A stretch of DNA of 29,026 nucleotides from a virus (lineage: Duplodnaviria > Caudoviricetes): IMG/VR virus record IMGVR_UViG_3300032013_000005, positions 1 through 29,026 of that record. One strand, 5' to 3'. The position numbers were made by a program, and so were the translations under genes. How positions within the stretch are numbered: position 1 is the first letter of the stretch; each line of letters opens with the position of its first letter. A model generated the notes under the pieces. The model ran no database searches, was not told the DNA's origin, and worked only from the letters and a program-made list of their open reading frames with translations. This document shows positions 1 to 29,026 of the stretch, piece after piece.

Positions 1-1428
1 CAAGCCTTGCGTGTACTGTGTACCAGCGCCCTGCAGTCCACCAGCAAGCTGTTGACCAGCACCAGCGGAGGTTTGTCCGTAGAGCTGCTGTGCTGCTTGA
101 TTCGCTCCACCATATTGCTGTTCATACGCCTGGACTATGGCGGCGTTCTGCGCCATCGCATTCATGAGATTCGACGAGTATTGCCCACCAATCTGTTGTT
201 CACCACTGAGGTATTGTGAGCCAAGACCACCCTGCAAACCTTGATACTGCCCAGCGAGATTCGCAAGATTTGTCACGACTGGCATACCATACTCAGCGGT
301 CGCTCGTGCAATAGCAGCATTGACCGCTCCTCCACCTTCAAGACCTTGAAGAGCCATCTGCTGATTAATCTGTGGTCGTGCTATTTGATTGATATAGTTC
401 GATGTTTGATCGAGACCAAGCTTGGTGATATCGGTTGAGAGCTGACCATAGCGAGCAGCATTATCCGTTTGCTGGCGTGTCAGCGCATCAGCATTCATAC
501 GCTGCTGTACGCCTAATGTATCCCGAGCAGCCGCTTGCTGTCGTGTCAACACATCCGCAGATGTACCAAGTTGCTGTCGTAAGACATTCTCCGCATTAGC
601 GGTATTCATGTTGAGCACATTGCCTGCTTGATCGAGCTGTCGCCCATAGCCTTCATTGACCAGACCAAGCTGACGCTGAAACGCTTCTTCACCACCAGCA
701 CGTTGTTCAGCAAGTGTGGCTCTGTTCAAACCGAGTTGCGTGTTGTAGGCATTATCAATCGCGCCTAACTGTGTACCATATGCACCACTGGTTAAGCCTA
801 GTTGCGTGTTCAGTGCATTGCCTATGGCACCAAGTTGTGTATTGTATGCACCAGCATTCAAGCCAAGTTGCTGTCCTAACACATCTTGCGCACTTGCAAG
901 CTGCTGCCCCAATACATTCCCGGCTACGCCGTATTGTTGACCAGCAACAGCACCAGCGTCACCTAACTGAGTGCTTCGCACATTGCCCAAGAGATTCTGC
1001 CCACCAGTAAGATATTGATTTGCATTGGCTTGCTGAAGCCCAAGGGTGCTGTCAAGACGATTGATATAGTTATTCAAGTTCAGATTTGATAAGTCTAAAC
1101 CTTGACCATAGGCTGCTTGCTGAATCTGTGCCGCATTATTCGCATTGCCAAGCAATGAGTTGGTGCCAAGACTTGCATAATCAAGGGTGTTGTAGGGGAC
1201 ATTATTGGCATAGCCAGTCATGCCCATATTGTATAAATCGTTGACGTATGGACTTGGTTGATACGCAGCGTTTGGTCCAGCAAACTGAAAGCCACCCCCA
1301 CCAGCACCGAGGACGTTACGGCTATACTGCAAGCGGAGATTGTTGAGTGCTTGCGTAGTTGGATCGACTTTCGTCGTCTGTGCTTGCGTTCCACCACCGC
1401 CAGTGATACTTGTAACAAGATCACCCAT
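1..1428 (-). CDS. Putative internal virion / DNA ejection (pilot) protein, 3'-truncated by the window edge (>=476 aa); missing from the ORF track
   Basis: Translated by hand: MGDLVTSITGGGGTQAQTTKVDPTTQALNNLRLQ..., with no stop down to base 1. It is Q/G/A/N/L-rich and has 11-aa repeats (YNTQLGAIGNA/LNTQLGLTSGA/YGTQLGAIDNA). The ATG overlaps the upstream stop. Its position after a GNAT-like gene is typical of podovirus ejection proteins. Confidence 0.8.
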   Translation of the reverse strand, partial: MGDLVTSITGGGGTQAQTTKVDPTTQALNNLRLQYSRNVLGAGGGGFQFAGPNAAYQPSPYVNDLYNMGMTGYANNVPYNTLDYASLGTNSLLGNANNAAQIQQAAYGQGLDLSNLNLNNYINRLDSTLGLQQANANQYLTGGQNLLGNVRSTQLGDAGAVAGQQYGVAGNVLGQQLASAQDVLGQQLGLNAGAYNTQLGAIGNALNTQLGLTSGAYGTQLGAIDNAYNTQLGLNRATLAEQRAGGEEAFQRQLGLVNEGYGRQLDQAGNVLNMNTANAENVLRQQLGTSADVLTRQQAAARDTLGVQQRMNADALTRQQTDNAARYGQLSTDITKLGLDQTSNYINQIARPQINQQMALQGLEGGGAVNAAIARATAEYGMPVVTNLANLAGQYQGLQGGLGSQYLSGEQQIGGQYSSNLMNAMAQNAAIVQAYEQQYGGANQAAQQLYGQTSAGAGQQLAGGLQGAGTQYTQGL

Positions 1429-1891
1429 CGGCTTCGCCCTCTGCTAAAGCTTTCTCTAAAGCATCATAGTCAATCATGATTGTTCTCACTGCCTTAAAGC
1501 CATAGCGCTTCTCATATGCTTTGACATTCTTCACGGTCGTAAAGGTCATGAAGGCTGCGCCAATCTGCTGCTTCAGCTTCCGACCATACTCAACCAATTC
1601 ATCAAAGCGTTGGAGGTCAGCTTTATCTGCCTGATATTGATGGCAACTGAGCACTACGACGCCAGCGAGATTCTGAATCTCCAGCACGGCATGCGCAACC
1701 ACTTCGTATTGCTGATTCAACTCGACTAAGATTTGAATGCTTCCATCATTGCTATAGAATCTATTGAGCCAGAACTCCACAATTGGTCCTGCTGGTGCTT
1801 CAGGTGTGACATCAGCAGCAAATGCTGTCAGTCTATTAAACAATACTCCGTGTAGACTTTTCCCAAGATGATCATTGGCTAAGACAATCAT
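1421..1891 (-). CDS. Putative GNAT-fold virion assembly protein (positional analogue of T7 gp13 / P22 gp14), ~156 aa
   Basis: Start moved to MIVLANDH (GGAAGG upstream). The C-terminal 'VKAYEKRYGFKAVRTIM' resembles the GNAT Y-x-x-x-GF motif. It lies just before the ejection-type gene. Confidence 0.5.
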   Translation of the reverse strand: MIVLANDHLGKSLHGVLFNRLTAFAADVTPEAPAGPIVEFWLNRFYSNDGSIQILVELNQQYEVVAHAVLEIQNLAGVVVLSCHQYQADKADLQRFDELVEYGRKLKQQIGAAFMTFTTVKNVKAYEKRYGFKAVRTIMIDYDALEKALAEGEADG

Positions 1892-2240
1892 ATGCAGCCT
1901 TCCTGCCTGCTTCAAGCGCAGCATTTTCCTCTTTGGTTGCTTCCCAACGTTGCAGTACTTGTGCGATATCTGTTCTCCCAGCTAAGATATCGAGCAGTTG
2001 CAGTATCTTTTGCCACGTTCCAGGATCGAAATGCTTCTCTAACCCATACGCTTCAAACATGCGCATATTCATTTCGTACATGCGGATATCAGACAGTTGC
2101 AGCATATCATTCGCTAACGTCCGCATCTCGTCAACATCAGCATGCATAATCTCGCCGGTGACTGGATTCCACTGGCAGACATCCACAACAAACTGTTCGC
2201 CTTGACCAGTGACCCTAGTGATTGCTGTACGGATGGGCAT
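1872..2240 (-). CDS. Hypothetical protein, 122 aa (morphogenesis operon)
   Basis: Tightly packed, co-oriented ORF with GAAAG upstream. Confidence 0.75.
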   Translation of the reverse strand: MPIRTAITRVTGQGEQFVVDVCQWNPVTGEIMHADVDEMRTLANDMLQLSDIRMYEMNMRMFEAYGLEKHFDPGTWQKILQLLDILAGRTDIAQVLQRWEATKEENAALEAGRKAAYDCLSQ

Positions 2241-2243
2241 ATG

Positions 2244-2435
2244 TCAATCTTTCAACACACGTTGACGTGGCCGTGGTGGTTGTGTATACCGATGGACTTT
2301 TCCACCATGTACCACAATCTCTTCATGATCGTATGGATAGTACGGATGAATACCATGCTTTCTCAGTAGCTCATCGTACTCAAGAATACACTGCCGCATT
2401 TCAATATCGTCGATTATCACTCTACGCTGATACAC
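2244..2435 (-). CDS. Hypothetical protein, 63 aa
   Basis: GAGG RBS before a GTG start; fills the gap in the operon. Confidence 0.65.
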   Translation of the reverse strand: MYQRRVIIDDIEMRQCILEYDELLRKHGIHPYYPYDHEEIVVHGGKVHRYTQPPRPRQRVLKD

Positions 2436-2470
2436 ACGATACCTCAGCAGCTCACGAGCAGCTCACGCTG

Positions 2471-3001
2471 CTAAAAAGGCAACTGCATAGCATGGCCACT
2501 ATTGCCAAGCTGACCAAGGAAACCACTCATATCAAAGAATTGATCCGTTGATGCAAGCTTCGCTACCGACTGACCTTCAGGTGTACTCACAATGACGTAA
2601 CTCTTAAAGGTGCTGTTGAACAAGTTCGCATCAGCACGTTGCGCAAGTTGATCCTGGTGTTGGAGATCGCCAGCGATCTCAGCAGGGACAATTACGATAC
2701 CAGGACCATAGCTGACGGATTCCTGACCATCTATACGGATCAACTTCCCCTCCGGGCTATACACAGCGTTCCCGCCTGATGTCATCGTTTGCTTGGTATG
2801 GAGCGCAATGCGCACCATGCTCTTACCAACACGCTGTGCGGCTGAAGCCGCTTTCTCTGGCATACCATATGGACGCTCAAACAGTGCAGACTGCGGTACA
2901 GCAGGCTCTTCAGGCTTCGCTATACCGCTGATCTCAACCTGTAAGCCGTGTTGTTCAAACACGGCGTAGGCTTCCTCAAGGGATATCTTTTTCCTAGGCA
3001 T
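2471..3001 (-). CDS. Hypothetical protein directly downstream of the MCP, 176 aa
   Basis: Co-oriented ORF with AGAAAG RBS; no recognisable motif. Confidence 0.8.
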   Translation of the reverse strand: MPRKKISLEEAYAVFEQHGLQVEISGIAKPEEPAVPQSALFERPYGMPEKAASAAQRVGKSMVRIALHTKQTMTSGGNAVYSPEGKLIRIDGQESVSYGPGIVIVPAEIAGDLQHQDQLAQRADANLFNSTFKSYVIVSTPEGQSVAKLASTDQFFDMSGFLGQLGNSGHAMQLPF

Positions 3002-3027
3002 AGCGCTTCGCGCTTTCTATGACAGTA

Positions 3028-4320
3028 CTAAGCTGCGAGCGGAGGAGCCAGTGCTGATCCTGTCTCAAAGCGCTCAATAAACGCATTGTCCAGAATGAAA
3101 CTCTTCCGCATAAACTTCGCACCAACCTTACGGCGCTGTGCAATCGGGTCGGAGTCTGTTGGTCCTTTCGGCGTGATGAAGGTTTGCAGTGCCATACCGT
3201 TCAGTGTACACGTGCCGAACGCTCCCTTACCGCAGACAAAGCCCGGATACACGTTGATACCAAGTGCTGGTGACGCTGGTCCAACCGCTTCCGTCCCGAC
3301 AGGCTGCACACTGATCGTGGTATTCGCACTCGCCGCAGTCCGTGATGCAACGAGGTATGTTGTCGTTCCACCGATTTGCGACATGTACCAATCATACGTG
3401 TAGCCAGTACTACTTGGCGAACGCAGCACAACGGTCCCTGTAGCGCCTACAGCAATAGATGCTGATTGAACTGAAATACGCCGTTCATAGTCTGTTGAGA
3501 TTTCACGAGCAACGACTTTGAACTGATAGTTCCCAGCAGCGAGACTTCCGCCACTACCAGCAGTGATCTGCCCTTTTGTTGCAGTAATAGCTGATGCATC
3601 TGGTGCAGCCACACCAACATAGAACGGCATGAAGTTACCAGTGACCCAATCGACACCCATCCATGGACCAATATAGCCATACTCTAGCTTGGCGATGCGA
3701 CTAAACGCTGAGGCATTCTGGAAGGTCGTATCTGAGCCGAGGACTGCGGCTTTATGTGGTGGTTGCATCACACCCATATAGTAGCCATCCGGCATATACT
3801 TGATGGCCCCACGCATTTCAAGCTTCGCATTGATGGTGATGATCATGGCGGTGTTCATCACATCAGTGTTGGCAAGGGTAGCACGAGACGTTACTGCACC
3901 AGGATAGGTCACATTGGTTGCCGCCATAAGCACGTTCGCATCTTCACGCTCCATGGTTTCTTTCATGGCTAAGCTTACTCGCTCAATGCCAATGCTGAAA
4001 ATGGGATGCTTGGTGGTCAGCTCAAGTACGTCTGTAAAAGCTGCGACAATACCCCATTGCTCCACCACTGTGTCCACGTTAGTCAACGTGAGTGCATTGG
4101 TGAAGGGGGTGACACCTTCAACGAGCTGTGCATTAGGCAGTGCAAGGCGTTCGACGCGAACAACGCGTAACGTCTTCCCCATCTTCTGCTCAAGCGTGAA
4201 TTGATCCGCAAGCTTTTGCAGTACCAGTATCCGCTGGAGAAGATCAATCATCTTTGCGTGAATATACACATTCGGTGCATCAACAGCCGCAACAGCGAAA
4301 GTTGTGTATGCATCAGCCAT
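3028..4320 (-). CDS. Major capsid protein, N4-gp56-like family, with an inserted Ig/FN3-like domain
   Basis: Family motifs 'LVEGVTP', 'VEQWG...FTDV', 'GYIGPWMGVDWV' and 'TDSDPIAQRRKVGAK'. It follows the scaffold gene and is 430 aa. Confidence 0.92.
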   Translation of the reverse strand: MADAYTTFAVAAVDAPNVYIHAKMIDLLQRILVLQKLADQFTLEQKMGKTLRVVRVERLALPNAQLVEGVTPFTNALTLTNVDTVVEQWGIVAAFTDVLELTTKHPIFSIGIERVSLAMKETMEREDANVLMAATNVTYPGAVTSRATLANTDVMNTAMIITINAKLEMRGAIKYMPDGYYMGVMQPPHKAAVLGSDTTFQNASAFSRIAKLEYGYIGPWMGVDWVTGNFMPFYVGVAAPDASAITATKGQITAGSGGSLAAGNYQFKVVAREISTDYERRISVQSASIAVGATGTVVLRSPSSTGYTYDWYMSQIGGTTTYLVASRTAASANTTISVQPVGTEAVGPASPALGINVYPGFVCGKGAFGTCTLNGMALQTFITPKGPTDSDPIAQRRKVGAKFMRKSFILDNAFIERFETGSALAPPLAA

Positions 4321-4340
4321 CTTTTACTAGCCTTTCGTTA

Positions 4341-4447
4341 GATTGACGGCTTCGCCGTATCAATCTTCACCGATTAGATTGAGCAGTATGGTGTGTGCAT
4401 ACTGCCCACATTGTACACACGTTTAGTAGACAGGCGGCTCAAGCCGC
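4341..4447 (-). promoter_or_regulatory. Structured leader between scaffold and MCP genes (three hairpins)
   Basis: GATTG-ACGGC-TTC-GCCGT-AT-CAATC (4341-4365), GCAGTATG-N7-CATACTGC (4383-4405), GCGGCTCAAGCCGC (4434-4447). Confidence 0.6.
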
Positions 4448-4461
4448 AAGATCAAGCTGTA

Positions 4462-5031
4462 TCAGAACGTGATGCCTTCTAAGGCTTTCTCCATCTCCTC
4501 TAGCGGCAAGTTCTCAAAGTTCCCCCACTTACTATCATTCTTCGCTTTATTCATCATAGCCGCACCAAAGTCTGTACTCATCTCAGCACGTTCAACTTGC
4601 GCTTTCTTCCGACTGTTCTGCTTCTCCACGAACTTCTCTGGATCAGCACGGAATTCACGACCGAGTATGGCATCATAGAGATCTTTGCGAGGGATACCAC
4701 GGCCCTGTTGGATTAACTCACCAAACAGCCGTTCAATGGACTCACTGTGTTCCAGTGCATCAGGATTATCTCGGTAGAATCGGACCTCATCTTGGACAGC
4801 ACTGGTGTTCGTAATCGCTTGATTGAGTGCTGGTCCCACAACCGGTCCAATGGTTTCCGCAATCAAACGATGCTGTTGTTGCTGCTGCTGATCTATCTGC
4901 TGCGGAGCAGGTTGCTGCTGTGGCGTGAATTCTTTCATGTAGCTCTGGACTTGATCACGAATGAATGAGGTCACTTTCTCAAAGTCAGCAGCTTCATTGC
5001 TGGCTTCGCCAGTATTCGGTTCTTCAGCCAT
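4462..5031 (-). CDS. Capsid scaffolding protein
   Basis: Acidic, helical, Q-rich 189-aa protein between portal and MCP. It ends in the typical scaffold helix 'FENLPLEEMEKAL'. Confidence 0.8.
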   Translation of the reverse strand: MAEEPNTGEASNEAADFEKVTSFIRDQVQSYMKEFTPQQQPAPQQIDQQQQQQHRLIAETIGPVVGPALNQAITNTSAVQDEVRFYRDNPDALEHSESIERLFGELIQQGRGIPRKDLYDAILGREFRADPEKFVEKQNSRKKAQVERAEMSTDFGAAMMNKAKNDSKWGNFENLPLEEMEKALEGITF

Positions 5032-5034
5032 GAT

Positions 5035-6927
5035 TTACCTCTGCTGTACAAAGCCTGACTGTGGCTGTGGAAGTTGATATGCTAAGCCTGGCATTGGGCT
5101 TTGTGCTTGCGCACCATTCTGTTGACCATTCGTAGAAGTCCCTGGTGCACCAGACGAACCTGACGCTGTTGGTGGTGCCGCACCATTGCCAGCGCCAGGA
5201 GCACCAGGCATAGGCTGTCCGCCTGGCACACCAGGTTGCTGTAGCGCCATTGGCGCTTGTTCCATCTGCACGAGGATATTACTCAAGCCACGCTCACCAA
5301 GCGTATGCCGCCAGATGTACTGAATCATCTCGGCGAGGTTCACCGCGTAGCCCTGTCCAGCAAGCTGTTGTTGGACCTGTGGATTTGCCAGCATATTCAG
5401 CATGATCAAACTGCGTTGTGCGCGTTGTGAGTCATCCTGGAATTGCTGCGCACCGATCCATTCAAACTCATAATCTCCGAGGATATCGGATCGCTTCAAG
5501 ATGTTACTTTGGACACCAGCACCATAGAAGGCCATACCTCCAGGTATCCGCATCAACTGCTCATCTGGGATGAAGCTGCTCACCTTATAGATGTCTGAGA
5601 GTGCTTGTGTGAGCACTTCCTGCTCAAGGATTTCTGCCACATCGGACACATCAGCCATACCGAGATTGACTAAGCTTTGCACGGCTGAGCCAGCTCTCGG
5701 CATGTTTCGTCCTGGTTGGCCTTCAGCAATGGTGCCTGCACCACCCATGCTTTGCATCAGCCCAGTCACGATCTGAAATGCTCTCAACTGATTGACAGAA
5801 GTTATGGGTGGTTGAATAAATTGCATCGCTTGCTTCGGATCATCATTGAACATCCACAAGGCTCTACCTTTAGCCTTCCAACTGTCATGGCGACGGTCGG
5901 CTTGTGCAGCAACAAAGCCTTGTTCCCAATCAACGCTACTCATGAACTGATTAAACAAGTCATTCTGAACATTGTCGAGTTCATTGATGTCTTCAGACTG
6001 TGCAGGAGTATACAGCTCACCAGGGAGTGGACGATGGACGGTCATACGGTAGAGTGGTTCATCATAGGAGCTTTTGAAGAAACCAACAATACGAGGTCCA
6101 CGCTTGAGATTCCAGGCGATGTAGACTTGGTATTGCACATCTTCTCGGCGTATCCACAGCTCAGTCAAGCTCACAAACGCTTCAGTCGTTGCTGCAAGCT
6201 CAGCATCAATGCGCCGTGAGCGTGTCTCGATATCTTGCGCAACATCAGCAGTGGGGTCTGTAATGCCCTGGTATGCCAAACGCTCTACCAGATGATACGG
6301 CCAATCTGGCTTCGTCAAGTCTGATATCTCAAGATCATCCACAAGGCCCTTACGCGCATAGGTCTTGTATTTCTCGTATGAGCACAGATGATCTTCAAAG
6401 ACTTTCTCTGCCTCTTCAACAACAGGGGAAGTTTCTGGGTAGATGTAAAACGAGAAGGGATCAATCGCACGCCATGAAGGCCACACGTTACCGTTCAACA
6501 CCTGGATGGAGGTCTTCAGCACGGAAAAGCTATACAGCATCAAGCAACGGACGAGCTGTGATACTATTGGTCGAGTTCTGATACGCTTACGGAGAACGTA
6601 ATTCATCCATTGATCGACGTTGCTGACTTTCTCAGGCGGAACATCGGCTGCTGGAGCCACTTCAAACCACCGCACAGACGGTGTGAGCATTTTCACGGCA
6701 CGAGTCGCAAAGCGTTCTTGAGTACGTCTCGCTGCTGGAATATCGTAGAGGTCTGCAACAGACTTACCTTCAGGAATCACTCTGGCCAGATGATTGCCAA
6801 ACCACTGACGGCGGGATGCTAACATACGCTGTTCAACGAGGAGCCGACGCTGACGAATCGCAATGATTTCATCGCAATACGCTCGGCTGTAGGCTTGCTT
6901 CAGTTCACTTTCTTGCTGAATCGGCAT
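5035..6927 (-). CDS. Portal protein (podovirus type)
   Basis: 630 aa, between TerL and scaffold. Portal-like motifs 'WRAIDPFSFYIYP' and 'HRPLPGELY', plus a disordered P/Q/G-rich C-terminal tail. Confidence 0.88.
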   Translation of the reverse strand: MPIQQESELKQAYSRAYCDEIIAIRQRRLLVEQRMLASRRQWFGNHLARVIPEGKSVADLYDIPAARRTQERFATRAVKMLTPSVRWFEVAPAADVPPEKVSNVDQWMNYVLRKRIRTRPIVSQLVRCLMLYSFSVLKTSIQVLNGNVWPSWRAIDPFSFYIYPETSPVVEEAEKVFEDHLCSYEKYKTYARKGLVDDLEISDLTKPDWPYHLVERLAYQGITDPTADVAQDIETRSRRIDAELAATTEAFVSLTELWIRREDVQYQVYIAWNLKRGPRIVGFFKSSYDEPLYRMTVHRPLPGELYTPAQSEDINELDNVQNDLFNQFMSSVDWEQGFVAAQADRRHDSWKAKGRALWMFNDDPKQAMQFIQPPITSVNQLRAFQIVTGLMQSMGGAGTIAEGQPGRNMPRAGSAVQSLVNLGMADVSDVAEILEQEVLTQALSDIYKVSSFIPDEQLMRIPGGMAFYGAGVQSNILKRSDILGDYEFEWIGAQQFQDDSQRAQRSLIMLNMLANPQVQQQLAGQGYAVNLAEMIQYIWRHTLGERGLSNILVQMEQAPMALQQPGVPGGQPMPGAPGAGNGAAPPTASGSSGAPGTSTNGQQNGAQAQSPMPGLAYQLPQPQSGFVQQR

Positions 6928-6944
6928 GGAGCTGCATAACCCAC

Positions 6945-7011
6945 ATTATAGATAAAATCTATACGACATGTTATCACAGTGATAATATCTATAAGCTCAG
7001 TCAAAAGTCAA
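6945..7011 (-). promoter_or_regulatory. AT-rich promoter/operator region upstream of the portal gene
   Basis: TTGACT(7011-7006)-N18-TATTAT(6987-6982) and a TATAAT at 6950-6945. Palindromes TATAGAT-AAA-ATCTATA (6947-6963) and TTATCAC-A-GTGATAA (6971-6985). Confidence 0.55.
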
Positions 7012-7054
7012 TAGGCAGCTTCACCGAGAAAAGGTGAGAAGACTGCTGATCCAC

Positions 7055-7175
7055 AAGTACTTGACAATCGCTCCACATCCCGTGCCTTCGGCGAGCCGTC
7101 CGCTGAGCCATAGGAATGGCGCAGCGGACGCTCACCAAATGCTACGGGATGTCTCGCTATGATTGTCAAGTACTT
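7055..7175 (-). promoter_or_regulatory. Long fold-back element E1 (ssoA/Frpo-like single-strand promoter or primer origin)
   Basis: Perfect 15-bp terminal IR AAGTACTTGACAATC, with further stems ACATCCCG, CGTCCGCTG and GCCAT. Carries TTGACA-N19-TAGCAT on the minus strand and is homologous to 11175-11308. Confidence 0.7.
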
Positions 7176-7182
7176 CTTCCCA

Positions 7183-7278
7183 CTACAGCGCATCAGAACA
7201 CTTCTGGCTACAAATCGGCTCAACACCTTTAGGTGCGATAAATTCACGACCACACACAATACAAATATACTGAATCAC
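7183..7278 (-). CDS. 31-aa zinc-ribbon microprotein (not in the ORF track)
   Basis: GGAG RBS plus GTG start; MIQYICIVCGREFIAPKGVEPICSQKCSDAL*, with CxxC...CxxxC. Confidence 0.6.
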   Translation of the reverse strand: MIQYICIVCGREFIAPKGVEPICSQKCSDAL

Positions 7279-7283
7279 AGTGG

Positions 7284-7517
7284 TTACTCCACATCGAGCA
7301 TATGGAGCACTGCACCACCCCAACCACGGGTGAGCCCATAAGGACCACGAAATATCTCTCTCCGAATATCAGCAAGAGCGCCATGCAGGGTTTCGAGTGT
7401 CTCTGAGTCAGTATAGCCAAGTTGTACGAGGAGTGCTGGAAGCTTTTCATAATCAGTTGTTGCAAACATACTATCTGGGCCGTCTTCATCGTAGTCATAG
7501 AGGAGGTAGATGCGCAT
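7284..7517 (-). CDS. Hypothetical protein, 77 aa
   Basis: GGAG RBS; starts 2 nt after the TerL stop. Confidence 0.75.
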   Translation of the reverse strand: MRIYLLYDYDEDGPDSMFATTDYEKLPALLVQLGYTDSETLETLHGALADIRREIFRGPYGLTRGWGGAVLHMLDVE

Positions 7518-7519
7518 AG

Positions 7520-9133
7520 TTACTCCATTGCAAGGCGTACTAACTCATCATCTGGGAGTTCCATCCACCCATAGGGCTTTTGTTGCTGTTGAAACACCAA
7601 CGCTGCATGCTGCTCTTTGGCCTGCTGTAAGCGCAGCATCTTCGCATCTTCATACGGCACACCCCACTTGATATAGTTCTCAGCGGTGTAGCGCCAACTG
7701 CACGCAATATCGGCAAAGTACATGTCTTCAGTAGGCTTTTTGACTTGACTCTTTTCAGGATAGTGATAACCGCCTTCTAATGCACCAATGAGAATAGGGC
7801 ACTTCTCACTGATTAAGATCATCTCCATGCCGCACTGACATGCTGCTTTCGGCTTGAGCAGTCCTCGCATGTATTGCAGTGATGGCTCTAACTCTAAGAA
7901 ACGCCACTTGAAGGGGAGATGGTATTCATGCATGAGAATCTTCATATCACTGCGACCATCACGACTGGAGGAGCTGTTGCGCCATCCGGCTCTATCACCA
8001 CAATTGAGGACAAGCTTTGCCTCTTTGTAGAGCGCATCCATATGGGGTTTGTGGTGGAGCTTGTACAAATCGTGTACGGTTAAGTTGAAGGCTTCGCCGA
8101 CTTCAGATAAGGTGAGCAGATGATTACTGTTGAACTTGCACTTGTAGATATGGTGATAGGTAATGCCTGGATGTCTGAAGCCGAAGTCCCAACCGCATAT
8201 CAGCGGGAGGAGTGGATTAAACTTGAGGCTTGCCACATGCTTGCGATGTTCAAACTGCGGGAACACTGGTATGCCCTTGTATGCAGCAATAGACTCGCCA
8301 AACACCACACGACGAATGGTTCCATCGCTCCTATTCATCTGTCGTTGTGCACCAATGAGTGACTTGGCGTAGCCACCACCAGTAAATGGGTTGTCGAGTG
8401 TTTCACCCTTCAAAAACTCGACGGTATCTTGCCCAATCGTGCGGAGTCCAGGTGTACTGCCGAAGAGCTTATGGAGAAAGTGACCGTATGGTGGCGGATT
8501 CGATGAGAGCATACCGTGTAATGCGCCATGTGGTCGTGTTGTCTCGTCATATGTACGCGGATCAAACCGTACATGTGGTAAGCGTAGACGAGAGAGTAAG
8601 CCAGCCGTAACATTCGTGCCGACAAAGAATTCCTCCACGCACTCCAACGCATCATCCACCCAGAAGAAACCATGATCAGCACCTAAGCCTTGTCTCCAGT
8701 TCTTTCCGTGTATAGCATGTAGCTCTGAGCCGTTACTGAAGATGATTTCGGTGAAGTTGCCCTTTTCTTTCACGGCGTAAGCAGGTGGTGAGATGAGTTC
8801 ACGCTCTATCAGCCGTTGAATGCATTCCATCACTTTCCGCCAGCTTGTATCGAACAGCTCACCAAAGTTATGCCGAACCACCACACCACGGTTCTTCGGA
8901 ATGCTTAAGCTGAGATAGACACATTTCGCAGCAAAGCCTTCTGACTTGCCTCCACCAACACCGCCCTGCATGAAGAGATACATCGCTGTCGAGTTGAAGA
9001 TGTTGTGCTGTTGCGGCAAGATGTGTTGATGTGGTTGCTGTTTCTGCACACCGAAGAACTTCTCGCACTGGTCCTTGGGAAGCATGCAATCAGGTAAGAA
9101 GTTGTGCAGTGCTGGTACAGGATAGCTACGCAT
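7520..9133 (-). CDS. terL: Terminase large subunit
   Basis: Q motif 'LPQQ', Walker A 'GGVGGGKS', Walker B 'FFWVDD', coupling motif 'SSNP', 'TLDNPF', and RNase H-like nuclease motif 'GWDFGFRHP'. Confidence 0.95.
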   Translation of the reverse strand: MRSYPVPALHNFLPDCMLPKDQCEKFFGVQKQQPHQHILPQQHNIFNSTAMYLFMQGGVGGGKSEGFAAKCVYLSLSIPKNRGVVVRHNFGELFDTSWRKVMECIQRLIERELISPPAYAVKEKGNFTEIIFSNGSELHAIHGKNWRQGLGADHGFFWVDDALECVEEFFVGTNVTAGLLSRLRLPHVRFDPRTYDETTRPHGALHGMLSSNPPPYGHFLHKLFGSTPGLRTIGQDTVEFLKGETLDNPFTGGGYAKSLIGAQRQMNRSDGTIRRVVFGESIAAYKGIPVFPQFEHRKHVASLKFNPLLPLICGWDFGFRHPGITYHHIYKCKFNSNHLLTLSEVGEAFNLTVHDLYKLHHKPHMDALYKEAKLVLNCGDRAGWRNSSSSRDGRSDMKILMHEYHLPFKWRFLELEPSLQYMRGLLKPKAACQCGMEMILISEKCPILIGALEGGYHYPEKSQVKKPTEDMYFADIACSWRYTAENYIKWGVPYEDAKMLRLQQAKEQHAALVFQQQQKPYGWMELPDDELVRLAME

Positions 9134-9419
9134 CAGTGCTCCTTATGCTCAGGTGCAGCAGCCTCTCAACGAGTGCAGTCATTCTCCGCCGGATATCGGC
9201 GTTCGGGTTCGCTGCAAGCTCATGGTAATAGCGTGGTGGATGCCATGGACTAAAGGCACCTGTGACAATCAGTTCACTACAGTGACATATGTGACAATCG
9301 TATTCAGCGTTGTCCGCATCATAGTGATGGAGGAGTGCCCGATGCTGACAATACAAGCAGACTGGTGATGCTTCTAACGCATGCAGCTCTTCAGGTTGTA
9401 GTGTGGTGATGACCCACAT
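9126..9419 (-). CDS. Hypothetical Cys/His zinc-binding protein, 97 aa
   Basis: CxxC-H...H...CxxCxC pattern; overlaps the TerL start. Confidence 0.65.
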   Translation of the reverse strand: MWVITTLQPEELHALEASPVCLYCQHRALLHHYDADNAEYDCHICHCSELIVTGAFSPWHPPRYYHELAANPNADIRRRMTALVERLLHLSIRSTDA

Positions 9420-9422
9420 CGC

Positions 9423-9581
9423 TTAGAATCTCCCCATAAGCAACCATACCAGCAGCGCAACAAGCAGGATAGCAATGATGCTTGATGGTGCATAGCCGTA
9501 CTGATGAAAGCCCCAGTTGCCTGAGACTTGTGGAAGACCGAAGATGAGCAGGATGATCAACACGATGAGAATAAGCGTCAT
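9423..9581 (-). CDS. Small two-TM membrane protein, DUF3309-like (not in the ORF track)
   Basis: MTLILIVLIILLIFGLPQVSGNWGFHQYGYAPSSIIAILLVALLVWLLMGRF*. The LP...GY-x-PS...LLMGR pattern matches DUF3309. TGATG coupling with the upstream ORF. Confidence 0.8.
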   Translation of the reverse strand: MTLILIVLIILLIFGLPQVSGNWGFHQYGYAPSSIIAILLVALLVWLLMGRF

Positions 9582-9877
9582 CAATAATCCCTCACCGTGG
9601 TGAATTTCCCAGCGGCACTATCCACCCGTTGCAGTCGCGTAATCTTAAAGTATCGATTCATGAACTGGGCTGGATCACGCACGCTTTTCATCACCAGGAC
9701 ATACCGCCCATCTTCCACATCGAAATCAGGATGATCGAGATGGATTTCTGTGGTACTTGCGTCCACATTGCGTGTCATCGTGACCACACCCTGATCTGTG
9801 AAATCAACAATCTTTTGTTGCATCTCTGGTGCTGCTGCTTCCAGGATACTCCTCGCTACCACTAAGACGCCTCGCAT
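9581..9877 (-). CDS. Hypothetical protein, 98 aa
   Basis: Strong AGGAG RBS. Confidence 0.75.
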   Translation of the reverse strand: MRGVLVVARSILEAAAPEMQQKIVDFTDQGVVTMTRNVDASTTEIHLDHPDFDVEDGRYVLVMKSVRDPAQFMNRYFKITRLQRVDSAAGKFTTVRDY

Positions 9878-9974
9878 GATTTTCTCCTCTTGTCTTTCAG
9901 CGCAATGATTGATAGAATGAGTACTCCAGACATGCGTGACTCACTCCAGTGTTCCGTGTGCTGTGGTGCAGCCG

Positions 9975-10011
9975 GTCTCTGCGTTGGGCATGATCTCCCC
10001 CACGCAGAGAC
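9975..10011. other. Intergenic stem-loop
   Basis: GTCTCTGCGT (9975-9984) pairs with ACGCAGAGAC (10002-10011), plus an inner GGG/CCC. No U-tract follows. Confidence 0.6.
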
Positions 10012-10019
10012 TTGCAGCA

Positions 10020-10355
10020 TCACCGACTGAACTTCTCGGTCGTTTCCATAATCCTACTCAGCAGATTTGCTCGCCAGTTCTCAACGCGATGCACTCGCTT
10101 CGCTTTGCCTATGCCAATGATACTGCCATCAGACTGACGCTTCACGACCGCTAAGCGGATCGCATCAGCACCAACTGTTCGTACTTGTTCACCAACGAGA
10201 CTTGTATACACTCGTAAGCATATGCCGTGCTTGATGATCTTCCCATACACCAGTTCTCGCGATTGCGCCGTGATCGCATTGATGCGTGTGAAGCCAATAG
10301 CGGTAAGAAAGTTGTGCATATCTTCGGTCTTAATAGGCTTGAACTTCGCCGCCAT
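10020..10355 (-). CDS. Hypothetical basic phage protein, ~111 aa
   Basis: Start moved to MAAKFKPIK (AAGGAG RBS). Contains the motif 'LRVYTSL...R-x-VG-x-DAIR...RVHRVENWRANL'. Confidence 0.75.
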   Translation of the reverse strand: MAAKFKPIKTEDMHNFLTAIGFTRINAITAQSRELVYGKIIKHGICLRVYTSLVGEQVRTVGADAIRLAVVKRQSDGSIIGIGKAKRVHRVENWRANLLSRIMETTEKFSR

Positions 10356-10366
10356 GGCTGATCTCC

Positions 10367-10804
10367 TTATACTGTAGTAGGTGCTGTTACTGCGTCCCAC
10401 TCAGACCGTGCACTGATGAGATGGTCACTATCACCAGCAAAGACAAGATATGGATTAAGGAGAAGCACTTGCTTCTTCAACTTGCGTATGAGATCCGCAT
10501 AGTATAAATGCGCCATGGCGTCGTAGATAGCTGTCACACCAACATCGAATCTTGCAGCAAGATATTTCGCATTATATGCGACAACATTCCCATACGGATA
10601 GCTCAAGTCTGATGCGAAGCAATAGAAGAGACAATAGGACAAACGAGGTGCCTGCTTATGCCGTAACCGCCGATCTACCACATCATAGCTGTGCTTGTAA
10701 TGAATGACGTAACACTCTGGTCTCGATTGTCGATGTTTGAGCACCATAATGCTATCTCGCGGTAGGCTGTATGGTTTGTATGCTTGCAATGGATCAGGTT
10801 TCAT
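10367..10804 (-). CDS. Winged-HTH protein resembling plasmid/phage RepL-type replication proteins
   Basis: HTH 'AKYLAARFDVGVTAIYDAMAHLYYADLI' followed by the wing 'LLLNPYLVFAG' (NP-x4-5-G motif). GAGG RBS. Confidence 0.6.
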   Translation of the reverse strand: MKPDPLQAYKPYSLPRDSIMVLKHRQSRPECYVIHYKHSYDVVDRRLRHKQAPRLSYCLFYCFASDLSYPYGNVVAYNAKYLAARFDVGVTAIYDAMAHLYYADLIRKLKKQVLLLNPYLVFAGDSDHLISARSEWDAVTAPTTV

Positions 10805-10864
10805 GGTATACTCTGTTCCTCTGTATGGGGTGATGCCTGTGCAGTGACGGTCTCCACTCCGGTC

Positions 10865-11040
10865 TGACGATGCTCACCTGGTAGGACGCGACAGCCTACC
10901 AGGTCGTCACCTTCTCAAGTATACCACACTAGCCTATGAAAATCCACCCATAGCGGTATTTCAGCCCTCTTTTGCGGCTCTTTTTCCACCTATAGCCACT
11001 CTTTTTTGAGCTAAGCCTCTGAATCATAACGAGTTATGGC
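10865..11040 (-). promoter_or_regulatory. Promoter, leader hairpin and iteron-like repeats upstream of the RepL-like gene
   Basis: Extended -10 TGgTATACT (10926-10918); hairpin ACCTGGTAGG/CCTACCAGGT (10876-10904); TCCACC(C/TA)..TAGC-like repeats near 10943 and 10985 with T-tracts; IHF-like motif at 11012-11040. Confidence 0.5.
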
Positions 11041-11174
11041 ATTGCCCTTCTAAGATATAACCTGCTCCAGTGATGTGAGTAGCCTGGCGGTGCCTGCTCC
11101 GCAGCCTACGGCTGCTACGCTCGGATTTTTTCTGCACCTATGCATAGATAGTGCACACTGCTCACTTGTGCCGT

Positions 11175-11308
11175 TGAGCCAGGGTTGACATGCTAGGACA
11201 CGGCACGCTAGCATTTGGCGACAACGCCGTCGCGAGTCAGCACCTGACTCTCGACGGCGGACTCGCCGAAGGCAGCGTGCTGGGGCCGCATGTCAATGCT
11301 GGCGCTCA
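11175..11308 (+). promoter_or_regulatory. Long fold-back element E2 (ssoA/Frpo-like), homologue of E1
   Basis: Stems TTGACATGC (11185-11193)/GCATGTCAA (11288-11296), GCACGCT/AGCGTGC, CGCCGTCG/CGACGGCG and GAGTCAG/CTGACTC. Carries TTGACA-N18-TAGCAT. Confidence 0.7.
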
Positions 11309-11413
11309 GCAGTCAAATCAGCTTGCTCACCTGCGCGTAGCGCCCAGAGTGGCTCAGTGCTCATTTGTGCAGGTGCACAGAAGTGTCTCTTGACTCCATG
11401 TGCGGAGCACCTT

Positions 11414-11824
11414 ATGCTGAACCCCATGCGCACTTACCATGCACATCGGACTCGATTACAACAGTTCATCCAATCATCATTTACTCCGGTGATCCTGGTA
11501 AAGCTGCTCAACTGTCGAGTACGACCACTGCGTTGTGGAAGCGTGTGTGGTAATGCGCTAAAGTATGCAGTTCATAGCTTGCTGACTGATGAGCAGAAAT
11601 GCGCGTTTACGCGCAAGATCACTCGACATGTGCTGAGGATATGCTTCCCTGATGACTTTGTATCATTGCTGTTGATTGCAGCGTTTGAGCCATCTGGGAA
11701 ACCAAGTGAACAGAACCGAGCCTTGTATTACTGGTTACTCCACAACATCTATAGTGATAGCATAACCAGTATGATCGCTGACTGGCTTTTAGCAAAGAGG
11801 TGCGAAGCACTTGGACCCAAGTAA
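11414..11824 (+). CDS. Hypothetical protein, ~136 aa
   Basis: GGAG upstream of ATG 11414; first ORF of the rightward operon; start uncertain. Confidence 0.55.
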   Translation: MLNPMRTYHAHRTRLQQFIQSSFTPVILVKLLNCRVRPLRCGSVCGNALKYAVHSLLTDEQKCAFTRKITRHVLRICFPDDFVSLLLIAAFEPSGKPSEQNRALYYWLLHNIYSDSITSMIADWLLAKRCEALGPK

Positions 11825-12065
11825 GATCGTCTACTGCTGTACCAGATGCCAGCAGCTTCCCTGCCGATGCATTCGTGATAGTAGTCGCGTCACCTTTCAG
11901 ATTCTTCAGTGCAGTGCACCACACTGCAACTACACCACCTATACGGCTACAGACCTCCAGAATCATCATCTCGCTGCGCATGAGCGCTCGTACATCTTCA
12001 TTGCGGATCAATCTGTCGTGGAACATACCAATGGAGGTGCGAAGCACGATGGAACACATGTTTAG
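11811..12065 (+). CDS. C2H2 zinc-finger protein, 84 aa
   Basis: GAGG RBS plus TTG start. C-x4-C-x12-H-x4-H (CSAPHCNYTTYTATDLQNHHLAAH) and an N-terminal CCxxC-x4-CxC. Confidence 0.65.
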   Translation: MDPSKIVYCCTRCQQLPCRCIRDSSRVTFQILQCSAPHCNYTTYTATDLQNHHLAAHERSYIFIADQSVVEHTNGGAKHDGTHV

Positions 12066-12447
12066 ATCAGCTATTGCTGACGATCCTGATGCTATTCCAC
12101 TTGACGTACCGAATCAAGATTCTGGCGAAGCCGATGCAGCAAGTGTTGATATGGTCTTAGTGTTGTCGAGTGAACTGGTCTGCCAGATAGCCGAGAAGTA
12201 CTTCAACAGCACTATGCTGAAGAAGAAAGTGAAAGTGCTCGATCTCCAAGCAACCGCAGCAGGCTTAGTGCAGTTTAGTGTTGCTTTTACTCTTGATCCA
12301 GTAGGCGTCACTCCAACACGACTTGAGCTTATTCCTTCAAGCATTCCTCCTGCGGCTTCAGCCGCTCAGCAGCCACGAACAGCAAATGGCAAGTTCAGGA
12401 AGTCTTCAACAGCGGCTTTAGCCGCAAAGGTGAAAGATCATGAGTGA
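12049..12447 (+). CDS. Hypothetical protein, ~132 aa
   Basis: Start moved to ATG 12049 (GGAGG RBS); the ORF-track extension overlaps the C2H2 gene. Confidence 0.7.
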   Translation: MEHMFRSAIADDPDAIPLDVPNQDSGEADAASVDMVLVLSSELVCQIAEKYFNSTMLKKKVKVLDLQATAAGLVQFSVAFTLDPVGVTPTRLELIPSSIPPAASAAQQPRTANGKFRKSSTAALAAKVKDHE

Positions 12448-12874
12448 AACTCCGCGAAGTGGTAGTGGTAGTGGTGATACTGCGCGTAGCGCTGGTGATG
12501 AGATCACCACGAGTGAAGGTCCACGGAGAACAGCACCACGGACCAGTAGCACAGGTGTTGGTGGCGAAGTGACACAGAGCGAACGTGATGTTGCTGAGCA
12601 TGAACGCCAACGGACACAGCTACGTCAGAGTGGCGAAGCCAGTACAACAACATCAGAGACACCAGCCGTAGCGTCTGCACAGCAGGAACTCTTCAAAGCT
12701 GACTTCACGTCAATGCGTGAGCACATTAACGCATTGCGCAATCATGCCATGACTCTGCCCAACTCTGATGCACTCGCTGAGGTGCTGTTAGCGGTTGAAA
12801 GTGCCGAACTAGGCATTAGCCGTGCAGAGCGTTTAGTGCTCAATCTCCCTGATGAGAGCGCGGAGCGCCCATAA
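12440..12874 (+). CDS. Hypothetical protein with disordered N-half and helical C-half, 144 aa
   Basis: AAGGTG RBS; overlaps the previous stop; S/T/G/E-rich N-terminus. Confidence 0.75.
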   Translation: MSETPRSGSGSGDTARSAGDEITTSEGPRRTAPRTSSTGVGGEVTQSERDVAEHERQRTQLRQSGEASTTTSETPAVASAQQELFKADFTSMREHINALRNHAMTLPNSDALAEVLLAVESAELGISRAERLVLNLPDESAERP

Positions 12875-12883
12875 GGATACGCT

Positions 12884-15481
12884 GTGCGAAAACATGAGAG
12901 ACGTGTGAAGCGCAGCCTTCCCTTTGCTGTTGTGAGCATGTTTATCCTCGCTATCGTACTGATTGCTGGGTTGAATGTGCTTATGTCGGTAACGCGCTAT
13001 ACGCCTGATCCATCTGAAGAGAAGCGTGAAGCGCAGGTCGATTTGAGTGCGCGAAGCGCCAGTGCGCAATCACAGCAGACCATTCAGCGCATCATGAATG
13101 ATGTGTGGGATAAGACCGGTAAGCGCATCATGACGACACCATGGGCTGGTGCGCAAGGCACAAGCCAAAGCGAAACGTTCATCTGGAATGATGTGTGGGA
13201 TCAAGCGAATCATCTCATCAGAACATCTGGCGGAGCTGGTCCGAGTGGTCCGAGTGGTCCAGTCAACTTTACTGACCTTATCGGTACAGCCAGTGATGCA
13301 CAGATTCCCAACTTGAACACGCTCAGTACTGGTCTTACCCCATCTCGATGCGTGCAGACTGATGCAGTTGGTCATCTGAGCGTAGCTTCTGATGCGTGTG
13401 GCACTGGTGGTGGAGGTGGTGGAGATAGCACACCTGAGAACGTGGTCAGTGCACAAATTGTGTGCGATGGCACGACTGATGTTGGGCCAGCGCTGCAAGC
13501 CCTCTTTGATAGTGTTCCTGTTGGGACACGCATTGCACTCCCTCCTGGTATTTGTTCGCTGAATCAAGCGCTGGTTATTAATCAGTCCGTAAGCCTGGAA
13601 GGCGCTGGTATGAATCAGACGACCTTACGGCAAACGGTCTCCAATGCTCGCGTACTCACTGTCCAGACGTATAGTGTCACTATAGAAGGACTAACCTTCA
13701 GCCATAGTGGTACACCCACTGCTGGTGGTGATGGTCTTGTGGTCCTTGGTCCAGGTGGTGTTCCGATCTTTGCTGTGACGATCATGAATACCATGGCAAC
13801 GCATAATTGGCGAGGATACGCCATAGGCCCTGTATCCTATGCACAGATGGCGCATGTCTGGGCTATGAATAATGATAGCCATGGGTTTGAATTCCTCTAC
13901 ACAGCGGCTGATGGTGGTGGTTCGCAGCAGTGGCATGTGCTCAATGCGCTCTCGCAACAGAACCTTGGTGCTGGCTATTATGGCAACAACACGCTTGCTG
14001 CGAATGGTATTGGTCCCTGGCTTACAGAATCAATCAGCTTTGCCAATAATGCTGGTGGCTTTGTCTTCGTCGGCTCATCCGGGCATATGATTAGTGCCGT
14101 TCGCTTGAATGCTATTGATGCGAGTACGGATAATGTGCATGGTGTCTATCTCGACACCTTTGGTGGTTCACACCAGCTTGTCATGCCCAGTGTTGAGAAT
14201 GTCGGGCTGAATGCTGGCATTCCTATAGGCTCTGCAGGAACGCTCTCTGTGGCGAGCAATACTGGTCATGGTATTGAGGTCACGGCTAACAACAACTACG
14301 GTGTCATGATCAATGGTGGGACCATCTGGAATAATAGCTGGAGTGGTATTGTTCTGAACGCACCATCCAGTCAGCTTATTGGTGGTCAGACAGTCGGCAA
14401 TGGCAAAGCACTTATTGCTGACCCGACAAAGCGTGCAGCTCTCTATATTGGTGGAAACAACACGTTAGTTGATGGTCATACCTTCCAGTTCATTGGCGAT
14501 GGCTCGACACAAGATTACATCACGCTTGCTGGTGGTGTGACCGGCACGGTTATCGGTGTCAATAGCTATGCCGCAGGTCTCGCAGCAGAAACGAGCACTC
14601 TTGCAGGTTTACCTGCTGGCTCAACCGATTTCGTTGGCACTGGTGGACCTGGCCAGGTGTTGAAGCAGCTCAGTGTTGGTGGTCCGGTCACAGTAGGCCC
14701 ACTCAGCTCTGGTGAGGTTGGTTTAGGCAATGTAGACAATACCTCAGACACCACGAAGAATAGCAATCCAGCGGTCCTCACCAACAAGCAGATTGTTGCA
14801 CGAATTCCAACGTGTACTGTGACTGGATCAGGTCCATTCATCATCACGCCTAATGCCGATACAACTGATGTCTGCGAATCGTATGCGATTACTGGAGCAC
14901 TCCAGATAGCCAACCCTACAGCAACAGGTTCCAACCCACGTCCACATCAACGGCTTGAATTCGCCCTGAAGGCGGCTACGCCACAAACAGTGACGTTTAC
15001 AGGTTCCCTCTATGACAACAGTTGTGGTCAACCACTGCCGACAAACTTAACAGGTGATGGCTCCACAACCGATCACTTCCTCTTCGCCTTCAACCCCAAC
15101 ACCAATAAGTTTTGTGCACTGGCAAGTTCACGAGCACCAGCAAAACGGCTCAACACCTTCACGAGTGCGGTTGCCAGCCCCACACTCACCTGTGTCAGTC
15201 CAACAACAGACCGCTGTCAACTCACCGCTACTGGCGCAACCGGAACGATAACCATAGCGAATCCAACGGGATTGCCAAATGATGGTGATATGATGATGAT
15301 TGCACTGCTGTGCAGCGCCGTGCATGCTGTAGCGTGGGATACGCAGTTTGTTGGCAGTCCCAATATTCCCTTACCAACCACAGCAGCGTGCCCAGCAGAT
15401 ACCGCAAAGTGGACCGTGTTTGGTGTGCAGTACAGTGCAAGTTTGGCTCCGCCAAAGTGGCAATTGTTAGGAGCGAATTAG
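12884..15481 (+). CDS. Membrane-anchored tail-fibre/tailspike-like protein with a pectin-lyase-like beta-helix, 865 aa
   Basis: Basic N-terminus plus TM helix (aa ~12-36); beta-helix cap 'DGTTDVGPALQALFD...IALPPG'; fibre motif 'VGLGNVDNTSD'; two tandem C-terminal domains ('TTD..IANPT..LPT..F.(F/Y)..K(F/W)') typical of phage fibre ends; 12 Cys. Confidence 0.8.
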   Translation: MRKHERRVKRSLPFAVVSMFILAIVLIAGLNVLMSVTRYTPDPSEEKREAQVDLSARSASAQSQQTIQRIMNDVWDKTGKRIMTTPWAGAQGTSQSETFIWNDVWDQANHLIRTSGGAGPSGPSGPVNFTDLIGTASDAQIPNLNTLSTGLTPSRCVQTDAVGHLSVASDACGTGGGGGGDSTPENVVSAQIVCDGTTDVGPALQALFDSVPVGTRIALPPGICSLNQALVINQSVSLEGAGMNQTTLRQTVSNARVLTVQTYSVTIEGLTFSHSGTPTAGGDGLVVLGPGGVPIFAVTIMNTMATHNWRGYAIGPVSYAQMAHVWAMNNDSHGFEFLYTAADGGGSQQWHVLNALSQQNLGAGYYGNNTLAANGIGPWLTESISFANNAGGFVFVGSSGHMISAVRLNAIDASTDNVHGVYLDTFGGSHQLVMPSVENVGLNAGIPIGSAGTLSVASNTGHGIEVTANNNYGVMINGGTIWNNSWSGIVLNAPSSQLIGGQTVGNGKALIADPTKRAALYIGGNNTLVDGHTFQFIGDGSTQDYITLAGGVTGTVIGVNSYAAGLAAETSTLAGLPAGSTDFVGTGGPGQVLKQLSVGGPVTVGPLSSGEVGLGNVDNTSDTTKNSNPAVLTNKQIVARIPTCTVTGSGPFIITPNADTTDVCESYAITGALQIANPTATGSNPRPHQRLEFALKAATPQTVTFTGSLYDNSCGQPLPTNLTGDGSTTDHFLFAFNPNTNKFCALASSRAPAKRLNTFTSAVASPTLTCVSPTTDRCQLTATGATGTITIANPTGLPNDGDMMMIALLCSAVHAVAWDTQFVGSPNIPLPTTAACPADTAKWTVFGVQYSASLAPPKWQLLGAN

Positions 15482-15482
15482 T

Positions 15483-16016
15483 ATGCTGAAATACTTCCTC
15501 TGTGTCATGATGGTTTTACTGTGCGTCAGCACTAGTGCATTTGCTGAGTGCACGTCAACTGAGCTGTTCAATGAGCTTGCGACTGATCCGGCTGTACCAC
15601 CACTTGGCTATGCCGCAGCGTATGGGAAGCCGATCACGACCAACAGTATCGGCAACGATCAAGCTGTCCTCGATATGATTAACCTGATCCGTCAAGGCAC
15701 AGCCTATCAGATTCAACGAGTGCTCATGCCAGCCTATGAGATCGCCGCGTTGATGAATCCTGCAGAGTTCAATGCGCTTACAGGCGGTAAGCAACAACAG
15801 CTTGTGTCCATCTTTGCAGCATTACAAGTTGATGTCTCTTCGCAGAACATGCGCGATATTCTCTTTAATGGACCCACCTCCATCTTTCCGAATCCTGGAG
15901 CTACTCGGACAGCCTTGATTGCTGCGGTGAAACGACAGGGAAGCCGTGCTGAAGTCGTGTGTGGGAGCAATCGCACTATGGCGCAAGTATCCCAAGCCAT
16001 TCGTGGCAGTCAATAA
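15483..16016 (+). CDS. Signal-peptide-bearing phage protein, 177 aa
   Basis: MLKYFLCVMMVLLCVSTSAFA|E signal. The 'ELATDP..LGY..DQAVLD..TRTAL..SRAE' pattern is one I recognise from fibre-associated phage proteins. Confidence 0.75.
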   Translation: MLKYFLCVMMVLLCVSTSAFAECTSTELFNELATDPAVPPLGYAAAYGKPITTNSIGNDQAVLDMINLIRQGTAYQIQRVLMPAYEIAALMNPAEFNALTGGKQQQLVSIFAALQVDVSSQNMRDILFNGPTSIFPNPGATRTALIAAVKRQGSRAEVVCGSNRTMAQVSQAIRGSQ

Positions 16017-16028
16017 GGAGGATCAGCT

Positions 16029-16556
16029 ATGAAACGGCTCACAACACTCTTCCTCCTTGGTGTTGCACTCGCAGTTGCTTTAGCTGCGCCAGCAGCTCAT
16101 GCGCTCACATTGCAAGAAAGCCTCGGCACAGCCACAACATTGCTCAATGCTGAACTGAACAGTATCGGTACGAACGTGTACACTGGCTTGTCGAGTGCCA
16201 CCTTCGATAATAGCCTTGCCGCAGCAGGCAATGGTGTCCTGCGCTGTCGTGTTGAACTCATTATCGTCTACACGACCGCACCAACAGCGAATACTGCATG
16301 GGTAGTGTGGCTGTTGCGTTCTGCTGATGGCACCAACTATGAGCCGACACCAACCTCCGCCATTGCTCCTGGCTCCGCACTGACGCTCAGCTTTCCTGTC
16401 AACAGTGGCGCAACCACGACCCGAGGCATTATCGACATCGACTGCCCAGCAGGTAAGATGAAAGCCGTTGCGAAGAATGATGGGACTGGTCAAAGCTCTA
16501 ATGGTGGTGCAGTGAACTTCTTGAAGATTTGGCCGATCATCATTCAAGGGAACTAA
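16029..16556 (+). CDS. Signal-peptide-bearing beta-sandwich protein, 175 aa
   Basis: AAGGAGG RBS; MKRLTTLFLLGVALAVALAAPAAHA| signal; 'ELNS..DNS..APTA..S.DGTNY' pattern. Confidence 0.8.
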   Translation: MKRLTTLFLLGVALAVALAAPAAHALTLQESLGTATTLLNAELNSIGTNVYTGLSSATFDNSLAAAGNGVLRCRVELIIVYTTAPTANTAWVVWLLRSADGTNYEPTPTSAIAPGSALTLSFPVNSGATTTRGIIDIDCPAGKMKAVAKNDGTGQSSNGGAVNFLKIWPIIIQGN

Positions 16557-16560
16557 GTCA

Positions 16561-17376
16561 ATGCTGTTGCTGTTCTTACTCTTTCTCTTATTCCCGACGC
16601 TTGCGTTGGGACAAGCACCGCTCAGTGCGAATCTTCGGCAAGGTCTTGTTGGTCGATGGGTAGTATCGCCACTGACCAAGGGTGGACTGACCTGGTATCC
16701 CCAGGTTGGCCAGGACAAAGGCACACTCGTCAATGGTGTCAACGGCTATCAACCCACATTCCGCCCTGGTGGTGTTGGGGAGATGCGCTTTGATGGCACC
16801 AACGACCAAATTAATACAGGCACAACAGTGCTGTTGGCCAATCTGCCCGCTTTCACCATCTGTCTTTGGTTCCGCTCAGCTAGCACTGCTGCCCAACAGC
16901 TCTACACCGAGAACATCAGTGGATGGCCTGACCTGCATATCGTCATCAACTGGGGAGATCCAACCAAGATCTACTTTAATAACTATGGCAATACAGGACA
17001 GGTTGAATCGAGTGGCGTTCCTGCTTTTGCGCTTGATTCCAATGTCTGGCAACATGTGTGCGGTGTACAACGCAGTAAAAGCAGTGGTGAAATATACTCG
17101 AATGGCAAGCTTATTGGTGTGAGTACTGGCACCGTAGGCACCTCTACGCCATCAGCACGAGCCTTTGGCGCTTCACCTCAAGGCTCAAATCTCTTCAGTG
17201 GTGCTCTTGATGATGTCTGTACCTGGACACGAGCACTGAATGCTGCGGAAATCCAACAAGTGTATATTGAAAGCCAAAACAAGCCATCACAAGCATTTGC
17301 TCTCTACGATGCGCTCTTTCCAACTGTTGTTACCACACGGAGAGGTCTGCTCAACTACTTTACCACGCCAAAATGA
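16561..17376 (+). CDS. LamG/ConA-like lectin domain protein with signal peptide, 271 aa
   Basis: MLLLFLLFLLFPTLALG|Q signal; LamG motifs 'GLVGRW', 'FDGTND', 'FTICLWF', 'WQHVCGV', 'IYSNG' and 'FSGALDDVCTWTRALNAAEIQQ'. Confidence 0.9.
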   Translation: MLLLFLLFLLFPTLALGQAPLSANLRQGLVGRWVVSPLTKGGLTWYPQVGQDKGTLVNGVNGYQPTFRPGGVGEMRFDGTNDQINTGTTVLLANLPAFTICLWFRSASTAAQQLYTENISGWPDLHIVINWGDPTKIYFNNYGNTGQVESSGVPAFALDSNVWQHVCGVQRSKSSGEIYSNGKLIGVSTGTVGTSTPSARAFGASPQGSNLFSGALDDVCTWTRALNAAEIQQVYIESQNKPSQAFALYDALFPTVVTTRRGLLNYFTTPK

Positions 17377-17391
17377 GGTGCGCTCCGCGCT

Positions 17392-20300
17392 ATGATTCTC
17401 TCACTGTTCCTCATCTTCTTTGTGCTGCTTGCTGGACCAGTTATCGCTGTTGAACGCTTTGCACGTCCAGGTGCGAGTAGTGGCTTACCCTGTCCAGAAG
17501 GCTCTCCATGTTCACTGAGCACCTGTGTCAATGCAACCAATGCGGGTGACATCTGCACACTCCTTGATAATGGCTCACCCTATACCGATCGTATTGGTCC
17601 TGGTATGGGGCTCAAATCTGGAAGCAGTTGGAATCCTGGTGGTTTCGTGACCATCCGAGGCAAGCCAGGTCAACGCCCACGCTTCACCAACTATGCTATT
17701 GACATCAACACGAACAGTGGTGCTTATCAATTTATCCATTTCGAGAACTTCATTGTCGATGGTGCAGGGATCTTTATTGGTGGGGAAGCTGCGCATGATA
17801 TGCGTGTGTACAACATTGAAGTGAAGAATAATATAGGCGCTAGCGGCATCTCAGCCTATCCAAATCCTAACACTGGTCGAGGCTGTGAACGTGTTGAGTA
17901 TGCCTTTGTTGATGTGCACGATAATGGCTCTGATGGTCGTGATCATGGTGTGTACAACTGCTGCAAAGACAACATTATCCGTGACAGTAAATTCTATGGC
18001 AATGCTGGGTATGGTCTCCAAATCTATTGGACAGGTATTATTGATGCGATTAATCGTGGCGATGCCCCGCCTGGTACTGACTATCGCTGCAACAGTGGCA
18101 CAAAGATCTACAATAATTATATCTATAACAATGATAACTGGGGTATTACCATCGACTATGGCGACAACGTGCAATTCTTTAACAATGTCGTCGTTGGGAG
18201 TCAAGCTGGTGGTGGCATGCAGACCATCCATCACGTCGATAATCTCCAAATCTACAACAACACCATCTATGGCAACGTTGGCTCAGGCATTGTCTTTGGC
18301 GATATTGGTCAAGTGACCAACGCGAAGATTCGCAATAACATCTTTGCCAACAATAGTGACCCAGTCAATAGCGCTGGATCAAGTGGCGTCAGCTTTTCCA
18401 ACAATCTCTGCTGGCAAAATGGTGGCTTTGGCAACACTGGTATTGGCTGTACGCATAGCGGTGATCCCAAGTTTACCGCACCCGGCAATAGCGCTGGATC
18501 GGATTTTAGCTTACAAGACACAAGTGCAGCGATCAACATTGGTGCGGATCTCAGACCAACTGTGGCGACTGACAAAATTGGCACAGCACGACCACAGCCG
18601 TCTGGTGGCATGTTTGATGTTGGTGCGTATGAGCGCCTTGGTACTGGTGGTGGTCCTGGTCCTGGTCCTGATCCATGTCCACCGAACTGTCCTGTGACAT
18701 GTCCTCCCGATTGTCCTGTGACATGTCCTCCTGATTGTCCTGTTGAACCACCTGTTGTGAAAGCGTTCCCCAGCGCTGAAGGCTTCGGTTCCACTGCTGT
18801 TGGTGGACGTGGTTCACCCTCACAACCAGGTCGAACTATCGAAGTGACGAACTTACTCGATGACAACAATCCTGGCAGTCTGCGCTATTGCGTTCTCCAG
18901 ACTGGTCCTCGTACATGCGTCTTCCGTACTGGTGGCACCATTGCCCTGAACAGTCCCCTGAACACTACCGCTGTTAACAGCTTCCTGACCATTGCTGGTC
19001 AAACAGCACCAGGTGGTGGCATCCAAACCAAGAACTGGTTCATACAGTTCGGCTATGGTACCCATGATGTTATCGTTCGGCACCTGAAAGTCCGTCCAGG
19101 AACCGATCACAACCCCACCGACATCAACAATCAATGTGGTGGCATCATACTCTATCGCGGTGAAGGCACCGTCCATCATATCATCCTTGATCATGTCAGT
19201 ATTGAATGGAGTTGCGATGACAGCATCAACCTGAGCGGACTTATCCAAGACACCACTATTCAATGGTCGATTATTGGTGAAGGCATGAACAATGGCGATT
19301 ATTGCAGTCCTACTAGTGATCAATGCGCCAACAGCAAAGGTCTGCTCATTGGCGACTTCGTTGATCAAACCGTCAGCGTGCATCACAACATGTTCCTGAC
19401 CTCTGAATCACGTAATCCGGCTGTTGCTGGTGCAAACCCACTCGACTTCCGCAACAATCTTATCTACAACTGGTACGCCTGTTATGCAGGTTCAAGCTTT
19501 GGCTACCAACCTGGTGGCTTCACCAGAGTCAACTACATCGGTAACAAGACCATTGTCGGGCCTAGCTCTGGCAGCCTGACTGATTGTCGTCTTGGCGATA
19601 TTGATTACGAAGCGATTGATATGTACGCCATCGACAACAGTACTCCGTGGTGTGAAAGAGATGGTAATTGTACAACAGCGAGCTTTGCGCAGATGGGCTT
19701 CATCGGTCCATCGAGATTAGGCAATCCTGAAGTGAATGAGTTGCAAGCTCGTGTAAGCACACCCTTCACCGTTCCTCCTGTTGTCACAACACCCGTTGCC
19801 AACCTTGAGTCACTGCTTGTCAGCAAAGCTGGTGCAACAGTTCCATTCCGTGATGCACTTGATACACGTCTCATCAATGAGATGACATCACGTACAGGTA
19901 CGAAAGGTCGTGGTGGTGAGCCATGGCCAGTCCTCGCTGCTGGGACTCCACCGGCTGACGCAGACCATGATGGTATGCCGGATACATGGGAACAGCAGCA
20001 CAGCCTTAACATGAACGAGCCCGGTGATGCCGCTCAAATTGCTGCTAATGGCTACAGCAATCTTGAGAACTACTTGAACACGCTTGCAGGGGACACTGTT
20101 AATCTCGATCCACCAACCGGCAATAGGGTTAGTCCTGGTGTGTTCTATGTTGCGCTCAACGGTGTTGATCCACCAACACGTGATTGTACAGCAGCACTGA
20201 ATAACATCGACGCACCACTCCTCAGTGTGAATGCAGGTCGAAGCTGTCTCACTGTTGCAGGCGATACACTCTATCTCCGTCAAGGCAGTTACACCACAGG

Positions 20301-21297
20301 TATCAGCACTTCGACACAGCCTATCACGAACGGGAGCAACTGGACCAACGCAACCACGATTGGTTCCTACGGAACTGAAACAGCAACACTTGTCCTCGCT
20401 TCATCATCAGATGTCGCCCTGTACTTTAATGGGAGCAATTCCTACATCATATTAGACCGACTCATTATCGACTGTCATAATCAAACCAATAGCAATGGTC
20501 TTGCCACAACAGCACCGACGCATCATATTCGTTTCCAGAATGGTGAAATCAAGACCTGTCATTTTGAACCAATCTACATCGAGAACAGCGATGGCATTGA
20601 GATTCTCAACTCAACTATTCATGGCAGCATTGTCGCTTCCTGCATCAATCTTACTGGTGGTAGTGACGGCACCATTATCAGAGGTAACACCATCTACGGC
20701 TGTGCCGAAGCTGGTATCGAAGCGGCTTCACCGAATACGAACACATCCATTCGAGGTAATGTCATTCATGACGTTGGGTCAGGAGCTACGCTCGCAGGCA
20801 TAGCATTAACAGGCGCTACCACTCCCGAAATCATCAACAATGTCAGCTATGCCAACTATCGTGGTGGTCAACTCTCGACTGGCACCTCCAACGCTAAAGT
20901 CTACAACAACACTTTCAACAACAACAGTCAACAGGGATTGTTTATTGATACTGGCGTCAATGACACATCTGCTACGAACAACATCGTTGCCGATAATGGT
21001 GCTGGTCAAATTGTAAACAGTGGTTCTGGCACCATACAACTGACGAATCTTACTGTTGCACCACCCTTTGACCCGGCTTTCCCGAATAAGTTTCATCTTA
21101 CTGCTGCATCAACCACTGCTATTGATATGGGCACAGCTTTAGCTGCTGATGTTCCAATCGACTACGAAGGTGTGCAACGTCCACAAGGTTCAGGCTTCGA
21201 TATTGGTGCAAGTGAATTTGTTGGCACTGTTATCCCACCGCCACCTGGCGCTATTCAAGGACCATACTGGAGAGGACAAGGCTTTCTATGGCGATAA
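17392..21297 (+). CDS. Exported trimodular beta-helix protein with a central PL1-type pectate lyase, 1301 aa
   Basis: Signal MILSLFLIFFVLLAGPVIA|V. N- and C-terminal beta-helices end in 'ARPQ..FDVGAYE' and 'QRPQGSGFDIGASEF'. The central PL1 has 'AFPSAEGFG..GGRG', 'PGSLR', 'TIAGQTAPG', 'ILDHVS', 'SRNP' and 'DADHDGMPDTWE'. Confidence 0.9.
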   Translation: MILSLFLIFFVLLAGPVIAVERFARPGASSGLPCPEGSPCSLSTCVNATNAGDICTLLDNGSPYTDRIGPGMGLKSGSSWNPGGFVTIRGKPGQRPRFTNYAIDINTNSGAYQFIHFENFIVDGAGIFIGGEAAHDMRVYNIEVKNNIGASGISAYPNPNTGRGCERVEYAFVDVHDNGSDGRDHGVYNCCKDNIIRDSKFYGNAGYGLQIYWTGIIDAINRGDAPPGTDYRCNSGTKIYNNYIYNNDNWGITIDYGDNVQFFNNVVVGSQAGGGMQTIHHVDNLQIYNNTIYGNVGSGIVFGDIGQVTNAKIRNNIFANNSDPVNSAGSSGVSFSNNLCWQNGGFGNTGIGCTHSGDPKFTAPGNSAGSDFSLQDTSAAINIGADLRPTVATDKIGTARPQPSGGMFDVGAYERLGTGGGPGPGPDPCPPNCPVTCPPDCPVTCPPDCPVEPPVVKAFPSAEGFGSTAVGGRGSPSQPGRTIEVTNLLDDNNPGSLRYCVLQTGPRTCVFRTGGTIALNSPLNTTAVNSFLTIAGQTAPGGGIQTKNWFIQFGYGTHDVIVRHLKVRPGTDHNPTDINNQCGGIILYRGEGTVHHIILDHVSIEWSCDDSINLSGLIQDTTIQWSIIGEGMNNGDYCSPTSDQCANSKGLLIGDFVDQTVSVHHNMFLTSESRNPAVAGANPLDFRNNLIYNWYACYAGSSFGYQPGGFTRVNYIGNKTIVGPSSGSLTDCRLGDIDYEAIDMYAIDNSTPWCERDGNCTTASFAQMGFIGPSRLGNPEVNELQARVSTPFTVPPVVTTPVANLESLLVSKAGATVPFRDALDTRLINEMTSRTGTKGRGGEPWPVLAAGTPPADADHDGMPDTWEQQHSLNMNEPGDAAQIAANGYSNLENYLNTLAGDTVNLDPPTGNRVSPGVFYVALNGVDPPTRDCTAALNNIDAPLLSVNAGRSCLTVAGDTLYLRQGSYTTGISTSTQPITNGSNWTNATTIGSYGTETATLVLASSSDVALYFNGSNSYIILDRLIIDCHNQTNSNGLATTAPTHHIRFQNGEIKTCHFEPIYIENSDGIEILNSTIHGSIVASCINLTGGSDGTIIRGNTIYGCAEAGIEAASPNTNTSIRGNVIHDVGSGATLAGIALTGATTPEIINNVSYANYRGGQLSTGTSNAKVYNNTFNNNSQQGLFIDTGVNDTSATNNIVADNGAGQIVNSGSGTIQLTNLTVAPPFDPAFPNKFHLTAASTTAIDMGTALAADVPIDYEGVQRPQGSGFDIGASEFVGTVIPPPPGAIQGPYWRGQGFLWR
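18652..18743 (+). repeat. Tandem repeats encoding a Gly-Pro/Cys-Pro linker
   Basis: (GGTCCT)x3, then the 24-bp unit TGTCCTGTGACATGTCCTCCYGAT x2 plus a partial copy (18688-18743), encoding CPPNCPVTCPPDCPVTCPPDCPV. Confidence 0.9.
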
Positions 21298-21764
21298 TGC
21301 GACTGCTGATCATAGCTGGACTTGCTGTCTTACTGTATTACATAGCTGATGCGAAAGATGGGGTAGTGAATCTTGACCAACACCTGACTAGTCGCACCTG
21401 CATGGTACAAATCATTCCACCAAAAGGCACAGAAGTGCTTGCTCCCAAACATGAAACTGTCGATGTTTGTGCGAATGAGTATGGTGCAGACTGGACAATT
21501 AAGACGGTGAGCTGTTACGCCAATGCTGGCACACCAACTGTGCGAGTGAATCTTACTGGATCGCAGACGTCTATTACAGAACGAGTTATTCCGTGCGGTG
21601 AACGCACATGGCTCTCAGGCTTAGTGAAAGGTACACCAATTGTGCATACGTTCTCTGAGCTTGGCTCGACCTGCGCTGTGCAACCATGCTCACTAGAAGC
21701 GCGTATTGATGCTGTTAAAGGTACGAGCAATTGGGTAGTATTACGCATTACTGGACAACTGTAA
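21297..21764 (+). CDS. Signal-peptide/TM-bearing Cys-rich beta protein, ~155 aa
   Basis: TAATG coupling suggests start 21297 (alternative 21288); MRLLIIAGLAVLLYYIADA|K; 6 Cys. Confidence 0.75.
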   Translation: MRLLIIAGLAVLLYYIADAKDGVVNLDQHLTSRTCMVQIIPPKGTEVLAPKHETVDVCANEYGADWTIKTVSCYANAGTPTVRVNLTGSQTSITERVIPCGERTWLSGLVKGTPIVHTFSELGSTCAVQPCSLEARIDAVKGTSNWVVLRITGQL

Positions 21765-21767
21765 GCT

Positions 21768-22187
21768 ATGGCTGATGATGTTGAGGTCTCTGGCCCTAAT
21801 GGTATGAATCTCAAGGTGGGCAATAAGGCCCTCGGCATTACCGGGCCTATTGTTATTCCTGTCTTGTGCATTGCTCTTGTGGCTGGTATTGGCTGGATTC
21901 GTTCCAATGATCTGAAGGATGCACTTGCACAAACAAACACACATCTGCAAGCACTGTATCAGCGTCAAGAAACGATACGGCTTGATCTCTCCGCACAGAC
22001 GAAGGAAATTGTACAGGCTCTCCAACAGAATCGAGACATCACTGGAAGCAGACTCGCTGAACAGAATGTCCTCCTACAGGAACAATCCGCCGACATGCGC
22101 AAGCAACACGCCATCATCATCTTCAATCAGCGGCATGAGCCAGTCGAGCATCTCATGCTGGACCTCGACCTCCCACCACAGAAATAG
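21768..22187 (+). CDS. Single-TM coiled-coil membrane protein (holin-like candidate), 139 aa
   Basis: TM 'IVIPVLCIALVAGIGWI' followed by a Q/L heptad-rich region; last gene of the operon. Confidence 0.6.
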   Translation: MADDVEVSGPNGMNLKVGNKALGITGPIVIPVLCIALVAGIGWIRSNDLKDALAQTNTHLQALYQRQETIRLDLSAQTKEIVQALQQNRDITGSRLAEQNVLLQEQSADMRKQHAIIIFNQRHEPVEHLMLDLDLPPQK

Positions 22188-22685
22188 TTATGCCCACTTC
22201 TGGTAGGTCAGTATACGCTGCATCTGGCTATGCTTTACTCGCATTTCAACAAGATTGCACAGTTGTTCTATTGTATACATCCCTGTCTTACGAAGCTCAC
22301 GTAACTTGTCAACTTCAGCTTGTGACAACTTTGCCATAGCATGTGTTTCACCCTGCTGTATTTGCTTTCCGCGTTCTAAAGCGTCAAGCGCATTGCGGCT
22401 CTTGTCTCCACTGTAGTGATGGTGATGATTCATACAACGCTTCACATCGCATGTGTGTAAGATGAGACCTTCAGGCCACGTTTCACTATGACGACTATAC
22501 CATAGTAACCGTGTACCGACATAGAACTTGCCATCCATCCAGACTTTTGCATAACCTTCACCATCTGTTCCATACTGCCAGAGCCAGCAACACTGTGTAC
22601 ATGACTCGCCATGCTCACATATACTTTCATCGACCCGCACGCTGAACTTCACCAAAGCACGATGACGCTTGAACGCCGCATCCAT
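22188..22685 (-). CDS. HNH (homing-type) endonuclease, ~165 aa
   Basis: 'CWLWQ..GEGYA..ILHTCDVKRCMNHHH..N..D..GETHAMAKLS' plus a C-terminal HTH; AGGAGG RBS before ATG 22685. Confidence 0.9.
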   Translation of the reverse strand: MDAAFKRHRALVKFSVRVDESICEHGESCTQCCWLWQYGTDGEGYAKVWMDGKFYVGTRLLWYSRHSETWPEGLILHTCDVKRCMNHHHHYSGDKSRNALDALERGKQIQQGETHAMAKLSQAEVDKLRELRKTGMYTIEQLCNLVEMRVKHSQMQRILTYQKWA

Positions 22686-22701
22686 ATGCACCTCCTAACT
22701 T

Positions 22702-22710
22702 AGTATAGCA
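22702..22710 (-). promoter_or_regulatory. Extended -10 promoter for the HNH gene
   Basis: TGcTATACT just upstream of the AGGAGG RBS. Confidence 0.45.
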
Positions 22711-22746
22711 TATGGGGGAAATTTTGGTATAAAAATGTGTGGCTAC

Positions 22747-22773
22747 GGGGGTGCAAACGGGGGTGGGAGGGGG
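22747..22773 (+). other. Four G-tracts (G-quadruplex-capable; possible packaging/terminus-associated motif)
   Basis: GGGGG-tgcaaac-GGGGG-t-GGG-a-GGGGG next to GGGGGAAATTTT, in the non-coding gap between the HNH and helicase genes. Confidence 0.5.
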
Positions 22774-22943
22774 TTTATATGGCTCCCTCTATGGGTTCCC
22801 TGGACAGCTCGGTCTTCTCTGGCCCAGTCCTGGCAGCCTAGTTCGTGTAGACCCGTCCGATCTGGCCTAGTCTGCCTGGTCTACTTTGATGGTTCGTTTC
22901 GCACCATCAACTGACACCGAATCAACCTAGGTCGTGTCGTCCT

Positions 22944-23206
22944 TGTCTCACCGTCTCATCAGCAACCCCAGCATCTAGGCCGTGAAACGTGTCTCATGTC
23001 TCATGAGACATTAGGTCGATTAGGGCTGGAACACACACACACGAATTTGTTCCCCCCTCTGCCCATAACTCCTTCCATTACAATGACTTGCCTTGACCAT
23101 CTCCCCTATCCCACGATACCCTACCGTTCTCAATGTCTCACCGTCTCACCGCTGTCTCATCCATCTGTCTCATCAAGGAGTTAGTGTGTCTCGTGGTGAG
23201 ACACAC
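22944..23206. repeat. Iteron-like GTCTCA repeat cluster (candidate replication origin)
   Basis: GTCTCA at 22945, 22953, 22991, 22998, 23135, 23143, 23154 and 23167; inverted TGAGAC at 23004 and 23197; directly downstream of the helicase gene. Confidence 0.7.
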
Positions 23207-23229
23207 CACTCCCCATTCTCATCATCACC

Positions 23230-24696
23230 TCAGCAATACATCAGTCCATCCTTCGCCCTGGTCACCGCCACATACAAAACATTCTTCTCCTGCTCCCTCT
23301 GCCAATGCGTCCGTGTTCGTTGCATCGCCTGCCCATGCAAGTGATGATCCAACATGTAGCACTGCTGTGCTTCAAGTCCCTTCGCCTTATGAACCGTTGA
23401 CAGCACCACGCCTCTACCCTGAGCGAACAGCTCGCTAATCTGCTCAGTAAGTACACTTGGGTGATCATCAAGTGTCACTTGCTGTGCCAGTGCAAGCAGC
23501 GAGTCTCGCTTGTCAATGATACGTTCTCGTTGTGTATCATCTTCAGCAACCAGAGCCTTACTCAACTCTAGCTCACTCCACTCTGCCAGGCATCCGAGCA
23601 GTTCGCGTATGCTGCTCACCGGAAATTTCTGCACCAGCTTCGTCAACCCTTCGCCAATACTGCGACCTCGCACATGACACGCTATGCCAGCCTTCAGCAG
23701 TGCATACGCATACCTGATCAGCGGCGCATTGTTCCTGCACAGCACCATACCCATAGATGGCGCCGTAATGCCCCTCAGTTCGCCCAGGATCGCCTCTGAG
23801 TCAGGCTCGCCATACCGTACCAGTCCATCGCCTGCATGGTCCCACGCCTCAATACACGGCCACACAGCCCTCGCCTCATCTACGATAGCTTTCCCACATC
23901 GATAGCTGATGCTCAGCGGTAACTCGACGCATTGAAATTGCTCAGTCAGATAATCCATCGAGTCGAGCATAGCGCCTCTGAAGCCATAAATGCTCTGATG
24001 ACGATCACCGACAAGAGCATACTTCTTTCCCTGGAGTTGAGCAATCAGTCTCGCCTGCATGCTATTGAAATCTTGCACCTCATCACACAAGATATGGTCA
24101 TACTGCGGCATGGAACACTGATATAGTGCTGGTAGACGTATCATATCGCTAAAGTCTATCGTACCAACACGCTCATCATTCTCTTCAAGGACGGTACTGA
24201 TATCCTCCTGCATACCCTCATAGTCTTCTAAGTCATATGTATTGACCATCTCCCGGTACGTCTGATCATCACACACCGTATCCTCACAACTGAACTTTGC
24301 CACGTCTACCGCTCTCTTCACCATCCACTCCAGGTCTGAGAGCTTGGTTTTCGGGGGAAGAACGAGCGTCTTCAAGCGTGGTGTCACGTATTGCCGTACC
24401 AGCTTGATCACCTTCTTCTCGTCAATCTCTGGTCTTCCATAGGTTGCACTGATAGCCCGTAGCCCTAAGCTGTGTGTGGTAAGCACTGCTGAGTCAGCTT
24501 TCGGTGGGAGTTTCTGCTGTGCCTCAACTTGGTTTTGCTTATTGAACACGACATACACTGTTGACTTCGTGTCCAAGCCCCACAAGTGCGCTATGTTCGT
24601 AGTCTTTCCTGCCCCTGGACATGCTTGCACCACAATATTGCTCGCACTGCTCCCCCACATATCGAATATCGCTTCAGAATAATGCGACCATTGCAT
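23230..24696 (-). CDS. UvrD/Rep-family SF1 DNA helicase, 488 aa
   Basis: Motifs 'ACPGAGKT', 'DEVQD', 'VGDRHQSIYGFRGA', 'LSISYRC', 'STVHKAKGLE' and 'YVAVTRAK'. Confidence 0.96.
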   Translation of the reverse strand: MQWSHYSEAIFDMWGSSASNIVVQACPGAGKTTNIAHLWGLDTKSTVYVVFNKQNQVEAQQKLPPKADSAVLTTHSLGLRAISATYGRPEIDEKKVIKLVRQYVTPRLKTLVLPPKTKLSDLEWMVKRAVDVAKFSCEDTVCDDQTYREMVNTYDLEDYEGMQEDISTVLEENDERVGTIDFSDMIRLPALYQCSMPQYDHILCDEVQDFNSMQARLIAQLQGKKYALVGDRHQSIYGFRGAMLDSMDYLTEQFQCVELPLSISYRCGKAIVDEARAVWPCIEAWDHAGDGLVRYGEPDSEAILGELRGITAPSMGMVLCRNNAPLIRYAYALLKAGIACHVRGRSIGEGLTKLVQKFPVSSIRELLGCLAEWSELELSKALVAEDDTQRERIIDKRDSLLALAQQVTLDDHPSVLTEQISELFAQGRGVVLSTVHKAKGLEAQQCYMLDHHLHGQAMQRTRTHWQREQEKNVLYVAVTRAKDGLMYC

Positions 24697-24699
24697 AGT

Positions 24700-24969
24700 C
24701 TACTCCCAGCCTTGCAGGACAATGCTGTACCCTTTGGGCTCAACAATGTGCGTGTTCACATCACACAAGGCCAATTCTATCGCTTGCCGAGCATACCCTT
24801 CCCGCTCAACTAGCATCATATCCTCATAGTCAGCCCACGCTTCGATGCCATCACACTGCACCAGTGAACTAATCGTTACATGGGGAAAAACAAACCACAC
24901 CATATACCATCCTACACACGTTGGAACTTCGTGCGCTTTAATCACCGCTGGCGTTATTGGTGTATGCAT
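24700..24969 (-). CDS. Hypothetical protein, 89 aa
   Basis: AGGAG RBS; packed between the ATPase and helicase genes. Confidence 0.7.
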   Translation of the reverse strand: MHTPITPAVIKAHEVPTCVGWYMVWFVFPHVTISSLVQCDGIEAWADYEDMMLVEREGYARQAIELALCDVNTHIVEPKGYSIVLQGWE

Positions 24970-24977
24970 GCGTTCTC

Positions 24978-25703
24978 CTAGAATCTATCAAGAAAGGGAT
25001 CGCTGTCTGCTTGACTCTCCGTGTGCTTCGCAAACCATAGCCCATGCTCATCTTTATCCAGCATAATCGCTTTATTCTGGATGACCTCACTATCGCCTAA
25101 TATGCGTCCTTTCTCAATATTTAACCGTGTTTTGAGCAGACGCCACTCTTGCGAACAGTTACCACCAAGACTATGGTGACCCGCAGCCCGGTTCGCATCA
25201 TGCGGTGGATGATGGATAAGCATCCAAGGTGTTACACCCACCAATGCCTTAATGATATTGACTGGCATCAGAATAGCCTCTGTATTAATAGGCCAAGCAG
25301 TCAAATTGTACAGTGAGTCAAACACCAGAAAACCGGGCTGTAGCTCTGCAATGTACCTCTGAAGCCGTGCACAATACTCGGGATTACCAAGTGCTCTTTC
25401 CGCCACATCCACCACAGTAAAGCCTGCACTCTTTGGTGCAATCCGTTTGAGCATTTGACGCCACTCCACAGCTAAGCTGTCCGCTTGCACATACATAATA
25501 TTCTTCTGCTTCACTCGCCTTCCCAAGAAATCAGTCCCATCTTGCAATGCGGTACACATTTGCATGGCGAACGTGGTTTTCCCTATCCCTCGCAGCCCAT
25601 AGAAGAGTGTCCAACCAACACTAGGCAACAACCCTTCAATAAGCCACTCGAAGTCGTCTGGCTCCTCAACGAATTTATTAATACGAATCGCTCGCAACAG
25701 CAT
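24978..25703 (-). CDS. RecA-fold AAA_25 / RepA-like (SF4-related) ATPase-helicase, ~241 aa
   Basis: 'EWLIEGLLP', Walker A 'GLRGIGKT', Walker B 'LVFDSL' and 'LIHH'; start moved to ATG 25703 (AGGAGG). Confidence 0.85.
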   Translation of the reverse strand: MLLRAIRINKFVEEPDDFEWLIEGLLPSVGWTLFYGLRGIGKTTFAMQMCTALQDGTDFLGRRVKQKNIMYVQADSLAVEWRQMLKRIAPKSAGFTVVDVAERALGNPEYCARLQRYIAELQPGFLVFDSLYNLTAWPINTEAILMPVNIIKALVGVTPWMLIHHPPHDANRAAGHHSLGGNCSQEWRLLKTRLNIEKGRILGDSEVIQNKAIMLDKDEHGLWFAKHTESQADSDPFLDRF

Positions 25704-25965
25704 GCTCCTCCTTGAACTGTTCCACCCATGCAATGCGCACTTGACCAGAGCGGTAGCATAGCTTGTATGTGCCGTCAATCACATGCGCAGCAAGTCTACA
25801 ATCAAAGCACACTTTGCACGCATAGAATAGGCTATGATACCGTGCACTATGGTAATACCCAACGCCCACAATGCAATTATCAGCAATCAGCTTGGTACGA
25901 CAACTAGGGCACGTCTTGCGATCCCTCAAGCTAACCTGAGCAACCCAGATATTCATCGCTCGCAT
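25678..25965 (-). CDS. Zinc-finger protein (CxxC...CxxC), ~95 aa
   Basis: CPSC ... CKVC; GGGGAG RBS. Confidence 0.7.
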   Translation of the reverse strand: MRAMNIWVAQVSLRDRKTCPSCRTKLIADNCIVGVGYYHSARYHSLFYACKVCFDCRLAAHVIDGTYKLCYRSGQVRIAWVEQFKEEHAVASDSY

Positions 25966-25969
25966 GCAT

Positions 25970-26104
25970 CTACTCCCCTGCTAACCACGCTGCAATCAAG
26001 GCCACTATCGCAACAGGCACAATGATACCCAAAGCCGACCACACCCATGCAAACACCGTTGGCACAAAGAGTGCCAAGCCTATCAGAAACAGTATGAAGA
26101 ACAT
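25970..26104 (-). CDS. 44-aa two-TM membrane protein (not in the ORF track)
   Basis: TAATG coupling; MFFILFLIGLALFVPTVFAWVWSALGIIVPVAIVALIAAWLAGE*. Confidence 0.7.
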   Translation of the reverse strand: MFFILFLIGLALFVPTVFAWVWSALGIIVPVAIVALIAAWLAGE

Positions 26105-26319
26105 TACTGTACTTCCTTTGCATGGCACGGACAATTGGTATGATACACCACATCCTTGAAGACTTTCCGGTCAAACGACTCATTGTTATCAGCAAACATA
26201 CTCGCAACAGCGTCTACCATATCATCGAACACGTGCTTTGCTGTCTTATACTTCCACTCTCTATCATTGAGCAGTGCTGCAAAATCCCGAGCAATCCGTA
26301 CATAGTGCTTCTTACTCAT
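26104..26319 (-). CDS. Small early phage protein, 71 aa
   Basis: GGAGG RBS before MSKKHYVRIA; the 'FADNNESFDRKVF' pattern is typical of small phage early proteins. Confidence 0.75.
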   Translation of the reverse strand: MSKKHYVRIARDFAALLNDREWKYKTAKHVFDDMVDAVASMFADNNESFDRKVFKDVVYHTNCPCHAKEVQ

Positions 26320-26338
26320 AATCTCACCTCCAGTATTC

Positions 26339-26382
26339 CATGCGTGAAGAGGGATAGCAGTGCTGCTATCCCTCATGCGTGA
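26339..26382. repeat. 26-bp palindrome flanked by 9-bp direct repeats
   Basis: CATGCGTGA-a-GAGGGATAGCAG-tg-CTGCTATCCCTC-ATGCGTGA. Confidence 0.8.
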
Positions 26383-26391
26383 TCTACTCTG

Positions 26392-26856
26392 TTACAGCGC
26401 TGCACCATTCCTTACATAGCGGGCAATCAAGCTCTCCCGTTCATCAGGCAGGATAAAGTCATCGACAGCCTCACCTAACTGCAACCGTGTGAATTCTCGT
26501 AACATCTTATCCGGCATCATCGCCAACATATCCATCTGCGCTTTATCCTTGGGACTTGTCCTCGTCTTAGGAGTCACATCTGTTGCCCTTTGATACGTTT
26601 CCAGCAACTTCACATACAGTTCTGCAAGATACGCCCTTTCTACGTCAATCTGTTCCAACACTTTGCTATAGGTTGCAGCAGGTTTCTTATCCTGACTTAT
26701 CCTCTCTGAGATATGCTGCGCCATAGCCGCGACGTGTTGCGTAGTGAATTCATGCAAACCTGTAGTTGGAATACGTACATCTATCCTCATATCATCACCA
26801 ACTACAGTAACAGCATTGAGCAGCGTCACCACACTTGATCCTGATTTCAGCAACAT
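26392..26856 (-). CDS. Hypothetical protein, ~154 aa
   Basis: Start moved to MLLKSGSS (GGAGAG upstream). Confidence 0.7.
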   Translation of the reverse strand: MLLKSGSSVVTLLNAVTVVGDDMRIDVRIPTTGLHEFTTQHVAAMAQHISERISQDKKPAATYSKVLEQIDVERAYLAELYVKLLETYQRATDVTPKTRTSPKDKAQMDMLAMMPDKMLREFTRLQLGEAVDDFILPDERESLIARYVRNGAAL

Positions 26857-26858
26857 AG

Positions 26859-27008
26859 CTATGCTCTCCCTAAGAACGCTGAGATAAGTGTTGCAACAAA
26901 CACGATCACCACGATAAACACCACAATGGCGCCTATCCCACATAATACTTCTGCGACATCCGGCATCATGAACAGCAATACAATAGCCAAGAACACCAAC
27001 AACAGCAC
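26859..27008 (-). CDS. 49-aa two-TM membrane protein (not in the ORF track)
   Basis: AAGGAG RBS plus GTG; MLLLVFLAIVLLFMMPDVAEVLCGIGAIVVFIVVIVFVATLISAFLGRA*. Confidence 0.7.
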   Translation of the reverse strand: MLLLVFLAIVLLFMMPDVAEVLCGIGAIVVFIVVIVFVATLISAFLGRA

Positions 27009-27020
27009 AGCGCATTCTCC

Positions 27021-27317
27021 TTAGAAGTAGCCTAGCTCTTCGCTACTGTATGCCGATAGATCACTGGTATACTCACTTCTGAAGAACTCACCATCAGCAG
27101 GATCAGCAGGCAATCTTTCCGAGGTAACACTATTACTCGATATAAACAGTGTCGGTATGCGCCGTACCGTTATGCCACCATCCCGTTTACGGTGATAGAG
27201 AACCTCCCGTACATACGCATAACCACGTACTGGCCACTTCCCCCCTTGCGCTATAATGAAATCCTCAATATCCTGCGCACTATACAAGTACACACCTTTT
27301 GTGCCATGCTTGCTCAT
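27021..27317 (-). CDS. Hypothetical protein, 98 aa
   Basis: GAGGG RBS; operon packing. Confidence 0.7.
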   Translation of the reverse strand: MSKHGTKGVYLYSAQDIEDFIIAQGGKWPVRGYAYVREVLYHRKRDGGITVRRIPTLFISSNSVTSERLPADPADGEFFRSEYTSDLSAYSSEELGYF

Positions 27318-27320
27318 ATG

Positions 27321-27635
27321 CTAGTCCCTCTCCATTTCTTCCAGGATCATCACAGCCAAACGATGTTTACATAACCCAGCTCTGGCTTCAGGATAATCTG
27401 GACACGTGCATGTGCTATGCGTAACCTCATAACTTTTCGACGTGTCCTCTAGCAGTGTTGTACTCGCCTTGCTAATCGTGTAGAGCTTAGCACCATCCAC
27501 ATCTATCCCAACACAGATAATATCGTAGCCATAACTCAGTACATCATTTTTCGCCCTATCGAGTCGCTTCAATAGCTTCTCATCAAGCGGTAACTGCTGG
27601 GAAATACTGACGTATGCCTGATCCTTTGTTTTCAT
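27321..27635 (-). CDS. SWIM zinc-finger protein, 104 aa
   Basis: 'YEV....CTCPDY......CKHRLAV' matches CxC-xn-CxH; GGAG RBS. Confidence 0.88.
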   Translation of the reverse strand: MKTKDQAYVSISQQLPLDEKLLKRLDRAKNDVLSYGYDIICVGIDVDGAKLYTISKASTTLLEDTSKSYEVTHSTCTCPDYPEARAGLCKHRLAVMILEEMERD

Positions 27636-27673
27636 AGCGTGATCTCCAGTGTGGCTAATGCCACCTCAGACAG

Positions 27674-27967
27674 TTACTCTGCTATCCTCACTTGCTTTTG
27701 CTGATCAGTGAGCTGCTTTTCCTCCCAACGTACCACATACCGCTTGTACAGCTCAGTGACACTCGTTGAAGCAATCACACTACCAGACTCATTGAGCAAT
27801 TCACGCCGTACATTGCCATGCTCACCCAACACATACCGCCTATACTTCTCACCCGATACCGTGACAGCAAACCGTCTGTACTTCTCAGACTTGATAGGCA
27901 GCTCTTTATAGCCGCATGCAACCATGTACGCCAAAATACGGTCATGCCAATTCAATCTTTTCGCCAT
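27674..27967 (-). CDS. Hypothetical protein, 97 aa
   Basis: GGAGG RBS; TAATG coupling. Confidence 0.75.
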   Translation of the reverse strand: MAKRLNWHDRILAYMVACGYKELPIKSEKYRRFAVTVSGEKYRRYVLGEHGNVRRELLNESGSVIASTSVTELYKRYVVRWEEKQLTDQQKQVRIAE

Positions 27968-28161
27968 TAATACAACCCTCCATCGACAGCAATTTGCTCA
28001 TCGAACCGAGCAGCAAGGTATTCTATTACAGCGTTGACACAACCATCACAATACTTATCGCCCACAGCAATCTGCACCACTCCGCAACTTTCACAGTACT
28101 CTACCATCTCAACAGCAGATACCGTCAACAGCGCTAAATCTCCAATGGTCCACTTACCCAT
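27967..28161 (-). CDS. Small zinc-ribbon protein, ~64 aa
   Basis: CESC...CDGC; start uncertain (GGAG before ATG 28161). Confidence 0.55.
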   Translation of the reverse strand: MGKWTIGDLALLTVSAVEMVEYCESCGVVQIAVGDKYCDGCVNAVIEYLAARFDEQIAVDGGLY

Positions 28162-28216
28162 GATCTCATCTCCATATACTCTAAATGCGTGCACAGCTTG
28201 CACGAAGCATCAACAC

Positions 28217-28453
28217 CTAATCACCATACGCTTCATTGAAACGGTCATAATTCAACGTTACAGTAGACCCGTACTCATTGACTACCACAGTAGCTAACCA
28301 CATCTCCGGCAAGTTACGGCGGACACACGGTGCACACTTGTACTCTGTTATCGTACCCGTAAAGTGTCCGTGCACTGCACCATCGTACCCTGACACCACC
28401 ATACCCACAGACAACCTATTCCTATTTGCCAACTGATCCTTAGCGTTTGTCAT
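28217..28453 (-). CDS. Small hypothetical (SH3-like beta) protein, ~78 aa
   Basis: GGGAG 8 nt before ATG 28453; 'LSVGMVVS..FTGTITE' pattern. Confidence 0.55.
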   Translation of the reverse strand: MTNAKDQLANRNRLSVGMVVSGYDGAVHGHFTGTITEYKCAPCVRRNLPEMWLATVVVNEYGSTVTLNYDRFNEAYGD

Positions 28454-28808
28454 AACCATATCTCCCATTGTCATCATATATATATACGTTATACCCATTA
28501 TAAGTCTGCTCACACTGTCTAAGGTTGCAAGCGATACGTCGTATGGAAAGGATATTTTGAGCACAGCATTATGCTTGCGATCCCATGACCATATGCTCTC
28601 ATCCACACATCACACTAGCGCATCCTACAAAACACCCTAGCCTACACAGCGGCTTTACGCTATGACTACTCTAGGTTGACTGTCGGTTTTCTTCTCATAT
28701 GGCTACTGGTATCTAACGGTACGTGTGTACCTCCCAGATTACCCTAAGAGCCAAGCGCCTAGCCAACTCATTTCGTATTTGTCAATCAGCATGAACTAAC
28801 TAAGGATA

Positions 28809-28837
28809 AAGATAGCGCATGCTCACCAATGTGTCAA
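28809..28837 (-). promoter_or_regulatory. Sigma70-type early promoter
   Basis: TTGACA(28837-28832)-N17-TATCTT(28814-28809), pointing into the early gene block. Confidence 0.7.
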
Positions 28838-29026
28838 GGGATAATCGTTAAATTCTTCAAAATCATATTTCCTCACCAACTCAGGGTAAGTCCACTTCTC
28901 GACTAGCACTGTGGCATCACTCTTGCAATATACACCTTAGAGTGCAACGCGGCTTACGCCACTAAAACCGCACCAGCCTATACCTGTACGTACACATCAG
29001 CAGTGCTCACACGTACATACGTACAC

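Follow-up and report, generated by a model that had tools for sequence, protein, structure and literature searches.

Abundance of Short Hairpins

The 29,026-nt stretch of soil phage DNA analyzed here (the window) raises the question of why GCGNAGC heptamers, or their complements GCTNCGC, are so often extended into short perfect stems. A hairpin was defined as one of these heptamers with a perfect stem of at least 4 bp. The window includes 46 heptamers (GAA loops, 17; GCA, 11; GTA, 10; GGA, 8), and 19 of them have such stems (15 of 4 bp, three of 5 bp and one of 6 bp), a recount that coincides with that of an earlier note on this DNA at all 19 starts and on both strands. The excess of bare heptamers described in that note stands against the approximately 14 expected at uniform composition and shrinks under Markov models (16.6, 20.8 and 34.3 expected). 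For the 19 long stems, Markov models of orders 1, 3 and 5 gave means of 0.49, 0.77 and 1.91 with a maximum of 6, and 19 was reached in none of the 150 simulations run at each order, in agreement with the note. Coding regions hold 12 C-GDA-G stems versus 2.6 after synonymous-codon shuffling (0/300 shuffles), hairpins with other loops show no excess (98 versus about 122 expected), and antisense coding copies are above chance (4 versus 0.43; 1/500 shuffles). Neither the shuffles nor the control loops, which the note had proposed as counter-checks, reproduced the excess. An artefact of codon usage or composition is ruled out by the Markov nulls, the synonymous shuffles and the antisense excess.

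Another contig from this phage adds 8.7 kb, bringing the coverage to 37.7 of approximately 44 kb, with about 6 kb unseen. Over 37.7 kb there are 22 GC-GDA-GC hairpins versus 1.23 expected, about 20 times chance. Two CC-GTA-GG stems (5 and 6 bp) found in the window were absent from the list in the note, which also overlooked a second family, GC-TTBA-GC with 5-bp stems (14 nt), present seven times in 37.7 kb versus 0.16 expected. The arm GCGGC is common to five TTBA copies. Across all stem lengths, TTBA loops are unbiased as to strand (9/17). The 4-bp form of GC-TTBA-GC is also in excess in phage N4 (6 versus 0.94). Table 1 shows the locations of the hairpins in the window.

Table 1. Hairpins of both families and the hairpin-free block in the window.
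Feature	Position	Strand	Context
GC-GTA-GC, 4 bp	921..931	-	coding, sense; Gln/Gly-rich gene ending at 1428
GC-GAA-GC, 4 bp	971..981	-	coding, sense; without indel
GC-GAA-GC, 3 bp	1430..1438	-	between Shine-Dalgarno-like site and ATG at 1428
GC-TTCA-GC, 5 bp (second family)	2838..2851	-	coding, sense
GC-GAA-GC, 5 bp	3002..3014	-	abuts ATG at 3001
GC-GAA-GC, 5 bp	4346..4358	-	leader of major capsid gene
GC-TTGA-GC, 5 bp (second family)	4434..4447	-	intergenic, sense
GC-GGA-GC, 4 bp	4900..4910	+	coding, antisense; gene 4462-5031
GC-GAA-GC, 5 bp	5000..5012	-	coding, sense; poorly conserved N-terminus, gene 4462-5031
GC-GTA-GC, 4 bp	8365..8375	+	antisense, terminase large subunit gene
GC-GGA-GC, 4 bp	11094..11104	-	intergenic; overlaps CC-GTA-GG 6-bp hairpin 11101-11115
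GC-GTA-GC, 4 bp	11333..11343	+	intergenic, upstream of + strand genes
GC-GGA-GC, 4 bp	11400..11410	+	precedes ATG at 11414; relatives contain 10 homologues of the gene
GC-GAA-GC, 4 bp	11800..11810	+	between GAGG and TTG start at 11811; small Cys/His-rich ORF
GC-GAA-GC, 4 bp	12037..12047	+	between GGAGG and ATG at 12049
GC-TTCA-GC, 5 bp (second family)	12352..12365	+	coding, sense
GC-TTTA-GC, 5 bp (second family)	12412..12425	+	just upstream of ribosome site, gene 12440
GC-GTA-GC, 4 bp	12482..12492	+	coding, sense
GC-GAA-GC, 4 bp	12631..12641	+	coding, sense
GC-GGA-GC, 4 bp	12858..12868	+	end of gene 12440-12874
GC-GAA-GC, 4 bp	13049..13059	+	coding, sense
GC-GGA-GC, 6 bp	15442..15456	-	coding, antisense
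GC-GGA-GC, 4 bp	17380..17390	-	before ATG at 17392; stable loop on template strand
GC-GTA-GC, 4 bp	20783..20793	-	coding, antisense; beta-helix gene
GC-TTTA-GC, 4 bp (second family)	21134..21145	+	coding, sense
Early/replication block	22188..29026	-	HNH, UvrD-like helicase, AAA_25, SWIM; hairpin-free; internal negative control

Stem and Loop Rules

The outer stem pairs covary and copies occur in all three codon phases; together with the antisense excess, these properties point to DNA structure as the signal, and not to a word bound by a protein or to codon usage. In this respect the interpretation of the earlier note is supported. The 22 hairpins comprise seven arm types, and their flanks have no consensus. 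The stable loop is on the sense strand in 17/22 (P = 0.017) and on the template strand in the other five, one of them at a start. Extension past 4 bp was found in 5/22 stems, which is the chance rate and amounts to a sharp stop. GCA loops account for 1/23 hairpins in the window plus the extension, with an expected share of 0.37 (P = 3e-4); the statement that the loops are never GCA holds within the window and fails for one 4-bp stem in the 8.7-kb extension. There is one GAAA loop versus 0.13 expected, and no RNA-type cUUCGg stem. Inner GC or CC pairs are the rule described for mini-hairpins (PMC13037366, section 2.3), and the melting temperatures given there for GCA and GTA are close (71 C and 70 C), while GAAA equals GAA. 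Since GCA and GAAA match GTA and GAA in stability and yet are so rare here, the choice of loops by the phage is narrower than single-strand stability.

The main rival to a selected signal, and a possible one, is structure-biased mutation, the mutational drive that had been an option in the earlier note. Template switching or hairpin-guided repair would perfect hairpins in transiently single-stranded DNA, and functionless copies would build up where the protein or the spacer is weakly constrained. Template switching has support in proteobacteria, where it leads toward perfect inverted repeats (PMC5941160), and at short hairpins in yeast (PMC3874155). The excess in both orientations, the joint enrichment of two unrelated compact DNA loops, and the surplus of 3-bp stems (8 versus 3.4) and of first-loop-base variants (9 versus 4.1) are consistent with this explanation. 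However, copying should lengthen the stems, so the stop at 4 bp is not expected from a copying ratchet and counts in favor of selection. Copying from the arms cannot produce the loop, yet long-stem copies account for the excess of heptamers (those with 2-bp stems are at chance, 6 versus 6.9 on the sense strand), and GCA and GAAA loops are spared. Loop-decayed fossils are few: variants with the third loop base changed number 0 versus 3.6, and those with the middle base changed to C, 1 versus 0.9.

Start Codons, Coding Sites and Genome Blocks

The location of the copies shows a tie to start codons that the earlier note had overlooked. The GCGNAGC core is found 2-5 nt before 9/44 start codons versus 0.48 expected, and the distance is 2-3 nt in eight of the nine cases and 5 nt in one. 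Hairpin density is 8 per 704 nt in start windows, 3 per 3,409 nt in other non-coding DNA and 11 per 33,603 nt in coding DNA. The start windows thus exceed other non-coding DNA in density by a factor of about 13, a difference that argues against the mutational explanation. Hairpins away from starts amount to 14/22, and 11/22 are coding. The motif precedes 9/33 starts in the late blocks versus 0/11 in the early block, which is not significant alone (P = 0.085).

The early block holds 0/30 hairpins of both families (P = 0.0025), in line with the observation in the note that long-stem copies are missing from the 21-29 kb region, and a replication-wide mutational process would not have spared it. 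Elsewhere the spacing is very uneven, from 0 to 8 per 2 kb, with a peak among the small genes at 11.4-12.9 kb. Coding copies occur once per 7,093 nt of core genes versus 14 per 21,855 nt elsewhere (P = 0.087), and this lean to unconstrained protein fits a weak force of either kind, selection or mutation. The coding copies arise by substitution. The terminase sites are gap-free, and at the 8365 hairpin the relative L076 keeps the residues without an indel; the hairpin at 971 encodes Arg where 13/15 units of an eleven-residue repeat have Leu, Tyr or Phe, and the repeat register is kept. Comparison with orthologues revealed no indel at the alignable coding hairpin sites, several sites being without a usable orthologue. 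A substitution origin without indels, the lean to low constraint and the restriction to one lineage described below are all compatible with the mutational explanation.

Tuning at the RNA level, with the hairpins either covering part of the ribosome site in low-copy virion genes or serving as targets for a translational regulator, is unlikely. It would agree with the motif at nine starts, with its absence from the spacers of the capsid, portal and terminase genes, and with the predicted RNA folding, which averages -6.4 kcal/mol at the eight testable motif starts versus -4.3 kcal/mol at the other 35. However, the loop rule is that of DNA, since r(GCGAAAGC) melts at 39 C versus 76.5 C for the DNA form (PMC13037366), and the antisense copies keep this rule on the other strand. 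The hairpins away from starts and the lack of cUUCGg stems also speak against it.

Replication signals are an improbable account as well, whether the hairpins served to load a primase or helicase or stayed free of SSB as landmarks on the displaced single strand, in the manner of ssiA or the hairpin at the G4 origin. Mini-hairpins are found at the G4 origin and RSF1010 ssiA and bind SSB poorly (PMC13037366), a RepL-like gene (10367-10804) adjoins the density peak and a strand switch near 11.15 kb, and the strands of 20/22 hairpins agree with a fork model in which a single switch, placed freely, falls near 14 kb. Against these points are the 6.8-kb early block without a hairpin, the uneven spacing and the fourfold-site skew, which is a mosaic without a clean origin, and the tie to start codons is left without explanation. 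The link to RepL is weakened by L021, which has a RepL homologue but no hairpin. The priming sites and nuclease protection suggested in the earlier note found no positive evidence, and the early/replication block is hairpin-free.

Relatives and Other Viruses

The 122 loci of capsid relatives contain 24 hairpins versus 35.8 expected, at or below chance, and the counts in three near-complete relatives are 0, 1 and 0. The hairpins are restricted to one lineage, a point that the earlier note had also overlooked; their positions are not conserved, and a family-wide promoter is ruled out. Two sister relatives, L019 and L075, which the capsid tree separates from this phage, have a looser GCGNAGC right after the Shine-Dalgarno site, at five starts by script and eight by eye in L019, and at three in L075. 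They resemble the start-associated sequences of cluster K mycobacteriophages, short repeats between the ribosome site and the start of a subset of genes. In the phage studied here it is the pairing and the DNA-type loop that are conserved, not a fixed word, and most copies are off starts.

A wider survey took in 143 viral loci (1.51 Mb) chosen for one start-type hairpin, 120 of approximately 160 in a second scan, and none resembled the window. Further hairpins in these loci numbered 108 versus 81 expected, and P was below 1e-3 in two of them. In L222, a single repeat accounts for three of the five copies; L261 is 617 bp long and belongs to a 36-kb record with a single GCGCGDAGCGC. A search with the long-hairpin pattern returned this phage and four unrelated matches with different folding; phages and plasmids gave no match of use. 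None of the cultured phages exceeded 35% identity, and the host search gave a single genome-contig match at 42% that did not identify the host. Our literature search, with subscription journals mostly outside it, located no paper that describes short GNA hairpins across a phage genome.

Comparison with Known Systems

The N4 promoters share the GC-GNA-GC heptamer with covarying flanks, the outer stem being free but paired, a C-G closing pair, and a loop G and A that are needed for extrusion (PMC4496689). The capsid protein of this phage belongs to the N4-gp56 family. The three N4 hairpins have stems of 5-7 bp and +1C, belong to the template strand at the early end of the genome and come with a 3,500-residue polymerase; here there are 22, of 4 bp, mostly on the sense strand and in virion-gene blocks. 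A central C was reportedly excluded for supercoil-driven extrusion at N4 promoters in work by Dai in 1998. When the promoter criterion was +1C eleven bases from the loop centre plus a purine at the loop centre, +1C was found in 3/22 hairpins here versus 3/3 in N4. The virion RNA polymerase had no tblastn match (E 0.01) in 37.7 kb or in the relatives, and a full-size one is excluded because the approximately 6 kb unseen are too short for its 10.5-kb gene. N4-type promoters are thus a very improbable reading, and the virion-polymerase link put forward in the earlier note is not supported.

Footprints or cassettes of a host REP/RAYT-like mobile hairpin are quite unlikely. Both loop types are known REP tips, TTCA/TTTA in Haemophilus and GAA/GGA/GCA in enterobacteria (PMC2817692), and the GCGGC arm shared by TTBA copies would fit. 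REP sequences are extragenic, near-identical copies of 20-40 nt with a long palindrome body, unlike these 11-nt hairpins of several arm types, mostly in coding regions or start spacers and without indels or a flank consensus. A GT(A/G)G head is near 4/30 stems versus 3.9 by chance, and no Y1 transposase was detected in the scanned ORFs.

The d(GCGNAGC) hairpins of G4 and RSF1010 ssiA follow the same loop and GC/CC stem rule and are single origin elements (PMC13037366), whereas those described here are dispersed, under-use GCA and GAAA, and are missing from the replication block. There is also a likeness to ops/opsX, read by the NusG paralogues UpxY of Bacteroides and RfaH of E. coli, in a GCG-N-AGC hairpin of about 11-12 nt with variable outer pairs near starts (PMC11685472); the non-template strand carries it in 17/22 cases here and the template strand in five. 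The differences are the dozens of dispersed copies, many intragenic and some antisense, the fixed 4-bp stem, the second TTBA family, and a NusG paralogue not found in the scanned ORFs.

A Possible Signal of Late Operons

We tentatively favor, somewhat short of an even chance, the explanation that the hairpins are dispersed, weakly selected DNA-shape signals of late (virion) operons, acting on the non-template strand or as cruciforms. The hairpin-bearing blocks would be the late operons, and the hairpins would fold in vivo and be under selection. The sense strand is predicted to fold when the transcription bubble leaves it unpaired or when supercoiling extrudes it, and the folded hairpin may mark gene starts for RNA polymerase or a candidate elongation factor. 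By analogy with ops/opsX, the step affected could be pausing or ribosome loading. This explanation is favored by two families of fixed size with covarying arms, 11-nt GC-GDA-GC with 4 bp and 14-nt GC-TTBA-GC with 5 bp. The 11-nt length also equals the stretch from -11 to +1 taken up by non-template opsX hairpins of the YGCGNAGCR type (PMC11685472), and translation starts are enriched in a consensus pause (PMC5234074).

Several results stand against a selected late signal: the template-strand loops, the antisense coding excess, the unbiased TTBA loops and the N4 excess of their 4-bp form, the first-loop-base variants, and the lack of conserved positions or of an excess in relatives. The pause consensus has Y at -1 and R at +1, and this register is present in 3/22 hairpins only. 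To read it, the hairpin was placed at -11 to -1, as at opsE (PMC11685472). The scanned ORFs, drawn from the 37.7 of approximately 44 kb that were seen, yielded neither a member of the NusG family nor another known factor. A more specific proposal, which is doubtful, is that the 4-bp GC-GDA-GC and 5-bp GC-TTBA-GC hairpins form a genome-wide code on the non-template strand that marks late-gene starts. Its reader would be a factor for elongation or ribosome loading from outside the described families, possibly the product of a small gene at 11.4-12.9 kb, and the code would derive from the looser start-linked GCGNAGC of the relatives.

The GNA mini-hairpins known in vivo occur singly at a few sites, namely N4 promoters, ops/opsX and ssiA. 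Here they number dozens, have a fixed size and override codons in one phage lineage, with the early block and the relatives as controls. A large inverted-repeat survey was blind to such hairpins, because its arms were of 10 bp or more (PMC13155455). If they are selected, late phage transcription would have a dispersed cis-signal of a new type; if they come from mutation, they would record in nature which tiny hairpins can fold inside living cells, and would test directly whether 4-bp hairpins extrude.

Some minor observations concern individual sites and strains. RNA contigs from 4/5 runs stop at 12848-12866, near the 12858 hairpin, a weak hint, and those from four runs leave 10700-11406 uncovered, which is not evidence either way. 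Gene 11414 had a best Atlas score of 0.81 and no PDB match below E 0.7. Rfam gave two weak matches in L001, outside the window, isrG (28.6 bits, cut-off 100) and mir-1538 (28.1, cut-off 78). The contigs of sequencing runs, in which rare variants are lost, showed no variants at hairpins. Compared with the window, L051, L001 and L049 have 9, 1 and 1 changed bases, respectively, all of them outside the hairpins.

Hairpin abundance and structure

The earlier note described GC-GDA-GC mini-hairpins (loops GAA, GGA or GTA; core heptamer GCGNAGC) scattered along the window. Its counts and coordinates, including those of the 19 copies with perfect stems of at least 4 bp (long stems), were all reproduced in a recount. 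Nulls from first-, third- and fifth-order Markov models gave 0.49, 0.77 and 1.91 long stems, the observed number being reached in 0/150 simulations of each, and hairpins with other loops showed no excess in the window. A second contig of the same phage, G001, overlaps the left end of the window and contributes 8,690 bases more; in the total of 37.7 kb analyzed, of a genome of about 44 kb, 22 long stems were found against 1.23 expected. The 9 sense copies within coding sequence, which include two start-linked ones overlapping an upstream gene, compare with 0.54 in synonymous shuffles (0/500 reach it), and the 4 antisense copies with 0.43 (1/500). The pattern is real, strong, structural and unusual, and literature searches returned no description of such a genome-wide hairpin pattern.

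The hairpin target is an 11-mer. Stems of 2 bp were at chance level, those of 3 bp were mildly in excess, and 5 of the 22 long stems exceeded 4 bp, which is the chance rate of extension. The arms were of seven types, every one paired, and the flanks lacked a consensus apart from the purines of ribosome sites. Such properties suggest that it is intrastrand pairing that matters and not a duplex operator.

Loop selectivity

According to PMC13037366, the mini-hairpin is formed by GNA loops only, its inner pairs are GC or CC, and its RNA counterpart is far weaker. The same paper describes GCA and GTA loops as equally stable (melting at 71 C and 70 C) and the GAAA loop as matching GAA. The inner pair was GC in 19 and CC in 2 of the long stems in the window. 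GCA was the loop in 1 of 23 long stems (P = 3e-4), and the GAAA-loop hairpin was present in one copy (0.13 expected). Since both loops are scarce despite their equal stability, single-strand stability alone does not account for the loop set. A central C was reportedly excluded from the extruding loop by Dai in 1998. According to a review (PMC4496689), extrusion at the promoters of phage N4 depends on the closing pair together with G and A in the loop. Hairpins of the type GC-ACA-GC with a stem of 4 bp numbered four, compared with 0.95 expected in 37.7 kb (P = 0.016, uncorrected), and may be weaker representatives of this fold class.

Start codons, a second family and distribution

The earlier note missed three points: a tie to start codons, a second hairpin family and a block distribution. 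Within the 37.7 kb, the core lay in the last 16 nt ahead of 9 of 44 starts (0.48 expected), the nine including one presumed GTG start at the contig end and one 3-bp stem. In eight of them the distance from core to start codon was 2-3 nt. All three long stems in the G001 extension were start-linked, and start windows were 13-fold denser in hairpins than other non-coding DNA. The GDA loop was on the sense strand in 17/22 (P = 0.017); beyond 14 kb there were three long stems, all antisense.

The second family, GC-TTBA-GC, came from an unbiased scan; TTTA is described as a type II DNA loop (PMC5661647). In 37.7 kb there were 8 stems of at least 4 bp (0.62 expected), 7 with exactly 5 bp (0.16 expected), and 4 sense coding copies versus 0.13 in codon shuffles (0/300). 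Relatives had 7 against 11.5 expected. Phage N4 (L292/L293) had 6 stems of at least 4 bp versus 0.94 expected in a count without codon control, with 5 bp in only 1, and this excess of 4-bp stems is a warning for the second family.

The two families together peaked at 11.15-13.5 kb, with 10 copies (4.3 per kb), compared with 0.5-0.9 per kb in the remaining virion-gene blocks. The 22.2-29 kb block had 0 hairpins of either family (P = 0.0025).

Relatives and other viruses

Long stems in capsid relatives numbered 24 against 35.8 expected (122 partly redundant loci, 1.04 Mb, excluding the nearest, P0002 and P0003), and three near-complete relative genomes had 0, 1 and 0. With relatives at or below chance, a family-wide promoter was rejected. 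A further 143 viral loci were selected because they had one start-type hairpin; the density of the window was not approached in any of them. Two sister relatives, L019 and L075, separate from the window phage in the capsid tree, had GCGNAGC directly after the Shine-Dalgarno sequence, at 5 starts by script and 8 by eye in L019 (5623-14110) and at 3 in L075 (2096-3945). Their motif runs Shine-Dalgarno, GCGNAGC, often TAC, then ATG, with stems of 2-4 bp and GCA permitted as loop; in one instance two copies stand in tandem (L019, 10163 and 10179). Another relative, L003, has tandem AAGAAGC/AGGAAGC heptamer runs in place of mini-hairpins, in and between genes (9460-10170 and 14670-14780).

Where orthologues align, the coding hairpins are substitutions. 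At terminase residue 255, all differences between the hairpin and the L076 sequence are synonymous; a 3-bp hairpin at residue 347 encodes Glu where 12/12 aligned relatives have Asp. The hairpin at 971, in a Gln/Gly-rich gene, keeps the eleven-residue register and places Arg where 13/15 repeat units have Leu, Tyr or Phe.

Comparison with known systems

The hairpins appear to belong to none of the N4, ops/opsX, REP or priming signals. The link to the N4 virion RNA polymerase raised in the earlier note was rejected: +1C was present in 3/22 hairpins, compared with all three such hairpins (5-7 bp) in the N4 genome, and the N4 virion polymerase had no match in 37.7 kb. The ops/opsX hairpins share heptamer and size (PMC11685472), but their pause register was found in 3/22 here, and no NusG paralogue was detected among the ORFs scanned. 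Both loop types occur as REP tips (PMC2817692), but a REP head was near 4/30 stems, with 3.9 expected by chance. As for priming, a RepL-like gene adjoins the hairpin peak, but a homologue is also present in L021, which lacks hairpins. If the hairpins work at all, their mode would be most like that of ops/opsX.

Selection or mutation

The pattern can be classed as a variant form of an already known type of DNA signal, with function and mutation bias as the rival choices. Our tentative preference, held at somewhat less than an even chance, is weak selection on DNA shape in late operons ("late" and "early" being inferred from gene content). The signal would fold in vivo in an unpaired window of 11-14 nt, would be under selection and would presumably act on pausing or ribosome loading. 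Such a folding signal fits the fixed length, the 13-fold start-window excess and the lack of hairpins in the early block. It also fits the bias to the sense strand, the restricted set of loops and the scarcity of fossils; loop-decayed copies with the third loop base changed numbered 0 versus 3.6 expected. RNA polymerase pausing at translation starts has been reported (PMC5234074). RNA contigs of four runs start at 11416-11528, and in 4/5 runs they stop at 12848-12866, at the hairpin 12858-12868, which one run bridges; this is no more than a weak hint, because the contigs give neither strand nor ends.

Structure-biased mutation, the main rival, which we rate somewhat lower as the source of the hairpins, accounts for both orientations, for the lineage restriction and for the leaning of coding copies to unconstrained protein (P = 0.087), and has precedent (PMC5941160 and PMC3874155). 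The stop of stems at 4 bp and the origin of the loops fit it less easily, a difficulty that confinement of mutation to the transcription bubble would partly lift.

The phage and other features

Features of the window and of a related locus
Feature	Location	Strand
Capsid gene, N4-gp56 family	window 3028-4320	
Imperfect inverted repeat, ~110 bp	window 7061-7169	-
Terminase large subunit gene	window 7520-9133	
RepL-like winged-helix gene (Atlas score 0.97)	window 10367-10804	-
Imperfect inverted repeat, ~110 bp	window 11185-11296	+
Beta-helix and lectin-like gene block	window 11.4-22.2 kb	+
Four small unannotated genes	window 11414-12874	+
GC-ACA-GC hairpin	window 12675-12685	
Shared tail-module gene pieces	window 14296-17086	
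GC-ACA-GC hairpin	window 15305-15315	
GC-ACA-GC hairpin	window 15695-15705	
GC-ACA-GC hairpin	window 20697-20707	
HNH, UvrD-like helicase, AAA_25 and SWIM gene block	window from 22.2 kb	-
Non-coding gap between HNH and helicase genes, 540 bp	window 22690-23230	
Imperfect inverted repeat, ~110 bp	L131 about 1580-1700	-

The window comes from a tailed phage that has not been cultured. The same virus is present in other records, one of 44,247 bases, and the source runs containing it are soil metagenomes and metatranscriptomes. The G001 extension holds tail and ejection-type genes. The RepL-like gene was not found in the three near-complete relatives. RNA contigs lay over the four small genes in every run examined there; two of these genes have homologues across the family, and the one at 11414 differs from 10 aligned homologues in that 14 residues are inserted and its PGGY motif has decayed. 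Of the 18 GTCTCA/TGAGAC words in the 37.7 kb, 10 fall in the non-coding gap, a candidate origin that also contains G and C tracts. The tail-module pieces are shared in the same order, at ~80% identity, with an 87-kb contig in run X4, which suggests that modules may have been exchanged with a larger phage.

In the three copies of the ~110-bp repeat the outer arms and an internal mismatch are conserved and the inner stem covaries; neither Rfam nor the other loci, phages and plasmids searched gave a match. Candidate roles for the repeat are those of an RNase III site, of a single-strand (Frpo-like) promoter and of a late promoter. There is probably a fourth copy outside the 37.7 kb. In two copies the 5' arm includes a sigma-70-like TTGACA, 18-19 nt, TAGCAT; in the L131 copy the last bases of the 3' arm fall on an ATG of the downstream ORF.

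Follow-up and report, generated by a model that had tools for sequence, protein, structure and literature searches.

Three homologous predicted fold-backs of about 110 bases, with covarying stems, are present in one soil dsDNA phage, and their existence is confirmed as real, far beyond chance. As predicted, these elements (E1, E2, and E3) have the contours of a sigma70 site suited to DNA in single-stranded form. We give an even chance to the proposal that they act as single-strand origins, at which host RNA polymerase (RNAP) would make a short primer on the strand exposed in phage replication. The preliminary description is supported in part, namely in taking the element for a sigma70-type site rebuilt by DNA fold-back and most plausibly a priming site for host RNAP.

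Two copies lie in the window (the whole stretch of DNA analyzed, 29,026 nt), and their coordinates and letters match the preliminary description exactly. E1 (7055..7175, minus strand) consists of a -35 hexamer TTGACA (7169-7164), a -10-like TAGCAT (7144-7139), an invariant template block CTCGCCGAAGGCA (7095-7083) that holds a GCC-GAA-GGC mini-hairpin and the predicted +1 at 7094, and the -35 partner TGTCAA (7066-7061). The corresponding parts of E2 (11178..11303, plus strand) are TTGACA (11185-11190), TAGCAT (11209-11214), the template block (11262-11274, predicted +1 at 11263), and TGTCAA (11291-11296). The paired -35, the mismatched -10 block, the spacer loop, and a C-T mismatch are indeed common to both. 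The third copy, E3 (G006:C1:1586-1695, minus strand), is located in the same phage approximately 7 kb beyond window position 1 and 14 kb from E1, and has C-C at the place of the C-T mismatch. The near-identical strain L054 (93-98% identity) carries a variant of E1 and a different sequence at the position of E2. E1 and E2 are homologous and lie on opposite strands, as described earlier, but they do not form a pair: a third copy exists and L054 lacks E2.

The best fold of E1 is on the minus strand (z -11.9 as RNA, -11.5 as DNA) and that of E2 on the plus strand (z -11.4 and -10.4, respectively), with 0 of 200 shuffles equal in either case. When a 120-nt frame is slid along the window, no other regions reach energies as low as those of E1 and E2, and the folding strand of the copies beats its complement by 5-13 kcal/mol (RNA) or 5-10 kcal/mol (DNA). 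Positions 5120-5260 also fold strongly, but they are coding sequence rich in GC and were rejected as a family member.

Four copies were compared, namely E1, E2, E3, and the E1 variant of L054. Only the -35 duplex, the block from -12 to +2, and the 16-nt template-side spacer are constant in all four. The stems differ in sequence and still pair, as had been claimed: among these related copies, whose alignment was fitted to the model, 176 of 184 cells are paired and 23 of 46 pairs are altered on both sides (0/500 shuffles; 31-43% in slid controls). The six pairs adjoining the -10 are Watson-Crick in 24/24 cells, and one column shows four different pairs. While the top-strand spacer measures 19, 19, 18, and 18 nt, the template arm is 16 nt long in every copy, plus a bulge in the predicted fold. 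In E3 the top strand has drifted to TTGACG; its partner is still TGTCAA. In the predicted folds, A(-11) and A(-8) are unpaired in all four copies with probability 1.0, and the fixed template block covers the region melted in an open complex. Keeping the -10 strand open costs 10-14 kcal/mol and lets the template arm form GCC-GAA-GGC in 4/4 copies. The distance from the predicted +1 to the loop is 18, 16, 20, and 19 nt. Whatever role the elements have, a comparison of the four naturally occurring versions brings out the constraints on a ~110-nt single-strand sigma70 promoter: a paired -35, a 16-nt template spacer with a bulge, an unpaired A-11, an AG start, and 16-20 nt to the loop.

In the proposed mechanism, the exposed DNA strand would fold back and rebuild the sigma70-type site, the RNA would start with AG and run 16-20 nt to the loop, and a DNA polymerase would extend it. 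Next to the RepL-like gene, leftward synthesis would be primed at E2 and would peel off the minus strand; E1 and E3 would then fold on that strand and prime rightward synthesis. The order of events, E2 first and then E1 and E3, is the least certain step of the proposal. The sso layout is similar, with the RNAP site at the loop-distal stem and the primer ending at the loop (PMC8860593). Priming of the ssoA kind fits better than Frpo-type gene expression, because E1 and E3 would each give rise to antisense RNA of their upstream gene. Rolling-circle plasmids, conjugative elements, and filamentous phages are the replicons in which priming by host RNAP on fold-back promoters has been described; searches of the open-access literature (listings and abstracts, subscription papers aside) showed no tailed-phage case. 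If the proposal is true, dsDNA phages gain another replication mode.

Among the known systems, the ssoA origins (pMV158/pLS1, pT181, pSN2) resemble the E copies in the long imperfect fold-back of one strand, the promoter-like -35/-10 boxes at the loop-distal stem (here a sequence layout only), the predicted short RNA to the loop, and a flexible placement with respect to a rep gene; the pSN2 family joins ssoA with a small RepL (PMC5703833, PMC8860593). The E copies differ in their length (110-125 nt versus ~160 nt), in their near-consensus -35 and -10, and in being present three times, with both strands used, in a tailed phage of 44 kb. The loop hexamer CS-6 of ssoA is TAGCGT, and a search for it found no such hexamer in the loops of the four copies (TCCT, CAC, CAC, and a 13-nt loop).

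The Frpo/ssi sites of F and ColIb-P9 likewise have a -35 and -10 rebuilt by folding, use host RNAP, and can prime (PMC11541004, PMC9849209). Frpo, in contrast, is a rod of ~330 nt formed by the template strand of those genes that it drives, whereas E1 and E3 are on the coding strand, a comparison of polarity based on which strand folds, as the -35/-10 boxes in F Frpo were not fixed by the scan. Only E2 could serve the RepL operon in the Frpo manner. The phage has terminase, capsid, and tail-type genes and no conjugation genes; none of 40 ORFs matched a relaxase or T4SS family. Membership in the Frpo family, suggested earlier, is not borne out: the strand that folds is the one that codes for the late genes on either side, and homology to the F leading region, Frpo1, or Frpo2 was not found (best blastn E 0.2; the top R2 model score in 14 kb of F is no more than 18 bits, versus 107-131 for members).

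RepA of RSF1010 belongs to the AAA_25 family, and the phage also encodes an AAA_25 ATPase. Further likenesses to RSF1010 ssiA/ssiB are the opposite-strand sites that would prime towards each other and the CCGAAGG mini-hairpin core, present in 4/4 E copies (PMC13037366). The ssiA/B sites, however, are ~40 nt long, lie next to each other, and are recognized by RepB', the primase of the plasmid, whereas the phage sites contain sigma70 hexamers and are kilobases apart (4 kb for E1-E2, 14 kb for E1-E3). The picture of an RSF1010-like facing pair is incomplete and not supported as proposed, given three copies at distances of 4 kb and more and the absence of E2 from the close strain. At the M13/f1 minus-strand origin and at mitochondrial OriL, RNA polymerase primes on a hairpin formed only on the displaced strand; unlike the present case, these belong to a single-stranded phage or an organelle, with one site per genome.

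The 4-kb interval between E1 and E2 contains the RepL-like gene, as had been stated, but also some six small ORFs and the gene for the terminase, and the supposed iterons are just three CTCTTTT repeats (10967..11005, plus strand; spacing 11 + 21, and 22 + 22 in L054), which are weak candidates. The RepL-like helix-turn-helix protein (145 aa; 10367..10804, minus strand) is supported by structure comparison (ESM Atlas 0.97, TM 0.64), is below the cut-off for Pfam PF05732 (E 0.057), and has no tblastn match in five related genomes (G001-G005). We infer that it is a candidate initiator. Rolling-circle plasmids combine RepL initiators of ~18 kDa, RNAP-primed ssoA, PolA, and PcrA/UvrD (PMC5703833). 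The phage encodes a UvrD/Rep-type helicase (23230..24696) and the AAA_25 ATPase (24978..25778), both on the minus strand and identified by family search. A single-sequence structure prediction of the AAA_25 protein gave pLDDT 35, and a search of the PDB returned no useful match. The suggested primase independence agrees with the lack of matches to primase families in the window and in 134 ORFs of three complete relatives; no RepB'-like primase gene was matched and no polymerase of the phage's own was identified in the examined part of the 44.2-kb genome, which is all but ~6.5 kb, and a primase may be encoded in that remainder. Four relatives (G001-G004) have the helicase and ATPase genes in common with this phage and likewise no primase match; they lack the element, which is thus dispensable for replication in this family.

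Plain sigma70-type promoters are found close to both window copies. The portal-capsid operon has TTGACT-18-TATTAT (6982..7011, minus strand) 50 bp past E1, with TTGACA-18-TATTAT in L054; RNA-library contigs end nearby at 6958, 6961, and 6962 in 3/4 runs, which is a weak hint. The rightward operon has TTGACT-17-TATGCT (11390..11418, plus strand) 94 bp past E2, a promoter kept in L054 although E2 is absent there, and contigs start near it at 11416, 11445, 11528, and 11576. E1 is flanked upstream by the terminase large subunit gene (7520..9133, minus strand; PHROG 979 and 3717, E ~1e-4) and downstream by a portal-like gene (5035..6927, minus strand), named by position without a family match. The core of E1 or E2 is covered by 0 of 25 RNA-library contig pieces, but absence of a transcript cannot be read from assembled contigs, in which a structured RNA of 110 nt would probably be missed.

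The same DNA fold might instead be regulatory, a reading that we hold to be unlikely, with the copies serving as replication- or supercoil-gated promoters or as RNAP traps: the RepL-terminase operon would be transcribed from E2, antisense RNA production or retention of RNAP would fall to E1 and E3, and cruciform extrusion could replace strand displacement. The whole anatomy of the copies fits this equally well, E2 sits where two operons diverge, and Frpo-type sites both transcribe and prime, one of them acting as a replication roadblock (10.64898/2026.01.09.698686). Full extrusion would require a roughly estimated 84-107 kcal/mol, near the relief of 80-84 kcal/mol at sigma -0.06, but the estimate leaves out junction cost and kinetics. 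The RNA antisense to the upstream gene at two of the three copies argues against regulation, as do the plain promoters that the operons already own; their position downstream of the elements also weakens the earlier alternative of self-regulating late promoters. Somewhat less probable again is a structure that works as RNA, either as a 6S-like decoy of sigma70-RNAP or as an intergenic stem for processing or stability of late mRNA. It is consistent with the start of E3 and of the L054 E1 copy 9-12 nt past a stop codon, a fixed G opposite variable C/T positions (compatible with G-U wobble), and RNA-library contigs of two runs that enter or span E3, where DNA in the library is possible. Coding-strand folding with respect to late operons, seen in all three copies, also suits it and means that orientation cannot tell DNA from RNA roles. 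The 6S-like decoy raised in the preliminary description finds 0 Rfam matches at E up to 1, RNA tetraloops are absent, and the E layout is the reverse of that of 6S RNA, in which the upstream side points towards the loop. A fixed TTGACA duplex with a fixed spacer makes little sense in A-form RNA. DNA is favoured as the working form because G-T pairs are few (4/160 outside the fixed block) and the B-form recognition hexamer is conserved.

We regard it as quite improbable that the elements are selfish small palindromic mobile elements, symmetric through template switching and with no role for the phage. Their patchy presence at three intergenic sites and a TCARCA common to the copies 9-11 nt 3' of the fold point this way, and arm-to-arm copying can imitate covariation; such copying should, however, erase the mismatches at -11, -8, and the spacer, which are kept in 4/4 copies. 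Moreover, no copies were found elsewhere among the matches listed in pattern, blastn, and genome scans, and no transposase family is found among the 40 window ORFs. Highly improbable, in our judgment, are ordinary duplex promoters silenced by the 3' tail of their own transcript, which is complementary to the promoter. E2 does score 10/12 with an 18-bp spacer, E3 reads TTGACG-18-TAGAAT, and the gap between terminase and portal holds a plain promoter in 5/5 genomes of relatives; but the 19-bp spacer of E1 is poor, the kept mismatches and the fixed 16-nt arm are left unexplained, and the portal-side RNA contigs weakly hint at the plain promoter.

The distribution of the element is narrow, limited to date to a single phage and a closely related strain. 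In model searches, only this phage and L054 matched R1 (65 sources) and R2 (41 records), and under R2 the element is present in 0/8 complete relatives and in none of the other 40 viral records. In viral pattern scans, 3/3 matches were to the same phage; a second scan gave six loci (three in the same phage, three without the fold), a third 98 loci of which only the three own copies fold as the element, a fourth only E1 among 83 distinct spans (120 matches listed of an estimated 210), and a fifth eight loci (four own copies, four chance). A genome scan contained no member among 120 listed of an estimated 340 stretches, and blastn gave no match over more than 80% of the query, whether plasmids were searched with E2 or phages with E1. 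A sequence-free scan of 116 loci for any -35-closed fold-back yielded 2 of 356 candidate spans, both E1. Long-hairpin scans of relatives showed nothing comparable, and none of 24 candidates for a prophage relative in genome contigs was confirmed.

Among the genomes compared, this lineage alone has both the RepL-like gene and many strand-biased GNA mini-hairpins. In DNA, GNA triloops form loops of high stability, and RSF1010 ssiA contains CCGAAGG (PMC13037366). Stems of at least 4 bp are found in 22 of 41 GC-G[AGT]A-GC hairpins versus 17 of 199 for other loops; ten relatives have 0-1 such hairpins each. The mini-hairpins lie on the strand that folds in each E copy, and they change strand at E2 (19-/5+, 11+/0-, 6-/0+): the last minus-strand hairpins ahead of the switch are at 11096..11120, and the zone 11335..13386 holds 11 plus-strand GCG[AGT]AGC motifs and no minus-strand ones. 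G/C skew at fourfold sites is mixed, minus-strand exposure fitting the region right of 14 kb but not the operon with E1 and E3. A broader and more tentative idea is that the lineage took up a plasmid-style layer (its RepL-like protein as initiator, three sigma70 origins of the fold-back type in which a mini-hairpin switch pre-opens the bubble, and genome-wide strand-polar GNA hairpins), which would lead to primase-free strand displacement primed by host RNAP, like that of mitochondrial DNA. A search for a fixed flanking motif around the mini-hairpins found none. Seven of 30 mini-hairpins with stems of at least 3 bp lie, as read by eye, between a Shine-Dalgarno-like site and a start codon, a placement that allows a role in mRNA.

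The gene content of the window is that of a tailed phage and includes the major capsid protein, the terminase large subunit, a UvrD helicase, an AAA_25 ATPase, and beta-helix tail-type proteins; sequence of this phage is also present in soil runs. The sequences of the fold-back promoter mimics E1 (7055..7175, minus strand) and E2 (11178..11303, plus strand) agree exactly with the preliminary description. Both form unbranched rods, E1 on the minus and E2 on the plus strand, and nothing else in the window folds as strongly (z-scores between -10 and -12, no shuffle equally good); neither matches an Rfam family. E1 lies between the terminase and a portal-like gene, and E2 occupies the divergence point of two late operons, 380 bp from the RepL-like gene (10367..10804, minus strand). 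Two smaller intergenic inverted repeats are found at 10874-10900 and 9963-10023; the close strain L054 keeps a repeat of different sequence at the position of the former, and lacks a 330-bp stretch with small ORFs (7191-7521) between the terminase and E1.

The covariance-model search proposed in the preliminary description yielded a third copy, E3 (G006:C1:1586-1695, L452/L453, minus strand, hexamers TTGACG/TAGAAT), on a contig of this phage that extends past the window; E3 lies approximately 7 kb outside the window and starts 9 nt after a virion gene's stop codon. L054, 93-98% identical to the window over most of its length, has its own version of E1, in which the inner stem differs and compensatory changes occur, and has a different sequence at the position of E2. 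The 134 listed homologues of the portal-like protein led to 43 viral and 59 metagenome loci and to no prophage; the 44,247-bp contig L056 encodes the same portal protein, and in G005 the terminase and portal genes are not neighbours but lie about 15 kb apart. Apart from L054, the element was found in none of 8 complete genomes and none of 40 other records, and no sequence-independent equivalents were found in relatives. Neither pattern scans of viral and genome collections, among the matches listed, nor blastn against plasmids and phages gave further members.

In four complete relatives the family A polymerase is split into a UDG-exonuclease gene and a polymerase gene, with small ORFs in between (L455, L458, L461, and L464); they also carry UvrD (G002-G004), AAA_25, and a Sak4-like protein (family match in G002 only). 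No primase family was detected among 134 ORFs from the non-structural regions of three of these relatives. Since relatives with a comparable set of replication genes do without the element, and L054 does without E2, it is an accessory layer. G001-G005 have no RepL-like gene, but weak tblastn matches to it occur in two distant relatives without the element (L041, L044). In staphylococcal pSN2 plasmids, a RepL of about 18 kDa operates together with an ssoA primed by RNAP (PMC5703833).

Covariation among homologues is evident over the four copies (E1, E2, E3, and the L054 E1 variant): 176/184 cells are paired and both sides have changed in 23/46 pairs, figures that come from a fitted alignment of related copies and do not represent a probability. 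Three parts are invariant: the -35 duplex, both arms of the -12 to +2 block, and the spacer of the 3' (template) arm, always 16 nt, with a top-strand spacer of 18 or 19; A(-11) and A(-8) are unpaired throughout, in three copies by a bulge and in E3 by a mismatch. Computation thereby shows both the fold and the conservation of its geometry. The spacer length favoured by sigma70 is close to 17 bp, and melting begins with the flipping of A(-11); the site would therefore make a mediocre duplex promoter, but its shape suits a fold-back. The top hexamer of E3 has drifted to TTGACG with its partner TGTCAA unchanged, and only 4/160 pairs of the variable helices are G-T. Once the -10 strand is freed, the fixed template block could refold as GCC-GAA-GGC. 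Fixed geometry, unpaired adenines, the kept TGTCAA, rare G-T pairs, and this refolding favour a predicted DNA-level site for host RNA polymerase. In DNA, GNA triloops are unusually stable, and RSF1010 ssiA includes CCGAAGG (PMC13037366).

The description of the elements as ssoA/Frpo-like holds in part. In sso, the RNAP site is far from the loop, and the primer ends at the loop (PMC8860593); the E elements share this layout and are predicted to work like ssoA, but lack its CS-6 loop motif. They have no homology to Frpo, whose folded strand is the template for the genes under its control (PMC11541004, PMC9849209), whereas RNA from E1 or E3 would be antisense to the upstream gene. The elements were not assigned to Frpo, RSF1010 ssi, or 6S RNA, and no Rfam match backs the suggested 6S-like kind. 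Searches of largely open-access literature brought up no comparable site in any tailed phage with a dsDNA genome. An unrelated long hairpin, closed by GTCAAGGG/CCCTTGAC with loops CTTCG and CTACG, is present at L053:6020-6150.

The most likely reading, with about an even chance, is that the elements are single-strand origins: E2 would prime leftward synthesis near the RepL-like gene, and the displaced minus strand would fold at E1 and E3 and be primed rightward from there. That RNAP uses the sites, that it primes there, and in which order the steps follow is inferred. An RNA beginning with AG is predicted for each copy; it heads for the 5' side of the folded strand, which at E1 and E3 makes it antisense to the upstream gene, and the loop is reached after 18, 16, 20, or 19 nt. 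Primers of ssoA and M13 are of similar size. The main rival, in which this DNA fold has a regulatory function, is rather unlikely; roughly estimated, cruciform extrusion would be borderline under strong negative supercoiling. An RNA role is unlikely, a selfish palindrome is very unlikely, and a self-silencing duplex promoter is the least probable reading. Plain promoters of both late operons lie 50 bp past E1 and 94 bp past E2, and the terminase-portal gap has a plain promoter in 5/5 relatives. RNA-library contigs end at 6958-6962 in 3/4 runs and, on the other side, start at 11416-11576, which hints weakly at late mRNA starts at these plain promoters. In two runs, contigs enter or span E3.

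Unexpectedly, this lineage is rich in GC-G[AGT]A-GC hairpins (41 motifs vs. 17.5 expected in 37.7 kb), 22 of them with stems of at least 4 bp; by comparison, none of 10 relatives had more than one (0-1 each), and other loci of the family, 853 kb in all, had 10. The excess is lineage-specific, with covarying 4-6 bp stems in the window, G006, and L054, and no fixed flanking motif. Left of E2, 19/24 are on the minus strand, from 11.3 to 13.4 kb 11/11 are on the plus strand, and beyond 14.9 kb 6/6 are on the minus strand (four inside plus-strand genes, one between such genes). The strand preference switches near 11.2 kb and a second time between 13.4 and 15 kb. The folding strand of each E copy is the one favoured locally, and where L054 lacks E2 it has a GGGC-GAA-GCCC hairpin on E2's strand. 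Two observations speak against a purely DNA reading: 7/30 mini-hairpins, as judged by eye, have a Shine-Dalgarno-like site on one side and a start codon on the other, and codon-position skew is mixed.

Perfect palindromes of 14-21 bp with short loops are numerous in distant AT-rich relatives (L482-L493; G030, G032, G033, and G039). A short way downstream of the portal promoter, the palindrome ATAGAT-N3-ATCTAT (6948-6962), a candidate operator that also occurs once each in 3/5 relatives (G001 5747, G002 15678, G004 42854), is adjoined by another candidate, TATCAC-N-GTGATA. An early-type promoter, TTGACA-17-TATCTT, at 28837 (minus strand) carries TTGGTGAGC in its spacer, a sequence shared with the block after the -10 of E1.

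Follow-up and report, generated by a model that had tools for sequence, protein, structure and literature searches.

The window (the whole 29,026-nt stretch of viral DNA analyzed here) was joined with L113 to close the 43.75-kb genome of a soil podovirus. Its first part (1..9133, minus strand) holds the head and packaging core, which is signal-less throughout: the terminase (7520-9133, minus; TerL phrog_979), a portal (5035-6927, minus) assigned by size and position only, a scaffold (4462-5031, minus) assigned by position, the major capsid protein (3028-4320, minus; phrog_1357, E 3e-24), and the first likely ejection protein (1-1428, minus). The core runs on through L001, L112, and L113 as far as the nozzle, the adaptor, and a 176-aa stub. 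The nozzle profile matches gp16 of Vibrio phage VP1 (8zkk, E 3e-10) and also PDB 9nwi (E 0.0013), and the adaptor gives a weak match to VP1 gp12 (E 0.095). Terminase, major capsid, nozzle, weakly matched adaptor, and the absence of a tape measure identify a tailed phage of the podovirus type, with a capsid protein whose best identity to cultured phages is at most 35%. The core proteins have neither hydrophobic segments nor signals, and among their homologues in ten relatives a single one of 69 passes our signal rule, on a mis-called start. The genome also contains three small membrane genes; no endolysin was matched by Pfam or PHROG among its scanned ORFs, an absence from these libraries that carries little weight.

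Seven ORFs with intergenic gaps of -10 to 15 nt follow on the plus strand, where the initial annotation had placed them (12884..22187). In this phage they form a separate unit on the opposite strand to the core, headed by a signal-less gene pair encoding 132 and 144 aa (12049..12874, plus strand), of which the 132-aa protein has homologues in G001, G002, and G003. A promoter scan gave 23 sites against 14.1 +/- 3.0 in shuffles, with candidates at 11185 and 11390, a result that is not diagnostic. RNA-library contigs of four soil runs cover head genes as well as the cassette, and RNA contigs span 11416-12865; the replication arm (22,200-29,026) is represented by one contig in the four runs. This scarcity is a weak hint against DNA carry-over, drawn from contigs that bear no strand or level information.

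The initial annotation described the cassette as a whole tail-fibre module routed through the secretion pathway, with hydrophobic N-termini in all seven genes. Peak 11-residue hydropathy within the first 40 residues is indeed 2.85-3.35 across the seven, a level found in only two of 30 other scored genes of the window, both encoding small membrane proteins. Export signals were predicted by a crude signal rule plus hydropathy. Six of the seven cassette genes pass the rule, compared with three of the 45 genes elsewhere in the genome (Fisher p 2.7e-5) and one of 79 windows taken from inside the cassette proteins. The five cleavage sites named earlier are present, AFA↓E (21), AHA↓L (25), ALG↓Q (17), VIA↓V (19), and ADA↓K (22), and the Sec/signal peptidase I pattern of an h-region with small residues at -3/-1 is clear in five cases and ambiguous in the 865-aa protein. 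Mature cysteine counts are likewise as first reported (12, 2, 2, 3, 32, 6, and 0 in gene order). A basic n-region is missing from the signals of the 271-aa and 1301-aa proteins. Each start is the first one available in frame downstream of a tightly coupled stop, and among homologues the signal sequences vary freely with the n-h-c pattern kept. No lipobox, Tat motif, or cell-wall anchor occurs in the seven proteins, Pfam found no S74 domain in the cassette, and neither Pfam nor PHROG matched a virion-anchor domain on its products. The description as a whole module was nevertheless overstated, since the seventh product (139 aa) is a membrane protein and the phage also keeps signal-less tail parts in their usual slots; six genes with a signal-like start stand.

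The first gene (12884..15481, plus strand) encodes an 865-aa fibre or spike with 12 cysteines and phrog_3030 at residues 603-683. A basic n-region precedes a hydrophobic segment (residues 11-30), in line with the signal-anchor originally proposed, but cleavage is possible too, at weak sites at 28, 29, and 35. An uncleaved anchor at this N-terminus is possible and would speak against docking of the protein on particles. The spacer behind the signal ends in AxA↓Q at 63, and residues 64-118 comprise two tandem ~30-aa repeats, a candidate docking module that is seen only within this phage family; the fibres of G012 and G014 begin with other domains. A weak tail-fibre match on P0002 (49-122, E 0.016) falls in the region occupied by the family-specific repeat. 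A tailspike-type body (~180-570) is followed by a fibre motif and a Cys-rich tip (600-865). The protein itself has no Pfam match, and it returned nothing in a PDB sequence search or a direct scan of viral contigs; its body was assigned via a 45% identical 710-aa protein of L195 (PF12708, tail-spike PHROGs). Eleven of 13 homologues have a signal-like start, with unrelated signal sequences, and the cysteine count is even in ten of these 11. Most fibre homologues carry short, cleavable-type signals; their N-termini differ by phage type, and their bodies are common to the types.

The next three genes encode a triad that is widespread in phages and signal-less at 71 of 72 distinct viral loci. In its signal-less form it lies near head, connector, or tail genes at ten of 15 hand-picked loci, and relatives G008 and G010 carry it without signals between the nozzle and adaptor genes. 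The 177-aa helical protein (15483..16016, plus strand; signal 1-21, Cys23 and Cys160) was modeled at pLDDT 91.6, and a structure search with the model gave no clear fold match (best Z 4.0). Both cysteines are present in 18 of 20 signal-bearing rows of its family and in none of nine signal-less rows, whose proteins begin at the predicted cleavage site; Atlas clusters of the family are 94-100% viral.

The 175-aa protein (16029..16556, plus strand; signal 1-25, Cys73 and Cys139) is a jelly-roll beta-sandwich of the TNF/C1q/lectin-like kind in a model of pLDDT 94. Its fold matches (Z 9.2-7.7) are XepA, PNGase F, the TNF family, and the Bd2133 fibre tip. XepA, the top match, scores Z 9.2 (rmsd 4.6, 115 aligned), with PNGase F tied and a TNF-family chain within 1; this score is not separable from those of unrelated jelly rolls. 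The Bd2133 tip scores Z 7.7 (rmsd 3.9, 112 aligned). The accessible text of PMC6834076 reports XepA as absent from particles, an observation that would weigh against docking. In the 175-aa family, the 73/139 cysteine pair occurs in 24 of 33 signal-bearing rows versus two of 99 signal-less rows, and other signal-bearing groups have pairs at 77/122 (three rows) and 75/167 (four rows). Across 99 signal-less homologues, the median position of Met1 on the query is 24, adjoining the predicted cut after 25. At L186, a signal-bearing homologue stands amid signal-less neighbors. The third member (16561..17376, plus strand; signal 1-17, three cysteines) is a 271-aa lectin-like protein in which the LamG domain recognized earlier was recovered (PF13385, E 3e-21), along with phrog_8510, a virion structural protein (E 1.4e-8). 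Signal-less homologues occur in G008 and G010.

The 1301-aa multi-beta-helix protein (17392..21297, plus strand; signal 1-19, 32 cysteines) matches PF13229 (E 4e-29), in agreement with the earlier beta-helix assignment, and PF05048. Its residues 453-717 match VexL (6fi2, E 1.3e-6), and the protein is likely a polysaccharide-binding protein or lyase. It has no recognizable virion anchor and, like the 670-aa protein of G001, opens with a beta-helix cap; its homologues in G008, G010, and G003 are signal-less. The 158-aa protein (21288..21764, plus strand; signal 1-22, six cysteines) has no Pfam or PHROG family match. The unit closes with a 139-aa single-pass membrane protein (21768..22187, plus strand; no mature cysteine), correctly singled out at first as a transmembrane rather than a signal-peptide product (residues 21-44). 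It likely contains a coiled coil and is a candidate lysis helper or membrane anchor; a similar gene, 27% identical in alignment, closes the L195 cassette.

A terminase scan of genome contigs, carried out as a host search, gave one match (24%), in a Deltaproteobacteria MAG. The 177-aa family is absent from that MAG, none of 401 genomes from its phylum matches the 175-aa family, and the 175-aa protein had no match among 50,697 phage records.

The homologue comparison suggested at the outset gives good support, through the signal-less homologues, to export and to the joint gain of signals and cysteines. Across relatives, cysteine counts are even in 19 of 22 signal-bearing proteins versus 113 of 269 signal-less ORFs. 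Few of the gain events are independent: an independent-contrast test of signal against cysteines yielded three well-supported pairs, two of them defined after looking, and the sign test was not significant. Six cassette proteins have predicted signals and added cysteines, and several of them have relatives in other phages without both; the parts therefore likely fold outside the cytoplasm.

Gene order indicates what kind of locus this is. The same exported cassette sits straight behind tail genes in the T7-like G012, after a gp17-type anchor gene, and in the lambda-like G014, after the J and S74-fibre genes. Both also keep signal-less fibre genes, and in G014 numerous genes beyond the virion region bear signals. 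The tail-fibre PHROG matches of a 288-aa protein of G012 are confined to residues 7-120. From gene order in three phage types, the assignment of the cassette as a fibre locus is well supported.

In its usual tail slots, the present phage has a signal-less 176-aa fibre-like stub and, behind the nozzle, a short gene (84-101 aa). The first 60 residues of the stub are common with a 738-aa spike of G009, and its C-terminal domain may constitute a separate tip. Stub and post-nozzle gene could alone serve adsorption, which would count against docking of exported parts. Docking of the fibre on the stub's C-terminal domain was weakened as a candidate by G009, which has a repeat-bearing fibre without that domain. 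The complete relative G001 has no stub; a 670-aa signal-bearing spike with 12 cysteines fills the stub slot, and a 378-aa signal-bearing spike lies behind the nozzle. In G002, another complete relative, none of the proteins of at least 100 aa bears a signal, and export is therefore dispensable in this phage family.

Taken together, we consider it probable that the cassette encodes disulfide-bonded appendages for receptor binding, which leave the cytoplasm through Sec and attach to completed virions at lysis. The assembly route put forward in the initial annotation thereby keeps its export, its cysteine co-gain, and its fibre locus, and the joining to the particle is what we infer, together with signal cleavage, the disulfides, a diderm host, and the timing of docking. 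Six cassette proteins are predicted to leave through the host Sec pathway, and they would probably fold and form disulfides in the periplasm. Lysis would then mix the compartments, allowing fibres, spikes, and lectin tips to dock on finished particles. The tail is the likely docking site, whether at the nozzle, at the adaptor, or at the short stub made in the cytoplasm. The 865-aa fibre would attach there by the tandem repeat that follows its signal, much as in the adapter systems of K1-5 and KP34, except that a membrane would have to be crossed. The 1301-aa beta-helix, which has no anchor, may be bound only loosely or not at all.

Export without incorporation into the virion is a less probable but serious alternative, in which the fibre parts would form a secreted or cell-surface complex that degrades or masks host surface polysaccharide, assists progeny in escaping, prevents superinfection, or alters how the host adheres. 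Such a role would fit several features of this phage: the usual fibre position is still taken by a cytoplasmic fibre-like stub, the cassette stands apart on the opposite strand and ends in a gene for a membrane protein, membrane anchoring of the 865-aa protein is possible, and the beta-helix has no anchor. Precedents are described in the accessible portions of reports on XepA (PMC6834076), MAT fibres (PMC10769870), and viral NosD-like proteins (PMC13452462). This alternative fits poorly, however, with signal-less triad versions among virion genes, the cassette directly behind tail genes in G012 and G014, and the signal-bearing spikes that occupy both fibre slots in the stubless G001. N-termini that change with phage type on common bodies, a 177-aa family that is 94-100% viral, and seven proteins devoid of a lipobox or cell-wall anchor argue against it as well.

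We regard as very improbable that particles leave through, or wrapped in, host membrane bearing an anchored fibre. The possible 865-aa signal-anchor, the 139-aa membrane protein, and the three small membrane genes would suit such a non-lytic exit, but the membrane-cloaked capsid entertained in the initial annotation is at odds with an ordinary signal-less terminase-portal-capsid-adaptor-nozzle core, a nozzle like VP1 gp16, and a cassette that T7-like and lambda-like phages have too. Most fibre homologues moreover have short cleavable-type signals, and G009 and G008 pair signal-bearing proteins with a lysozyme or M15 peptidase. Least probable of all is that the N-termini are wrong starts or hydrophobic assembly segments of proteins that stay cytoplasmic: the crude rule and the two signals without a basic n-region leave room for it, but the starts, the free drift of signals around a constant n-h-c pattern, the signal-less homologues beginning at the predicted cut, and the cysteine pairs that track the signal all speak against it.

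Beyond this phage, we give even weight for and against the proposition that tailed phages of several morphotypes with a common soil host have moved their receptor-binding apparatus to a second, periplasmic line, every gene of an originally cytoplasmic module having acquired a Sec signal and new disulfides on more than one occasion, and that the particles are armed on cytoplasmic stubs only after lysis. In the textbook view, tailed-phage particles are wholly cytoplasmic builds, without disulfides from the host export machinery, and the literature searched contained no description of such an exported phage appendage cassette. If the docking reading is true, the virion would be non-infectious before lysis and newly dependent on host Sec and Dsb, and receptor-binding genes would be misfiled by annotation as host morons because of their signal peptides. 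Were the complex instead secreted, it would still be an undescribed phage complex of fibre parts. The triad offers a test system of small, well-predicted proteins that exist both with and without the signal and cysteine pair.

Classical podovirus tailspikes and fibres (T7 gp17, P22 type) are not known to carry an export signal and fold in the cytoplasm, as one published figure legend states for P22; the beta-helix or fibre body is common to them and the 1301-aa protein, and to the 865-aa protein via its 45% homologue, but the cassette proteins have signal-like N-termini. Membrane phages of the PRD1/PM2 type are tailless and have a distinct type of capsid as well as membrane proteins in the virion, whereas the capsid here matches tailed-phage families, a nozzle is present, and the core has no hydrophobic segments. 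The tails of VP1 (8zkk) and 9nwi resemble this one in the nozzle, but the fibres here are signal-bearing.

In K1-5, SP6, and KP34, the accessible text of PMC6872550 describes a short anchor in the fibre slot with larger anchorless receptor-binding proteins, encoded several genes away in KP34. The 288-aa protein of G012 fits the description of such a short anchor. The second proteins of K1-5 and KP34 dock by a short N-terminal peptide, with no export described in that text (PMC6872550), whereas the cassette proteins carry predicted Sec signals and added cysteines. In the accessible parts of PMC13266070 and PMC10820202, the only signals mentioned are those of a membrane hydrolase and of an endolysin. 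PBSX XepA is exported during phage development and absent from particles, according to the accessible text of PMC6834076; it is a two-domain jelly-roll pentamer in a lysis cassette, and the likeness of the 175-aa protein is one of predicted fold only.

Through PF05048, the 1301-aa protein resembles the NosD-like beta-helix proteins of viruses from sediment and soil, which are often encoded close to structural genes and one of which has a signal peptide. They are treated as single genes, the signal-bearing case being tied to host adhesion, and the accessible account has no exported multi-gene fibre cassette, cysteine co-gain, or post-export docking (PMC13452462). Bdellovibrio MAT fibres are phage-fibre-like, with signal peptides, mosaic tips, and a conserved ~130-aa domain after the signal, as far as the accessible text of PMC10769870 goes. 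They share with the cassette signal peptides on fibre-like proteins, and the fold of the 175-aa protein is similar to that of the Bd2133 tip; MATs, however, are bacterial chromosomal surface adhesins, whereas the cassette belongs to a closed phage genome and stands beside virion genes.

Seven tightly coupled ORFs on the + strand (12884..22187), encoding proteins of 865, 177, 175, 271 (LamG), 1301, 158, and 139 aa, lie where the initial annotation had placed them and, as it had claimed, all seven products carry a strongly hydrophobic stretch near the start. A crude signal rule (an uncharged hydrophobic 11-mer beginning within the first 23 residues) was passed by six of the seven cassette genes, compared with 3/45 other genes of the genome and 1/79 internal windows. 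The putative cleavage motifs and the Cys counts (12, 2, 2, 3, 32, and 6) agreed with those reported earlier, and the 139-aa product is indeed a single-pass membrane protein with no mature Cys. Among 13 homologues of the 865-aa fibre, 11 have signal-like starts that are mutually unrelated in sequence, 10 of these 11 having an even Cys count; the remaining two are a fragment and a protein beginning at the body. On sequence grounds, export of the six signal-bearing cassette proteins is well supported.

An AxA|Q motif (window 12884-13075) lies at least 30 residues past the hydrophobic segment in the 865-aa fibre, its homologue P0002, and the homologue from genome G005, at the apparent cleavage position of the other homologues. 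The motif may be a relic, or may allow an anchored fibre to be released with delay.

The genome, recovered from soil runs, is that of a podovirus and is extended by contigs L001, L112, and L113; the window and L113 1343-16067 close a circle of 43,751 bases (source contig, 44,247). The strand opposite to the cassette encodes terminase, capsid, portal and scaffold (both assigned by position), and likely ejection proteins. It also carries a 511-aa nozzle that matches VP1 gp16 by profile (E 3e-10), a short gene of 84-101 aa behind the nozzle, a 253-aa adaptor (weak match), a 137-aa protein, and a signal-less 176-aa protein. Because its residues 1-60 recur in 170-738-aa proteins of 7/10 relatives, one of them a 738-aa spike, we regard the 176-aa protein as a short fibre-like stub. 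No signals were found in the core genes of the genome, and only 1/69 core homologues in ten relatives passed the rule, a mis-called terminase start.

Other features of this genome were noticed. The major capsid protein (window 3028-4320, minus strand) has an inserted β-rich segment at about residues 240-345 with a weak Ig-like match (PF19081, E 0.0066). The gene behind the nozzle (L112 1302-1553, minus strand) encodes 49-121 aa in this genome as well as in G001, G002, G004, G005, and G009, and 317-503 aa in G008 and G010, both of which have the signal-less triad described below. A family A DNA polymerase is split across two genes (L113 10709-13400, minus strand), the first of them fused to a uracil-DNA-glycosylase-like domain; relatives have similar-sized gene pairs there.

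The initial annotation had proposed comparing homologues for joint gain of signal and Cys, and the two co-occur in both the 175-aa and 177-aa families. At a cut-off of E 0.001 the 175-aa protein has 208 relatives; 150 of them were listed, and the 134 with a length of 120-200 aa were aligned with the query. In this alignment, 33 rows are signal-bearing, 99 signal-less, and 3 ambiguous; the signal-less proteins start, in the median, at position 24 of the query, next to the cut predicted after residue 25. Cys73 and Cys139 are both present in 24/33 signal-bearing versus 2/99 signal-less rows, and an even count of at least 2 occurs in 31/33 versus 14/99 of the same aligned rows. Other signal-bearing groups have alternative pairs (77/122 and 75/167). 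A quick tree of this family with Cys masked gave at least six signal changes, but only 3 independent pairs lie on strong branches, and the signal-Cys sign test was not significant. In the 177-aa set (the query, 26/30 hits, and two relatives, after exclusion of three near-duplicates and a fragment), both Cys are found in 18/20 signal-bearing rows and neither in the other 2, and the pair is found in 0/9 signal-less rows. Across ten relatives, Cys counts are even in 19/22 signal-bearing proteins versus 113/269 signal-less ORFs. The predicted models (pLDDT 94 for the 175-aa and 91.6 for the 177-aa protein) show the two Cys in the 175-aa protein where two of its core strands end. Disulfides in the exported proteins are likely. 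The signal-less homologues provide unusually clean natural controls, both for export and for the gain of Cys.

The modeled 175-aa jelly roll matches XepA, PNGase F, TNF-family chains, carbohydrate-binding modules, and the Bd2133 fibre tip (Z 7.7-9.2), none of which stands out from the rest. The 177-aa protein is predicted to be helical, with no clear structure match to its model, and clusters holding it are 94-100% viral. VGLGNVDNT we take to be a fibre motif. In the 1301-aa protein (17392-21297), a Pro/Cys linker (residues 429-449; window 18676-18740) with five Cys spaced by four residues sits between the first β-helix and a lyase-like domain, which matches the lyase VexL; the linker's odd Cys count may reflect pairing between chains.

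The 177-aa, 175-aa, and LamG proteins form a conserved triad. A census with a pattern built mostly on signal-less members gave 80 viral loci, or 72 after removal of 4 without an ORF call and 4 duplicates; with that pattern, 71/72 contain a signal-less 175-aa homologue. The adjoining 177-aa partner is present in 22 and LamG in 14 of the 72, none with a signal. The exception, L186, has a signal-bearing 175-aa homologue and signal-less neighbours. PHROG assignments put head, connector, or tail genes nearby in 10/15 hand-picked loci, where the triad often lies between terminase or portal and capsid. G008 and G010 have a signal-less triad between nozzle and adaptor and, further along, a signal-less homologue of the 1301-aa β-helix. 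The signal-less triad (L115-L194), a widespread unannotated phage module found with unrelated head types, may form an appendage of the head. In G008 (31291-31638) and G010 (9772-10110), a small protein with a signal and an even number of Cys is encoded between scaffold and capsid; these proteins are possible exported head decorations.

A scan with signal-bearing 177-aa sequences returned 5 loci, three of which were examined. The triad of L199 is wholly signal-less; in L195 and L197 the fibre, 177, 175, and LamG genes carry signals and follow the order of the window. L195 belongs to a T7-like podovirus (G012), its cassette directly behind a signal-less 288-aa protein with tail-fibre family matches in residues 7-120 only. 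L197 belongs to a complete 141.6-kb lambda-like phage (G014), where the cassette comes directly after the genes for tape measure, J, and an S74 fibre without a signal. A second G014 block (30029-50054; L204-L205), distant from the virion genes of that phage, contains some ten genes for signal-bearing or membrane proteins. Within the window's own family, the complete genome G001 has no stub, and two proteins of 378 and 670 aa, both with signals, follow its nozzle and adaptor; G009 has a signal-bearing 826-aa fibre directly behind the nozzle. RNA-library contigs from four soil runs, which carry no strand or level, cover head genes and cassette.

Past its signal, the 865-aa fibre has two tandem repeats of about 30 residues common to seven sequences, including G005 and G009 of the same family. 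The T7-like and lambda-like fibres have body or tip in common with it and different starts. Docking domains of ordinary phage fibres behave in this way, body or tip being kept and the start changed, and mainly for this likeness we prefer attachment to the virion. Head and tail core would assemble in the cytoplasm; the six cassette proteins would be exported by Sec and stripped of their signals, and would stay in the periplasm, folded and with disulfides supplied by the host. At lysis the two sets would meet and the fibre would dock on the tail, with triad and β-helix serving as tips or side spikes. Such Sec-exported, disulfide-bonded appendages are, with docking and timing inferred, a reading we hold to be rather probable.

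The chief rival, a complex that is exported without ever becoming part of the virion, is a tentative possibility: it is consistent with the continued presence of the cytoplasmic stub, a β-helix without an anchor, precedents in XepA and MAT fibres, and G002, which manages without export, no signal-bearing protein of at least 100 aa being found in that genome; the variable fibre starts argue for attachment. The membrane-cloaked particle that the initial annotation had entertained is improbable. Non-functional signals are also unlikely: the comparisons of the 865-aa homologues, the 175-aa family, and the 177-aa family all point to real ones.

Regarding lysis genes, the scanned ORFs of the whole genome (window plus L113) gave no endolysin family match in Pfam or PHROGs; relatives have a lysozyme (G009) and an M15 peptidase (G008). 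A 162-aa HExxH protein ahead of the nozzle (L001 14911-15399) is a candidate endolysin. Two small membrane proteins (window 9423-9584 and 25970-26134, both minus strand), the first a DUF3309 protein (E 8e-9), are possibly holin or host-derived genes.

To our knowledge, tailed-phage virions assemble in the cytoplasm as a rule. The portions of the literature searched, which covered few subscription papers, held no report of exported or disulfide-bonded tailed-phage appendages. Background came from work on adapter systems (PMC6872550), XepA (PMC6834076), MAT fibres (PMC10769870), and viral NosD-like proteins (PMC13452462), and from PMC13266070, PMC10820202, and bioRxiv 10.64898/2026.09.13.751334. 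The exported cassette is a real feature, undescribed in the literature searched, and virion binding, as we infer it, is the step that would make it a new assembly route.
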